NCBI GenBank assembly: GCA_048772705.1
Contig: JBLWGC010000185.1
Coordinates: forward strand, 62,001 to 126,000
Length of the DNA: 64,000 nt
Reading direction: 5' to 3'
Source of the DNA: Leidyana gryllorum EB-2025a
Taxonomy: Eukaryota; Protista; Apicomplexa
Below the pieces are notes generated by a model. The model did not search any database and had not been told where the DNA came from. It saw only the letters and a list, made by a program, of their open reading frames with translations. The position numbers and the translations under genes are program-made. Positions 1 to 64,000 of the stretch are shown here, one piece after another (positions within the stretch are counted from its first letter, which is position 1; every line of letters starts with the position of its first letter).

Positions 1-917
1 AGAACGAGCGCAATAGTCTCAATGATATCACTCAAACCGGCGACGAGTTCTTCCGACCCAAAGTCGTCTCTCTCGACGATCCCGATGTCTCCACGATGGT
101 CAACTTTTATGGCCTCTCCAAGGATTGCAAACTCGCCCCTGTCGAGTCCCCGAGACTCATCAAAGACTCCCAACCCAGGACGCCCAGATACACCTACACA
201 TTCGTCGATCCGCGCGGAGAAGAACGCTTGGATTTGGTCCACGGATACCGCCGATTCCCTCTCCTCCGCAAAGAGGACATGGAAACTAAGCTGTATTTGA
301 CTACACCTCGACTTATAGATATGGCCATGGCCATGAGAGCGCCTGTCCGCGCCCTGCAGTACGGTGTCAAGGCTTTCGACCGCTTGGACGATCGCTTCGC
401 ACAGGCTTCTGGCTCGCCCTTCAGACCAATGATGGAAGCGGCCCCATGGCTGATACCTTTCATGAGACGCAGAGTCTTGTTCGCCACTTACAAGGCTGTT
501 GAAGAAATGTTGGAGGCCGAGTGGAACTCACACAAATTGCTCGAGCTCGAAGCCGATGGGGCAGTTGCCAATGTCGATTCCATCCGTCAGCAGCGATCTG
601 ATGGGGAGGGGGCTTGGCTTGAGCCAGGTGGAGCGTACTTGATTGCGTGTAACGAGTTTGAGGCCTTGGCAGCTTCCAACTCCTCAGAGCCTCCGCGGCA
701 ACTTGGATGCCTTCGAATCCCATGCTTGCTGAGTCTGGCCGGCAATATGCAAGCATTGGTTAAGAAACAGGTCAAGGACGCCATTCTGCTTCATCTCGGT
801 GGCGGAAGTCCAATCACCTTCCGAGGCGAGAACGAAGGGGAAACATCAGAGATACAGACTCAAGACGACGCAAGTCTTGCACCTCCCACCGAGGGAACCT
901 TAGACAATGATGATTAG
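1..917 (+). CDS. Hypothetical protein, 5'-truncated by the window edge
   Basis: The frame of ORF 96..917 is open back to base 3. No recognisable motif. Confidence 0.6.
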   Translation, partial: NERNSLNDITQTGDEFFRPKVVSLDDPDVSTMVNFYGLSKDCKLAPVESPRLIKDSQPRTPRYTYTFVDPRGEERLDLVHGYRRFPLLRKEDMETKLYLTTPRLIDMAMAMRAPVRALQYGVKAFDRLDDRFAQASGSPFRPMMEAAPWLIPFMRRRVLFATYKAVEEMLEAEWNSHKLLELEADGAVANVDSIRQQRSDGEGAWLEPGGAYLIACNEFEALAASNSSEPPRQLGCLRIPCLLSLAGNMQALVKKQVKDAILLHLGGGSPITFRGENEGETSEIQTQDDASLAPPTEGTLDNDD

Positions 918-986
918 ACCCTGCAGTTAGACATACTGAATCACAGAACTGATCTACCCCAAAAAGAACAATTCTCATCGTCAGCG

Positions 987-2819
987 ATGAGTAGCGGTCA
1001 ATTGAAGGTGGGCACTGTCCTCGCCAGTACCCTATCAGGTGGCATTGGATGGCGTGGAAAGCTCCCTTGGCGTATATCTGAGGTGAATGGTGTCTACCAC
1101 ACACGTGTGGCAACCAGGTGTTTGTGTAGGACCTCAAGCACTTTGAGCATATAACTACAGCAAAGGGCTGTCGTCGTAATGTGAAAGGCGTCAATGGTGT
1201 ACTGATGGGAAGGAAGACGTGGGAAAGCTTGCCAAAGAAGCCTCTGCCCGGTCGACGAAATGTAGTTGTGTCAAACAGTCTGGAGCCTTCTGTGGACGAC
1301 AAATATAAGGTTGTCAAGTCTATTGAGGAGGGACTGAGTGTTCTGGAACAGGAAGGAATCAAGACTGTGTATATTACTGGTGAGGCTGACGTGACATTAT
1401 CTAGTGTTTGGTGATTCTGCTCTCTTATGCGCAGGTGGCGGGGCTCTGTACGATGTGGCACACTCGGAGGGGTTGGCTGACAGGGTGTACTGGACGCGTG
1501 TATGTGGTTCTAAGATTAAGACGGATGCCAAGATTGACGTGGAGCACCTGCTGGCGAATTACCACGTGATTGCGATCAGCAAGACGCTGGGTGTGAAGGA
1601 CAAGTTGTCATACGACTTTTGTGTGTTGAAGAAGAGCAGCGAGGCTGACAAGAAACAGACCCTTGAAATGTCGTGGACTCCGCTGGAGGATCCATCTCGT
1701 AGCACATCGATGCCGATTATCCATCCACGACAACCTGGAGGGTTACCTCTGTTGCGTCGGTATAAGCATGATGAGTTTCAGTACCTGACGATTATGGAGG
1801 AGATCCTGGACAAGGGACTGTCAATGGACGATCGGACGGGTGTTGGGACAGTGGCCAAGTTTGGAACGATGATGCGATACGATTTGTCTCAGAGCTTTCC
1901 AATGTTGACGACGAAGCGTGTTTACTGGAAGGGTGTGTTGGTTGAGCTGCTTTGGTTTCTGCAGGGTCGGACGGACGCTAAGTATCTGGCGGAGCGGGAC
2001 GTCCACATCTGGGACGCCAATGGATCGCGGGAGTTCCTTGACGGACGAGGCCTGAAGGATCGAGCGGAGGGCGACTTGGGCCCTGTGTATGGGTTCCAAT
2101 GGCGGCACTTTGGGGCGCCCTACAAAACCTGCAATGACGACTATTCGGTGAGTTGGGGCGATCTGTGTGCCTCGGGCCGGTTTCTCTAAAAGAGACGTTC
2201 CATTGCATATCCGGCGGCAGGGCAAGGGATACGACCAAGTTATGGATGTGATCAACACCATCAAGAAGGACCCGACATCGCGGCGATTGATCGTATCGGC
2301 CTGGAACCCGGCCGCTCTGCACGAGATGGCCCTCCCACCGTGTCATATGATGTGTCAGTTCATGGTGGACCCCAAAGCGAAGGAGTTGTCTTGTCTAATG
2401 TTCCAGAGGTCTGCCGATTGGGGACTGGGCGTACCGTTCAACATTGCGTCGTATGCACTCCTCTGCCGGATAATCGCACAGCAAACGGGTCTCAAAGCGA
2501 AAGAGTTCGTCCACGTCTGTGGAAACGCCCACGTCTACAAGAACCACATAGAGCCCCTCAAGGTGAGAGTCTCTTTGCGCGTCTCCGGCCTATATAGTGT
2601 GTGTGTGTGTGAAATAGGAGCAGCTGACGCGGCTGCCTCGGCCGTTCCCGCAGCTGATAATCGATCCGAAAGTGAAGGTGAGGCCCAATTCTCTCTTCTC
2701 AAATTGACTTCTGCACCATTGTTGCCGCGCAACAGAGTATCGATGAGTACGAACCGAAACACTTCCAATTGGTTGGATATGAGCCGTGGCCGACGATTAA
2801 AATGGATATGGCGGTATAA
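987..2819 (+). CDS. DHFR-TS: Bifunctional dihydrofolate reductase-thymidylate synthase, 6 exons
   Basis: ATG 987. GT-AG introns 1083-1129, 1380-1434, 2148-2220, 2563-2617, 2678-2735 restore the frame. DHFR motifs [15 protein letters not shown] and [11 protein letters not shown] motifs [40 protein letters not shown] and C-terminal MDMAV. Confidence 0.97.
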
Positions 2820-2873
2820 AAAGCTTAGGGGGGGTTGGAAGGTGTGAGAGAGAGAGAGACAGACAGACAGATT

Positions 2874-4466
2874 ATGATTTATCACGATTATGGGGACAAT
2901 TACAGTTCTTCGGTCAGCTGGACGAGTCCGGGGCTTTATCCAACAAAACCGGTACAATCCCTCACCGAGAGTACTGCGGCTCCGCCGTTGATTGCCGCTC
3001 ACCAACGTCTGTCGTCGTGGGGCGATGACGTCCCTCGGCCCGCGAGTCAACCCGCTGCCAAGCCGCAGATTCCCGAGATAGTGTACCGTATGCCAGCGGA
3101 AGAAGACGACCGGTGTTACTATGATCAGCACGAGCAGCCACTCTATGGCACGAGAGGGAGTCCGGGTTTGGCGAGCGTCAAGTCTAACTATACAACGCCC
3201 GTCACCCCCTCTGTGGGGGTGAGTAGCCACCATCAAACCTATGGCCGGCCGACTATTGATTTGTGTCGCAGTAAAGGGGTCGCCGCCGGTCAGACACCAA
3301 CGGCTGCTCCTCAAGTGTATCAGTTTATTAACAATGGGCCGAGCTATAATGTGACGCTGACTGATAACAATAATAATGGGCACAATATGGTCTCAAAGGC
3401 AATGAATAGCGCTTTCCTGCCAACTCCGCCTCTCGCCCTCTCATCGATGATGCAGCCGGCGGCGGCCGATCTTCGTGGGTCCCGCAGCAGTGTGACTCGG
3501 TCCTCTGACTATCAGGCGAACTATATGACGTCCTCTCTGTCGAGTATCATTGGAGGCGGATGGGAACGGAGAACGTCCCCAAAGCAATTAGCGGTCACTC
3601 AGCAGATCAATATGCCGAGCCGCCGACACACCACCGCTACGACGACGACCACCACCACTGATATTCCGAGAATTGTCGGTTTGGGGGCCGCAGTGTCCCG
3701 ACTGTCCACAACCGGAGGCGGAGACACGGCCGTCAAATCGCGGACCAAACGGCTCAGACCGGTCCACGGCACTCCCGCCAGCTCGGGCATGAAGTCTCCC
3801 CCGGCCACCACTGCAAACAGCCGCAGTACAGCGACTCGCCGCAGTACAGCAACCGGTTCCCCCAAAGCCCTTTACACAAAGGCCTCTTCACACACGCGGT
3901 CCCCTAAGGGGGACGCGAGCAACAGTAATCTGGACATTGAGTTTTGGTCGGCTGAATGGGTGGACAGCGAGTCGGAGATTACTATTCGGAAGAAAAGTTT
4001 GGCCAGTCGACTGTTGACGGCCACCGGGACTGCGACAACGACCAGCGCGACTGACGAGACGCCCACCTGGCGGTCCATACCATCGCCTCCCCCAAATGTT
4101 CGAGCTCGAGGAATGTCCCCCCGAAGGTCCGCAGCGATGATTCAGGAGGAAGTCTGGTCTGATTTGGTGCCCCACAGTCGAATGCCGAGCAGTTCGTCCT
4201 TTGTGTCGAGACCGCCGGTCTCGATGCTCAAAAGATCCGCGAGACGCAAAGGGAAGAGGAAATCAGCTGCGACGGCCGCGACGGCGACGCAGTCGAAGGC
4301 AAAGGCAAAGGCAAAATCCCCCTCAACGCGGAAGAGAGGGGTCGAAGGCGCAGTACCGCGGGTCGCCCGGGCAGCCGATCCGCCGTACACTCTGAATGTG
4401 TCACAGATATCGTGGAGTGAGTGTGCGCAAGTTGGCTATTGGAAACAGGTTTTCTGTTGTGAATGA
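2874..4466 (+). CDS. Hypothetical low-complexity Ser/Thr/Pro/Arg-rich protein
   Basis: About 530-codon ORF, first ATG 2874, basic C-terminal part. 3' end may be spliced. Confidence 0.6.
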   Translation: MIYHDYGDNYSSSVSWTSPGLYPTKPVQSLTESTAAPPLIAAHQRLSSWGDDVPRPASQPAAKPQIPEIVYRMPAEEDDRCYYDQHEQPLYGTRGSPGLASVKSNYTTPVTPSVGVSSHHQTYGRPTIDLCRSKGVAAGQTPTAAPQVYQFINNGPSYNVTLTDNNNNGHNMVSKAMNSAFLPTPPLALSSMMQPAAADLRGSRSSVTRSSDYQANYMTSSLSSIIGGGWERRTSPKQLAVTQQINMPSRRHTTATTTTTTTDIPRIVGLGAAVSRLSTTGGGDTAVKSRTKRLRPVHGTPASSGMKSPPATTANSRSTATRRSTATGSPKALYTKASSHTRSPKGDASNSNLDIEFWSAEWVDSESEITIRKKSLASRLLTATGTATTTSATDETPTWRSIPSPPPNVRARGMSPRRSAAMIQEEVWSDLVPHSRMPSSSSFVSRPPVSMLKRSARRKGKRKSAATAATATQSKAKAKAKSPSTRKRGVEGAVPRVARAADPPYTLNVSQISWSECAQVGYWKQVFCCE

Positions 4467-4496
4467 TAAAGTCGCAGCCCGAGTTGTTTAGATCAC

Positions 4497-4567
4497 CGCT
4501 CGCTCGCTCGCTCGCTCGTCTGACGGTCGCTCACTCTCTCACTCACTCTCACTCACTCACTCACTAA
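4497..4567. repeat. (CGCT)n plus (CACT/CTCA)n microsatellite between convergent genes
   Basis: cgctcgctcgctcgctcg followed by actcactctcactcactcactcac. Confidence 0.8.
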
Positions 4568-4579
4568 CTGCCACCGACC

Positions 4580-6529
4580 TCAGCAACGCTCAAAGGCGGC
4601 CAGAAGTTTGGGAAGTCCAGCGATGACACGGATGGGTATTATAGAGGAGGCTGACAGGTCGCGGTCCCCGTCGAGTTGATCGACCACGAGGGTCGGTTCC
4701 ATCTGGCGAGCTGTGGAGCGTACGGCAGAGAAGAGGTATTCGGAGGCGGCGGATCGGCGGCTTTGGTGAGCCGCTGAGAGCCAATTGGCGCTCTCAAGTT
4801 GAAACAATTTGGACGCGAGAGACTGTGGAGTGGTGTCTTTGCCGCTCGGTGACAACATCCATTGGATCCAGCCGCCAATGTCGGGACTGTCAGTGATCGC
4901 ACGCATAAACATCAATTTTGAAAACACTCACTCTAAGTATAGCAGCGGAACCGTCTCCAGGTGGAGGAGAGGGGTCTCGGTGACGCTGAGAGGGCCTCTC
5001 TTCAAGTTTGACACCCCGCCCTCCGACGGCACACCCGCTGCTTCCAGGAAGGGTGACAGGCCAACGGGAGGGCTGAGACGCGCCGTTTTGACAAAACGCG
5101 GACTCCTTTCGTCGGCAAAGTCGCGTTCCAACAGGTCTGCGTGCGACACCACCACCACAGGTTATCAAATGACTGAAAAGAAACGCGCTCACGCTGGATG
5201 AAAGGTCGAAGATCGGCGATCATCAAATTCCGTTCGTACGAGAGTACTGCAACACCGAGTTCAACAAATCCAATCAGATGGATAGTGTCCCAGAAGTGTT
5301 GAGAAGAGATTTTGTCCTGTTGAATTTGATCAATAATGTGTTCGGCGGTGACCATGTTGGGAGAGGGAGAGGGTGTGGCAGCGGCAACGGAGGACGAGAG
5401 AGTATCATTGGGGGTCTTGGGTTGTTTGGAGGGTCGGATCTGAAGGTTTGTGAGCTGAGTGGCGTTGTGGAGTTGAGTTCGTATGGCGGTGACCAGAGAA
5501 GAGATTATATGGGGCTCGTCTTTGCAAACAAACTTGGATTTCGCCGGGTCCGCATTCGGATCGATGATGTTCGGCGGCAGACGCACAGACAGATATACGA
5601 ATATCAGCCGTTCCTTTGGAACGCATTCATTGTACATTAGGCGCAGAGCGCGTCTGACAGGCGGGGCAAAGAGTGTGTGTGGGCAAAGAGACCGTTGCGT
5701 CGCACCTGATGCCTGGCCATTGGACTGGTCGGTTATTGACAAAGACTGTAAAGTGTGAGATCTCTTTGACATTTCTGTCGGGTGTCGCTACGGGCGACAG
5801 GAGGCCTTCGGCGTCATAGACAGTGTCTGAATCAGTGAATTCGACGAGTGTATTGGCCAAGTTGGTACTGAACAGTTTTCCGATAACAGTCCTTTTGCTG
5901 TCGATGCATCGGTCCTTTTGCGCTTTGGTGGCGAGGACAGTGGTGGCCGTTGTGGTGGCATCAGAGACAGTGAAAGAACAGTCGGAGAAGTGGATAGCGA
6001 TGTCGGTGAGCATTTCTACGATAGCCGCGCGTTCATTGTTGGCGTCGCCGAGTCGACGTCGATGGGGATGCTGCCGAAACAGATTCAGGACTGTCACCAC
6101 AGTCCCTCGCGGCATAGCCTGCGGTTTGGAGGATATGAGGGCTCCATTGGCGTATTGAGCGCAGAACCCGCGAGTGGCGGCGGCTGTCTTGGATGCGACA
6201 CTGAGATCACTCGTGTAGCTTAGCACCGATAAGGCCTCTCCCCGGAACCCAAAGGTAGAAAGCGCTGAGATATCAGCGTGAGTGGCGATTTTACTCGTCG
6301 AGTAGCGTTCACATAATTTCGATTTGTCATTCTCGTCAATGCCGGTGCCATTATCAGTGACTTGGATCGTTCCATAGCCTCCCTGTTTCAAAAGGATTCT
6401 AACACTCGTCGCTTCCGCATCGAGGGAATTGTCAATAAGTTCCTTGACGACATTTCGGGGATAATTGTAAATCTCTCCCGCCGCTATCAACTTGACACTC
6501 TCATCATCGAGAGTTCGGATCTTTGCCAT
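4580..6529 (-). CDS. MLH1: DNA mismatch repair protein MLH1, 4 exons
   Basis: GHKL ATPase motifs IAAGE..VVKELIDNSLDA, DNGTGI and TFGFRGEAL. MLH1-diagnostic C-terminal FERC. Three GT-AG introns, near 5654-5705, 5137-5192 and 4887-4931. Confidence 0.93.
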
Positions 6530-6570
6530 CACAAAAATAGTATTTCACACTGTGTGGGCGGACACTGGGG
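6530..6570. promoter_or_regulatory. Candidate bidirectional micro-promoter (41 bp) with CAAAAAT
   Basis: Spacer between divergent ATGs of MLH1 and the ORC3-like gene. CAAAAAT at 6532-6538, CACACTGTGTG at 6546-6556. Confidence 0.5.
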
Positions 6571-8253
6571 ATGACGACCTATGATATGTACCAACGGTTT
6601 CTCACTCAACTCGATTTAGAACCCCTCCCCCTCAACACACCACCCGTCACCGTCACCACAATCCCTCGGCCTTCCACAGGACGGAAGAACACTAACAACA
6701 GCCTCCAACCCGATGACATGGAGGACGACAGCTCGCAGTCCCAACCGGTAGACGACGAAATCCGACGCTATTTCTCCTCCGACCTCCACGGAGACCCCCG
6801 AATACCGCTCTTACTGCGAGGCTGGAACTGTTCGCAGGCCCAGGCGGTCCGAGACGCCGACCATTTGGCCCGAATCTTAGACCCCGCGGCCTTTGCCGTC
6901 CTCCGGTACTCTTCAGGAGACTCACTGGACGATCTGCTGGACGCCATTATCGATTTAGGCCCCAATGAGAGCGCCCAGGCCACCTCGGCGGGCGAGTTCA
7001 GAAGCAGCGACGAGGACGTCGACGATGACGATGACACACTCTCACACATTACAGGCCGCGCTGACAGCCGATCGCAGTGCAGTCGGAGGTCTCAGTACAG
7101 TCGGCGGTCTCAGCACAGTCAGAAGACGGCGTCACGGGGTGTAACCGGTGGACAGCCGACGCGGGGGAGACGTCTGGCTGCCGAGAAGGCAATGTCGAGT
7201 TTTGCCCGGAAACGCTCTAACGCGTCGGCCAGCGGCTACTCCTCCTCTACGGCTAACCTCAAATATCACCCATCTCTGCACTCCGAGTCTGACTTTTGTC
7301 CCGAAGACGAGGACGACGACGAAGAGATCGATGAGATCGATCACTCTTTCGATGACGAGAGCGATGAGTATTACGACGACGACGACGAGGAGGAGGAGGA
7401 GGACGACAATGTTAACGATCCCGACCGGGGATGCACAGTGGAGCTGAGTGTGAGAGCGCCGTGTGATGTTATTGATGTGGTGCTGTCGTCGGCGTCCCCC
7501 TCAATGGTGAGGGAACAGCGACGGCGTCGGCGAGCGGAAGCGGGAGCGGATTCGGGCGATCCGTCCGATCCGTCGTGGTCGACTCCGACCATCAAGGGTT
7601 TGACAATGGCGATTCAGTGTTTGAATTGTTCGGGAAGGCGACTTATTGTCATAATGGATAACGCTGACTATGTTACCCGGGGCGAATGGTTGGATTTGAC
7701 AGAGTTTCTGAGTGCGTTGAGCAAACGTAATTTGCGATTGGGCGTCGTGGCTATCTATGCGACATCAATAGGACTGATAAGTGCCAAGCTGGGGGTGGAA
7801 GGTGCGGATGTGTATACAGTGCGATGGCGTCGGGGGAGTATATATTGCGGTTCAGCGCTTCCCCCGGTGGACAAAGGCGACCCTTTGCCACTGTACGCGC
7901 CGGCGGTGTCGACGGTGAATCAGTATCCGGAAGTGATTGTGAATTTGTTTCTGAATCTGCGGAGGTCACAGACATCCGCAACAGTGAATGGTTTGAATCT
8001 GTATCTACAGTGGTTAAAACAGGAAGAACTGTTTGATCTTAAAGCCTCAGAATCTGAGCAGAATCGATGCAAATGTCGTCGGTGCAGTCTGGGAGTGTTT
8101 CTACTCCAGCTGTTTTTGATCGAGAAGTCTGGACTGGTGACACTGAAAGTTACGAAAGGAAGTTTGGCGATGGCCGCAAACTCCAACAAACGTCCCAGCG
8201 GCTCCATCGATATGGACGTCGCCAAACTCTTAGAAACACTCAGTATAGCGTGA
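6571..8253 (+). CDS. Divergent ORC3-like protein (origin recognition complex subunit 3 N-terminal-like) with an acidic insertion
   Basis: RIPLLLRGWN resembles ORC3 'EIPtaall.GvN'. LIVIMDNAD...LGVVAIYATS resembles the degenerate Walker B and 'lifGiATs' segment of ORC3. Long D/E tract. Confidence 0.4.
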   Translation: MTTYDMYQRFLTQLDLEPLPLNTPPVTVTTIPRPSTGRKNTNNSLQPDDMEDDSSQSQPVDDEIRRYFSSDLHGDPRIPLLLRGWNCSQAQAVRDADHLARILDPAAFAVLRYSSGDSLDDLLDAIIDLGPNESAQATSAGEFRSSDEDVDDDDDTLSHITGRADSRSQCSRRSQYSRRSQHSQKTASRGVTGGQPTRGRRLAAEKAMSSFARKRSNASASGYSSSTANLKYHPSLHSESDFCPEDEDDDEEIDEIDHSFDDESDEYYDDDDEEEEEDDNVNDPDRGCTVELSVRAPCDVIDVVLSSASPSMVREQRRRRRAEAGADSGDPSDPSWSTPTIKGLTMAIQCLNCSGRRLIVIMDNADYVTRGEWLDLTEFLSALSKRNLRLGVVAIYATSIGLISAKLGVEGADVYTVRWRRGSIYCGSALPPVDKGDPLPLYAPAVSTVNQYPEVIVNLFLNLRRSQTSATVNGLNLYLQWLKQEELFDLKASESEQNRCKCRRCSLGVFLLQLFLIEKSGLVTLKVTKGSLAMAANSNKRPSGSIDMDVAKLLETLSIA

Positions 8254-8357
8254 AATGGTATTTTGAACGACCCGACCTCCAAACTCCAAACAAACACAGA
8301 CAGAACAGAACTCATTGCCATTATCGATCGCCGCCTATGGGGCGACTCTTCCTTCAC

Positions 8358-9161
8358 TCAAAAATGTGATAACATCATCACAGCAATCAGCAGAACGGTA
8401 ATCGTCGTCGAACTCCTCAGCAGAAGACCGCCGCTAAACATCGCGTTGAAAGCAGAATTGGCATTTTGTGAGGATCCGACGAGGTCTCGGCGACCAGTGT
8501 ATTTGACTTGATACTGGATATCCCGAGACTCAACATTTCGGACAGTTCGGCACCCAGTAGGATACTCTATATATATATACGGGGCCTTCCCCTCCAAAAT
8601 CAGATTACTCAAAGTCTCGTCACTGACCACAACTTCTGGAGTGCCGTCCTCTGCTTCCAAGGGAACCTTTTCATTGTCCGAAGGGCCCACTTCGCCCCCC
8701 ACCACTCTGCAGTCGCGTCGGTCCACGGTCAAAGCGTTGGACTCCGAGGGCTGACGCTGCACATAACGCACGTGATAGGGACACTCCTCCGGGGGGGGAC
8801 TCGCTTCGCTCTCGAGGGGGTCAAGTCGAAATGACAGGCGGCCAGACGGCACCGGGTACACAAGTGCACGACCGTGAACGGGAAAAAGCTCCAAGACGTC
8901 AAAACCCATTCGAACAGTCTGCAAAGCCGTGCCAATGACACACGTTGGAAAATGGACAGCCGTCAAGTTGTGCTTCGATATGAATTCGCATTCCGAAGGC
9001 ACACTCAACAGACACTCATTGACCCCCTCCACATTAACGACCTCTCGTTCTGAACAGTACTCTGTCATACATTCCGGGTTCGAGTCTGTCAGAACTACAA
9101 AATTGTAAATGTAACCGCTGCAGCAAACGCTCAGTAATGCCACCAACAGCCAACCATTCAT
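8358..9161 (-). CDS. Cys-rich secreted, probably GPI-anchored surface protein
   Basis: Signal peptide MNGWLLVALLSVCCSG, many Cys, and a hydrophobic C-terminus (TITVLLIAVMMLSHF) preceded by small residues. Confidence 0.65.
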   Translation of the reverse strand: MNGWLLVALLSVCCSGYIYNFVVLTDSNPECMTEYCSEREVVNVEGVNECLLSVPSECEFISKHNLTAVHFPTCVIGTALQTVRMGFDVLELFPVHGRALVYPVPSGRLSFRLDPLESEASPPPEECPYHVRYVQRQPSESNALTVDRRDCRVVGGEVGPSDNEKVPLEAEDGTPEVVVSDETLSNLILEGKAPYIYIEYPTGCRTVRNVESRDIQYQVKYTGRRDLVGSSQNANSAFNAMFSGGLLLRSSTTITVLLIAVMMLSHF

Positions 9162-9200
9162 TCTCCCATAAATATATAACCGTTCCAAAAGAAAAACTAT

Positions 9201-11020
9201 ATGGCAGGCAGGAAAGCCCCCAAATCGGGGAAGTCAAAGAAGGCTCTCGCCAAAGACTTAGTCAAGAAGACCGCCAAGAAACTCAAGAAACTGCAACCAG
9301 CCAATCAAATCGACTTTGACCGTCTCACCTCACTCAAGAAACTCAACTACCAAGATGCCCACACCACCAAAAATGCTAAAGCGGCAAACGCCGATATAGA
9401 AACTCAGCGAACCGTTCACCTCGTCGTCGGAAACCGATCCTGGCCATCACTCCTCAACCTACTCAAAGATGGACTACCCATCAAAAGAATCGAAGCTCTC
9501 ACAGGCATCATGCACCTCATCATTGAGACACCACCCTCCGTCGCCCTCATTGGACCACAACTCTTACAAGCCTTGACCCTCAGGCTCATCGATGATCACG
9601 ATCTCGTTCGTCAATACGCCATCGACGTCGTAGCCGCCGTACTCAAAGCCCTCGAAGAACACGGAGCCCCAGGAGCCATGGAGGCCTTCGGACAAACCAA
9701 TAAATCACTCCTTTGGCTCCAATTGAGAACCATCATGTCCCATATACAACCCCTCAAACGACTAGAGGGCATCAAATTGCTTCATATCTGGCTACGCAGC
9801 GCCACTCCTTCGCTCTTCCAAGATCGCGCATTCATTTTAAGGGTAAGCCGCAGCCTTCAAAGCTCTCACCATATCCTTATCGCTCACAGATATTCCCAAT
9901 GATCTTGTCCCACCTTCCAATCGGGTTGAAACCGGGAAACCTCAAAGGGAAGACCAAAAATGCTGAACAGCAGACCCGGTCCCTCACCATATGGGATGAC
10001 GCTTTTCAGCCTGTCACATCACGCTGGGGACCTATCGTCGCCGCCAATCTTCTCTACCTCTTCTGGGATATGACACGCCCACACCGCGCTTCCGGAGCCC
10101 CTTTTGGAGCCGCCGATGGAGGTCTGGTAACTCAGGTACCTTTTGGGGAGACCCTGGAGCTGGTGCTCAGGCCCAAGTACGAAGCGGAAGAAGAGTGTGT
10201 GCACACGCGAGACAAGGCGCACTGCTATACAATCATGGAGTATGCTGCTAATCTCGTCAGATCCGCCTTGGCAACAGCCGAAGATCCCCAATATCGGAAA
10301 TTAGGTGGCAACAAACTCGCCAATATGGCTCTGGTCGGGGTCTGCATCATGCGGTGGGTGGTCGCCCTTCTCATGCTCAGGTGCAATGTCGCAAGTGATC
10401 GCGTGGATGTAGTGGCTTCGCCCATTGCGAGAACCACCGCCAGTGTCAGACTGGCAACACTGCTGTTCAGGAAACCAGAAGAGAAGGGTTACGTGTCGAC
10501 CGCAGAGTTCTTTGAACACGGACGCCGAGGAAGTATGTTTTTGCAGTGCGTAGCAGATTTGGTCAGGGCTGCTTCCGTGCGTAAGGGTGAGACTGCTGCA
10601 TCCCGAGTTGGTTTAGAGGTCGAAGTTCTCTTGTTGGAGCTACTACTCTGTGAAGACGAGTCTACTATTAGTGGCGGTCGATCTCATCTGGCTTTGAGGT
10701 CAAAAGCAGAGGCCATCGCTGTGACTCTGGCAGATGCTCGGAAAGCCCAGAAGCTCGAGACCGCATCCTCTCCCACTGGAGTATCGACTAACATTAATAG
10801 TAGCGAGTGGGTAGACAGGGACGTAGCAGCCGAGCTTCCCAGCCCGGCACCTCTCACTGGGGAGGTTCTAAAGACTTGTTTTGATGGAAGGGCTTTGCTA
10901 CAGGGCATGGAGGCTGGGGGAGAAGAACATACTCTGAGGTGGCTCGATCAGTGTCGCCCTTTTTTGTCTCGCAGCCAGACGAGTGACACCGACGAAACTG
11001 ACATTGAAGTTGAAGCGTGA
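9201..11020 (+). CDS. IPI1/TEX10-like pre-rRNA processing (Rix1 complex) protein, spliced; 3' end uncertain, may extend to ~11302
   Basis: Basic N-terminus (KKALAKDLVKK..K..N), HEAT-like helices, and TIMSHIQPLKRLEGIKLLHIWL resembling the Ipi1_N 'AMTHi..Ir.ds.k.L' segment. Intron near 9843-9889. Confidence 0.55.
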
Positions 11021-11440
11021 CTACCGGAGGTAAGGGGCTGAGGGGGCACTGCTGATAGTCTCTGGTCACTTGTAGAAAATCGGTATCTAACAAATTCGCA
11101 CCAAGCCTGAACGGAATCTTCCGCCCGTTGACGCCGGAAGAAGGCCCACCAGCACGGTCATACATCACAAAGAGGATCTCACATGCGATCTCAGATAGAA
11201 GATTAGCTTTTCGACCCTCATTGTCAGACGAGCAAAGCTCGCTGTCAGGAGTTCGAAGTGATTCAGGATTGCATCATGCGTCTCGAACATTTGAACATAT
11301 ATAATATGAACATTACTGGCGAACAATGGGTAGAGAAAGTGTAAAACAAAATCAAATAAGTGAGCAAAGACGAATCGGTCAACTGGAAGTACAATGTAAA
11401 TTTGTGCTATACAAATATATTTTTGTTGGGTTGGGTCGCG

Positions 11441-14400
11441 TCATGGAGGAGCAGCGGTTTGAGCCTGAGCCTGAGCTGCTTGGCGTTGAGCCTTGAAGGC
11501 TAACAGATTGGCTTGTCGTCTAGCTCGTAATTTGACAGGATCGAGAATTGGGGCCGCAGACAACTTGGACGGATCTGGTGAAGGCTCTGGTGCTGGATGA
11601 ACGGCTGCTTCCTTTATAGTATTGGCATCGTTGGTCTCAGTCCCTCTGACGAAGACTAGTGCAGCATTGCTTGTGACAGGCATGGTGGCCTTTCGGACAC
11701 CAGTACGGTGTTTAGTCGCAAAACACGAGGTTTGAACGGGATCAGGTCTCTCACGCGGGAGCAGCGGTACTGATTCCAACAAAGATTTACGATACCCAGC
11801 TGCTCAGCACAATATGAGATCAGTAGTAGATCCAAAACCGCGAACTTACGATACTTGAATGCGAGATCATCCAGCGTCTTGGGGACAGCCCGCCGACCAA
11901 CAGCACGAGTGTATGCTTCGGCTATGTATGCTGCTACCTTCTCACTGTCATTATGCAACAAAGTGTAGATATGAGCCCGCTTGTTCTGCTCGTCTATTAC
12001 TGTAGAGGGCAGAGCTTCGGCAGAGGCAAAGGTTGATCGCCACACAAACTCGTACGCTGTCTTTGGCGGATCGTAGCTGATCACCGCCGCGAATTTTATG
12101 CGCCGCAGCATCTTGAGAGCCATAGCCGTTGTAGTGACCACCACATCTGACGACAGAGTTTCCGGTGTTGGCAAGCTGGCATCGGGGAGTAAATGGGTCG
12201 TTGAGGCACAGAACGGTAGTAGCAAGCCCACAATGTCACTGCACCGGGGATGCGATGCCCCAAAGATCAATATACGCCCGTACGGCTGGAACTTGGGGGC
12301 ATTCTGGCCTGCGCGAACGGAGACACACGATGTGACAAACACCACACATATTGATGCAGTACTTACTTAACCAAGCAAATTTCTTCTCCTCGCTCCCTTT
12401 CACGAGGAAGCGGTGCTCCGTGTTGTCTTCCACGCGGAAAGCGTCATGTGAATCAATTCGAACTGTTACGGGACGGTTGAAAGCCTCCCGCACGAACTGT
12501 TCAACCAGTGCATCTTGCGCGCTCGAGATCACCAGCAGTTGCTTGTCCTCTCGCGTTTGACTCAACACCACATGAGCAATGGACGCGTCGTATTCGAGTG
12601 TCCCGCCGATATCGGCGAATACCAGAAAGCTCACATCCTCCAGTGGCAATCTCTCTACAATGAGGAGTCAAGTCAAAGGTCATCGAGTAGGAGCAGTAGG
12701 ATGGCATCTTTCATGTGTCATCCCGCGGACGTCAATATCAAGTCGCGTTCAGCTTACCATTATCAATGGCCCAGAGCCCAAGCACTGCCTCGGCCGACCC
12801 CACCACCATCAGAGTCTCACCGGTGGTGAGATATTGGGACAGTGGGGTGTCTGTGGTCACACAGGCGATATCGATCCCATGAGACGGTCCATCACATATT
12901 GCATTCCATCGCTTCAAGGCGCTGCACAACTGTTCAGCGGCTTTGTCAGTCGAGCAAATGAAAAGAGAGATGGGCGATTTGACCCAGTGACATCCAGAAG
13001 TCGCAAGCTGAAGAGGGAATGGAGAGTGAGACACAATTGGCTCTTCGGCTGTCGGAAGCCAATGTGGAAGAGAGCCCCACCTGTTGAAGCAGATGATCGA
13101 TGGGAGCCAAAGCTCCCAGAAAGAGCGAGAAGGCATAGTCGTCCAGTTCCCAGTCCCCCAAACCGCCTCCCGAGAGAAGGCCAGAGTCGTCATAAGGGGG
13201 TGGGACCAGAACACTGCAATTGCGGCCGGAGGCCAGAAGGGGCAACAACTGGCACTCCAAAGGACTGGGGACCAACTTTTGGGCAGCACGTTGCTTTAAA
13301 AGCGTGCGTAATATAGAATTGGGACCCTAGCGCCTGGTAGGGACAGGAAGAATGTAGGCCACTCACCAGGGGAGCCAAGGTAGACTCCAAGTGACCATAA
13401 TCACTTATGAGTTTGGGGACATTGAGACCAGATGTCATTATGCGGAGGTCTCTACGGATACGAGCAATGCGCTCGAATGAGGTCGCAGTAAGGTCAGGCG
13501 ACTCCAGATACCAAGGCTTCAGAGAGGCATGAGAAAACAGAATACCATTATAGAAGACACCAGCAGACAAACACAACTAAGCTTCCATGGGTCGGTCGTC
13601 AAGTCTGCACCGGCCGAACAACTGATGCCCCCCAACGCCACCCGTAGAGTTCACACTCACCTTCTCAATTCGAGGCAGTCTAGACGGACGTTGACGCTCG
13701 CTGGTCATCTGCTCCCAGTCAAACGAAGAAGGTATTTTGGGGTAACGTGTGGAAGAAGGCGCTGGCAAGTGGCCATGAGTACTTTCGCGCTGCGGAAAAA
13801 GAAGGTGTGAGTGGCAGCGATTGATAGCACGATGCACATTAACGCCCGCACAGTAGTCTCAGACTCGATGCACAGCGCACGATCGTTCGTCGATCGATTA
13901 CTTGAGTGTGCATCATCATAGTGCACATGGTGAGTTGAGTACAGAGACGGGTGCAGCTGGCTGCCGCTATGGATTGCGGATTCGTGTGGCTCACCTTTCT
14001 TGGCGAGTCGTCTTCACTGCTTTCCACTTCTGGAACGAAAGGTTCTGAGGTGGGTTCGGCCGTACGTGCCATCTTGCTTCTTCGTCCCATTTGCATGAGT
14101 TTCCGGAGTTCTTCTGGGGTTATTTCTGCTTCCGCATCGCCTTCGCCGCCGCTGTCGCTAGAGTTGTCATCGGAGTGAGGTCTCTTCTTAGCGAGATGCT
14201 CATAGAGGTCGGCAACATCCCCTCTGCCTGCGTCTTCGATTTTATCCATGAGCTCTTCTTCATTAGGTCTGGATGCTCGTTTACTATCTCCAGCAGCTTG
14301 TTCGGCAGCAAGGTTCTTCATGAAAGCATCTAAGGGGTCTTCTTCAGCGTTATCATTTTGGTCATCAGTCTCATCATTGGTCGCTGGTTTGTTAGTCAAT

Positions 14401-14459
14401 TCTTCCTCTTCATTGAACCAAGCCTCTTCGTCTTCTTGCTCCCGCCCCCTGGCATCCAT
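11441..14459 (-). CDS. DDX42/Prp5-like DEAD-box protein with degenerate catalytic motifs (putative pseudo-helicase), multi-exon
   Basis: Acidic N-terminus with EEDPLDAFM. 'WYLESPDL...IRRDLRIMTSGLNVPKLISDYGHL' pre-Q region. Two RecA-like domains with recognisable spacing but no DEAD, SAT or HRIGR. Confidence 0.7.
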
Positions 14460-14480
14460 AGTGAGCAAAAATTGTGAGAA
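14460..14480. promoter_or_regulatory. Candidate bidirectional micro-promoter (21 bp) with CAAAAATT
   Basis: CAAAAATT at 14466-14473, between divergent ATGs 14459 and 14481. Confidence 0.5.
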
Positions 14481-17400
14481 ATGAACCTTCGGTCTGTAAT
14501 GGTATTTATCGCACCTTATTGGTTTGGCTTAGGATTGGTTTGCAAAGATGACATGTCAGAACTCTATGGCGGGGGCGGTATGGCACTGCCGGAGTTACAA
14601 TTAGACGGCAAGAGACGAGTCCTATCAGCACTCACACCGCCTCCTTCTGTCCACCAAAGCTTATCAACGGAATTGGATGTGTTGATTCCGGTGCTGCTCG
14701 ATGCGATTTCTCTGATTGATCAAATGGGCCTCCCCCCGTCAGAGGCGCTCCCACACTATTTGGATCCCGTATTGGCTGACAGTCTATTGACCATTCTGAA
14801 CCCGCTGAGCGAAGCTTTCTACCAAGCTGCTCTCCTGGAAACGCTGGATGCGCTCCCCGAGGGCTCTGCGAGAGCTGCCGAGCCTCCCGATATGCCCCGG
14901 AACGATTCCACTGTGCTTACTGACGGAGAGCGAGCCTTCGTTGAAGAGACTCTTCTACGCGCTCTGTACCAAGCTGTGTGGGACGACGGCATACAGCTGT
15001 TGCCGCGCTCCGTCTCCGATTGGGAACTCGCGCAGAAGGAGTACGAGTTGAATCATCTGAGACTCTTCGTTGACGCTGTTCATCGCGCAGTTCATCGTAT
15101 GAACAATACTTCCACCTCAGAGGCGACGACGCCGGCGGAGCGGCTCTCCGGGCTACGGTTGACCAAACGAGCTGTGGACAATCAGCAAGCGGCCGTCGAT
15201 AAAGTCGTCAGACGACTTCAGCAACAGCAGTCTGGCGGTCCTCTGGGGGCCATAATGGGTCGACTGGGAGGCGGCAATGGTGGTGGACTCTCAAATTTGG
15301 TCCAAAGCTTCGTGGTCAAAGAGCTCGACGGCACCGGTTCCAGAAGTAAAAGTGCTTTCCGAATGGATCCGAGGTGTGACGCGCACGAGAAGGGTACCTG
15401 CTGCTTCTTCGGAGACCTGTGTGATCCGATAGCTCAGTGCGTCGCAGAAACCAATCCCCAGTCATTGGGCGACTTGGCCAAGTTGGTACCACAGTGCATC
15501 TGCCCAGAAGGATTCAAAGGCGATGGACGCAAACGCGGAGACGGATGCGTCAACATTGATGAATGTAAAGAGGGACTCGCCTATTGTGACCAGAAATGCA
15601 TAGATATGGCTCCGGGATACCGCTGTGAGTGCCGTGACGGCTTCAGACTCCAGCCGGACGCCCGAACCTGTCGAGACATTGACGAATGCAAAGAAGGCTT
15701 GCACGATTGCGACGATGTATGTATCAATACCAAAGGAGGTTTTGAGTGTGGATGCTCATCTGGGTACAAACCCGACCCAGCGAACCCACACAAATGCAAT
15801 GATATAGATGAATGTCTTGAAGCCAGCATCAGTAATCGCGAACTGTGTCAGTTCATGGATATGTGTACCAATCTACCCGGGTCATATAGCTGCTGGTGCC
15901 CCCAGGGGACTATGCCGGACCCAGACAGTCCCGGTGCGTGCATTGATATTGATGAATGCACTGACTTGGATGAGGACCCCTGCCCCAATAGTCGTGGCGG
16001 CGGCGGCACATTTGATCCTGCCGCCCCGACACAATGGTGCGAGAATGTGTATGGTGGCTACAACTGTATGTGTCTCCCCGGTCTTAAGGAAGCCAAGACA
16101 ACAGCCCCTGATCCTTTGCGAGATCTGCGACCACGTGAAATTAGCGCTTACGACGGACGCGAAATTGATTTACGTCAACAACAGTCAGTAATTCGAGCTT
16201 CTGAGTTGTTGTGTGCTGATATCGACGAGTGCCGTGAGGATGCACACATGTGTCCAGGTGACGATGTACAATGTGTTAACGAATATCGATCTGCTTTTTG
16301 TCGATGTTTGGAGCCCGGAAAGCAGTGGAACGCTTCAACCAAACGTTGTTACAAAGACATCACGTGTCGTGCCGATACTTGTGGTACAGACCCTAATTCA
16401 ATGTGTGTCCAGTATGATGACGATTTTGAATGCACTTGCCGTGAAGGCTTCCAAGTTGGACGCCACACGGCTGAAAAGTCTGAGTTTAGCTGCGAAGATG
16501 TCAATGAATGTGCAGCTTCCAATGATATTTGTCCACCGAATTCTACCTGTCAAAACTTGATAGGCACTTACAAATGTGTTTGCGATCATGGATTTCTGCA
16601 AGCCGCTGACGGCACATGTCTGGATATCGATGAATGTGCAGCCGGAGCGTGTGCAGGCCCCTGTCTAAATTTGGACGGAGCTTTCACATGCGGTTGTCCA
16701 CACGGAACAATGGCGAAAGGACGTACAGATCCCACCCAAGTACGAATGTGGTCACTTCTGAACGACAAAATTAATTCGGCGCACTCTCAAGATACGCGAA
16801 TCGCTGCGTTCCATGTTGAGACTCGGGAATCTAAGTTGAGTTGTGAACGTTACGATGTGTGTACAGAATCTGAAGGATTGCTTTGCGGTGCGGGAGCTCA
16901 ATGTCGAGGTACTGAAGGCACCTTCAGCTGTGTCTGTCCCATCGGAACCGAGATGAGGGCCACAAAAGTCAAAGACTATCCGCTATTGGAAGATACACTC
17001 ACCCGTCAGATATCACTCCACATCCGCACTCTTCCATTTGATGCTGTATCCGATCTCGATCCACTGACCCTACTCACTGCCGTAGCCTCCTTAGAGCCTC
17101 CAGCCCCACTATGGAAGATCAACGCTATCCCTTGGCAAGCGTCTTCGCGCTTTCACATTCATCGAACTGAGAAGCAAACAACAGCCTTATTGGATCACCC
17201 TTCCCGTGAGACAATGTTGGCATTATTGCTCGAACTGATCTCCGAAGCTGAAGTGACCTCATGTGAGCCTCGCGACTTGCCCCGAAACAGTTTACCAACT
17301 CGTTTCGCCTTCCTTCTGAGTACTCCACCCCCTGCGCCACACAAGTCGCAATTCCCTCCTCGCACTGTGGCGCCTCCTCCTCCAGTCGCTGCAGCTGTGG

Positions 17401-19028
17401 ACTATGACGGCAACAAGAAGCGACGTCCCAATTCAGGAGGTTTAGTCGGAGGATTACTATCCCAACTCGGACGTTTCACGAAGCCTCAGTCTCCCGTGCG
17501 GCGGGCGAACACCCAACCCATTGTCAATACGGAAGGGTTTCCCTTGGAGGACGTCGACGAGATCGTGGACGAGTCGCTGGAAGCGGCTTTGTCTGATGGA
17601 GAGGTCACATTGGTCGCTGGGCCGGGACAGTTCGGACTGGACGGCCCCAATGGATTGCCACCCCGAACGCCTCGGTACCTCTACGACGACATTGGCGGAG
17701 CTGTGGCTTTGAATGTGTCTGAAGTGCGTTTGGCCGATCGCAAGCGGACTCGCAAACTCCGGGAGTTCTTGGAGACTCGATTAAAGCGCGCCGAGGGCTC
17801 ACTTAACGTTGTCGATGTACACCGTCGTCTCAACTATTTGTCATCGTCCACTACGCCCTCTGATGTCGGGAGCGACGAGATGAACGGCAACGATAGCCAA
17901 ACTGAGACGAGGAAGTCTGAGGGTTGGAACGCCTATTGGCTGTTGGAACGTGTGATAGGCCCAAATGCGACGGCCTCCGTGAAACCTTTAGTCTCAGACG
18001 TGATGGATTTGTGGAAGTCATCGGGAGACACAATGGCACTGATGCGCAAAGCGGCTCGGGTGGTGTCGGATATAACCAAAACGGACGAGGAGTGTGAGGG
18101 GGGCGAGAAGAAGTGTAGCGGGTGGTCGAACTTTTACGAAGAGGTCAAATCGTATGTCAAATCCTCAGAGTTTTACGCGGTGGAGGAGAAGACTGTGGAA
18201 TCTTTGACAGAATATCTGCAGCGAAGTGGATCTGTGGCCTCAAATGGCGGTGGTGATAATGATGACAGCCGCACCATCGAGGCGTTACTGCTGACGACAA
18301 TTCTGGAGCATTTGAGTCGGGCTGTGCCCGAACTCGGGTTGCTGACGCGTCCGCTGATGGAGCTTAGTCGACTGCAGCAGACAGAGTCGACGGCTTCGGG
18401 ATCTTCTGAGAGCCACGGTGTGTCTGAGGTGATGAGCGATCTTTTGCGGAATCAGACCATTGGACGCGAACTTCCGATACTGAGACTGGCCACAGCCGAC
18501 GAAAAGGGAGTGGAGCGGCTGCGTAGAGCGGTTCGCGCTTTGATGGAGAGTGGAGGTGGCGATCGGGCGGTACCACACACCGTACAGACGATATTGGAGA
18601 ATGGTCCAAATGGAACGGGCCCGTTGTTGAAAGAGGGAATGTTGAGAGCGGTTCATTCTGAAGGTATTGAGGATCTGATTGTGACAACGACAAAGATGTG
18701 GACGAGCGATGAAGTTATCAAATCTCTGGGTGGCGGTGGCGATAAGAACGGGACGGCGACGCGCGCTCTGTTTGGAAGAATGAACAATATCGCAGCTTTA
18801 ATCACTTTGGTTCCGAACCGAATGCTCCGACCATCGGGTCCTTTCCGAAACATTGTGAGCTCTCTTATGGGAGGCTTTGAATTACTGAATGGGAAGAATA
18901 ACAACAGTACACAAGACGGCGGTATGGTGAAGCAGTTGGTCCAATCGTTGGTTCCCGGGGGTGGCGGTGGGCGAATGATATCACCGAAACCCATTCGGAA
19001 GATTGGAGATGCGACTGCTGCTGATTGA
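14481..19028 (+). CDS. Large secreted protein with about 10 (mostly Ca-binding) EGF-like domains
   Basis: Hydrophobic N-terminus. Repeated D[IV][DN]EC..C..C.N..G.Y.C.C..G units at ~15400-16950, flanked by helical non-Cys regions. Intronless 1515-aa ORF. Confidence 0.85.
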   Translation: MNLRSVMVFIAPYWFGLGLVCKDDMSELYGGGGMALPELQLDGKRRVLSALTPPPSVHQSLSTELDVLIPVLLDAISLIDQMGLPPSEALPHYLDPVLADSLLTILNPLSEAFYQAALLETLDALPEGSARAAEPPDMPRNDSTVLTDGERAFVEETLLRALYQAVWDDGIQLLPRSVSDWELAQKEYELNHLRLFVDAVHRAVHRMNNTSTSEATTPAERLSGLRLTKRAVDNQQAAVDKVVRRLQQQQSGGPLGAIMGRLGGGNGGGLSNLVQSFVVKELDGTGSRSKSAFRMDPRCDAHEKGTCCFFGDLCDPIAQCVAETNPQSLGDLAKLVPQCICPEGFKGDGRKRGDGCVNIDECKEGLAYCDQKCIDMAPGYRCECRDGFRLQPDARTCRDIDECKEGLHDCDDVCINTKGGFECGCSSGYKPDPANPHKCNDIDECLEASISNRELCQFMDMCTNLPGSYSCWCPQGTMPDPDSPGACIDIDECTDLDEDPCPNSRGGGGTFDPAAPTQWCENVYGGYNCMCLPGLKEAKTTAPDPLRDLRPREISAYDGREIDLRQQQSVIRASELLCADIDECREDAHMCPGDDVQCVNEYRSAFCRCLEPGKQWNASTKRCYKDITCRADTCGTDPNSMCVQYDDDFECTCREGFQVGRHTAEKSEFSCEDVNECAASNDICPPNSTCQNLIGTYKCVCDHGFLQAADGTCLDIDECAAGACAGPCLNLDGAFTCGCPHGTMAKGRTDPTQVRMWSLLNDKINSAHSQDTRIAAFHVETRESKLSCERYDVCTESEGLLCGAGAQCRGTEGTFSCVCPIGTEMRATKVKDYPLLEDTLTRQISLHIRTLPFDAVSDLDPLTLLTAVASLEPPAPLWKINAIPWQASSRFHIHRTEKQTTALLDHPSRETMLALLLELISEAEVTSCEPRDLPRNSLPTRFAFLLSTPPPAPHKSQFPPRTVAPPPPVAAAVDYDGNKKRRPNSGGLVGGLLSQLGRFTKPQSPVRRANTQPIVNTEGFPLEDVDEIVDESLEAALSDGEVTLVAGPGQFGLDGPNGLPPRTPRYLYDDIGGAVALNVSEVRLADRKRTRKLREFLETRLKRAEGSLNVVDVHRRLNYLSSSTTPSDVGSDEMNGNDSQTETRKSEGWNAYWLLERVIGPNATASVKPLVSDVMDLWKSSGDTMALMRKAARVVSDITKTDEECEGGEKKCSGWSNFYEEVKSYVKSSEFYAVEEKTVESLTEYLQRSGSVASNGGGDNDDSRTIEALLLTTILEHLSRAVPELGLLTRPLMELSRLQQTESTASGSSESHGVSEVMSDLLRNQTIGRELPILRLATADEKGVERLRRAVRALMESGGGDRAVPHTVQTILENGPNGTGPLLKEGMLRAVHSEGIEDLIVTTTKMWTSDEVIKSLGGGGDKNGTATRALFGRMNNIAALITLVPNRMLRPSGPFRNIVSSLMGGFELLNGKNNNSTQDGGMVKQLVQSLVPGGGGGRMISPKPIRKIGDATAAD

Positions 19029-19051
19029 GACGTCAGTCAGTCAGTCAGTCA

Positions 19052-19759
19052 TCACCTTTGGGGTCGTAGATGAGAGTGTGTGCTGCAACTAATGGCAGTG
19101 GGTACTCTGTGGTGGGTTTTGTGAGTTCGACCACAGTGTTGCCGATAGTGGTTGTGAGTGTATCTGGGGATGGACGAACCGCAATCCGATCGAATAACTG
19201 AGAGAGAAAGCGATATGACCTCTTCTTTGCTGATGTGTATGTGTCTCACCTGGTTGGGTCTTTCGCCTCGCATATACACCGAGGGTCGCATGTAGAGGTC
19301 CCGTCTCCGATAGACGCGTTCCATATCTGCAGCGTTTTGAGAGAGAGAGCCGAGTATCTCGACATCGCGAGTGGCTTCTGTGGTAATGGGGTCCGGGGGC
19401 ATGGGGCCCTGATCCGGGTAGAGGGCTCGAAGTCGAGGATTGTCATCCACTAGATTGAGTTCGCGGGCGTTGCTGAGTGTGGTGAGTTCTCTGAGCTCTC
19501 TGAGCATTGCACAGGAGCCATAGTACATATCGATCAGGAAGTGTTCGAAAGCCTCAACTCGGTCGGTCAAGTGTGAGACCAAACCCAACTCATTGTCATA
19601 CATTTGTATTTCACTCTTCATCCCGGCAACCATTGCATAGAGATCTTTGATATTCTCCTCTGTAACATTGAGACGTTGATGTTCTCTCAGGAGTTCGTGA
19701 GACACTCGGTCGAAAGGCAGCGATAACAGCTGAGCCTTGTGAGTCTTGCGAGGAGTCAT
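19052..19759 (-). CDS. Hypothetical protein with coiled-coil-like N-terminus; 3' end probably spliced
   Basis: 235-aa ORF, ATG 19759. Confidence 0.5.
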   Translation of the reverse strand: MTPRKTHKAQLLSLPFDRVSHELLREHQRLNVTEENIKDLYAMVAGMKSEIQMYDNELGLVSHLTDRVEAFEHFLIDMYYGSCAMLRELRELTTLSNARELNLVDDNPRLRALYPDQGPMPPDPITTEATRDVEILGSLSQNAADMERVYRRRDLYMRPSVYMRGERPNQVRHIHISKEEVISLSLSVIRSDCGSSIPRYTHNHYRQHCGRTHKTHHRVPTAISCSTHSHLRPQR

Positions 19760-19846
19760 GATTTCCTTCAGATATGTGGACGCCGGTTCTATGACGGGTT
19801 TGATGGCTGTGAGAGGCTGTGAAACACAGTGCGACGGTGGTGGGAC

Positions 19847-20518
19847 TCACTCTTCCCCGTTGTATTCACATTTTGTTGCAGCCGTCGTCTGTTGGCCATC
19901 TGACGGCTCAGCGGGAGACAGCCGACAAAGTTTTGCTGACGAAGGATTGGGGTACACAACTTGAACTCTTTCTGAGAAACGAACGCGATTGGATATCACA
20001 TCCGGACGCACGACAGACATTACCGAGAGCATTCCCAGAGTGTCTTCGACCACACCGATACAACTTGTCGAGGCCAACTTGAGGTGCCACCGATCTACGG
20101 CCTCCACACACCGGTCGTCAGCGGGACTTGTCCGACTCGGATCGCGTCGAATGCTCCGAAGCAGACTGCCTAAGACTTGAACATTACTGTTCTTCGAATA
20201 GCCGAGTGGAAAGTCAAAACAGTTCACATCGTCCACCGCCATTGTCACCGATCCTCGCCCGTCCCGCTCAAATTGCTCCAGAGTGTACCCCGGCGGAACC
20301 ATTATTGCTGCCATTATAGCTGCCACGGGCGGAGACGACCGAAACGTCATCCCAACCAGTTCGAGACTTATTATACGAACCTTCTCATTCGTCATATAGT
20401 TGTCGTCCGATGATATCGTAACCTTCCCGTGCTTCAAATCCTCCTCTGTCGTCAGATACGATATCAACTGACCGTCCGCCGCATAGAATCCAACCAGTAT
20501 TTCTGCATCACAAAAAGT
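19847..20518 (-). CDS. Hypothetical protein (internal exon; first exon not resolved)
   Basis: ORF 19847..20467 is open upstream to a TAG acceptor at ~20519. Confidence 0.45.
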   Translation of the reverse strand, partial: TFCDAEILVGFYAADGQLISYLTTEEDLKHGKVTISSDDNYMTNEKVRIISLELVGMTFRSSPPVAAIMAAIMVPPGYTLEQFERDGRGSVTMAVDDVNCFDFPLGYSKNSNVQVLGSLLRSIRRDPSRTSPADDRCVEAVDRWHLKLASTSCIGVVEDTLGMLSVMSVVRPDVISNRVRFSERVQVVYPNPSSAKLCRLSPAEPSDGQQTTAATKCEYNGEE

Positions 20519-20740
20519 CTACAACGCTCAACACCCATTACGACCCACCAAAGTCGGTGTCCCAAAGATTCAACGGCACACCCGCGCGCAATGTGAGCCA
20601 CACGGCCTCACTACTGGCCCCTGATTTCTGCTGCATGTGATCCACATTAACACGGTGCACCTCCCCATTGGGGGCAGTCGCGGGAAAGATGTGTGGCGTT
20701 CGGCAGAGCGGAAAAGTAACAACATCAGGGAGATAAGAAT

Positions 20741-22956
20741 ATGCGTAGTCACATCTTGCCCTTTGTGTTGCCGCTCGTCCTGGGCGCCGTGTGGGAGGTC
20801 AAGGATCTTCTACCCGTCTTGTCCGCCACTGTGGAAGCGCAAATCGGTGAACGTAAGATCAACACGCCAACCACCACCTTCACTCACCCACTCCAGTCGC
20901 CAAACACCTCCAGGCGGAACCGCATTCCGCACCGCCACGCTTCCAGCAAGAACATCGCAGCCGACTTCGTCAAGAACTCAATGAACTAGTCCGGGAGGTA
21001 TGGCACGCTGAGAATGAATACTCCAGACGAACCACCGGACTGGCCTTGGTTCCTGATGAACTGGTCGCCCAGTCTCCAGTGAAGTTGCGCGATCAAGCAG
21101 GATTTCGGCAACTTCAGGAGGACGATGATGCTTTGCCAGACGACAGCATGCTCCTTTTTGAGCTCGATGCCGAGGGCATATCTAAGATCTTCAACGAGAG
21201 CTTAGCCGCTGCTACCGCTCCCTGTAAGCTCACACAATTGCGCTCACCCAAACTTATCGCCTTTGATAGTGAAATCGCTATACAAGCTCACCAAAGCGCA
21301 AGACGGAGGTGCCGTTAGCGCTTTAGCGTTGAAAGAGTAAGTTGGGTCCACATGAACCACCCTTCCTACGCCTGCCCGAGTCACCTGTCCGATCGTTCTC
21401 ATCTCACACACACGTGTGTGCTCCATGCGTTCCCGGAGACATGATATCGCAGAGATCTGTATCCTCGACCCAAGAAGCTTCTGGAAGGCAGAAGACAACA
21501 GCGGAATGATAGCGGGTTCCCCCTCAAGTTTCAGCTCGGTGACTTCGTGATCATGACATCTGTTGAAAAGGTCATCGCCAATCGACATGCCATGGGCGAA
21601 ATGGCTAGCGCAACCACTGATCATTTCAAGAAGGTGGCTTTCGTGTGGCCTTTCGCCAACCGGTTCGCCGGATTACAGCGGGATGTGCTGCCCATCTATA
21701 ATGACCTTTTGCCGGTCTTACAGGGCACTACTTATAGAGCCCTTTCCGCTTTGATGGAGATGAGCCCGAGACGTATCAATGGTATGACCTTTGTATCAGC
21801 GGCCATGGAGTTGGTAACCTTGCTGACACGGATGCAAAGCATGGGCGATGTGCTGCTTCCGTTGACAGGGGTTTTGCTCACTGAGCTGGAGGAAGGTGCG
21901 TCTGTGATGGAGTCGTACCTTCCATTGCTGGAAGAGTATATTCCTCAAGTACGGCGCTTCCTCCCGACAGTGAAAGAGTTAGATCCTTACTACGGCAAGA
22001 TGGCAGAGGGGATTGATCGTACCCTTGTTGCTGCCCAGCCGGTCTTGCAAGATTTCAAAAAGATGATTGGACCCTACTCCAAGGCATCTCCGAGGATCCG
22101 CAAGCTGATGGAAATTGTCGCTGGTCTCAGCATGGACTTCTCAGACACGATGGAAGAGTATTTGGAGCGTCTGACTCGTGAGGCACCAGCGATATTGGAG
22201 TTTTATGACGACCCTGATGGGTTTGTACCTGTCTTGGCGACGAATCTAATCTCTGTGATTAGACGCAGTGGTCTGCCAGCAAGATTCCCGTCCTTGAGAA
22301 GTTTCATGCCTGAGATCAATGAGATGCGTCCAGCAATGCGTGAATTCTTGACCGGATTACAAGCTCATCTGCCAAAATTGGTGGAAGAGATGATACCTTT
22401 AGCGGCCAGTATGCCTCGTCACGATGGGGCGTTTGAACATCTGAGCGACTTTTTGGTACACGCGAGTATTGCAGGCAGTGCTTTCAACTCGACACTGCTC
22501 CCGTCTTTGACGTCCCTCATGGAAGTTGTCGATCCGTTCATGGACTCGCTCAATGCCCCAGTGATCAATCTGGTGGTGGTTTTGCCGTTGCTCGCAACGA
22601 CTGTGAGCTCTTTGTTATCGACTCTGCCGCGCACGGCTGCGTTATTGCCTGCGGTGTCGCCGCTTATGGCATCACTGCACAACTTGACGGGCCATATCGC
22701 CCCGGTCTTGCCCAGCGTTACGGGGCTGCTGGACGCTGCTGGAGATTGGGAGGATTCTCATTTGAACCGCATGAGGGGTCATCTAGTCGCTGTTTTGAGT
22801 GAGGCACCCCGATTGTTCGGGAAGGAGACAATTGCAATCGTGCCTTTGCCGACGGAATCGACGATTTACGCGAACGTCTCTGGGAAAGCAACGAGTGCGA
22901 CTCGGACGCCAACGACTACATCGACGACGGCGACAAAGGGAGGCGAGAAGAGGTAA
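20741..22956 (+). CDS. Secreted alpha-helical protein with Pro-punctuated amphipathic helices, 4 exons
   Basis: Signal peptide MRSHILPFVLPLVLGA. Introns starting ~20848, 21224-21269 and 21337-21452 join ORFs 20741, 21046 and 21547 in frame. Confidence 0.7.
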
Positions 22957-23128
22957 TTACGTATGAAGTGATCGCTTTTTTCTGTACAGGATGGTTGTGA
23001 AACTGATGCCCCTGGATGAGGAGAGGGTGGCTGAACTGATAGGGGAAGAAGAAGAAGAGGATGAATTGCCTGAGGAGGCGAGACAGATGATGATGAGTGC
23101 TCAGATAAGTACTTAGATAGTTAGATGT

Positions 23129-23497
23129 TTAGTTATTAAGCACTGCGAGAATATCATTCTCAGTGATGAAGGTAACTTCTTCATCTTTTTCATCGGCGAA
23201 CTTGTACCCTTTGAAACTGTTGTAGAGGGCTATGTCCCCTACTTTTACCGATTTGACCGGAATATGTTGACCATTCGTTGGGTTTACGCGCCCCGGACCC
23301 ACAGCCAGAACCTAAGAGCAGCAATTTACCATAGATGGTTGTCGTCGCAAGCAGTAGCCCACCTTAGCTTTGGTGATTGACATCATGTTGTCCCTGTCTG
23401 GGATGATGTACAGTCCCTTTTCCGTCACTTCATTGGGCTTAATCACCTTCAGCAGTATATTGTCGAAGGTTGGTTTGAGTTTCGTCGCAAGGCTCAT
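23129..23497 (-). CDS. HSP10: Chaperonin 10 (HSP10/GroES family), 2 exons
   Basis: LKPTFDNILLK..TEKGLYI..KAK|VLAVGPGR...VKVGD...ENDILAV. GT-AG intron near 23312-23362. Confidence 0.88.
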
Positions 23498-23512
23498 TTG
23501 ACAAATTTCTGG

Positions 23513-24491
23513 CTACGAACGCAGGTACACAGTCTGAGGGCACTGTGCGGCGCAGCACACACGTGTGTATTTTGAGTAGCTAAACTTCAGCTTACCTTCC
23601 AGGCGTCGATACAGTGCACTCCGAGCCACTGCAAAGTCAGCAAGGCGGGCATCGTGAGATCGACAACGCTGCAGTAGAAATACGGTGTTGCAGAGGGTCC
23701 GAGCACCTACCTGTCGATGCAGAAAAAGACTGTTCCCAGAACCACAAGGGGTAGGAGCGCGAGGTACACAGTGGCTACCCACGACGTCTGGCGCGGACTT
23801 GGTACTATGATGGTCAATGCTGCGTAGGCAGTGTAGAGGCGGAGAGGTGTCCGTGATGTGACTCACTAGCGAGGAGCTGAGCGATCAGCACACATTGAAT
23901 GATCAGACGTCGAACTGGGAATGCAGGGAGGGGCATCAGAATGAGATAGAAACTGCCTTGATTGGGCTTGTATGGTTCTAGAGCGTTGTTTGAGGCGGGA
24001 GAGAGCCGGAGCTTACTCAATAGCTTGAGCTGTGCTGTGAGCCATAAGACGGTGACTGCAGTTCCAACATAGGCTTGATAGAGGGGGCGACCAGGAGGCT
24101 CTTTGTTTCCCTTCAACTGCAAGACCAGGCCTTGTTGTATCGGAACCGCATCATCATTATCTGCAGAGCACACGCGTGTGTGTGTGCGTGTGTATGAGGC
24201 GAAAGTGTCACCTGTGGTGGTGTCTTCAGCTGACGGCATGTTGATAGCTATGTCGTGGTCGCCGGTGTGTCTTCTGTGGCAATGGGTTTGCCATTGGGCG
24301 ACATGGTCATGGTCTACGCGGCCAGCGATCCCAACCCGTTGTTCGGGTAGTAAGACCTGAACATATCCTGGATCAGAATTACGGGGTGTTGGACATATGA
24401 GGCTAGAGAGTACATGTTTATGTAGACGGAATTCGACGGGCTGGACAAAGTCGGAGAGAGGTGCCGACCAGGGTTGGCTGGCCCCATCCAT
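23513..24491 (-). CDS. Hypothetical multi-exon membrane protein
   Basis: ATG 24491. Several GT-AG introns, including 24161-24211 and 23543-23595. Hydrophobic segments. Confidence 0.5.
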
Positions 24492-24551
24492 TTGTTGGGG
24501 TGGCAAATATTGTGGGCATGCGTGGTCTGTGTTGTGGTTGTGTGGGGAAGT

Positions 24552-27393
24552 ATGTCTGACCAGGAAGAGCGAGGTTCAAATGCTAAACTTGGGCCCCCTA
24601 AGAAATCGGTTAGGCTGACGCCGGATCAGGCTGCTCGGACTCCAGCTGAGACGCATTCATTTCAGCGGAGGAAAACGTTGCAGCCCAGCACACTTCGGAA
24701 GACTTTGGTGCAGAAGACGCTGAATGCGCCGTCCCGAGATCGTAAGAATGAGCCAGGGGCCAGCAAGAAGGAGGAGTCACCGGCCAGAGGCGCTGGGCCA
24801 CTGGACACCATGGAGCAACGATTAGCGGAGTTACGAGCGCAGGTGGAGAGTGCGGGTCTGAAAGATCGCGTAGGAAGCGATATGTCAGCGGAGGACGGCC
24901 GTTCGCAGTCTCCGGGAGCCGTGTCGAGTTCGCGTGACTCTCGGTCGGACGACAACCCGTTCCGTACCCACGAAGAGACGGATGCCTTTTTCTCCAATTA
25001 CATTAAGCGTCAGGAAACCTTAAAGACTAACAGAGTGCTGAAGAATTTAGGTCTGCGCTCTACGACAGACGATCTGTTGCCGGGGGCAGAATGGGCCGAT
25101 ATGGCTGTCGAAGAGCCCTCGGCTCTCGAGAGGTGGTTGGCTATGGAGGAGAACAGCGACAGTGACTCGGGTCGCGAGGACGACAATCCCGTGGCAACGA
25201 TGCGTCGGCGGTGTCGTCGACATTTGTATCTCCATCAGAGAGCGCGATATCTGTATCAGAATCGCAACAATTGGCTCAATAGGATCCGTCAGTGGAGAGA
25301 TGAGGAAATGAGAGAGATTCAGAAAATTGATGGAAGACTCGAATCGAAGCTCAGCGGTATCGCCAATGTGATTCAAAATCATCAGAAGGAATGCCGATTC
25401 CTTCGCAAAGGTTTGGAACGCCAAATGGGAATCCAATTGGCCAATGTTGCCAACAAGGGGTGGTTCAAAACTGGTCAGGGTGGTGTCGTCGATCTCAGAC
25501 CCGTCATGGCGCCTTTCCTCGCCAGCCGGGGCGCCTATAAAAGGGCTCACTCGGATCCGTCCGCTCGGACGAAGAAAGAAGGAGAAGAAGGGGCCGACAC
25601 CGCCGGAGAGCACACGGGAAGGGGCGTCAGATTCGAAGATCCCAAACCTTTCGGAATGGAACCTCGTCAGGGAGGCCCTCTTGTCGGCCGCACAGCCAGT
25701 CTGGTTCGGAGGGCCACCTCTATGGGCAGCACGGGTGCAGCTCTGAAACGCCGCGCCTCGCTGGGATCCACGGCCCTCATCAAACGACCCTCTTTCATGG
25801 CCCTCGCCAATGGGCTCTTTGGAGGGGAAAGACGGACCAACGCCTTCTCCAATGTCAAATTCGCCCGATCAATGAGAGACAGCGACTTGGAGGAAGTTGA
25901 GAACCGTCAGAAAGCAATTCAGGCCAAATTCAAACAGCTCGAGAATATTAAACTCAGCAGAATCGATGACTATTCGGTCTCCCCCTTACAAAGAGCCCTC
26001 CTCAAATATGAACTTTTCGAAATGACTCGAGACGAAGCTGTATTGGATCTCAATGATTGGAGAATGATCTTCCCTCGATCCGACATCAGCAGTCTCCTCC
26101 CCTGGCTCGGAAAGCGCATGCGGAACGGCGAGGCCGTTACCGATTACGCTATGAAGAACAATCGACGGTTTGTTCATATCTATTCTAAGGGAGGCATCAG
26201 AGACGCTCGTGCTGAGGAACACGTCAAAACAGAACGATCAAACCAGATTCTAGCGATGCTCAGAAAGAAAATCGACGAACTTCGAGACGATGAAGAAATC
26301 ATCATCAATCAAACTCGCCAAGCAAAGGACGCTCTCCCCAAGATGCTCAAAAGCAGCTGGGTACCCAAACGCTTCCGCGAATGTGGTATGGACGATGAGG
26401 AGATCACAAAGGTGAGATCACTAAAAGACCCACGTGCCAGGAAACGGCTGGCTGAGTTGCTGTGTGCGCGTATAAAGTTTGCTCCCCGCAAACTGCACTA
26501 TCTGTGCGCGCATCTGCTGTGCTCGCGGTTGCAATTCATTATTGATGCACATACATGCGATGATGATCATGAGTAAATATACATCGTTGCTATCCAATGC
26601 TTAATAAGTGCAAGACCTATTCTTCTTTACTTTGCAGATTATCCGGAAGCGATATTACGAGGAAAAGGAACGACGGGATCGCCTGACCAACTCGTTGCCT
26701 GGCGGACTGAGTGCCGTGCCCTTGCAGCCTCCTCGCGCTCCTTACAAAGAGCATCCCGAGACTCCACCTCCAGTCGATCTAAGCCACAAACAGACTATGT
26801 TGGCTGGACAGTCCACCATGGACGCAGCACACACCCATCGTGCCAAGAGCATTAGCCCTGCAGATAATGATGATGACGAGGACGGCACAGGTGCCCTCGC
26901 AGCGGGAGGTCTCATAGGAGTTCTCACAGACAAGGACGGCGCACCCGCTGATGAAGATGGGCCATTGACTGCTGGAGATAAACAATTCACCACCTTCTTC
27001 TTGAACGCCCTCGGCATCGACCCGAAGAGTCTCCTGACAGGAGACGAAGAACAGGGAGTCGATGAAAACGCTGTTCGGGAGGACGCTCGATTGCCTGGTT
27101 TCACGCCACAAGACGAGAAAGTCCAGTTGTTCGCTTGTCAAACCACGATGGCCGATGTAATGAACAATACTAAGGCCAATCTCGAGGATCTATACTCCAT
27201 CGTCAATGACCAGGACGAACAGCCACGCCTTGTTCTGGAGACGAAACAAACGGAACAAGACAAACCTTGGGGACACTTCTTAACCGGACGTGGTCAACAA
27301 AGGATTGTACATAAATACTATCAACTCGATGATGCGGACGCCGATATGCTACCCGCCTGGGTGCAAACAGCGCAGACCGAAAGACAGGTGTGA
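24552..27393 (+). CDS. Hypothetical coiled-coil protein, 2 exons
   Basis: MSDQEE at 24552. Intron ~26412-26637 joins ORF 24474 to ORF 26608. Confidence 0.65.
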
Positions 27394-27702
27394 GGCCAGA
27401 CGCACACACGGCGAGGCACTCAGTCAGTCTCCCTTCTCTTCTAGCACGCTCACTCGCACAATTAACCCTCCCTTCACACAGAAAACAAAATAGTCCCCAA
27501 TGTGAAGAGTGAGACACGGAGAGTGGGTGTGTGGAGAGTGTTGTCGAGGCAGAAACAAGAAGGCATTGACAATGGCAATGGCAAGGATTCAGCACCTGGA
27601 GCAGCTAGGTGGAAAGGAAGCCGCCTTGGATCTTGAACAGCCGCCTCGTCACCTACGAGCTCGCTGAGTGCCTTGGTGTGCTTCATACTTCTTTGGCATT
27701 CT

Positions 27703-29587
27703 TCAAGGAGAGGTCGCCATCACCGACTGCTGCTCCAGATTGACATTTCGGGACCACGGACGCCCATATATGGTGCACAAGAAGGGGACGCCGATACACA
27801 ATCCGAACCAGAAATAGTAATTGCCAAACAGAGTAGCCTTATGCAACCGGCTCATACTCATCAGTGGGATCTGGCACATCATGATGACAAACATGTATGG
27901 CCTGAACAACCCAAGAGCCACAGACTGCGTAGCACACACGTGTGTGCGTTTGGAATGAGCGAAGGAGACACACGAAGAGTGCCTACCAGGAAGGTCTCGT
28001 GCAGCAATGCAGAGAACATGAAGGTTGCAACGGATGCGACCATCTTATTATTCTGCACAATTGTTATTGTTTGACAGATTGCAATGACATTTATTATGAG
28101 TTTACCTTTGTGGCCAAACTTGGCACGTAGACGTGTCGGAGTAAGAATTCGTGAACAGGTTTGTTCCATTTGCGGGCCAGTTCGTCCCACGTGGTGCAGT
28201 TCCACCAGTCCTGTGGCACAGAAGGGCGTGGAAGAATTTCTTTGTTCTCAGGACTCACATGATAGAACTCGCGATCCCCAAAGTCAGTGATCTCAGCCAA
28301 CATATTGAGGATACATTCGAACATGAAATAGAAGAATAGGAAATCCATGATGAGAAGCGGAACGACCATCCTGATGGAGGGAAGTTTGGGTCAGTGACAG
28401 GATGCCTGATTTTTGCGCTCACCTCGCCCAGGTGTGAAGCATGGAGTACTTGTGGGACTCAGCGAAGACAGGGAGCATTAGATCTGCTGCAACAAGGTAG
28501 ACGAGCATCTGAAAGATAGATTGGGGTAAGAGTTAGCTTGAATTTTGAAGATTACCAGAGTGCCAATGAGGAGAATGGTTTTCTTGAGGAAGTACATAGG
28601 ACGGAAAGGATGGGGTGCCCTGGGGTAGTCGGTCTCATAGACCAATATAGGGGCGAGGAGAAAGCGTGCAAAATCCTTGAGCGTGAGTTTTTCCGCGACG
28701 GAAGAGTCTTCTTCGACTAGGTCAATGCTGGTTGTAGCATAAGAGTGCATCTTCATATAGTGTATCATGGTAACGGAGAGGGCGAAGGTGGAGGGGAAGA
28801 TGGCGAGCGAGTTGCGTCGGACTAGAATGGACACAGTGATGATCATTATGGCCTGAAAGGAGTGTTTGGCGACCGATACGCGGTGCTTTGTCATTAATCC
28901 TTTTAAATAGGCCTGAACGAGACCGAAGGATGTGAATGACCAACAAAAGCAGGCCAGCCACGTGCCCATCAAAATCCAGAACGGCGCAAACGCGGCTCGC
29001 GCCAACTGCGAAGAGGAGTTTGTTTGGGTCGATGAGAGCGAGCCGGCGATGACTTACTGTGCGGTCGAAGAAGTACCCCTTCTCTATCTTGTTATACGTT
29101 GGGTTCGCGATGATATAACAGAGGGAGACGATGTCTGCATTGTAAAGCGAGTTGGGGGCGAGTTGGGGCGAGTTGGGGCGAGTTGGGGGCGAGTTGGGGG
29201 CGAGTTGGGGCGAGTTGGGGCGAGTTGGGGGCGAGTTGGGGCGAGTTGGGGCGAGTTGGGGGCGAGTTGGGGCGAGTTGGGGGCGAGTTGGGGCGAGTTG
29301 GGACGAGTTGGGGGTGAGTGGTGCAGGTGAGTGAGGATTTGACGGGAGTACTTACGAGCGAGCGTCAAGAGTCCGACATAGTTTGATCGTGAGAGGTCCG
29401 AGTCGGGGTCGCAAGAGTCTAGACGAGAGGGTCGAACAGAGCGGACAAAGTTGCCTATTTTGGGTTTAGGCGTGCCTTTGGCGGAGCCCTGTGTTGGGGA
29501 GGCGGGTGCCTTGGAGGAGGCGGTAGAGCTGGTTTCCGCCTCCATACGGAGGCGCGGGCCCTCACGCGGGGTGGTAGCGGAGACCAT
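27703..29587 (-). CDS. MBOAT family sterol/diacylglycerol O-acyltransferase (ACAT/DGAT1 type), multi-exon
   Basis: MKMHSY, FLLAPILVYETDYPR, FGDREFY|DWWN..WNKPVHEFL.RHVY.P, FSALLHE and GNYYFW motifs. Confidence 0.9.
29147..29314 (+). repeat. G-rich minisatellite (CGAGTTGGGG[G])x~16 inside intron 1 (29135-29355) of the MBOAT gene
   Basis: Direct tandem 10/11-bp units. Confidence 0.95.
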
Positions 29588-29606
29588 CTTAGGCAAAAAT
29601 TAACCA
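29588..29606. promoter_or_regulatory. Candidate bidirectional micro-promoter (19 bp) with CAAAAATT
   Basis: CAAAAATT at 29594-29601, between divergent ATGs 29587 and 29607. The second ATG is not certain. Confidence 0.45.
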
Positions 29607-31295
29607 ATGAGGCCAACCCAATTCTCGGAGCGAGCCGTCTTTCTCGACCGGCCAACGCGACGTCGTCCACCTCCTGCGTTTCTGGCACACTGGTTTTGGG
29701 CTTCTCGGCTTAAACTGGCAGCAAAACGCAAAGACCCCTCGCGGCCAGTGGTGATACTGGAAGTTTCGGACGAGCCACCAACAAAGTCACGGAAGCGCGT
29801 AGTCCCGATGGCGGCCAGACGATCTCTGACGTTTATATCCTCTGACTCGTCGTCGTCTTCTGCCAGCGATGAGGAGGTATCCATAGTTCGGACCAGTCGC
29901 CCAGTCAAACGTACTGACGCCCAACCGCCGACGAAACACGACCCCGATGACGGCTGCTATTCGAGCCTCGAGGAAGGAGAGGTCCCCGAGAGAAGACGTC
30001 CGGCCCCCGCCGCCCCTAAAGAAGTGTGGTACTCGAGCGGTGATGAGGAAGAAGCAGCAGCAGAGAAGAAAGACAATAGTGTTGGCAAACGTTCAACTCA
30101 CAATGGCCGCCAGTACACGTCCAGTCGGGCGGCCTGCAATGTGGTCCGTACCATTGCCCCCTCTCGCGACAGCAGAAGACGATCTCGGTCCCCCCCCTCC
30201 CGTTCCGGCCGAGCGCGACCCGTCTCCCCTTCGCCCTCCCCCTCCCCCTCCCCCCGGCGCCATCATCGACGCTCGCCCTCTCCCAAACCCCGCGGCCACC
30301 GTAACGATTACGTTCCCTCTTCGGAAGAGGACGAGGGACAAATCAAACTCCGCAATATAAGCAGACGACGACGACGACGTCAACCACGCGACGCCGCCTA
30401 CTCGGACGACGAGGAACCTTCTTCACACGACGAGGGACGGAGACGCCGCAGCTATTCCTCTGACGATAACCGACGCAAGAAACCCGCCCTCCGTCGCCGC
30501 GTCTCGCCCCGCCGCGTCTCGCGCTCAGTCTCGTCTTCGTCCTCGGACAACGAAGAGGTCGCTGTCACTCGCCGACCTCTCAATCTGCCCGCGCAAAAGG
30601 GCGGCAGATACTCTGACGAAGAGGACGGGAGATATTATGACGACCGCTCGGACGACCGGTCCCGTTCCTCCTCGCCGTCCGGCAGCGACAGCGGACGGAG
30701 GGGATATCGACGCAGACCTGAGCATTACGACGTCTCGGAGGCACAGCATCGGGGTCGAATCGTCGGCATCGGGCGGAAGCTTCAGCCCACCGCTGTGGTT
30801 GTCAACGAGTCATTAGCGGCTCCTCCATCGTCGTCGTTGAGATCGAAACTGTTGACGTCGTCTCAGGGAACCACCACCAACGGATCTCAACTGTTGACGT
30901 CGTCTCAGGGAACCACCACCGGATCTCCGGCTATGGGAATTCGTATCGCTCCTCCGTCGTAAGTTTGCACCGCCGCTCAGCTTCACCTTTTTCGTCTCCC
31001 CCACAGAATGGCGGCCGCAGCAGCTTTAGAAGCGGCTGGGAAAATCGTCCCGGCGTGGATGACCAAAGGAGAGGTGGTCCACAAGACGCTGGAGGAACTC
31101 GAAGAAGAGGCCAAACAGAAGACGATGGAACACACCAAGAAGGCCAATGCGCGACTGAAGATTGACGATGCCGTCATCCAACAGCGACTTCAGGAAAAGT
31201 CTCGAACATTGGGCGGGACTCCGCTTCGGCGAATACGGCCGCCTCGTGGAGCACCCCCCAACCGTAATGTGAGAATGAACCACCTAATGCGGTGA
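29607..31295 (+). CDS. Arg/Ser-rich (SR-like) protein, 2 exons
   Basis: RS/SP-rich ORF whose stop lies inside GTAAGT. Intron 30959-31006 joins it in frame to ORF 31008. Contains a 39-bp tandem duplication (LLTSSQGTTT x2). Confidence 0.7.
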
Positions 31296-34200
31296 CAAAA
31301 GCTCCCCATCTGAAGGTTCCATCAGTTGCCTCTGTAATCAAAAGTGCGGGAAAATCAGTGCCTTCGCCTAAACATCGACAAAGCGCTGCCTCCTCGCCTC
31401 TCAACCCCCTTCTGTCGCGCCCTGCCCTCTCCAAGCCTCAGCCGCGGAAAACATCCACCTCCTCGGCACCAAAGTCGGGAACAACAGCTACCGCCCCCAC
31501 AGGGCGCACCACCACACCCAACAACCGCCCCCCACTACCGCCTCCCAAGCCGGAGAGAACCGCCTCGGTGCACTCAGCTTCCACCTCCACGAAGCCGCCC
31601 AAAGCACCCAGCCCCAGAAAGGACTCGTCATCCAAATCGTCAATCTCCACCTCCACAGCGCCCACCCGGGGATCCACTTCCACCATCAACCTCACCAAAA
31701 TTGAGATCGCTACACTCCGCACTGTAGAACGCCATCTCAGCGCACTACCGCCCGGCATCGTGGACCCACCTATCAACTCCACTGCCCAGAAAGGCGCATC
31801 CTCGCCCTCCGCGGCCCTCCCGCCCTGGAAGTCGTTGATCAAAGAGAATCCGTCCCCATCGGACCGCTTAACGCTGTTCGCAGCCCACCGCGGAGTGCGC
31901 CTTGGCGCTATAATCGCTATGCAGGCCTGCAACGCACAAAGCATATATATACCCCCTTTGGTCACTGCTTTCCATCGTAACATATTCCAAATGATGTGGT
32001 GGGATCATTACTTCACTCGATCTGTAACCAACGGAATCGATCTGGCATCTGTATACCTTGAAGCTCACAAGGGCGCCATACCTGAAATTGAAGGCTGCTG
32101 GGAACTCTTCAAGTCAAACTATGTCGCGTCCCAAGTCCAAACCAAGGATAGATCACCCAGACTCAAGAAGATTGCACCCACAAAGATCGTTGACATTATA
32201 GCTGAATATTGCCATTTCAGTTTTGAACCAAAAGGGTCATCACAGTATTGGTGGTATCGTGGTCTCTTGCACGAATTGCTCCGAAACACAAAGTATGCGA
32301 ATCTGGATCAATATCCATTTGACTTTCGAGGTTCCGTTGGTATTAACATTTTTCCACCACCTCCGCCTTCCCCCGCCACTTCCAAGTCACAGGGCCGGTG
32401 CGTAATATCTGCAGACAACAATCTCACCAATGTCGGTGCCTATGAGTCATTCTGTGCCTATTACGCCGCTGATGTTGCTGCTTCTGTGCTGAGGGCCCTC
32501 CCACAATTGCCGTCGCCGAAAGGACACACGTGTGTGTTCGCCATTGATGTTCCCACATTAACCTATGCTTTCAACTCTTTGCTTAGTCAATTGATGCGTT
32601 GGCAAGTCGGTGTTGCACAACAACGCTGTAGCCTTCAAGCGCGCCAATCGTCTGCACAAATGCTGACATACTTCCTGTCACGAGGTCCCGATCATGTGTG
32701 GTGCACAAACAGTCTAAAATGTGAGCTGATCTCTACCATCAGACGTTCCATCCGAGTCATGCCGCTCACCGAGGTGCCCTCTCAGCGCTCGTCGATCTGG
32801 TATTATTTCAAAACCCCTAGCGTCCTGAGGATCGTCCTCCAACACCTTAACCTTGATTATCGTGAAAGTATATTGGAACGGGCTAGAGAGGACCTTGGAG
32901 ACCGTGGGCGAAGCGCTAGATGGCACTGGCTCAAACGATTCTTCGAGACTGCGTGCAAGGGTTCTGTGAGTTTTGACGTTGGACTGGACCGGTATCGATT
33001 TGATTTTCGATATTTTGTTCCGACGGCTAATGGCGCTGACTCCACACCCAGTGCCTCCCCACCCATCTGCCGAGACTACCTTCGCCCGATAGCAATTCCT
33101 TTGGATCCCCAGCAACCTGTGAGGAGGAAACAGCTCACAATGCCCTGGCCGATCTCCTTCTTCGTTCATGACGACGGACAGAAGCAGCATAACAGCCGAC
33201 GAGTCACTTGTAGTCCTCAGACCCAGGCCATGAATCGAGGATCTATTGTGGCAGATTGTCTGCTGGTGGGTATCGTTAGCTCCAAGCCGCCTATCAAGAC
33301 TGGTGACGGAGGAATAGCATATGTAGATGTCGAGTTGCTGCGGAGATGTGTCACTCAAGAGCTCGAAACGATGGATATTGATACTGATCCCCACAAAGCG
33401 CCGTTTGAAGTCAAGCAGTTGGCAAAGAATCTTCGGGAAGCGATCAATATGAATGGTGGCAAAGAGGTGTGGCTCAATGGGCCTCCGAAGAATCGGCATA
33501 CAATATGGGTGCCGTTCGAGTTGGACGACCGCAACGCTCCGTTGTGGTTGAGCGAAGCTATTGTCAATACAATCAATGTGGGTGACATTAAAGTTCCGCC
33601 GCCTGACAATTTGCGGTATTGGTGGCTCCGAGGTTTGTGGGGAACGTTATTGCGGCACACCCCCTACGAGAATCTGGATCGACCGCCGATAGATCTTCGG
33701 CAAAATCTGGCCATTTCTCCCCCTTTGGTGGCTCTCTCCCAAAAGAACCATCGAGCTTTCCAGCTGGGCATTGAGTGTGGACACCGCTTTCAGCGCATTG
33801 TCCTCGAAGGGTCGCTTGCAGCCACGTCCACAGCGAAAGCTTTCTCCATAACGCGTCTGCCGCTCCTGAGCGAAGCCGTCAAAGGATGTCTCGCCGCCTT
33901 TAGACAGATTGCCTCCGACACCCGGATTTTGAGCACCGTCATCGAGTGTGCGGAGAAATGTCGCAACTTTTATGAGAGTACCGGTCAATGCCCGACTGAC
34001 AACGTTTATGGGAGGATATCGTCCGCCTGTTTGCCAGTTGAGTCCATGACTGATTACAATTGGCTCGCCTCTGCCCTCTACTGTTGTTTCACACAAGTCA
34101 ACATCGAGCCTCCACTGAAAGGCGGGTTTGACCTCATTTACAAAGTAAATGTGTCAGCCTGGTGGCGTGCGCGGGGTTTCTTCACTCTTCTGCTTCATCT

Positions 34201-36076
34201 CAGTCCCTTTGCCCATTTAGACACGCGACCCTTCGACTTTGGTCTCGAGGCAGCGGCACAAGCGAATAAGGCTGACAGCTCCGACATCAGCGAGTCACAA
34301 TCGGAGAGTTTGGCTAATCAAAGCACTGAGCGACCAGAGGCAGTCTCCCGAGCGGTGGAAAAGGCTCCGACACGCTCGAAAGATGCAGACGTACACAAGC
34401 GTCAAGCTGCCGCGGAAGAAAGAGCTGTTCGGCCCCCCGTCGTGACCCAGGTGACCTCTGGAGAGGCAACTGGAACTGGAACTGGAAACACCGTCACTGG
34501 CTTGTGTCCCAGTCCACCGGTTCCCTCAGAGCCCGTGGCACCAGTGCCCTCACCTTCGGGAACGAGCAATATGTCGCGCATTACCTCCGCGTCTCCGACC
34601 CTTGAGGAGGCCACAGAGGAGTACCGACTATTGGATCCTTCGGGAGACGAGGCGGACAACTTTGTCAATATGGGAATGGATTACGCCTACCGACTCTTAC
34701 GGTCGCTTCCGTTAGCAAAGATTGTCGCTGGCGGCGACCCGGAGGGGGATCAGGAGGCAGATGAGCGGTTTGAAGTGATTAAATCGCAGAAGCCGACCCC
34801 ATCGACGTCACCTCGCAAAGGAACGAAAAGGTTCAACTCTGCCCTGAGAGCTCTCGCCACATATTTTGTTATCGTTTATGGAGGGGATGACGACGAGAGC
34901 GAGGAGTCGAGCCGAGCAGTTGTGGAGCAGGCGTTCGGCACTCTGCTTAAGAGCGCTCAGAGCACGCTGGAGGCTCTCAGAACGACTCAGAAGGTCGCCG
35001 ACTGCAGATCTTTCGCATTGGCGGTGGTACATCGGACACCACCCAAATATTGGAAGTTTGACAATGATCTGAGTGTGACGCCTGATTACTGGCTGCTGAT
35101 GGGATTCTGGAGAATCTTTCTGCGGGGCACTCCGTATCGACATTTGACAACGAAACCAATTGATATGCGTCGGACTGTGAAACGCGGAGGCGTTCGGATT
35201 GTGCGAGTGCTACCGAGACTTACAACTCCGTCACAGGGGTGGTCACAATCCAGCAGATGGGCCGCCGGAAGGTTGTCGGGGCTCTTTGATGTGATGGATG
35301 GGCAACTGGAGTGCACAGGTGCCAAGCTGGTGATTGACGAGGTGACTGCGGGGGAGGGCTGGTCGGCATTCTTCAAGTGGGCCATCAAGGACTCGGGTCG
35401 GATGATGGAGTGGCAATCGAACGAAGGGGGGGACATCGAGGCACTCAGGACATTGTCTAAGAGACTGACTGCATCAGTGAGTTTCCAGGCAGTGGAAGGC
35501 GGTAGTGTGGAGTCTGTGGTCGCCCCCTGGGTGTCGAGAACAAAGTTGGCGTTTGTGGAAGTGATGGTGAAGCAGGTCAAACAATATGATCTGTGCGCAC
35601 TCCGTACAGAGGATGTGAAAGCGTATGTGTGGGTTCGTGCGTTCTGCGAGAGTCTGGTGGTGGACACCCCGTACGAGTCACTGACTGTGAAGCCTCTGGA
35701 CTTTCGAGTGCCACAAGTTGTGCCGGGACTTCAGCCGGCGAGATTTACGGGAATTATGGAGCTCCATAGTGCAGCGGGACCAGCGGACGGGAAAGTAGCG
35801 ATGTCTGTGGGAGTGATCCACAAGTCGTACTACAGCTTATATTATCGAGCACTCGGAAATCTTCGGTTACAACGCGTGGATTGCGATCCGATCGTTTTAC
35901 TGCCCCCGTTACGACCAAGTACAGTGGGACGCCTCTGGAGTACGATCACCGGTCGGACGGCCGGCGACGAACCACCACACACACCAACAGAGTCGTCACC
36001 CTCGAGTACACCGACCAGTGAATCGCCACTTGTGCGAGCTATGAAGTTCTTCTTCCGATCTGGAAGTGCCGTCTGA
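31292..36076 (+). CDS. Large hypothetical protein with a dispersed ~28-aa W..RG...LL..TPY..L...P.D[FL]R repeat
   Basis: 1594-codon ORF with no ATG for ~200 codons and 5-6 copies of the motif. Confidence 0.8.
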   Translation: MTKAPHLKVPSVASVIKSAGKSVPSPKHRQSAASSPLNPLLSRPALSKPQPRKTSTSSAPKSGTTATAPTGRTTTPNNRPPLPPPKPERTASVHSASTSTKPPKAPSPRKDSSSKSSISTSTAPTRGSTSTINLTKIEIATLRTVERHLSALPPGIVDPPINSTAQKGASSPSAALPPWKSLIKENPSPSDRLTLFAAHRGVRLGAIIAMQACNAQSIYIPPLVTAFHRNIFQMMWWDHYFTRSVTNGIDLASVYLEAHKGAIPEIEGCWELFKSNYVASQVQTKDRSPRLKKIAPTKIVDIIAEYCHFSFEPKGSSQYWWYRGLLHELLRNTKYANLDQYPFDFRGSVGINIFPPPPPSPATSKSQGRCVISADNNLTNVGAYESFCAYYAADVAASVLRALPQLPSPKGHTCVFAIDVPTLTYAFNSLLSQLMRWQVGVAQQRCSLQARQSSAQMLTYFLSRGPDHVWCTNSLKCELISTIRRSIRVMPLTEVPSQRSSIWYYFKTPSVLRIVLQHLNLDYRESILERAREDLGDRGRSARWHWLKRFFETACKGSVSFDVGLDRYRFDFRYFVPTANGADSTPSASPPICRDYLRPIAIPLDPQQPVRRKQLTMPWPISFFVHDDGQKQHNSRRVTCSPQTQAMNRGSIVADCLLVGIVSSKPPIKTGDGGIAYVDVELLRRCVTQELETMDIDTDPHKAPFEVKQLAKNLREAINMNGGKEVWLNGPPKNRHTIWVPFELDDRNAPLWLSEAIVNTINVGDIKVPPPDNLRYWWLRGLWGTLLRHTPYENLDRPPIDLRQNLAISPPLVALSQKNHRAFQLGIECGHRFQRIVLEGSLAATSTAKAFSITRLPLLSEAVKGCLAAFRQIASDTRILSTVIECAEKCRNFYESTGQCPTDNVYGRISSACLPVESMTDYNWLASALYCCFTQVNIEPPLKGGFDLIYKVNVSAWWRARGFFTLLLHLSPFAHLDTRPFDFGLEAAAQANKADSSDISESQSESLANQSTERPEAVSRAVEKAPTRSKDADVHKRQAAAEERAVRPPVVTQVTSGEATGTGTGNTVTGLCPSPPVPSEPVAPVPSPSGTSNMSRITSASPTLEEATEEYRLLDPSGDEADNFVNMGMDYAYRLLRSLPLAKIVAGGDPEGDQEADERFEVIKSQKPTPSTSPRKGTKRFNSALRALATYFVIVYGGDDDESEESSRAVVEQAFGTLLKSAQSTLEALRTTQKVADCRSFALAVVHRTPPKYWKFDNDLSVTPDYWLLMGFWRIFLRGTPYRHLTTKPIDMRRTVKRGGVRIVRVLPRLTTPSQGWSQSSRWAAGRLSGLFDVMDGQLECTGAKLVIDEVTAGEGWSAFFKWAIKDSGRMMEWQSNEGGDIEALRTLSKRLTASVSFQAVEGGSVESVVAPWVSRTKLAFVEVMVKQVKQYDLCALRTEDVKAYVWVRAFCESLVVDTPYESLTVKPLDFRVPQVVPGLQPARFTGIMELHSAAGPADGKVAMSVGVIHKSYYSLYYRALGNLRLQRVDCDPIVLLPPLRPSTVGRLWSTITGRTAGDEPPHTPTESSPSSTPTSESPLVRAMKFFFRSGSAV

Positions 36077-36183
36077 GACGACGAGCAGCAGCAAGCAAGC
36101 AGGCCAGAAGGGTGGTAAAAGGCTAGGCTGTGATTGTAATTGTTGGGGTTGATGGGCACTGACTGACATATGACAGAAGAAGC

Positions 36184-36768
36184 TTAGAAAGTATATGAAT
36201 GGTGCTGCTGCGAAGCGGTAAGCATATTTGTAGTGCCCTTTAGGTCGACCTGTCCTCCGATGGGGAGGAGGCCGATACCAGCTGCCGCATACGCAAAATA
36301 TCCCAGCATAACTAGCGAAAGGACTATGTAAACCGCACGTTGGAGAACGAGGTTCACCGGGAAGTCCACCGACTTCTGCAGGTCGTCAAACTGTTTGTTC
36401 CCACTCATTAGAACTCTGAAGGCTGTGAGCATCGCGTATCCGACAATGATGAATGAAAAGAAACCGCTTCCAGTCATCCAGATCATAAAGGCATTCAGAG
36501 CCAAACTCTTCACCGGCATAGTCGCAAGAGCCCAGGCGTTCTTCTGTATCACAGCCTTAGCTGCAACGCTGGACGTATTCTGCCACGCACTGCTGACACC
36601 TTCGCTGGTCTCAACACGTAGACGCTCCTCCTCTTGAACTATAGCTTCAGCCACATCGCGGCTCTGTAAAGACTTGAGTAGCGTTCCATGACACTTCCAG
36701 TTGACCAACTGGTTCAGAGCTTTATTGGACTTGCGCCCTGAGACCCCCCACCGACGCAAAGCTTCCAT
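36184..36768 (-). CDS. EMC4: ER membrane protein complex subunit 4
   Basis: KNAWALATMPVKSLALNAFMIWMTGS..FSFIIVG matches the EMC4 'kawd.Al.P.K..pmN.fmmym.Gn.i.if' segment. C-terminal TM plus GLLP. Start MEALRRW at 36768 is inferred. Confidence 0.75.
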   Translation of the reverse strand: MEALRRWGVSGRKSNKALNQLVNWKCHGTLLKSLQSRDVAEAIVQEEERLRVETSEGVSSAWQNTSSVAAKAVIQKNAWALATMPVKSLALNAFMIWMTGSGFFSFIIVGYAMLTAFRVLMSGNKQFDDLQKSVDFPVNLVLQRAVYIVLSLVMLGYFAYAAAGIGLLPIGGQVDLKGTTNMLTASQQHHSYTF

Positions 36769-36795
36769 TCTGGAGTGAGGAATTTTTGAGTAAGG
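36769..36795. promoter_or_regulatory. Candidate bidirectional micro-promoter (27 bp) with AATTTTTG (reverse complement CAAAAATT)
   Basis: AATTTTTG at 36781-36788, between the EMC4 and UBC12 start codons. Confidence 0.5.
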
Positions 36796-37643
36796 ATGTT
36801 GAGGACCCACGGAGCTGCTCGGCGGCAGCCCGTGCAGAAGGACTCCACGGTACCCCAACCCGCTCAGATACGTCTTCAGAAAGGTGAGCCTACCGTCGCC
36901 TCCAACATTACCCACATCGATCAAACAGAATTCAGCGAATTGGAACTACCGCCCCAGTGTGTTCTTGTTGACGTCAAGCAAGAGGACCTGGCGGAGTTCG
37001 GCGTGATAATCAAGCCAGACACTGGATACTGGCAGGTGAAGTTCCACAAACTTGTGTTCGAACATGTGCGTGTGTGTGCGCGGGCGCGGGCGCGAGCCCG
37101 ACTGGAGATGGGTGTAACGACTTTAATAACGACTATTGGTGTGAATCTGGGCTCTGGGTGCTGAACTGTTGTCTGTATGCCAACTTGCAGGGCGGTAAGT
37201 TCCGATTCAAGATCAACGTCCCCGTGACCTACCCCCACGATCCCCCCAAAGTGCGGTGTGAAACAAAGGTATGGTAGCAGTTGGCGTCGAAGGACGTTTG
37301 ATCCTTCGTCACTGCTTCCTGTGTAATATGGTCGCTGGCAGGTATTCCACCCCAATATTGATTTGGAGGGAGCAGTATGCCTCAATATACTACGCGCCGA
37401 GTGGCGTCCTGTGTTATCGCTGTATGCGGTCATTGCAGGCCTACTGCATCTTTTCCTGGTAATTGAGGTTTTGTTTTCGCTGAGAAATGTGTGTGTGAAT
37501 AGGCACCAGAGGTCTTTGAGCCCCTGAATCAGACGGCTGCTGATGAGTTATCACGTAACCCGTACCATTTTGGGGAAATGGTGAAAGCTTCGATGCAAGG
37601 CCGCGTTTTTTGGAAGGGGATAGCCTTCCCTGCAGTGCTTTGA
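36796..37643 (+). CDS. UBC12: NEDD8-conjugating E2 enzyme Ubc12/UBE2M-like, 5 exons
   Basis: AQIRLQK|[17 protein letters not shown]|[26 protein letters not shown]|[25 protein letters not shown]..|..[12 protein letters not shown] introns. Confidence 0.85.
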
Positions 37644-37679
37644 TAGAGAAATTTCGCATTACTTTGGTACAGACAAGTG

Positions 37680-39335
37680 ATGCTGAGCGGCAATGTGAGT
37701 GACCTTTTAATGAGCCCCGAAACACTGGGTAGCTGTGCAGATAGCTCCAACACTTGACACGGATGTTCGGGCGGCTTTACGAGAACGAGGACAGCCTCAG
37801 ACCTTGTTTGGAGAGGGGGTGGGTCCATTTTTCGTCACACTCGCGATTGAATCCTTTTTAGCCATTTGAAAGGAGAGAGCGTCTCAAAGCCCTCTTAGTC
37901 CAACAGTCATCGACGGAGCGAATATCGACCACCACTGCCCAAGATGCTGCCGACGAGCCCATAGTGGTAAGTGGTGAAAAGTGTGTGTGTGTGTATATCT
38001 ACTGGCGTGTGTGGCAGGAGGAGTTGTTCTTTACGGAGGGAACGGCGGCTTTGAAGGCTGCGCGTTTGTGGGTGGCTCGTTATTCGATCCCGCGATCTCA
38101 CGCACGTCTGCAAGCGTATCGAGAACGATTTCAAAACGAGAATCCCTTGGAGGCTGAGGCGGAGCGATTGTCTTTCAACAATGATATACAGCGCCGATTA
38201 CAGATTCAGTTGAGTCAGTCGGCGGATACGCGGCCGTTGAGTGCGGGCGCGTTCTCCCCGGACTCGAAGTATTTGGCTACGGGATCTTTCTCATCGAACA
38301 TCCATTTTTGGAGCACGCAGGACGGCCAGAAGGTGGGCAGCGTGGCGCCCGATATTCACCTGGAGCGGGTCCACGGGCTCGCCTGGTACCCTTTCTGGCG
38401 GTCTTCGGACGAGAGCGGCGCACCGAACTCGTCGTCGGACCTTTTGGCTCTGGCGTCTTGCGACGCTGGTGGGCAGGTGTGCTTATGGAAGTGGGGAGAT
38501 CAGAGCGAGCCGGCTGCTCGTGTGGGAATGCTTCTTGGGCACGAGGACAGAGTGAATCGATTAGACTTTCACCCGAGCGGTCGTTATTTGGCCTCGAGTT
38601 CCCACGACGAGACGTGGAGATGGTGGGATCTGCAGACCCAAACAGAATTGTTGCTACAAGAAGGGCACGCGCGAGCTGTCTATGCTGTGAGGCATCACCC
38701 CGACGGTTCCATTGTGCTTTCATCGGACTTGGGAGGCGTTATGCGGGGGTGGGATCTGCGTACGGGGCGTACAGTGATGACTCTGACTGGTCACGTCAAA
38801 CAGGTTCTGAGTTTGGACTTTCACCCAATGAGTGAGTGCTTCAATGTGTTTGGGCTCCAATTGACTGTCAATGTCACCGCGTTGTCTCAGGTTCTCACAT
38901 TGTCGCGTCGGCTTCTGGAGATCGAACAGTAAAACTGTGGGATATCCGGAAAGCGGACTGTTTCGAGACGGTTTTGGCCCATAAGAATCTGATCAGTACT
39001 GTCAAGTTTGAGGTGAGTGCGGCTGCAGGCGGTGCAGACTTTGACTGACTCTCTGTTTGCAGCCAAAAGAAGGCCGTTATATGTTGACTGCGGGTTTCGA
39101 TCGCGAAGCGCGTCTTTGGTCGAGCGACACTTACACGTGTTTCAAAGTGCTGCCGGGGCACGAAGGGTTTATAATGTCTGCGGACATCGCGCCAGGTGGG
39201 TGGGACTTATTAGAGTTGTGGACATTATTAGAGTTTGCAGATGGACGGCGTGTCGGGACGATGGGTTACGATCGAACGTTCAAATTGTGGCACACGGTGG
39301 ATGAGGATGACGGTATGGGTGAGGGAAACGGCTAA
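37680..39335 (+). CDS. PRP4: U4/U6 snRNP protein Prp4 (PRP4 motif plus WD40 repeats), multi-exon
   Basis: PTLDTDVRAALRERGQPQTLFGEG, FFTEG...ARLWVARYSIPRS and WD repeats (GHEDRVNRLDFHPSGRYL, QEGHARAVY). Confidence 0.9.
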
Positions 39336-39364
39336 AAATATATTGGATTTTTTGGGGGCTGGCG

Positions 39365-40683
39365 ATGAGTGACGAGACGAGCAGACAGAAGAGAGAGTTG
39401 GAGGAGACGGTCGACCCCACGACAGCGACTGCTGAGCCCGAGGTCAAGAAGATCCGAGTTGATGATGGGGAACAGCAGCAGAAGGAGAAGGAGACTGCTG
39501 CCGGCAGTGGGGAGGTCGACTTGGCCAGAGTGAAGAGACAGGTGGAGTATTATCTGAGTGACGATAATCTCCGATATGACCAATTCTTCCATCCGATCAT
39601 TGCGAACGATCCCGAGCACTGGCTGCCAATGGGCAATATACTGAGCTGCAAACGCATTCAGAACCTCAAAGCCACTGCGGAGGACATTGTCGAGGCTCTC
39701 AAAGACAGTGCACTCGAAGTGGCCAAGGCCGATGATGGCAGCTACAAAATCCGTCGTGCCGCCCCTCTCCCGCCTTTGGAGCAGAGACCCGAGCGTCCGG
39801 CCCGCGGGGAGGGTCGGTTTGAGCGCAACTCTGCCGGCGGTAACGCCAAGAAGGCCGCAGATCTCCACAACGCCGGAGTCATTGTGCGCCTCGAAGGCAT
39901 TCCGACCGAGGCGAGTTGGGAGACGCTCAAAACCGCTTTGGCGGCCAAGTTGCCGACGCCCCCCGCGCCCCCCGCCGGGCCCGACGGCAAAGAGCGGAAA
40001 CCCTATTCGGCTATTCAGTTTATTTCCAAACCGACTTCGGCTCGAACGGCGATTGCTTTGCTGCAGCCGTTCGAGAACGACGTCGAGCGACTGACTGCCG
40101 GAGAAGAGTTTGGCTCTTTCGAGGCTGACGGGGCCCAAGTCAAAGTGTCAGTGGTGACTGACTTCAATGAGGCTCAGGACTTTCTGCGCTCCCTCCCCCA
40201 AATCATCCGCAAGAAACGCGAACGGGAACTCCTCCGCAAAAGACGCGAACTCGCCAGCAAACCCATTCTCATGGGAGGCAATACCTTTGGATCTATAGAG
40301 CATCTCCGCAGATGCCTCAAAGAAGTACAAAGCGAACTCGCACCTGGAAAGGTCGTCAACGCAAAGACCTCTGCTGTGGTAAGCCATACCGGAAACGACT
40401 CTCACTCACTCACTCTCTTCGTCAGCTCAAAGATCTCTTGGCATATCACCCCAACGGCGCGTCGAAGCTAAAGGACTTCCAGGAGTTCAAAGTTGACGCC
40501 CAGACCTTCCCGGGCAACAAGGGTGAACAGACCACCAAGTGTTTCTTTGTTGTGCGTACCGATGGTTCGGTTGAAGACTTCTCAGTGCAGAAGTGCTTTG
40601 CTCAACTCGTCAGAAACCCTCCTTTTGCCCCCACACCCGCCGAAGACGCCGAGAAGGAAAACAACGAAGCAGCAGCTGCTTAG
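39365..40683 (+). CDS. La-motif RNA-binding protein (LAM + RRM-like) with a C-terminal DCL/DUF3223-like domain, 2 exons
   Basis: KRQVEYYLSDDNLRYDQF is the La motif. Intron 40379-40425. C-terminal LLAYHP..KL...V......KCFFVVRTDGSVEDFSVQKC. Confidence 0.85.
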
Positions 40684-40702
40684 AAATTCACCAACACTAT
40701 CA

Positions 40703-42475
40703 ATGAAATACCATTACCTTTTCGTTCTGCTCGTTAACAAGGCCCCAGCAGGAGCCGCCCTCTCTCCGTGGCCCTCAACACCGCCTCCCAGTGATGAATG
40801 GTCAACTCCAATACCCGGACCCATAGGACCAGCCGTCCCAGCCAAACCCAACCAACCACCCACACACGCACCGGACTATCCCAAGATTGTACCCAATGTC
40901 CAACGAATATATCAACGCAAACCACCACGCAACGGACAGCCTCTCCTCAGCGGTGTCATAGAACCCTATCGGCCCCCCGCACCCCAAACCGACCAATATG
41001 ACCCCACTGAAATTAATCATAGACCCCAACCGAGCAGCAATGCCGCCGGCGGGGGCCCCACAACGGCCTCGGGAGCCTTCCGAGTGCCCTCAATGCTCCC
41101 AGTCCCGATGGCCCTCCCAAACTTTGGTGCCGCCGGTGGCCGTCGTCCTGACCCCCAAATGATCGGCAATCAACAACAACCCGCAGCCACCCCCAATTCG
41201 CCCCCAAGACCCCCCTCGCATCTGTACAGAGGTGACCAACGCCCGGACCACCGCCCGGACGACCAACCTCCCGACTCGTTGTCGCGCCAAAGTACCGCAG
41301 ACACCTGGCGCAGTTCTGACCATCAATCCTACAATGCCGCCGGCGACTCTCGCAATGGACAACGAGACCACTCCGGCGCCACACGCTGGTCGGATGCTCC
41401 CACCGGCGCCCAGAACGCTTGGCAGCAGCAGCAACAACAACATAACAACTCCCCCCCCTCGCCATATCAACTGGGGACCACAATGCACCCGCCGACTGTT
41501 GATCCATATGATCCAAACGGCAACAGAAGTGGACAACGGCCTTCAACGGATCCATCTTATGGTCGGTATGGGGAAACTCCTCATAACGGCGGATATCAGA
41601 GTCCTCACCCATTCAACCAACAACAACAACAGACTCCCACCAACCAATACGACAACTGGGGACGCCAACAACAGACTCCCACCAACCAATATGACAACTG
41701 GGGACGCCAACAGACTCCATCGCCGTATCAGCAAGGATCCTACCCCTATCAGAAGCAGCAACAGCAAACCCACTACGGCGGACCAGAGCCGACATACCTT
41801 CGTGGAGACTCCCAGTCCCGCACCCACACGGGACCTCAGAGCTCAATGTGGTCACCACGTGATACAGATGATGCTGATTTCGCACCATATGATGGCCGGG
41901 AGAGACCCCCATCCCCCAGAAACGAAAACGATTACGGACGAGACCGGACGCGCACAGTGGCAACACCTGATCAGTCGAGCTATTCCTCGTATGGAGGGCT
42001 CAACCATCAGACTGACAACAGCCGTTCTCACCAAACCTCGCCCAATCGTCACTCAGCTTCGCCCTCAGACTCAATATACCAGACGGCACCCTGGCGCGAC
42101 TCCGCCGTCTCCAATCCATCAGGACCCAGACACTCGCTAGGACGCCAGTCTCTCGATGCTGGACAGCACAACAGCAACACTGACCCCGCCTCGAGCTTCT
42201 GGTCCGAATTAGCCCGGCCCAGCGGTGAACATCAGCGCTACGAACCCTCGACACCGAACTTCACCCAGGACGACCCCCGCCGTAGCAATCGGCCTTCTGA
42301 ATATCTATTCAGGGCACACGCACCCAACGGGCCCCCACCAATCCCAAGTCGACCCGATGTCATCTCGGAACGTAATAGACCCCGCCAATACTCGAATGTG
42401 AACAGTGGTCGCCCCTCCACTTCATCTTCGCGTACCGGTGGTTATTCTGGATCCTCCAGAGCATCCAGACACTAA
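40703..42475 (+). CDS. Possibly secreted low-complexity Pro/Gln/Ser/Asn-rich protein
   Basis: ATG 40703 with hydrophobic N-terminus MKYHYLFVLLV. Tandem repeat QQQTPTNQYDNWGR x2 at ~41625-41715. Confidence 0.65.
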   Translation: MKYHYLFVLLVNKAPAGAALSPWPSTPPPSDEWSTPIPGPIGPAVPAKPNQPPTHAPDYPKIVPNVQRIYQRKPPRNGQPLLSGVIEPYRPPAPQTDQYDPTEINHRPQPSSNAAGGGPTTASGAFRVPSMLPVPMALPNFGAAGGRRPDPQMIGNQQQPAATPNSPPRPPSHLYRGDQRPDHRPDDQPPDSLSRQSTADTWRSSDHQSYNAAGDSRNGQRDHSGATRWSDAPTGAQNAWQQQQQQHNNSPPSPYQLGTTMHPPTVDPYDPNGNRSGQRPSTDPSYGRYGETPHNGGYQSPHPFNQQQQQTPTNQYDNWGRQQQTPTNQYDNWGRQQTPSPYQQGSYPYQKQQQQTHYGGPEPTYLRGDSQSRTHTGPQSSMWSPRDTDDADFAPYDGRERPPSPRNENDYGRDRTRTVATPDQSSYSSYGGLNHQTDNSRSHQTSPNRHSASPSDSIYQTAPWRDSAVSNPSGPRHSLGRQSLDAGQHNSNTDPASSFWSELARPSGEHQRYEPSTPNFTQDDPRRSNRPSEYLFRAHAPNGPPPIPSRPDVISERNRPRQYSNVNSGRPSTSSSRTGGYSGSSRASRH

Positions 42476-42545
42476 TGCTCAGATAATAGAAAGAAGGGAA
42501 ACAGTTCATAAGCAAACCTTAGTGCAAACTATAGTTCAGACTTGG

Positions 42546-45223
42546 CTATCCGGAAGAAGATGAGATTGTGTAACTGCTTGTGTCGGAATCAAAACTTGAC
42601 GAACCTTCGGATCGGGATGTCGCATCCGAGTGACTCCCGCTGTACGAGCCTGAAGAAGAGGAATAGAAAGAGGATGAACCCGAAAGAGAACTGTCAAAAG
42701 AGTCGGAAGTGCGCCGTGGGTTCCGCTCATGTCCTGCTACGTCTGAAACCTCATTGCTGGAGGCCGGAGTGGACGCAAACGCAACAGTTTCTCTCTTGCT
42801 CGTCTGAGTATTTGGCTGGCGGTTGTCTGCCACTCCATCAGCGGCTTTTGGTGCTGCAGGAGGTCCCGCAGGAGCGTTGAATAATGCCGCACCAGGTGGA
42901 GGTGGCAAATGATCTGGCCAAATCCTGAACAATCCAGTGGGATTGTCGCGTTCGAGCGGAGTTCTCCGGCCATCATTCTGCATTGAGGTACTCGCGTCTT
43001 GGAGAGCCGTAATGTCTGCGGCATCCGTATAGATCTCAGGTGCTTGGCACGCCTTGTTGCGTCCAAAGCCTTTGCTCTCCCGTTCCTGGTCGGGAGTCTC
43101 AAACTTGGGGAATTGTGCCACGAGGAGCTCGGCCAAGTACTGTCTAACGCTCGTCCGTTCATCTAACCATCTCAACCCGAAACCTGCCATGTCCAGCTTG
43201 GCGCGAATGCCCTCGGCAACTAAACGGAAAGATTCCGGCATCAGTGGAGGAGAGTTGGAGTACCAATAACAAAGGGCTGCTGGGCTATCCAATGTCATGT
43301 GAAGTTGTGCTGACGCTAAGGTATCAGAAAAGCCTTCCATACTATCGTCCTTTAATATTGGAGTCAAATACTCTTTCTGAATCACGTCTGCACTGTCAAT
43401 GGTTTTGGCTACCAGATCTTTGGTGCTCTCCTGCGATCACATTTGGGTGTCATCGAGCCCACCGACAGTTCTCTACTCACCTCAATTAGCTTTATAAGTT
43501 CTACGAACTTGTCTGTGACTTGCTGCATCACTGCTCGGCTCTCTTCTTGGTGCCGTTTGGCGGAGGCTTCCATTTGCTGTCTGAAATGTGCTATTCCCTG
43601 TTTGTATCCCTTGAGTTTTGGCGATAGGTACGTCCGTATAGTGAATGTGATCCAGCGCATCGCTGGCTCTCCACTGAGAACATCGTGACCAAAGTGACGG
43701 CCGCCTTTGACGCAACACCGAGCGCATATGCCGATTGACTCGCAAGTCTTGCACCAAAATTGAACGGGTTCGGACAAATGGACCATACATCTGTAATCTA
43801 TCTTGTCAGCCTTTTCGGATCCCATTTGCCATCTCTTTGGCATCAGAAGGCCAACTTGACGAAGGTCTTTCAGCGTCATCGTACTCGCCATGTCGGGTTC
43901 CTGGCCGTTAGGAGCTTTCAACGGCACTTTCTGCGAGCCGATGGCTGATGGGGCGGTCCTGGGTGGTGATCCCATCGCCATATGATTTGCAGCTGAGGCC
44001 CCGTAGAGGAAGTTGATGTTGCCTGGGCCAGGACCACTGGGATAAGGCTCTTGTGGTCCGCCTCCCATGGCAGCACCGCCTCCTGATCTTTTCTGATCTG
44101 CGTAGGACATTGCAGTGGAGCCGATGATCTCGGGGTCACCCATTTCATTTATGCGGACTTGAGCAATTCGATGTTGGAGCCAATCTGAGCTCAAACCGCT
44201 TTCCCCATGTACCGCCTCTGTGCAGCAGGGACACATGAACTCCTGGCAAGCATAACAAAACTGGAGAGGCTGATTTGATCGAGTTCTGCAAATAGCGCAA
44301 TACGTCGGAGGCCGGCTGAAGGCGTTGTGAAGCTTGGATGACATGGGTGTCACACGATTGTATCGAACGAAACCAGGAATATTATTGGCATTCGCTGGGT
44401 TGAGAGGCCGTGCGTTGGGCGGCAAAGGGGGGCATCCAGTCAGTGCTGATCTCAACTGCGGGGTCAGCCGCATCACTTTCCCGCAAATAGGGCAAGCAAT
44501 AACACCTGTGCGGAACATTGTCAGGTCTCCCAAGGCAAAAGTCTTGGCAGAGCAGCTCAGGCATAGCCCATGGCCACAAGGGAGAGTTGCGTAGCTGTCA
44601 CAAGGACGCGTGCAAACATTGCATTTCACACCTTTGTGAGGAGGCTTTGGGGGCCAAGGGTTAAGGGCTGCCCCTTCACTCAGCGAGGAGGGCATTGCTG
44701 AGGTATCTGCAGCCTGACTCGTTGGCAGTTGAGACGTTGGCTGTGAGGATGCTGGCATGGAAGAAGGTTCCCCACTTGGTGGAACGGAGGATGTCTGAGG
44801 TTCCGACTGTTCTGTTGTCGTCTGCGGTGCTGATGAGCCTTCCCGGATGACTTTCTTCTGAATTTCATCAGAGTCTGAGGACGAGCTCCTGGATTTGTTG
44901 CCCTTCTTTCGCTGGCTCGGAAATGCTGAGATTTCGATGCTCGACTCGGACGTTGGTGTAGATGATGATGATGAACTAGAGCTGAGAGACGCAGATCGTG
45001 TTGGGAGTCGCGGTTTGGAGGTCGTCAGGGGGCGTGCAGACCTCGCGGCCCGTACAACGGATCTCGAGACAGTGCCAAAGCGGCTGCGTTGGAGGGACGC
45101 GCGATTCTTCCTGGGGGGTTGTGGAGGGCCATATGACACGTTTCTGGGTGGTTTCTGCTCATCATTGTGAATAGGCTTAGGTCCATTGTCCACACTGGAA
45201 TTCGTGTCTATCAGGGTTGACAT
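42546..45223 (-). CDS. RING - B-box - B-box - coiled-coil (TRIM/RBCC-like) E3 ligase, 2 exons
   Basis: RING CNVC..LPCGHGLCLSC..CPIC, B-box1 CAIC..FCYACQEFMCPCC..VH..H, B-box2 CMVH..FWCKTC..ICARC..HFGHDV, then a heptad helix. Intron ~43429-43480. Confidence 0.8.
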
Positions 45224-46984
45224 TCCAGCGCCACAAGCAAATTGTCAATCACTTTGCGTTCGTCAAAACCGAAATACGCCAAGGCATCCAATATGGCGCC
45301 TGCACAGCGGTACTTGGAGAAACAAATCTGCAGGAGGGATTTCAATTGAGCGAAGCACACACGTGTGTCGTCGGTTACATTTTGAGTTGGCTTTTGTGCA
45401 CTTCGAGCCAAAAGGAATCGGCTCGTTTGACTATGGATGTTGTCGGGCACGTTTTCGTCCTGAACACCGGTCAGAGCTTTCACAAAGTCATCCTGCGCGT
45501 TGCCGACACAGCAGCCATTCGCACCGGGAATTGTGAACATATCCATATCATTTCCCGAATCACCGCAAGCCATGACCTGACAAGGGTGTGAAGGGGCTTG
45601 CAAGCTCTGGATCGTACCTGTTTCGGCTCAGCACCATAAAGGTTTGCCAGGAACTCAATTGAAGTCCGTTTGCCTCCAGAGGGGGGAAGAACATCCAGGT
45701 ATCTGTAGAAATAGCAAATTCAGTTGCAAGGGAACCGTTTTTCCTTCTCCGCTCACTTCCACTCGCCAGGACCTGACATCAGGATGTGGTACTTCTCCAA
45801 AGACTTGGAAAGGAACTGACAACCGCGTAAAATCTGTGGCTATGGGAGGCTTTACCTCCAATGAAGCCTCAATGGTAGGTTTGAGGGTCACGAGATCATT
45901 GATATTCACTGAAACCGAGACCCGATAGGGGTCATGCCAGACCGAGCCATTGATAAAAGCGTCTGGCAAGATTGTCTGAGAGATTAGATTGGTCAGATCG
46001 AACTTTCAAGGAGCGGTCGCTCACAACCCACCCGGATGATTTCCTCAGCTTCCAATCGGTCGATTTCTGCTTCCATTTTGTGTCGCCAGACGCCGTGGAG
46101 GCGAGCGTGATACCTGGTGGGACACCAGGAGGGTCCCTCCAAGTCAGCATCTTGAATAGTTTCATCAAAATTCTCCTCCTTGTATCCAGGAGCGGCTAAA
46201 TATCGTTTTCTATCGATTGAGGGGATGTGTGAGTGGTCGGGCGATGGGTCGGTGTCGACGGGGAAGGTATATATCTCAGTGCCAACGCCACAGATGGCAT
46301 AATCTGGACGAAGAAGGTTGTTGGCCTTGGCGCCCTTGAGGAAGTCCTTGAGGTTGCGACCCGTAGAATAGATCTGAATGACCGCTGATCCCTGGGTGGA
46401 GGCGTCCGAACTCACCAGCGAAGAGCCTCTAAACTTGTGATGACGCATCCAATGATCGTTAAATCGTCTGAGCGCTTCGTCATCCCCGAGTAGGGTGCCG
46501 TCCAGATCGGTGACCAGCATCATTTTGGGGCCTGCGAGTCACGAGGAAGTGAGACTCAGTCGATCAGAGGACGGGTATTTGAAATCGGTGCCCTTTTGGA
46601 CCCGATACTGACCTTTGACTGCGGTGAGTTTACCACCACAGAGTGTATAGATGTGCGGTTCAGAGTGATCGGTGGTGATAGAGTGAGGAAGTGAGATGAC
46701 ATAGTTCTTAGTGCCAAAGTCCGCAGGAGGATTGTCCCACTGAGACTTTGTGAAGTTACACATGACAAATTCAAGAGTCGAGTGGACATCAGAGATAACA
46801 GTGCTTTGCCATCGTGGCTCTCCAAGTGAGGTGCATTTCTACGATAGATAACAAATACCACATCATCAACGGAAACATCACTAACTTGTAATATACTGTC
46901 CTCCCATTGGCCGTCCTGCCGTTTGGTGTAATGTATCACGGCCGGGTCCCACGCCGACCGATAGAAGATGACTACTGAGGGCAT
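45211..46984 (-). CDS. Sucrose-phosphatase-like HAD hydrolase with an N-terminal starch-binding (CBM25/26-like) module, multi-exon
   Basis: HAD motifs LVTDLDGTLL, YSTGR, PDYAICGVGTEIY and ACGDSGNDMDMF. N-terminal VIFY..W..AVIHY...W...EFV.....QWDN....NY. In-frame splice ~46532-46612. Confidence 0.8.
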
Positions 46985-47107
46985 CGGAGCGCTGCGGGGG
47001 CTGATAGAGGAAGGGTGACAGGTGGAAAAGACAGAACGCGAACAGCCTGAAATCGATGGTTTGGGGAGTTTTTTTTCGCAGCCCAGGCGGTGTGAAGCGG
47101 AGCGAAT

Positions 47108-47451
47108 ATGGCACGTGACTTAGCAAGACCAAGCCAGGCGAGCGAACTCCGCAAGCACAAGTTCAAGCGCCTCGTTCCCGTAAGCATCGATTCCGTCCGT
47201 CCACCCCTACATATCACTATCACAGACTCCGAACTCCTTTTTCATGGATGTTCGCTGCAATGGCTGTTTCACCATAACGACCGTCTACTCTCATGCCCAA
47301 ACTGTCGTAGTGTGCAAGGAGTGAGTCTCAGCTTCGTGCACGTTCTCTGTCGTCATTTTCCGTTTACTATCGCAGTTGCTCGACTATCCTGTGTCGCCCA
47401 GGTGGAGGCAAGGCCCGCCTCTCTGAAGGATGCCACTTCCGCAAGAAGTGA
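47108..47451 (+). CDS. RPS27: 40S ribosomal protein S27 (eS27), 3 exons; not recovered intact by the ORF track
   Basis: [24 protein letters not shown]|[32 protein letters not shown]|[24 protein letters not shown]. Introns 47180-47225 and 47321-47375. Confidence 0.95.
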
Positions 47452-47755
47452 ATGTACTCTCTGCTTGCTGCTTAGGCTCCGCCCGCTGCTGCACACCACA
47501 CAAACCTAAACCAACAAAACCAGTTATCGGCATCAATCTACGCAAAATTAGGCCCAACACGCTACTTGCTACCCTCCAATCACCTCACGCAGACACAATG
47601 TATGCAGCATGGCCAGTCTGCGCCACAAACTCGTCCCCTCAACCCCCCCACTGTGACTATCGCTATCATCACGCACTTCTCACGGTAGAAAAAATTATTC
47701 AGGGGTCGCTTTTAGAGTCGGCCTGAAACAAAGGTCAGAAAGAAGAATACAAACA

Positions 47756-48674
47756 ATGGACGTACCACCCGATGTTGGCCAAATGGCGAGCGATCCTCAG
47801 ATGGACATGCGCCTTATACCGCAACCTGGCCAGCCAGGAGCTCCCCAAGGGCCTCCGGGCGCTCCAGGAGCCATGGGCATGATGCCACCCGATGGAATGA
47901 TCATGACACAGTCGGGTGCTCCCGGCATGGCACCTTATTATGTCGCCCCTCCTCATATGCAACACCCCCAATATCTCCCTCAACAAGGTATGGCACAACC
48001 CAGCCATGCAGGCGGAGGCAAGGCGAGACTTCAGTGCCACGCCTGTTCCAAACTACTCGAATATGATGCTGGAGCTCAATACGTCCAGGTAGGTATCGTT
48101 GAGTTGAGAGGTTCATCGATCTTTTCGCAGTGCTTCTCCTGCAGTACCATGAATTCTGTTCAGCAAAAGTCTCAAGTTGGCGGCAGAGTAAGTCTCGGAG
48201 CTGTTATTTCCTATCTATAGCTCTTCCTTCTCACAGGTCCTGAGTATGCTGTGCGCCATGTGCAATACCACCAACTTAGCACCGTATGGAGTTAACTATG
48301 TGCGCTGTGGAACCTGTCACACCATCTCACAAGTAAGTTGAAAAGTTGCTGTTCGGAGAGAAACCGACTCTGCGCAGGTGTCTCATGCCTATCGAGTGGA
48401 GCTGCAACCCCAATCGGGTCCCACCGGCCAGCCCATGCCTCAAGCACCGCAAAGATACCCATATGCGACTCCTGACCAAATGCAGCAAGCCGCAATGATG
48501 CAGCAGATGGCTGGTGCCCAGCACCCTGGAGCGGGACAGCATCCTCAGCAAGGTGGCAATCTCGTTGATAAAGGAATGGGAGCACCTGATGTCCCACCCA
48601 CTCCTCCCATTGAAGCCGGTGGAGATGGCAAGTCCAACGTAAACGATCATGCCAACGGGTACGGACAGCAGTAA
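47756..48674 (+). CDS. LSD1-type zinc finger protein with Pro/Gln/Met/Gly-rich flanks, 4 exons
   Basis: CHACSKLLEYDAGAQYVQ|CFSC and CAMCNTTNLAPYGVNYVRCGTC match the CxxCxxLL.YxxGAxxVxCxxC pattern. Confidence 0.75.
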
Positions 48675-48831
48675 GAGTCCAGCGTCCTACGCCATCAGCT
48701 TGGAGGCTGCGGAGAGAGCGCTGGCCGCCACGGGATTGGGTACCATAGAAATGAGGGGCAACACAGCCGCCTGCACCACATCCCTGTGAAATGACGTTTT
48801 ATCCGCTTTGTGCCTCTCTACTAGACGCTCA

Positions 48832-49194
48832 TCACACTAACCTAATACGATTCTTGTGCGTTTGAAGCAAACGTTGAAGTTGGTTCACATATTCTTCATC
48901 ATCTGCCAGCTGCACAGCTAACTCCAATTTCAGTAATGAATCTGGTGAGCAACAACAAAAGTTGCCAATCGCAGCTATAGACTTGCCTAACGTTGCTAGG
49001 GTATCTTCGACCGCTTCCTGCGGTGTGTGCAAACGTAGCCTGAAGTTGGGTTGTCCTACGAATAGGTTTTAGATTGTGAGCTGAATGAGCGACGTACCAA
49101 TCAGAGCGGACTGAACTGTCCCCACCGTGTCAGGACTTTGCTGCACGGCATAGGAAGACAACAAGGACCCAAAAATGAGGAAATAGGGTATCAT
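48832..49194 (-). CDS. Small hypothetical protein with signal peptide, 2 exons
   Basis: ATG 49194 MIPYFLIFGSLLSS. Intron ~49040-49097. Confidence 0.45.
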
Positions 49195-49236
49195 CGCACG
49201 TGTGTGTCAGGCGATGATGAACAGGTGAAAATGCGT

Positions 49237-52200
49237 TTAATCGTCACAGCTGAGATGTCCAGTAGATTTCGTAAGTGGATTGACATGTATAACATCGGTA
49301 TGCCGTCTTGAGCGGCCATCGGAGCCAGCAGTGGTGTAAGCTCTGGTTCGATGGCCATGTATCTGTCTTGGGCTGGATGAAGAGCTGAGCCGGTGCATGG
49401 GTCGAGTCACAGGGAGTTGGTTGGGGGACCTAGCGGGGGAAGAGCGCAAACTCGATATATCCGAGGGTGTTCCGGGCCAGACTTGAAGAGGTAGCGATGG
49501 TGGGGGCGCGGGACTCAAGCAGTAGTCACGTTCACTGGCCTGATATGATAGGCGAATAGGTGATGGTGGAGACGGAGCCGTTTGATCATGTGACACGCGC
49601 TTGACGGGTTCCGGTAGTGCGGCCAGAACGCGTTCAAGTAACAGTGGGAGCGGCTCTTTTGGCTCCTCTTTGACAGGCTTTGGGTATTGATCAAACGCAA
49701 TGCTTTGAACGGCTGTCAGCTTGGTGTTGAGATCCCGAACGCTTCGGCTTCGAGTGGCCAGTATCCACAGCCGGTCGGCAATGTCAATGGTGGGTAATTT
49801 TTCCATTAAGATCTCAGTAGGAACTGCGAGCTTTGTACCTGCGCGATTCAAAGCCGACCATCGATACCGATTATAACACAATCGAGTCATGATTTCATTG
49901 CTGTGGAGATTGCATGATGAGTTAGACGTCCGCCGCTTCCAGCTCACTTGTAATTTCCATGTTGGTCCAACGTCGACAACTCTTCAGCTAGCGGCTGCAG
50001 GCAGAGAGTGATGAGAAGTTGAGGGGACGTTTCTGGTCGCTTCCCGGACTCACTGTCACAACGTATTCCAAAAATCCCGCCTGGGACTTGGCGAATTTAG
50101 CGTGTTCCCACACATTACACATCGGCGATTGTGGAAGGCCAAGATGCTCTTCGTCCAGGCCTTGCTGGTAAAACTCCGAGACAACTCGGTAAGACCAAAG
50201 CTGGTGCTCCCGCCACGCAATAATTCCATGTGACAAGTCGGCAAGCTTCACCGTCATTCGCAGGATCATTCTGTATCAAAGATAGATCGATCGCGATCGT
50301 GTGTGTGTGTGTGTGCGGGGGTGTATATGTGTGTGTTCAATGATCTGCTCACCTGATGTCCGCCTGATTGTTTTTGTAATCAAAATCTTCAGCGTTTCGG
50401 CGAACTCTGAACTTAGAGATTGCTGAAAAGTGGCACGACATGTCGGTGTCGAGAATTGCTAGAATAATTAGCTCCCTCATGCTATGATACTGCGGGTTCG
50501 TGAGGTTCTGAAATATATTGACCTCTGACGAAATCAATGCGAACCGAAAACAAAGGTAGGCATGATAACGCTCCAGCACCGCCTTCTCTCCGTACACCGT
50601 CGACTGCCCAGCCAGAAACGTTAATCATCCGCTTCCACCATACACGGCTTACGATGACGGAGCGACAGTTGACTTGAAAGGCGTTATTACGCCCCGGGTG
50701 ACCTACATCGTGCGCAAGACAGCCCAGCGTGCACGCGGCCATGTCCAGACCATCGAGCTGTGGTTGGGACACAGATCCACCGCTGCCACAACACAGTCAA
50801 ACACCACACATAACCACAAAACTTACTCTCCCCAACACCCCAACAAGCCCACAATCACCGTAAACATATGAGCGACCATGGCTCCATGGACAGCCGAGTG
50901 ATACGGATTGGGAAAGTAACGAGCGTTCACTTGGCACAAGTATCTCCGAAGAGTTACCTCGGGAACCCCCAGTGTTTCAAGATATGGTGTTAGGAGAGCG
51001 CAACCGACCTCAACCAGAATTTTATCGTAACGTGTGGCCAACTCAAGCATCGGCAAAGAGGGATCGCGACCCACCGCGACGAGATCTTCCCCATTCTAAT
51101 AACTCGATGTGAGGGCTCACACACTTTACACACACGCCATCCACACACTGTACACGCACACAATATATGGCATACCATTGTGGGCGAGTAAAGCCTTTCT
51201 TCTGTCCAAAAGGCAGGTTGCGTCTCTCGCTCCGGTGTAGTGAGGTCCTCTCCTGTACAGCGGTTGGTTTGAAGCTCAAGGGTTCCAAGACCTTTTCCGG
51301 CGAGTAGCTGCACGTATCGCATTTCCATCTGGGTATCGAGGTCATCCGTCACGCAGTCGGTATCCCCAACTCGTCCGAAGGTGTCGGCGCTGAGAAGAGC
51401 CTCATTACAGTAGCGTAAGATTTCGTCGGCTTCGAGAATCTGGGGGTCGCCAGTGCGCTGACGCTCAAAAGCAGCTCTCTGCAACGAAAGCTGGGCTCTC
51501 TTAAGCCTATATATGAGCGTCTCAATCAAGGTTTCGCCGCGTGCTTTACGGCGGTTGAGATGACGAAGCTTAAGACGCTCCACACGAATACGATCGGCCT
51601 GCGAGGCCAAAAATGTTAGGCGCTCGCTCTTTTCTGTCTGCCCGCGGCCGAGGTAGGCAAAGGCTATGATACACACATTGAAGAAGACCTGGATCCATCT
51701 GCCATCAATGATCGGATAGTAGTGACACTGACACACTGACACCCACATACACACACACACACACACACTCAGACACTTTCAGATATGTTCAGTGCAGATC
51801 ACACTGAATAGCCGTGTCGCGCGACGGTCAAACATTGCTTTATGCTCCATTAAGGTGAGTCTACCAGAGGGCAGAAGACAAGACGTCACGGCACGTCACA
51901 TCACTTTCGCATGTGGGAGTCGGCTTACTCTAGAGCGACTTCCAGGCCAGTCGATACACCATGGCGTGAACTGTAGATCAGCTCAAATGCAAAAGCCGCT
52001 GACATCCCCATTAACAGCACGTGCGGAATTAACGACAGCCGTGTCCTGCAGAGGACGTGGAAGTGGGTTGACAAGGGTGTGACACCAAGTGTGCCACACA
52101 GTGTGTGGCACAAGGGGGAGTCACACACCGCCACATCGCCACACACTGCCCTTTACTTGTTGGGGGGGCGAGTGTGTGAGTGTGTTTCCATCCACATTGG

Positions 52201-52961
52201 TTAGTGGTGCGCACCTGGTGGCCAGAATTTGATCATAGACGAGGGCATACACGAGAACAAGAAGGAGCATGACGCTATCAATGTAGTGACGGACGACCTT
52301 ATTATCATCCTCCTCGATTCCATGATGGAGGACGTTTTCGCCGTGGCTAGTTTGTAGGAGGAGACTGAAAAACCATGCAACCCAACCCGTCAGTAGGGGG
52401 AGAAGAGACGCGTATGCCCAGCTCTCCGGCCCAAGTCCACACAAATCGTGTGAAGCCGTCAGGAGATTGATGAGTATCGCACAAACGCCAACTGCTCCAA
52501 TAACGTGGAGAGTAGCCTCGGCCCAGACGAGTGCTGAGTCTCGGATCAGCAGCCCAAAAACCAGCCAAGCCGAGAGCTGAGAAGCGAAGAGTGCCGAAAC
52601 ACCAATTGGGGCGCGGAAGGGATAGGTACTGGCGAGATGCTTGGCAAAACCACGTTCCGTCACCAAGTCATCGAACCTGGAAAGATTAGTCAGTCAGTCA
52701 GTGGTGTGCTCGAAGGCCTCACTGTAGTAAGCAGGTCCGCTTCTTGAAGGGCTGGACGAGTTGCGCCAAGTCATCGCGGGATCCACCATCGTTGGGAACC
52801 AGTCTGGGGAGTTGGGTGTTGGAGGGAACGCGAGGGCCTTCGGGTGTGCTGGAGTCTGCCGAGAGATTCCGCAGCAGCAGCAGACTGGAGTGGGGTAATG
52901 TCTGGACACTGGGGGAGAAACGGAGGGCGACGTTGGGGCCTTCTTCTAACTCAGCGCTCAT
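49237..52961 (-). CDS. Membrane-anchored class I cyclic nucleotide phosphodiesterase (copy A), multi-exon
   Basis: N-terminal TM helices. NPYHSAVHGAMVAH, AHDVGHPGRNN, DTDMSCHF, KLADLSH..EFYQQG and KSQAGF. Confidence 0.9.
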
Positions 52962-53085
52962 TATCGTATCATTCGGCTAAACAACGAACATATACATTGA
53001 ACGTATACACTTCCCCCTCGCTCGCTCGCTCGCTGTAACCGACCTCCAAAATCTCGACATCAGACACAGGGGGCTGGCTGGCTGG

Positions 53086-54469
53086 CTATCGTGGCTTTCC
53101 CTTCTGCAACGCTCGGGGCGAGATCAGGTCCCGCCCTCCTCGTGGACTAACGACTCCCGTTGTCGGATCTACCTCCCAGCTATCACGCCTAGAAAGATCC
53201 AAAGCCCCCGGTCTACTACTGGTACCACCTTCTTCCTCCTCGCTCTCTTCTTCTTCTTCTTCTTCCTCCTCCTCTTCCTCCGAGCTTTCCTCTTCTTCGC
53301 TCTCTTCCTCTTCCTCGCTTTCCTCCTCTTCGCTCTCGTCTTCCTCCTCGTCTTCCCCGGCCTCGGACCCAGCAGCCGGGGTCACGGTCTCTGTCCGGGC
53401 GGCAACATTCTCCATCACCTTCTTGACCTCCTGGATACCCATTGGGTCAGTGTTGATTTCGTCCACAGTTTTACTCCGCATCGCCTGAATCAGCACAGCC
53501 TCACACCAGAATGGCGGAGCCGTCTTGATGCTCTTCACCTCGTCCGGAATCGGTACCGTGTCGCCCTTCTCCTTGTACATCTCCCATTTGTGCTTATTGA
53601 ATAACACCTTTGACATCAAAACCTGACTGTACTCTCCGGTGAAGTCCACTTCCTGAAGCTCCAAAGCGAGCGGCTGCATCGAAAGTGTGTCTGAGAACCG
53701 CCCTCTAAACACTCTCAACTCACTATAACGACGAACTGGAGGAAACCAGCCTGGGACTTGGCAAAGTCTCCATGGGTCTTCGAGTCACACAGGGGAGAGA
53801 TCGGCATCTTCAAAGATGCCTCCTCGGCTCCCTGTTGATAAAACTCCTCTGTCACTCGAAGTGACCAACTCAAATGCTGATTCCACTCCACAAAACCGTG
53901 ACTCAGATCAGCCATCTTCATACACAGCCTCAACACCAATCTATAGAGCGCGAAAACATCACAATATCACACATTGGTCACTCACTGCGCGTCTTCCAAA
54001 TTGCGCGTGATGTCAAACTTGTCAGAGCTCCGACGAACCTTAAACTTGCTGATAGACGCAAAATGCTGCGACATATCCGTGATCAATATAAAGTCAATGA
54101 TGCTCGATCGCACACTCCGGTAATCTGCAACTGACAGCTTCTGGAAAACATTCACTTCAGCTCCAATCTGTGCGTAACGGAAAGCCAAGAAACAGTGATA
54201 AGACTCCAAAATCGACACATCGTTATACATACGCGCCAACAGACCACTCTGATTCAGGTAAAAGTTGTTGTTCCGCCCAGGATGCCCAACATCGTGACCC
54301 AATGCGCCAATCACCAACGCGAACCGATCCAAATCTCGAACTCTGCACACAAAAGAAGCAATTGAATCAAGTCCAACCACCCGTTCTCCCCCAACACGTC
54401 TCACTCACACGCGATCACAACGGACACATGGAGACACGGACACATGGAGGCACACACACATGGAGACAC

Positions 54470-54502
<33 letters not shown>

Positions 54503-56448
54503 ACTTACTTTGTGTCAATCTGCAGCATTTTGGTAATGACCGAAGCCATATGAGCCACCATTGCTCCGTGACAGGCATTATGGTACGGGTTCTTGTGGTA
54601 ACGACGTTGAATTTGGTAAAGGTATTTGGTGATCACAGTCTTGTCGACCTTGATGAGGTCCATCATTGGGAAGAGTAGCGCTTGGCCAAAGTGAACCAGA
54701 ATGTTGGGATTCTTGTCGAACAGCTGTTGCGCAGAGAAAGAGAGAGTGATGTATTCAACGTTGACCAAGATGCGTTCAACTTACCGGCAGCAGAGACATG
54801 TTGGGGTCCTTCCCAGCCTTCTCCCACACTTCTGGATCAACAGTAAAGGTTGGCATAATGTCAGAAGTGAAGAACTCCTGTTGATCGAAAGCCGGCCTTA
54901 GACAGTCCTCACCAGTGCGGCGAGCACCGGCACCTTTGTCTCCGCCTGCGCCGCCTGTGCGTTTGCCGAGTTGGAACATGTTGATGAATCTGTTCTCTTC
55001 GGAAGCCTCCACGCCCTCCTGCGGAGCTCCAACCGCGAAGAGGTCGTCTGTATCGAGCAGAATTTCCACACATTGACGCAAAATCTCATCCAGTTCCAGC
55101 AGTCCGGCGTCACCGTGAGCGGAACGCTCGAAGGCCGCTGCCTGGAGAGTGGTTTGAGTCTTTTTAACAGAGTGGATCAGATCCTCCACAACAGTCTCAG
55201 CTTTGCCCTTTTTGCGCTGTTTCTGTGCTTCTCGCAGTTCTCGCAATCTGATTCTGTCGTCGCGCACATCGATAAACGCGATGCGCTCGGCCATTTCCTT
55301 GTGGAGACGTCCAATGTAAGCTTGTGTGATGAGACCCAAGACGACCATTGATTGCACCACTCTGACGGGGGGGGTGTGATGTTAGAGACGGTACTTATCG
55401 GTTGTCGACTCACCCAGTCAATACAATGGTGGGGACAATCTCGCGGGTGCCCAAATCAGTGAAAGTGTAAATGGTCAACACGCGACTCGCGACGTATAGG
55501 AGTAACGATAGCACGTGCATATGGAACACCAAATATGTCCTGCAAGTAGTATAGTGGTGTCAGTCATTGTAAGAAGGCAACTATTGAACGACGAAGACAA
55601 AGACACTATCGGTGGAGACGGAGACGGAGACACAGACATTATCGGGACGGAGACACAGACATTATCGGGACGGAGACACAGACAAACACACGGTGTGCAA
55701 GAAAGATGGTTGGTTACCTGGTATTCATTAGCTGATCGTAGATGGCGAAGAGAAGGAAGAGAATGACGAGGATGGCGGTATCGGACCAGAATTTGAATTG
55801 GATGGCACTAAAGACACTGAGGACTGATGACTGTAGCTGTTCTCGTCTCAGATCGCCATCGACGAGCACAGCAATGAGCCAAAGGATCCATAGAAGATAA
55901 AAGGGGAAAGTGCAAAAGTAGCAGGATGCCTCTGGATGTGCTTTCATGCATGGGATTGAATTCGAACATCCAAGAAGAATGATGAGGAGAAGGGAAGTGC
56001 CATTGCAAAAGTCAAAGATCAGTTTCCAGACATAGTCATTGATGGCCAGAATCTCTTGCATCATAAGAGCACTGAAGGTGGTCCATATAATGATGATAAC
56101 TATAGCCAGATATAAACCCGTTATTGGATTCCGAAATCTGTATGTCGGTTTAATGGACTCAACATACTCGGCTTCCACCTTGGGATCTTTAAACTTGAGC
56201 CAAACACCCAATGACAAATGCGCTTTGTATCGTTGCCAATGCCTTCCCCCATATGTCTGCCAAATAGCCGCCGCCAAACCTCTGGTGTCTGTCGCTTGCG
56301 AGTCCGCTGCAGAGGTGTCGCCTAGAGATTTCGTTTGCCGACCCCGCTGAAAGGGGTCTCCCGATATATTAGACTCGGCGTGGGCTGCACGGGAACTCGT
56401 ACGCTCCATACTCTGTGCGGGTAAAGCCCGCGACTCATTCCTCTCCAT
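53086..56448 (-). CDS. Membrane-anchored class I cyclic nucleotide phosphodiesterase (copy B) with Glu-rich tail, multi-exon
   Basis: TM helices. NPYHNACHGAMVAH, GHDVGHPGRNN, ITDMSQHF, KMADLSH..EFYQQG and KSQAGF. Confidence 0.92.
54421..54500. repeat. Intronic ACACATGGAGACACGG-like repeats plus (CA)n
   Basis: Direct repeats in a PDE-B intron. Confidence 0.75.
55612..55685. repeat. Intronic 23-bp tandem repeat (GACGGAGACACAGACATTATCGG)x~2.7
   Basis: Direct repeats in a PDE-B intron. Confidence 0.8.
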
Positions 56449-56507
56449 CAAATAGTGTACAAACAACCAAAGGTGCACGCGCGTGGTGCGCACTTGAGCT
56501 TTGATGC

Positions 56508-59500
56508 TCATGCAGTATTCGCAAGGCTTTCCAGAAACTTCTCGTACCGCACTGATACTTCTATCACAGTGTCAGAAAACTCACGAGGACAACGACTCCT
56601 CAGCTCCCGTAAATACTGCTGTGCTCGACTCGTATCGATCGCATAAGGATCCTCCCTACAGTACACCTCAACTCCCAAATCCATCTCCAAATGCCGATCC
56701 TCCAAGCTGTCCATTAGCAACGCACGACTTAGCTTACTTCGCCCGCTCTCAAACGATTGAGCGTCGGCTGCTGTCGCCAATACGCGGTCACGGGGCTCAG
56801 CCCGCATTGGGTCCGCTAATGAACTCAATAACCCCTGTAGCCCCAGGAAGAACGGCGGACATTCACAAACCGCCACATCCTCTACCAACACTCGACCACC
56901 CACAGAAAATACCCATGGCCCGCATGCTTTAGCCTCACGTCGACGGTCACTTATTTTCAAAAGTGTGTCGATTCCTCCTGTCGTGTGCAGCAGATAATCC
57001 CATCTGTGACAGTCCTCAGTTGTCAACAATACTGGAGTCTGACGGACAGCCACATCAAATGGCTTGCAATCAGCCGCCTTTGCCGCTGACCCATCACCAC
57101 CACCCTGTATTCTCTGTAGCCGGCTATCCACAGTCTGCAGCACTGCCCCAAAAGCGCCCGTGATCTGATATACCATCAAAGACGTCATATAAGCCGTCCT
57201 TTCACGACTGATTTCGCCACTCTTGATGCATAAATACAGGCACATCTGCGAAATAGCAATAGCACACACGTGTGTGTCTCGTTCCAAATGTCCATTCTAC
57301 TTACCTGAAGACATGCGAGCTGCTTTTGACGGCTCAACCGACGCATAGACGCAACCAATTCGTGACACTTGAGCTTCCAAAGCTTTTCGTCTCCTCCTTC
57401 AGTTAACATGTCTTCCATCTTCCGATGTACCAAATCGATCTCTATCTGTCCTTGAAGGTGCAGATAGATCAATGTTGAGGGAGGAAGATTCCGAACCGCA
57501 CTCAATTGCCCGTCCTGTACTTCCCAATAGTGCTGCATCACCTTTACATCCTTCTTGTCTTTCAGCTTCTGAATTTGAGACATCAGGAGCGCTACGCTTC
57601 CCAGCACCGGCTCGGAATTTCCATAATCTCGAACCACGGGATAGACGAAGTTCTTGAGAATCCCCGATAGACATTCCAGAACGGCTTTGCGGGACAGTTG
57701 CGCATAAAGACTCATCTGACTTTGAGCCACCACAGATTCCGTCCCTGTTTCAGCTTCTTTCACCGTCACCATGGCTCGTTTCAGTGTCTGTCGCCATGCC
57801 AGAGGCACTAAACGAGCGGTGGCATTCTCGCGGAGTGACCGCTCCACCTCGGAGTCGTCTTCATTATTCACGGTGTGCTGTGCCAACAGGACCAAACTTG
57901 TCAGCTGGCGAATGACAATGATCTCATAGATCCCGTCTGGACCACCCTCCGGAGCAAGATCTGATTGGTTCCGAGGTTCTCGGCAGGTCCTGAGCAACGA
58001 TGCCAACCAGTCCCGCGGGGGAAGCACCAGGGCCAAGGGTAAGAGGGACAGCATGACAAAGTGTGCTCTCAGCCGACGACTCAACGGATGTGACCAAAAG
58101 GCCAATGATACATCACTCAAGAGCGATGCCAACGAATTGTCCTTGGGGCAGTGCGCGATACACAGCTTCCACAATGCGATGATTGCATTTTCAACAGAAA
58201 CATCACTGGGATCTTTGATGTGAGCAGTGATGTACTCGTCGGCGAGTGGGGCTAAGATCTGTCTCAAGTTCAGATCTGGCAGCACAGATACGGTGGTTAA
58301 GGCTTCCAATAGAGTAGTGCGCTCCGCAATGCCAGCCCCACTGTCCGACTTGAGGCGAACCATCGCCCATCGGGCCAAATTGTCGTGAGGGAGCGAATCC
58401 AATGTCAGTGAGGGATCTCTGAAGCGTCCTTTGGAATGTAGGATCGAATAGTGACTGACTCACCGATAGCATCGCAGGACTTGGTGCAGCACTCCCAAGA
58501 AATGTATACCAACTGGAGAGGCATTCTGCATAGAAACTTTGGTCGCTTCTTCTGCAGCAGGACCGGCAGAAGCGCCCGCCCGGAGTGAGAATGCTTTGCG
58601 GGTATTGGCGAGCCAGAAGATCAATGCTTTCCCGGCGAGTTCTCTCTGCGGTCCGACTGGGATCTTCGCCATTGTGAAGAAGACTTGAATGGGCTGTTGA
58701 AGATGATTTTTGAGATCACCCGGTTGCTGCAGGAGCGATGGCAGAATGGTCTGAATGCCCAACAGCGAGAATGCGCCGAGGATAGGACAGAGTTTCTCGC
58801 TTTCCACAGCGAAACTGCCCAAATTCAATTCCATCAAAGCGTTGAGTTGAGAGAGGGTCAAAGACCGCACTTTGTTGCGATCATTGACATCCAGTGAGAT
58901 TGCCCCACCCAACAATTGGCACCGCGCCCAATACCTCCAGGCTGCGCTCTGTGCGACTGGAGCCATCGCGTCCATCGCTTCGTCCATATCTTGAACAGTG
59001 GCTGGACAAAGTGATTAAAAGAGCGCAGCTGAAAAGACTCACCAGAACCCAGTTGGGTGAGACGGGGCAGTACAGCAGCGGTCCAGATAGCTCCGTGATC
59101 AGCCTGGTCTTTCAAGTTGATTCCCTTTGCCGTTTCTGCGATTTTACGCAGTAACGCGGGGTCGAAGGTGGTATTGAGGATGTGGAGATCAGCATAGGCC
59201 AGAATGACGTACTGCAGGGGCGCAGCAGAGTCTTGGGCGATGAGCAAAAGTACGTCTCTGATCGCTCCCGCCTCCGCGGGATGACTGAACCCTTTGAGAG
59301 CGGCTTCGCTGGCGATGCCCAGCGTTCCGGCGGCCAGGATGAGGCGGCGGGGTGGTGATTCGGGTCCAGTGTGGAAGGCAACGTTTCTCTGTCGCAGATT
59401 GCAGATAGGCTGTACAGCGTGTCGCCGGAGGCCTCCAAAGGCAGCGACTGCGTCAAAACAGGTGTTGGCGTACTCGGGTACCCCGTTGACGAGGTGGATG

Positions 59501-62500
59501 GTGGATAGCACAGTGGCACTAATGGCGAAGACGAATCCCGAGGTCATAACGGACTCGGTGCGGTCGAGTTCTGGGGCCGACATGTTGTTGATGGCTGCCT
59601 GCATATAGTCCAGGAGTCGGCCTGCGATATGAGACGCAACGGCGGCGTTGACGAGTGCCAATCCTCCAAAGGCCAGCAGTATTTTGACCAGCGAGTCCAT
59701 ATTCTTTGATGGCGACACAGTGGGGTCAGCATTGGCCTGGTGCTGGTTGTTGGCAGATTTAGCTGTGGGGGATTTGACTGTATCCCACAAGAATGAGTTG
59801 AGATAGTTGTAGATGTCCCAGGCGGACTCTGTGACACTGGTCATTGTGCAGGCGCTCAGATATCTGCGGTGTTGGAATGATTTTGTGGGGACATCAAAGT
59901 GTGGCTCACCGAGCGAAGAGAGGGCGGAATTGGTGTTGCACTGCGGTGTACCATAAAAGTAGACAAGTTTCCCATTGCGCTGGGCATTCTGCATTGTCGC
60001 GGGCGTCACTGAGAGTCATTGGAGCCATTGGTGCCGAGTTGAAGACGATACGTTTCAAGAGGGCTTTGAATCGTTCCTTTCGCTCGGCTGTTGCCCCAGC
60101 GGCGTTGTCTCCGCTGCTCGTTGGCGGGCTGTAGAGGACCAATTCTGCGAGCGGAATGAGGTCCTTTGAAGGGGAGACGGCGAATCGCGGGTGTAAGGCG
60201 CGGCTGGACATCCCAATCAACGGGTGGTTGACGTTTCCCACTGTAAGAGGGCGGTGGGTATGAGAGTGACGCTATGGAGTGGCTCACCTTTTCGGAGTCG
60301 GTGACCGATGGCGTCCCGATGCACTCCCATTAATTGGTGTAGGGCCAATGTGGGGATATCCTGAAGGGTTATATCCCCGTTGGTAAGAAGTTTGAGAAAG
60401 TTGGATGGAGTCTCCAGTCCAGCGTATGGGCCCAGATAGATGGGCTGAGAGAGGTAAACCCCTAACGGATCGTCGCTGGCGTCAGCCAGAGCCAATCGAT
60501 GGGTTTCTCTGAGGAGGGGTAGAAGGGTTTGAACCACAGCTGCTCGACGTCCACTGTCCCAGTTAGTTGTGAGCCATGGAGTGAGGGTTTTGAGGACATC
60601 GTCCTCAATCCAATCGCCGTCGTCCTCCGGCAGCGGCTCATTTTTGACGACTTTCAGAAAGCGGGGCAAAGTATTACCGTCGACAAATTGGCTCAACAAA
60701 CTGCTCAGCCACGTCGAGCCCTTCACGTCTGTGACTCGCTGCATCCACTGGAGGCCGGGGCGCAGAATCAGCATATCGTAGAAATCTTTGGTTTGGGCAG
60801 CCCCGACATAGAGAAGGCGGTTCGCCAGTCTCAATGCCAGCGCCCGGTCCTTTTCACACAGCTGTGAACCCCACAAAGGCGCCAAGAGGTTCTTTTGAAA
60901 TGTCGAATACACAGAGACCGGCTCGATCTCCGCGGCTTCGATCAGATACGAGATCCCCCGATCTTCAGCGGTCACCAATGCACAAAACTTGGAATAGGGC
61001 AATCCATCTTGAGCAAACAGTCTCACGCCCATCAGTCCGGCCAAACTCTGTGATTCAGTGCCACCGCTCTCCTTATTTGCACGAGTGATCGCCTCGCAGG
61101 CAGAGAGGACCATTTTGTAAATGGTCTGTGAAAGATAAATGATAGTGACCAACGGAGAGGTGAACTCACAGGAGCCAATTGGCGATCTCTGGAGAGACTG
61201 GCCAAACAGATTAAGCTCACGATATCCTTCTGATCTATCGCTCGTTGGTGGAGAATCGGAGCGTTCTCCGCCAGAGCGAAGGCCGCCGGACTGGCCTTAC
61301 TCAAGACGATCGGACGATTTGTCTCCAAATTAGCCACACACACTGGCTGCGAGGTCCAGGCCAAAAGCTGTGTCATAATACCCAAACACAGGGGAGACGA
61401 GCGGTCTTGGTGGTAAAATAAGAGCCCTCCCAAGAGCGCTCGCAAGATGGGACTGAAAGGTGCGCCCGTCAAGGGCGACAACGCGTGCCAAGCTGCAACA
61501 TTGTCACTCTTGCTCAGACGGAATAAAGGTGAAAATAAGTCCAACAGGTCGCAAATGAGCGACAGCTCGGGCGTAGGGCAATAGTGGCCCCATACTGCGT
61601 ACCACGTTTCCAGCGGCTTTTGCGATAACACGCACTCTGATTTCTCGCTCAACCCTTGCAGTGCTTGGACTTTTATGAGCTCCAGTTTAGCCGCCACAGC
61701 GGAAGCTGGGAACCGCTGAAGCATTAATCGACTCAGTACCAATGCCAAACTGGACATCATCGCCACATTTGTGGTCTCCAACGAAGAAGCCATTATCTGC
61801 AACCCGTGCACTGCTTCCAGTGCCAACAATGTGTCTTCTTCGGGAATGGGTTGACGAATTAGCCCGTCCACCAGACGCATCATCAGGGCCGCTCGCATAT
61901 TGTCTACTGCCAAGACTTCAACAGAGTCATGGGTGATCGGCTGTAGCATGGGAACAAGATGCGACCGTGTCAATCGGATTAGGGAGGCCAATGGTTGCGG
62001 ATCACCGAAACTTAGGAGCTCCAGAACCAGAAAGAAGATCCGGCGTGATGATTCAACGCGGATTTGTTCATCCACGATCCCCTGGAGACACCGAAAGAGT
62101 GTGTGGCACACACGTTCGAGCTCTGTGGGTCCTGCTTTGTTGATGCATTCAAAGTAATTGAACTTGATACAACTCCTGAACAGCTGGAGACGCGACACTT
62201 CAGAGGATAGATATCGAGTTACGCTCTCGAAAACGTGCGGAAAGGACGGTCTCTGTCAGACAAGTTGTGTTGTTCTGTGATCATATCATTGATGATGGCT
62301 TACATCCCGAACAGCCAAGGGCAGTAGTTTGTCGAGGAAGAACTCGATCAAGAAGGTTTCAGCAGCTGCATTGCGCTCGCCTCCTAGACAGAAGGAGGAT
62401 CGCAGATCCGCCCACACGAAGCCCGCAAGAGTTCGGTCGGCGATGACCAGCCTCTCGAGGAGATAGCAAACTTCATCTGCTTCGGACTTGATGGCGCCAT

Positions 62501-63010
62501 GATGGATGGCGTGGAGAGCTCTTTTGACGAAGATTGAGATGAGCGGACAGAGGTTGGGGGCTTTAGTGGCGACTAAAGCCGTGAACTCGTTCATGAGGGT
62601 GCGAAAGGGCACTCCATTGGCCTCCACGAGCCTGAACAAGCCATCAACATAGAGCTGTGCTCTGCCTCCGAGCGTTGCTGTACTGGGGCCGGTTGCGAGT
62701 GAGGCCACTGGGAGAAAGGAGGAGAAGGTTTGGGTGGGAGATACTATCGGGTCTTACATCGTCCCATGAGGCGGGCTTGCAGCATTTTGGCGTTGGCAGC
62801 ATCCTTTAGGACTCGTGTGTCTTCATTGACACATAGGGCGAGGAGCTTATTGATAGCGGACTGAGCGACCATAGGAACGACCGATAGATGGAGGTTCTCA
62901 TCGCAGCTCCAGGATGTGACATCGCCAGTGATAGAGCTGATGTCTTTGACAGCATTTTCCTGCCATTCGAGTCGAGTCCAGGCCTCTTTGAAGTCCTTAG
63001 GTACGGACAT
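56508..63010 (-). CDS. Very large (~1900-2000 aa) Leu-rich helical, HEAT/ARM-like hypothetical protein, multi-exon
   Basis: Chain of minus-strand ORFs linked by short GT-AG introns (e.g. 57246-57304). Leu/Ala-rich helical composition. Could be more than one gene. Confidence 0.55.
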
Positions 63011-63113
63011 TCAAAAAGCTGAAAAGGGTCGTGGGCTCTGTGCTTGGTATACGGACCGGTTCAACATGTACAGCGATGAGGGAGTCTTTTGATTGTTGTA
63101 AGTTGTCCGAAAA

Positions 63114-63809
63114 ATGCCGAAACGAGCAGCGGTAAATCAGCCTGAAGGCGGAGAAGGTACGAAGCGAACGCGAAGTGGGAGCAAAGACATAACCCCACCC
63201 GCCAAAGAGAAAAGGGTTACGCCTGTGAGGGGTGCTGTATTGCCGATTCTGACTGCCAACAAAGTGGATGGCCAAGGCTGCACCATTGCTCGAATATTCA
63301 GATTAGGCAATGTCGAGTTTGTCCGGAATGATGTGGAGGAAGACTACAATGCGCGGCATTCCACAACCGGCACTTTGCCCATGTTGGAAGTTGCAGGCCG
63401 AGTCTACACCGAGTATCTGGCCATACTGCTGTATGCGGCCAACCGAGCTGGCCTGGAGCCCGTTGACCCTCTCGATCAGATGAGAGTGGTGAACATTCTG
63501 CGGTACATGGAGCGTCTGTGGCCCATCACCTGGAAGGCTATGGCTCCGGCGGGAACGCCCTCACAACGGGAGGCGGTCGAAGAGCTCTGCACGCACCTCA
63601 AAAAGCTCGACAGATTAGTTGGCGACGGAATGCGAGATGGCTATTGTGTCAACGGCAAATTAACAGCCGCAGACATTGCTATTTGGGGCTGTGCTGTGTT
63701 CTACCAGGTGAACCCCGCGCAGCTTCCTATCCCGAAAGTGTCGACAGACTGTCCCAATCTGTGGGCAGTACGTCACAATGTGGAACAGAAACACCCCGAA
63801 GTCCCATAG
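63114..63809 (+). CDS. Glutathione S-transferase-like protein (divergent)
   Basis: GTLPMLEVAGRVYTEYLAILLYAANRAGL resembles the GST N-domain. YCVNGKLTAADIAIW is an N-capping-box-like segment. Confidence 0.7.
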   Translation: MPKRAAVNQPEGGEGTKRTRSGSKDITPPAKEKRVTPVRGAVLPILTANKVDGQGCTIARIFRLGNVEFVRNDVEEDYNARHSTTGTLPMLEVAGRVYTEYLAILLYAANRAGLEPVDPLDQMRVVNILRYMERLWPITWKAMAPAGTPSQREAVEELCTHLKKLDRLVGDGMRDGYCVNGKLTAADIAIWGCAVFYQVNPAQLPIPKVSTDCPNLWAVRHNVEQKHPEVP

Positions 63810-64000
63810 TTACTACGCCGTCGTCGTCATTGTGGTGGTGTGTGTAGATGCGTGTTATCGGTGGTGCTTTGCGCGACATACTGGAACCAAAGATTTGATA
63901 GTGAACTCCTTTGCCTCAAAATGTGCGATCCAACTCGCGTGAATCCCAAATTGTGCAGTGACACCCGAAACGGACGCATGTAATGTGTCAAACTGTGAAT

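What the first reader, a model, noticed from the sequence alone, without database searches (positions are those of the whole stretch)
1100..57275. Orientation-specific palindromic motif ACACACGTGTGTGCT recurring inside introns of unrelated genes
Seen directly: the exact 15-mer lies in predicted introns at 21408-21422 (+ gene), 23554-23568, 27931-27945, 45354-45368 and 57261-57275 (- genes, read AGCACACACGTGTGT on +). A variant CACACGCGTGTGCT is at 24167-24180 and the core CACACGTGTG is in DHFR intron 1 (1100-1109). The core is self-complementary, yet the asymmetric GCT tail always points toward the 3' splice site (6-30 nt from the AG) in transcript orientation. Introns are a small fraction of the window. 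The other copies I saw lack the GCT tail (32524 in a CDS; a partial one at 49195 next to an ATG). Inference: a strand-aware intronic element, such as an RNA hairpin/splicing signal, an RNA-binding-protein site, an intronic E-box/ApiAP2-type site serving neighbouring promoters, or the relic of an intron-generating element.
Basis: partly seen in the sequence, partly recalled or inferred. Interest (0 to 1): 0.8.

Follow-up and report, generated by a model that had tools for sequence, protein, structure and literature searches.

The report
Symmetric non-coding DNA palindrome, not strand-aware
The repeated 15-letter word is real and far from chance, but across the genome it is one half-extended form of a symmetric 12-16-letter palindrome that sits in either orientation in introns, in spacers next to start codons and in repeat elements, so it looks like a docking site for a paired DNA-binding protein, not a strand-reading splicing signal.

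Summary
The five exact copies are at the stated coordinates. None is expected by chance.

Genome-wide (15.5 Mb, gregarine-type apicomplexan) there are 49 exact 15-mers. The 12-letter palindromic core occurs at 175 sites. The three matched CA/GT-junction palindromes occur at 26, 15 and 3 sites, so this is not microsatellite noise.

The "asymmetric GCT tail" comes from asking for an exact 15-mer:
- The last T is not preferred.
- A G-C/T flank is favoured on either side independently.
- Seven sites, including window 27931, are perfect 16-mers.

Orientation is not fixed. I counted about 17-20 sense and 9 antisense intronic copies, and about 8 versus 9 in introns flanked by long ORFs. Antisense copies lie in Pfam-verified PLD and Dim1 genes. 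Position within the intron is not fixed either.

About half or more of the sites are in ~50-nt introns, which make up roughly 5-9% of the DNA. Others lie 11-45 nt upstream of ATGs, once between divergent genes, and in three repeat families.

In the window, only 27931 is a homology-backed CDS intron. 57261 is a predicted one. 21408 and 23554 are 5'-leader sites, and 45354 is ambiguous.

A second motif (GTGTCTC/GAGACAC) co-occurs strongly (P~1e-9).

Best reading, about 0.5: a dimeric transcription-factor site, probably ApiAP2 CACACA-type. No RNA data were listed.

The parts
21408..21422 (+). Exact 15-mer (core 21408-21419). It sits in a canonical 116-nt GT..AG unit (21337-21452) upstream of the first ATG of the 21.5-23.0 kb ORF, so it is a 5'-leader site. 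GGAGACA follows 12 nt downstream.
23554..23568 (-). Exact 15-mer, 57 nt upstream of the Cpn10 start codon (23497, minus strand). It lies inside a possible 53-nt 5'UTR intron (23543-23595) or in the promoter.
24167..24180 (-). Variant copy with a CGCG centre, in a predicted 51-nt intron (24161-24211) between ORFs of 121 and 114 codons.
27932..27947 (.). Perfect 16-letter palindrome, which contains the 15-mer at 27931-27945. It lies in the 62-nt intron 27925-27986 of a DGAT1-like MBOAT gene (minus strand).
45354..45368 (-). Exact 15-mer in a 51-nt in-frame stretch (45328-45378) at the 3' end of the sucrose-phosphatase-like gene. Intron or coding cannot be told. It lies 131 nt upstream of the ATG (45223) of the next gene, a RING/B-box protein.
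57261..57275 (-). Exact 15-mer in a canonical 59-nt GTAAGT..CAG unit (57246-57304) between ORFs of 385 and 245 codons. The downstream ORF begins with ATG at the acceptor. No homologues were found to test whether this is one gene or two.
1100..1109 (.). 10-letter core in the 47-nt first intron of DHFR-TS (1083-1129).
32525..32534 (.). 10-letter core inside the 1594-codon ORF 31292-36076, apparently coding.

Best explanation
The element is a two-fold symmetric DNA word. Its core is the 12-letter palindrome ACACACGTGTGT, with a preferred G then C/T on either side, up to a perfect 16-mer. There are about 175 core copies in 15.5 Mb.

It is kept out of coding sequence and sits in the small non-coding fraction of this very compact genome:
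- short introns, in either orientation (at least half of the sites);
- spacers and 5' leaders 11-57 nt from start codons, including one divergent gene pair;
- the upstream parts of three repeat or tandem gene families.

I infer that it is the binding site of a dimeric sequence-specific DNA-binding protein. The most plausible candidate is an ApiAP2 factor of the CACACA-binding type, with two inverted half-sites around an ACGT centre. It would act together with nearby GAGAC-type sites as a small cis-regulatory module.

Shown: symmetry, specificity, distribution, orientation-independence and the partner motif. Inferred: protein binding and a role in transcription.
For: Specificity:
- 175 core sites against 26, 15 and 3 for the (TG)3(CA)3, (CA)3(TG)3 and (GT)3(AC)3 palindromes.
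- On the contig, 7 of 9 ten-letter cores and 9 of 11 eight-letter cores extend fully.
- The exact 15-mer occurs 49 times, and 253 times with up to 1 mismatch. The reversed control gives 0 and 33.

Symmetry:
- After the core, G is 59% at +1 and C/T is 71% at +2, on both sides.
- The two sides are independent: 14 paired against 17.8 expected at +1, and 7 against 12 at +2.
- Seven sites are perfect 16-mers.

Orientation and position:
- Copies lie in both orientations within Pfam-verified genes: sense in an AGC kinase, antisense in PLD and Dim1.
- There is no positional rule inside introns: relative position averages 0.47, p=0.63.
- Motif-bearing introns are not nearer to gene 5' ends than other introns.

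Non-intronic copies:
- They lie 11-45 nt upstream of ATGs in both orientations. One lies between divergent ATGs at 25 and 43 nt.
- In a diverged repeat family, the 22 nt around the core are invariant while the rest is about 50% identical.
- A 2.6-kb tandem family carries a variant core 22 nt before its ATG.

Partner motif: GTGTCTC/GAGACAC lies within 25 nt of 12 of 43 sites, against 2.8% expected (P~1e-9). Spacing and orientation are flexible.

Context:
- The genome has at least 4 AP2 domains above the Pfam cut-off.
- CACACA is bound by four AP2 domains in each of C. parvum and P. falciparum (PMC4117751).
- WGAGACG is a known T. gondii promoter element (PMC2688925).
Against: - No binding protein, no expression data and no TSS data are available. 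No RNA run was listed.
- Many copies lie in introns hundreds of codons from any start codon, which is not where promoter sites are expected.
- The word is unusually sharp for a transcription-factor site: the ratio of exact to one-mismatch copies is about 1:4.
- A 21-kb sample of G. niphandrodes shows no extended copies, although the sample is too small to decide.
- Because the core is a palindrome, the RNA carries the same word in either orientation, so orientation-independence does not by itself exclude an RNA-level role.
- My intron calls rest on splice consensus, ORF continuity and homology only.
Confidence: 0.5

Rival explanations
1. RNA-level element of introns and leaders. The self-complementary word in the pre-mRNA would be bound by an RNA-binding protein, or would pair with another copy (12-bp duplex). 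It would mark about 1% of introns for regulated splicing or retention, like a small splicing regulon.
For: - At least half of the sites are in short introns that make up only about 5-9% of the DNA.
- Several 'upstream of ATG' copies sit in canonical GT..AG units that could be 5'UTR introns.
- A palindrome reads the same in either orientation, so antisense copies are compatible.
- The self-duplex of the core is predicted at -18.9 kcal/mol.
I did not test this.
Against: - There is no fixed distance to the 5' or 3' splice site.
- Some copies have no splice donor nearby (L017, L005), and one lies between divergent start codons (L002).
- The core hairpin is weak (-1.9 kcal/mol), and the flanks do not covary as a stem would.
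- The symmetric half-site flank preference is a hallmark of double-stranded recognition.
- Most introns lack the word, so it is not a general splicing signal.
Confidence: 0.2
2. Selfish or insertional origin. The copies would be relics of a very short palindromic mobile element (REP/MITE-like or introner-like), or would be spread from LTR-type repeats. Such an element would have seeded introns and spacers, and would have little present function.
For: - The word is sharp, with few degenerate copies.
- It occurs in three repeat families. In one it directly abuts a perfect GTAAGT, followed by GTGTCTCC and CCGG repeats.
- The only intron of the Dim1 gene is motif-bearing, and it is absent from Dim1 of G. 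niphandrodes and of a closer Logan relative.
Against: - Outside the repeat families, about 70 examined copies share no sequence beyond the core and the short partner motif, and their spacing to the splice sites is variable.
- No target-site duplications are evident at the intron borders.
- Neutral relics would not keep 12-16 letters perfect while everything around them has diverged.
- In the diverged repeat family the word is the best-conserved block, which points to constraint.
- The Dim1 case is a single gene in an intron-rich genome compared with intron-poor relatives.
Confidence: 0.15
3. Other DNA-level role of a symmetric site, not classical promoter control. Examples are a general chromatin, boundary or roadblock factor site separating tightly packed transcription units, a recombination hotspot, or an origin-associated site.
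For: - The same symmetry and distribution evidence as for the best explanation applies.
- Copies lie deep inside genes and at stop-to-start spacers of about 30 nt (L010, L012).
Against: - Nothing specific supports any of these roles.
- 175 sites is about one per 90 kb, too sparse for a general boundary between genes that are about 1.8 kb long.
Confidence: 0.1
4. Chance or microsatellite by-product of CA/GT-rich introns.
For: CA and GT runs are the commonest 7-letter words in predicted introns.
Against: - The matched junction palindromes with the same arms are 7 to 58 times rarer.
- No shuffle reached the observed counts.
- The partner motif co-occurs strongly.
Confidence: 0.03

Closest known systems
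ApiAP2 CACACA-type binding motifs (Cryptosporidium parvum, Plasmodium falciparum; PMC4117751)
   Same: The half-site is a CACACA-type word. The organism is an apicomplexan with AP2-domain genes. TGCAT, another ApiAP2 word, lies about 60-100 nt upstream of the element in one repeat family.
   Different: Here two half-sites are fused head to head around an ACGT centre into a sharp 12-16-letter palindrome. Most copies lie in introns, not upstream regions. No binding has been measured.
E-box / G-box (CACGTG) sites of bHLH and bZIP dimers
   Same: A CACGTG centre, two-fold symmetry, and flank preferences that extend the site symmetrically.
   Different: No HLH domain was detected in this genome, although that search was uninformative because its controls were also silent. 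Of 34 CACGTG sites on the contig, only those with the full CA/GT arms are over-represented.
Toxoplasma gondii WGAGACG promoter element (PMC2688925)
   Same: The partner motif GGAGACAC shares the GAGAC core. It works in either orientation and lies 2-3 nt from ATGs in three loci.
   Different: This concerns only the partner motif. The resemblance is by sequence alone, and it is also frequent in introns.
Introner elements (intron-generating transposons of Micromonas, Aureococcus, fungi, dinoflagellates)
   Same: A shared sequence recurs in many introns of unrelated genes. One motif-bearing intron (Dim1) is absent from two relatives.
   Different: Introner copies are alike over their whole length and carry their own splice sites. 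Here only 12-16 letters are shared, at variable positions, and copies also occur outside introns.
Intronic splicing enhancers of small regulons (e.g. the yeast Mer1 enhancer)
   Same: A conserved word in about 1% of introns.
   Different: Such enhancers are strand-specific and placed at a fixed distance from a splice site. This word is symmetric and unplaced.

Membership tests
   Among the 49 exact 15-mers, about 17-20 are sense and 9 antisense in introns (binomial p about 0.06-0.17). In introns flanked by long ORFs the split is about 8 versus 9. Antisense copies lie in Pfam-verified PLD and Dim1 genes. The residual bias matches the intron T>A composition.
   The flank preference is the same on both sides. 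After GTGTGTGC the next base is T 7, G 7, C 4, A 3. Seven sites are perfect 16-mers.
   Over 34 confident introns, the distance to the 5' end is 7-71 nt and to the 3' end 4-96 nt. Relative position averages 0.47 (p=0.63). Closeness to the AG follows from the ~50-nt intron length.
   Copies lie 11-45 nt upstream of ATGs without a donor nearby, between divergent ATGs, after a stop codon, in two long ORFs and in three repeat families.
RNA hairpin | Stable stem with covarying flanks | tested here: not met
   The core folds at -1.9 kcal/mol. Flank positions on the two sides pair less often than expected under independence.
Dimeric transcription-factor site (ApiAP2 CACACA-type / E-box-like) | Two-fold symmetric site with independent half-site flanks | tested here: met
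Dimeric transcription-factor site (ApiAP2 CACACA-type / E-box-like) | Orientation-independent occurrence in non-coding DNA, including promoter-proximal DNA, with clustering of partner sites | tested here: met
   However, motif-bearing introns are not enriched near gene 5' ends.
Dimeric transcription-factor site (ApiAP2 CACACA-type / E-box-like) | A cognate DNA-binding protein encoded and shown to bind | not testable with these tools
   AP2 domains are present, at least 4 above the cut-off. HLH was not detected, but that search was uninformative. Binding needs PBM, EMSA or DAP-seq.
Dimeric transcription-factor site (ApiAP2 CACACA-type / E-box-like) | Conservation under divergence | tested here: inconclusive
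   The word is invariant in a diverged repeat family. No orthologous non-coding DNA from a close relative was available. The G. niphandrodes sample (21 kb) has none.
Introner / intron-generating element | Copies similar over the whole intron, with own splice sites and target-site duplication | tested here: not met
   No shared 9-letter words beyond the motifs were found outside the three repeat families. Spacing is variable and no duplications are seen at the borders.
Introner / intron-generating element | Motif-bearing introns are lineage-specific gains | tested here: inconclusive
   The Dim1 intron is absent in two relatives. That is one gene only, and the relatives are generally intron-poorer.
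Microsatellite junction by-product | Matched CA/GT junction palindromes equally common | tested here: not met
   175 against 26, 15 and 3

The most novel reading that the evidence does not exclude
In this ultra-compact genome, short introns would be kept, or even gained, as carriers of regulatory DNA. The palindrome plus its GAGAC partner would form a portable module shared by promoters, LTR-type repeats and about 1% of introns, possibly spread by the repeats. Some introns would then exist mainly to house protein-binding sites for neighbouring or host genes.
Probability: 0.12. Interest if true: 0.65.

Novelty: new member of a known kind. Interest (0 to 1): 0.35.

Why it matters
Almost nothing is known about gene regulation in gregarines. 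A sharp, abundant, symmetric word with a defined partner motif is a concrete candidate cis-element. It can be tested directly against the few AP2 domains this genome encodes.

If it does bind a factor, it would show how a genome with spacers of tens of bases finds room for regulatory DNA, namely in its ~50-nt introns.

The finding as originally framed, a strand-reading intronic signal, would have been more surprising, but it does not survive the genome-wide test.

Tried and rejected
- **RNA evidence.** No RNA run was listed for a 6-kb stretch holding three copies, so read laying was not used and no intron is RNA-verified.
- **Literature.** The core occurs in no relevant paper. No paper on gregarine intron motifs was found.
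- **Larger genome sample.** I worked with the whole 134-kb contig, short of a 2-kb gap, plus 94 small loci. Genome-wide class counts are therefore samples, not a census.
- **ORF-only intron calling.** It was too noisy at 53% GC. A naive donor survey was swamped by a repetitive giant ORF. I replaced both with a combined score of donor, acceptor, length and codon usage. This still has false positives: 96 calls on reversed sequence against 188 real ones.
- **5'-end enrichment of motif-bearing introns.** Rejected.
- **3'-splice-site proximity as a rule.** Rejected.
- **Rfam on 12 repeat-family loci.** Only two tRNAs were found, and no RNA family covers the motif.
- **HLH domain search.** Silent, but so were its controls, so it is uninformative.
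- **One gene or two at 57261.** No homologues were found.
- **Intron versus coding at 45354.** The alignment to sucrose-phosphatase structures is undecided.
- **Local clustering.** The contig has 7 core sites in 134 kb. After allowing for the number of windows scanned, this is not clearly significant.
- **Spliced models.** They were searched exon by exon by reference only.
- One script holding typed RNA strings was turned back unrun. I repeated it with sequences taken by coordinate from the window.
- **U2 lead.**
Full report
**1. Observation**

The exact 15-mer is at the five stated places: one on the plus strand and four on the minus strand. None of 100 dinucleotide-preserving shuffles gave a single match. 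The 10-letter core occurs 7 times against 0.05 expected. The variant at 24167 and the partial copy at 49195 are as described.

The window is part of a 134-kb contig of a 15.5-Mb assembly. Earlier notes of this scan call the organism a gregarine-like apicomplexan. A Dim1 search agrees: the best hits are cockroach and beetle gregarines at 63-71% identity, so it is not G. niphandrodes itself. Introns are short, median about 50 nt, with GTAAGT/GTGAGT donors and CAG acceptors. Most of them lack the motif, so it is not a general splicing signal.

**2. Is it more than CA/GT noise?**

Genome-wide counts:

| Word | Sites |
|---|---|
| Exact 15-mer | 49 (24 plus, 25 minus); reversed control 0 |
| 12-letter palindromic core | 175 |
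| (TG)3(CA)3 | 26 |
| (CA)3(TG)3 | 15 |
| (GT)3(AC)3 | 3 |

The last three are the other palindromes that can be built from the same CA and GT arms.

On the contig the word is all-or-none. Of 34 CACGTG sites, 11 have the 8-letter form, 9 the 10-letter form and 7 the 12-letter form. With up to one mismatch the 15-mer has 253 matches against 33 for the control.

**3. The tail is not asymmetric**

In the one-mismatch list, the base after GTGTGTGC is T 7, G 7, C 4 and A 3 over the same contigs. So the final T carries no information.

I built an unbiased set of 44 core sites, namely all sites on contigs C2-C92 with repeat duplicates removed. In this set the flank read outward is G at +1 (59%) and C or T at +2 (71%), equally on both sides. 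The two sides are statistically independent, or even slightly anti-correlated: 14 paired against 17.8 expected at +1, and 7 against 12 at +2. Seven sites are perfect 16-letter palindromes, among them the window copy at 27931.

The "GCT tail" is therefore the one-sided form of a symmetric flank preference. The lack of covariation argues against a stem, RNA or cruciform, beyond the core. The core alone folds at only -1.9 kcal/mol.

**4. Orientation and position**

I fetched 3 kb around all 49 exact copies and 0.8 kb around 37 further core sites. I scored candidate introns on both strands by donor, acceptor, length, open frames and codon usage.

Among the exact 15-mers, about 17-20 intronic copies are sense and 9 are antisense. 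Among introns flanked by long ORFs on both sides the split is about 8 to 9.

Host strands were checked by Pfam:
- an AGC kinase (sense);
- phospholipase D (antisense);
- the rRNA dimethylase Dim1 (antisense).

The remaining 2:1 excess is what composition predicts. Sense-strand T is 32% and A is 20% in introns.

In 34 confident introns the core starts 7-71 nt from the 5' end and ends 4-96 nt from the 3' end. Relative position averages 0.47 (p=0.63). Motif-bearing introns are not closer to gene 5' ends than other predicted introns.

**5. Where the copies are**

Of the 44 unbiased sites, my hand tally of the calls gives:
- about 23-25 in short introns;
- 3-6 in spacers or promoters;
- 4-5 in repeat elements;
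- the rest ambiguous.

Two exact copies appear to lie in long ORFs. Predicted introns make up at most 9-10% of the contig, and probably about 5% after false positives are allowed for. So introns are enriched about ten-fold over a uniform spread.

Non-intronic copies are real:
- L017, L005, L036, L043 and L004 have the word 11-26 nt upstream of a first ATG with no consensus donor nearby.
- L002 has it between divergent ATGs at 25 and 43 nt.
- L010 and L012 have it in stop-to-start spacers.

Three repeat families carry it just upstream of an ATG:
- In the first, the 22 nt around the core are invariant while the rest is about 50% identical.
- The second is a 2.6-kb tandem family.
- The third combines the core with GTGTCTCC and CCGG repeats next to GTAAGT.

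Outside these families the copies share nothing beyond the motifs.

**6. The window copies re-read**

| Site | Context | Evidence |
|---|---|---|
| 27931 | True CDS intron of a DGAT1-like gene; the downstream exon starts at DGAT1 residue 420 | |
| 1100 | True DHFR intron | |
| 57261 | Canonical 59-nt unit; no homologues to confirm one gene or two | |
| 23554 | 57 nt upstream of the Cpn10 ATG | |
| 21408 | The 'upstream exon' has no ATG, so a 5' leader | |
| 45354 | In frame and stop-free; 131 nt upstream of the next gene's ATG | |

So "introns of unrelated genes" is only partly right. Both 21408 and 23554 could be 5'UTR introns or promoter DNA.

**7. A partner motif**

GTGTCTC or its complement lies within 25 nt of 12 of 43 unbiased sites. 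The rate in motif-free predicted introns predicts 2.8% (P about 1e-9). The partner occurs in either orientation at spacings of 0-30 nt and sometimes overlaps the core. GGAGACAC sits 2-3 nt before an ATG in L002, L010 and L017. It resembles the T. gondii WGAGACG promoter element (PMC2688925).

**8. Interpretation**

Several features are what a site for a dimeric DNA-binding protein looks like:
- a two-fold symmetric word with independent half-site flanks;
- no orientation rule and no placement rule;
- exclusion from coding DNA;
- presence at start-codon-proximal spacers and in repeat-family upstream regions;
- flexible pairing with a second short motif.

CACACA is the most redundantly bound ApiAP2 word in both C. 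parvum and P. falciparum (PMC4117751). This genome encodes at least four AP2 domains above the Pfam cut-off. I therefore favour an ApiAP2-type, or otherwise E-box-like, cis-regulatory site, at about 0.5.

The main weaknesses are the many copies deep inside genes, the unusual sharpness of the word, and the total lack of RNA or binding data.

An RNA-level role cannot be excluded (about 0.2), because a palindrome reads alike in both orientations and nearly all of this genome is probably transcribed. An insertional origin is less likely (about 0.15), given the unique flanks. It is kept alive by the repeat families and by the Dim1 intron, which is absent from two relatives.

**9. Verdict**

The finding is real and specific, but ordinary in kind: a candidate cis-regulatory palindrome of a poorly studied lineage. 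The feature that made it look special, strand-awareness in introns, comes from a small sample, from requiring the exact 15-mer, and from intron base composition.

Noticed in passing
L027 (C185:~57-59 kb, just upstream of the window); L094, L095: The Dim1 rRNA dimethylase gene has a single 45-nt intron that carries the palindrome. Dim1 of Gregarina niphandrodes and of a closer unnamed Logan relative (71% aa identity) is intronless.
   Followed up: partly
L062, L063, L089 (C8 and C82, period about 4750 bp); L077, L088: A repeat family, tandem and inverted, carries the core next to GTAAGT-like words, GTGTCTCC/GGAGAC inverted repeats and CCGGCCGG runs. It is probably a retroelement terminal region.
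   Followed up: partly
L034, L035, L042, L044, L008, L041: A ~650-bp repeat family, possibly solo LTRs (L042 lies among tRNA genes). The 22 nt around the core are invariant, a TGCAT box lies about 60-100 nt upstream, and an ATG lies about 35 nt downstream.
   Followed up: partly
L096-L102 (C35:231-255 kb): A tandem gene family with a period of about 2.6 kb and at least 7 copies. It has a variant core (AGACAC arm) 22 nt upstream of its ATG and a GTCTCC...GGAGAC inverted repeat just before it.
   Followed up: partly
L022 (C169:~141 kb): A predicted 172-nt intron holds four tandem degenerate copies of the core followed by GCTCGG.
   Followed up: no
L069 (C33:~30.1 kb): Three tandem 26-nt units each contain a near-copy of the core.
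   Followed up: no
window 45328-45378: A 51-nt stretch with a weak GTAACC donor and a good CAG acceptor is in frame and stop-free. It could be read either as an intron or as 17 codons of the sucrose-phosphatase-like protein.
   Followed up: partly
window 56508-56513 and 45211-45223: The stop of one gene abuts or nearly abuts the ATG of the next on the same strand. This matches the earlier notes on near-zero spacers.
   Followed up: no
contig C185, predicted introns: CA and GT dinucleotide runs are the commonest 7-letter words in predicted introns. Some introns consist largely of GT-rich repeats with GTGTCTCC units.
   Followed up: no
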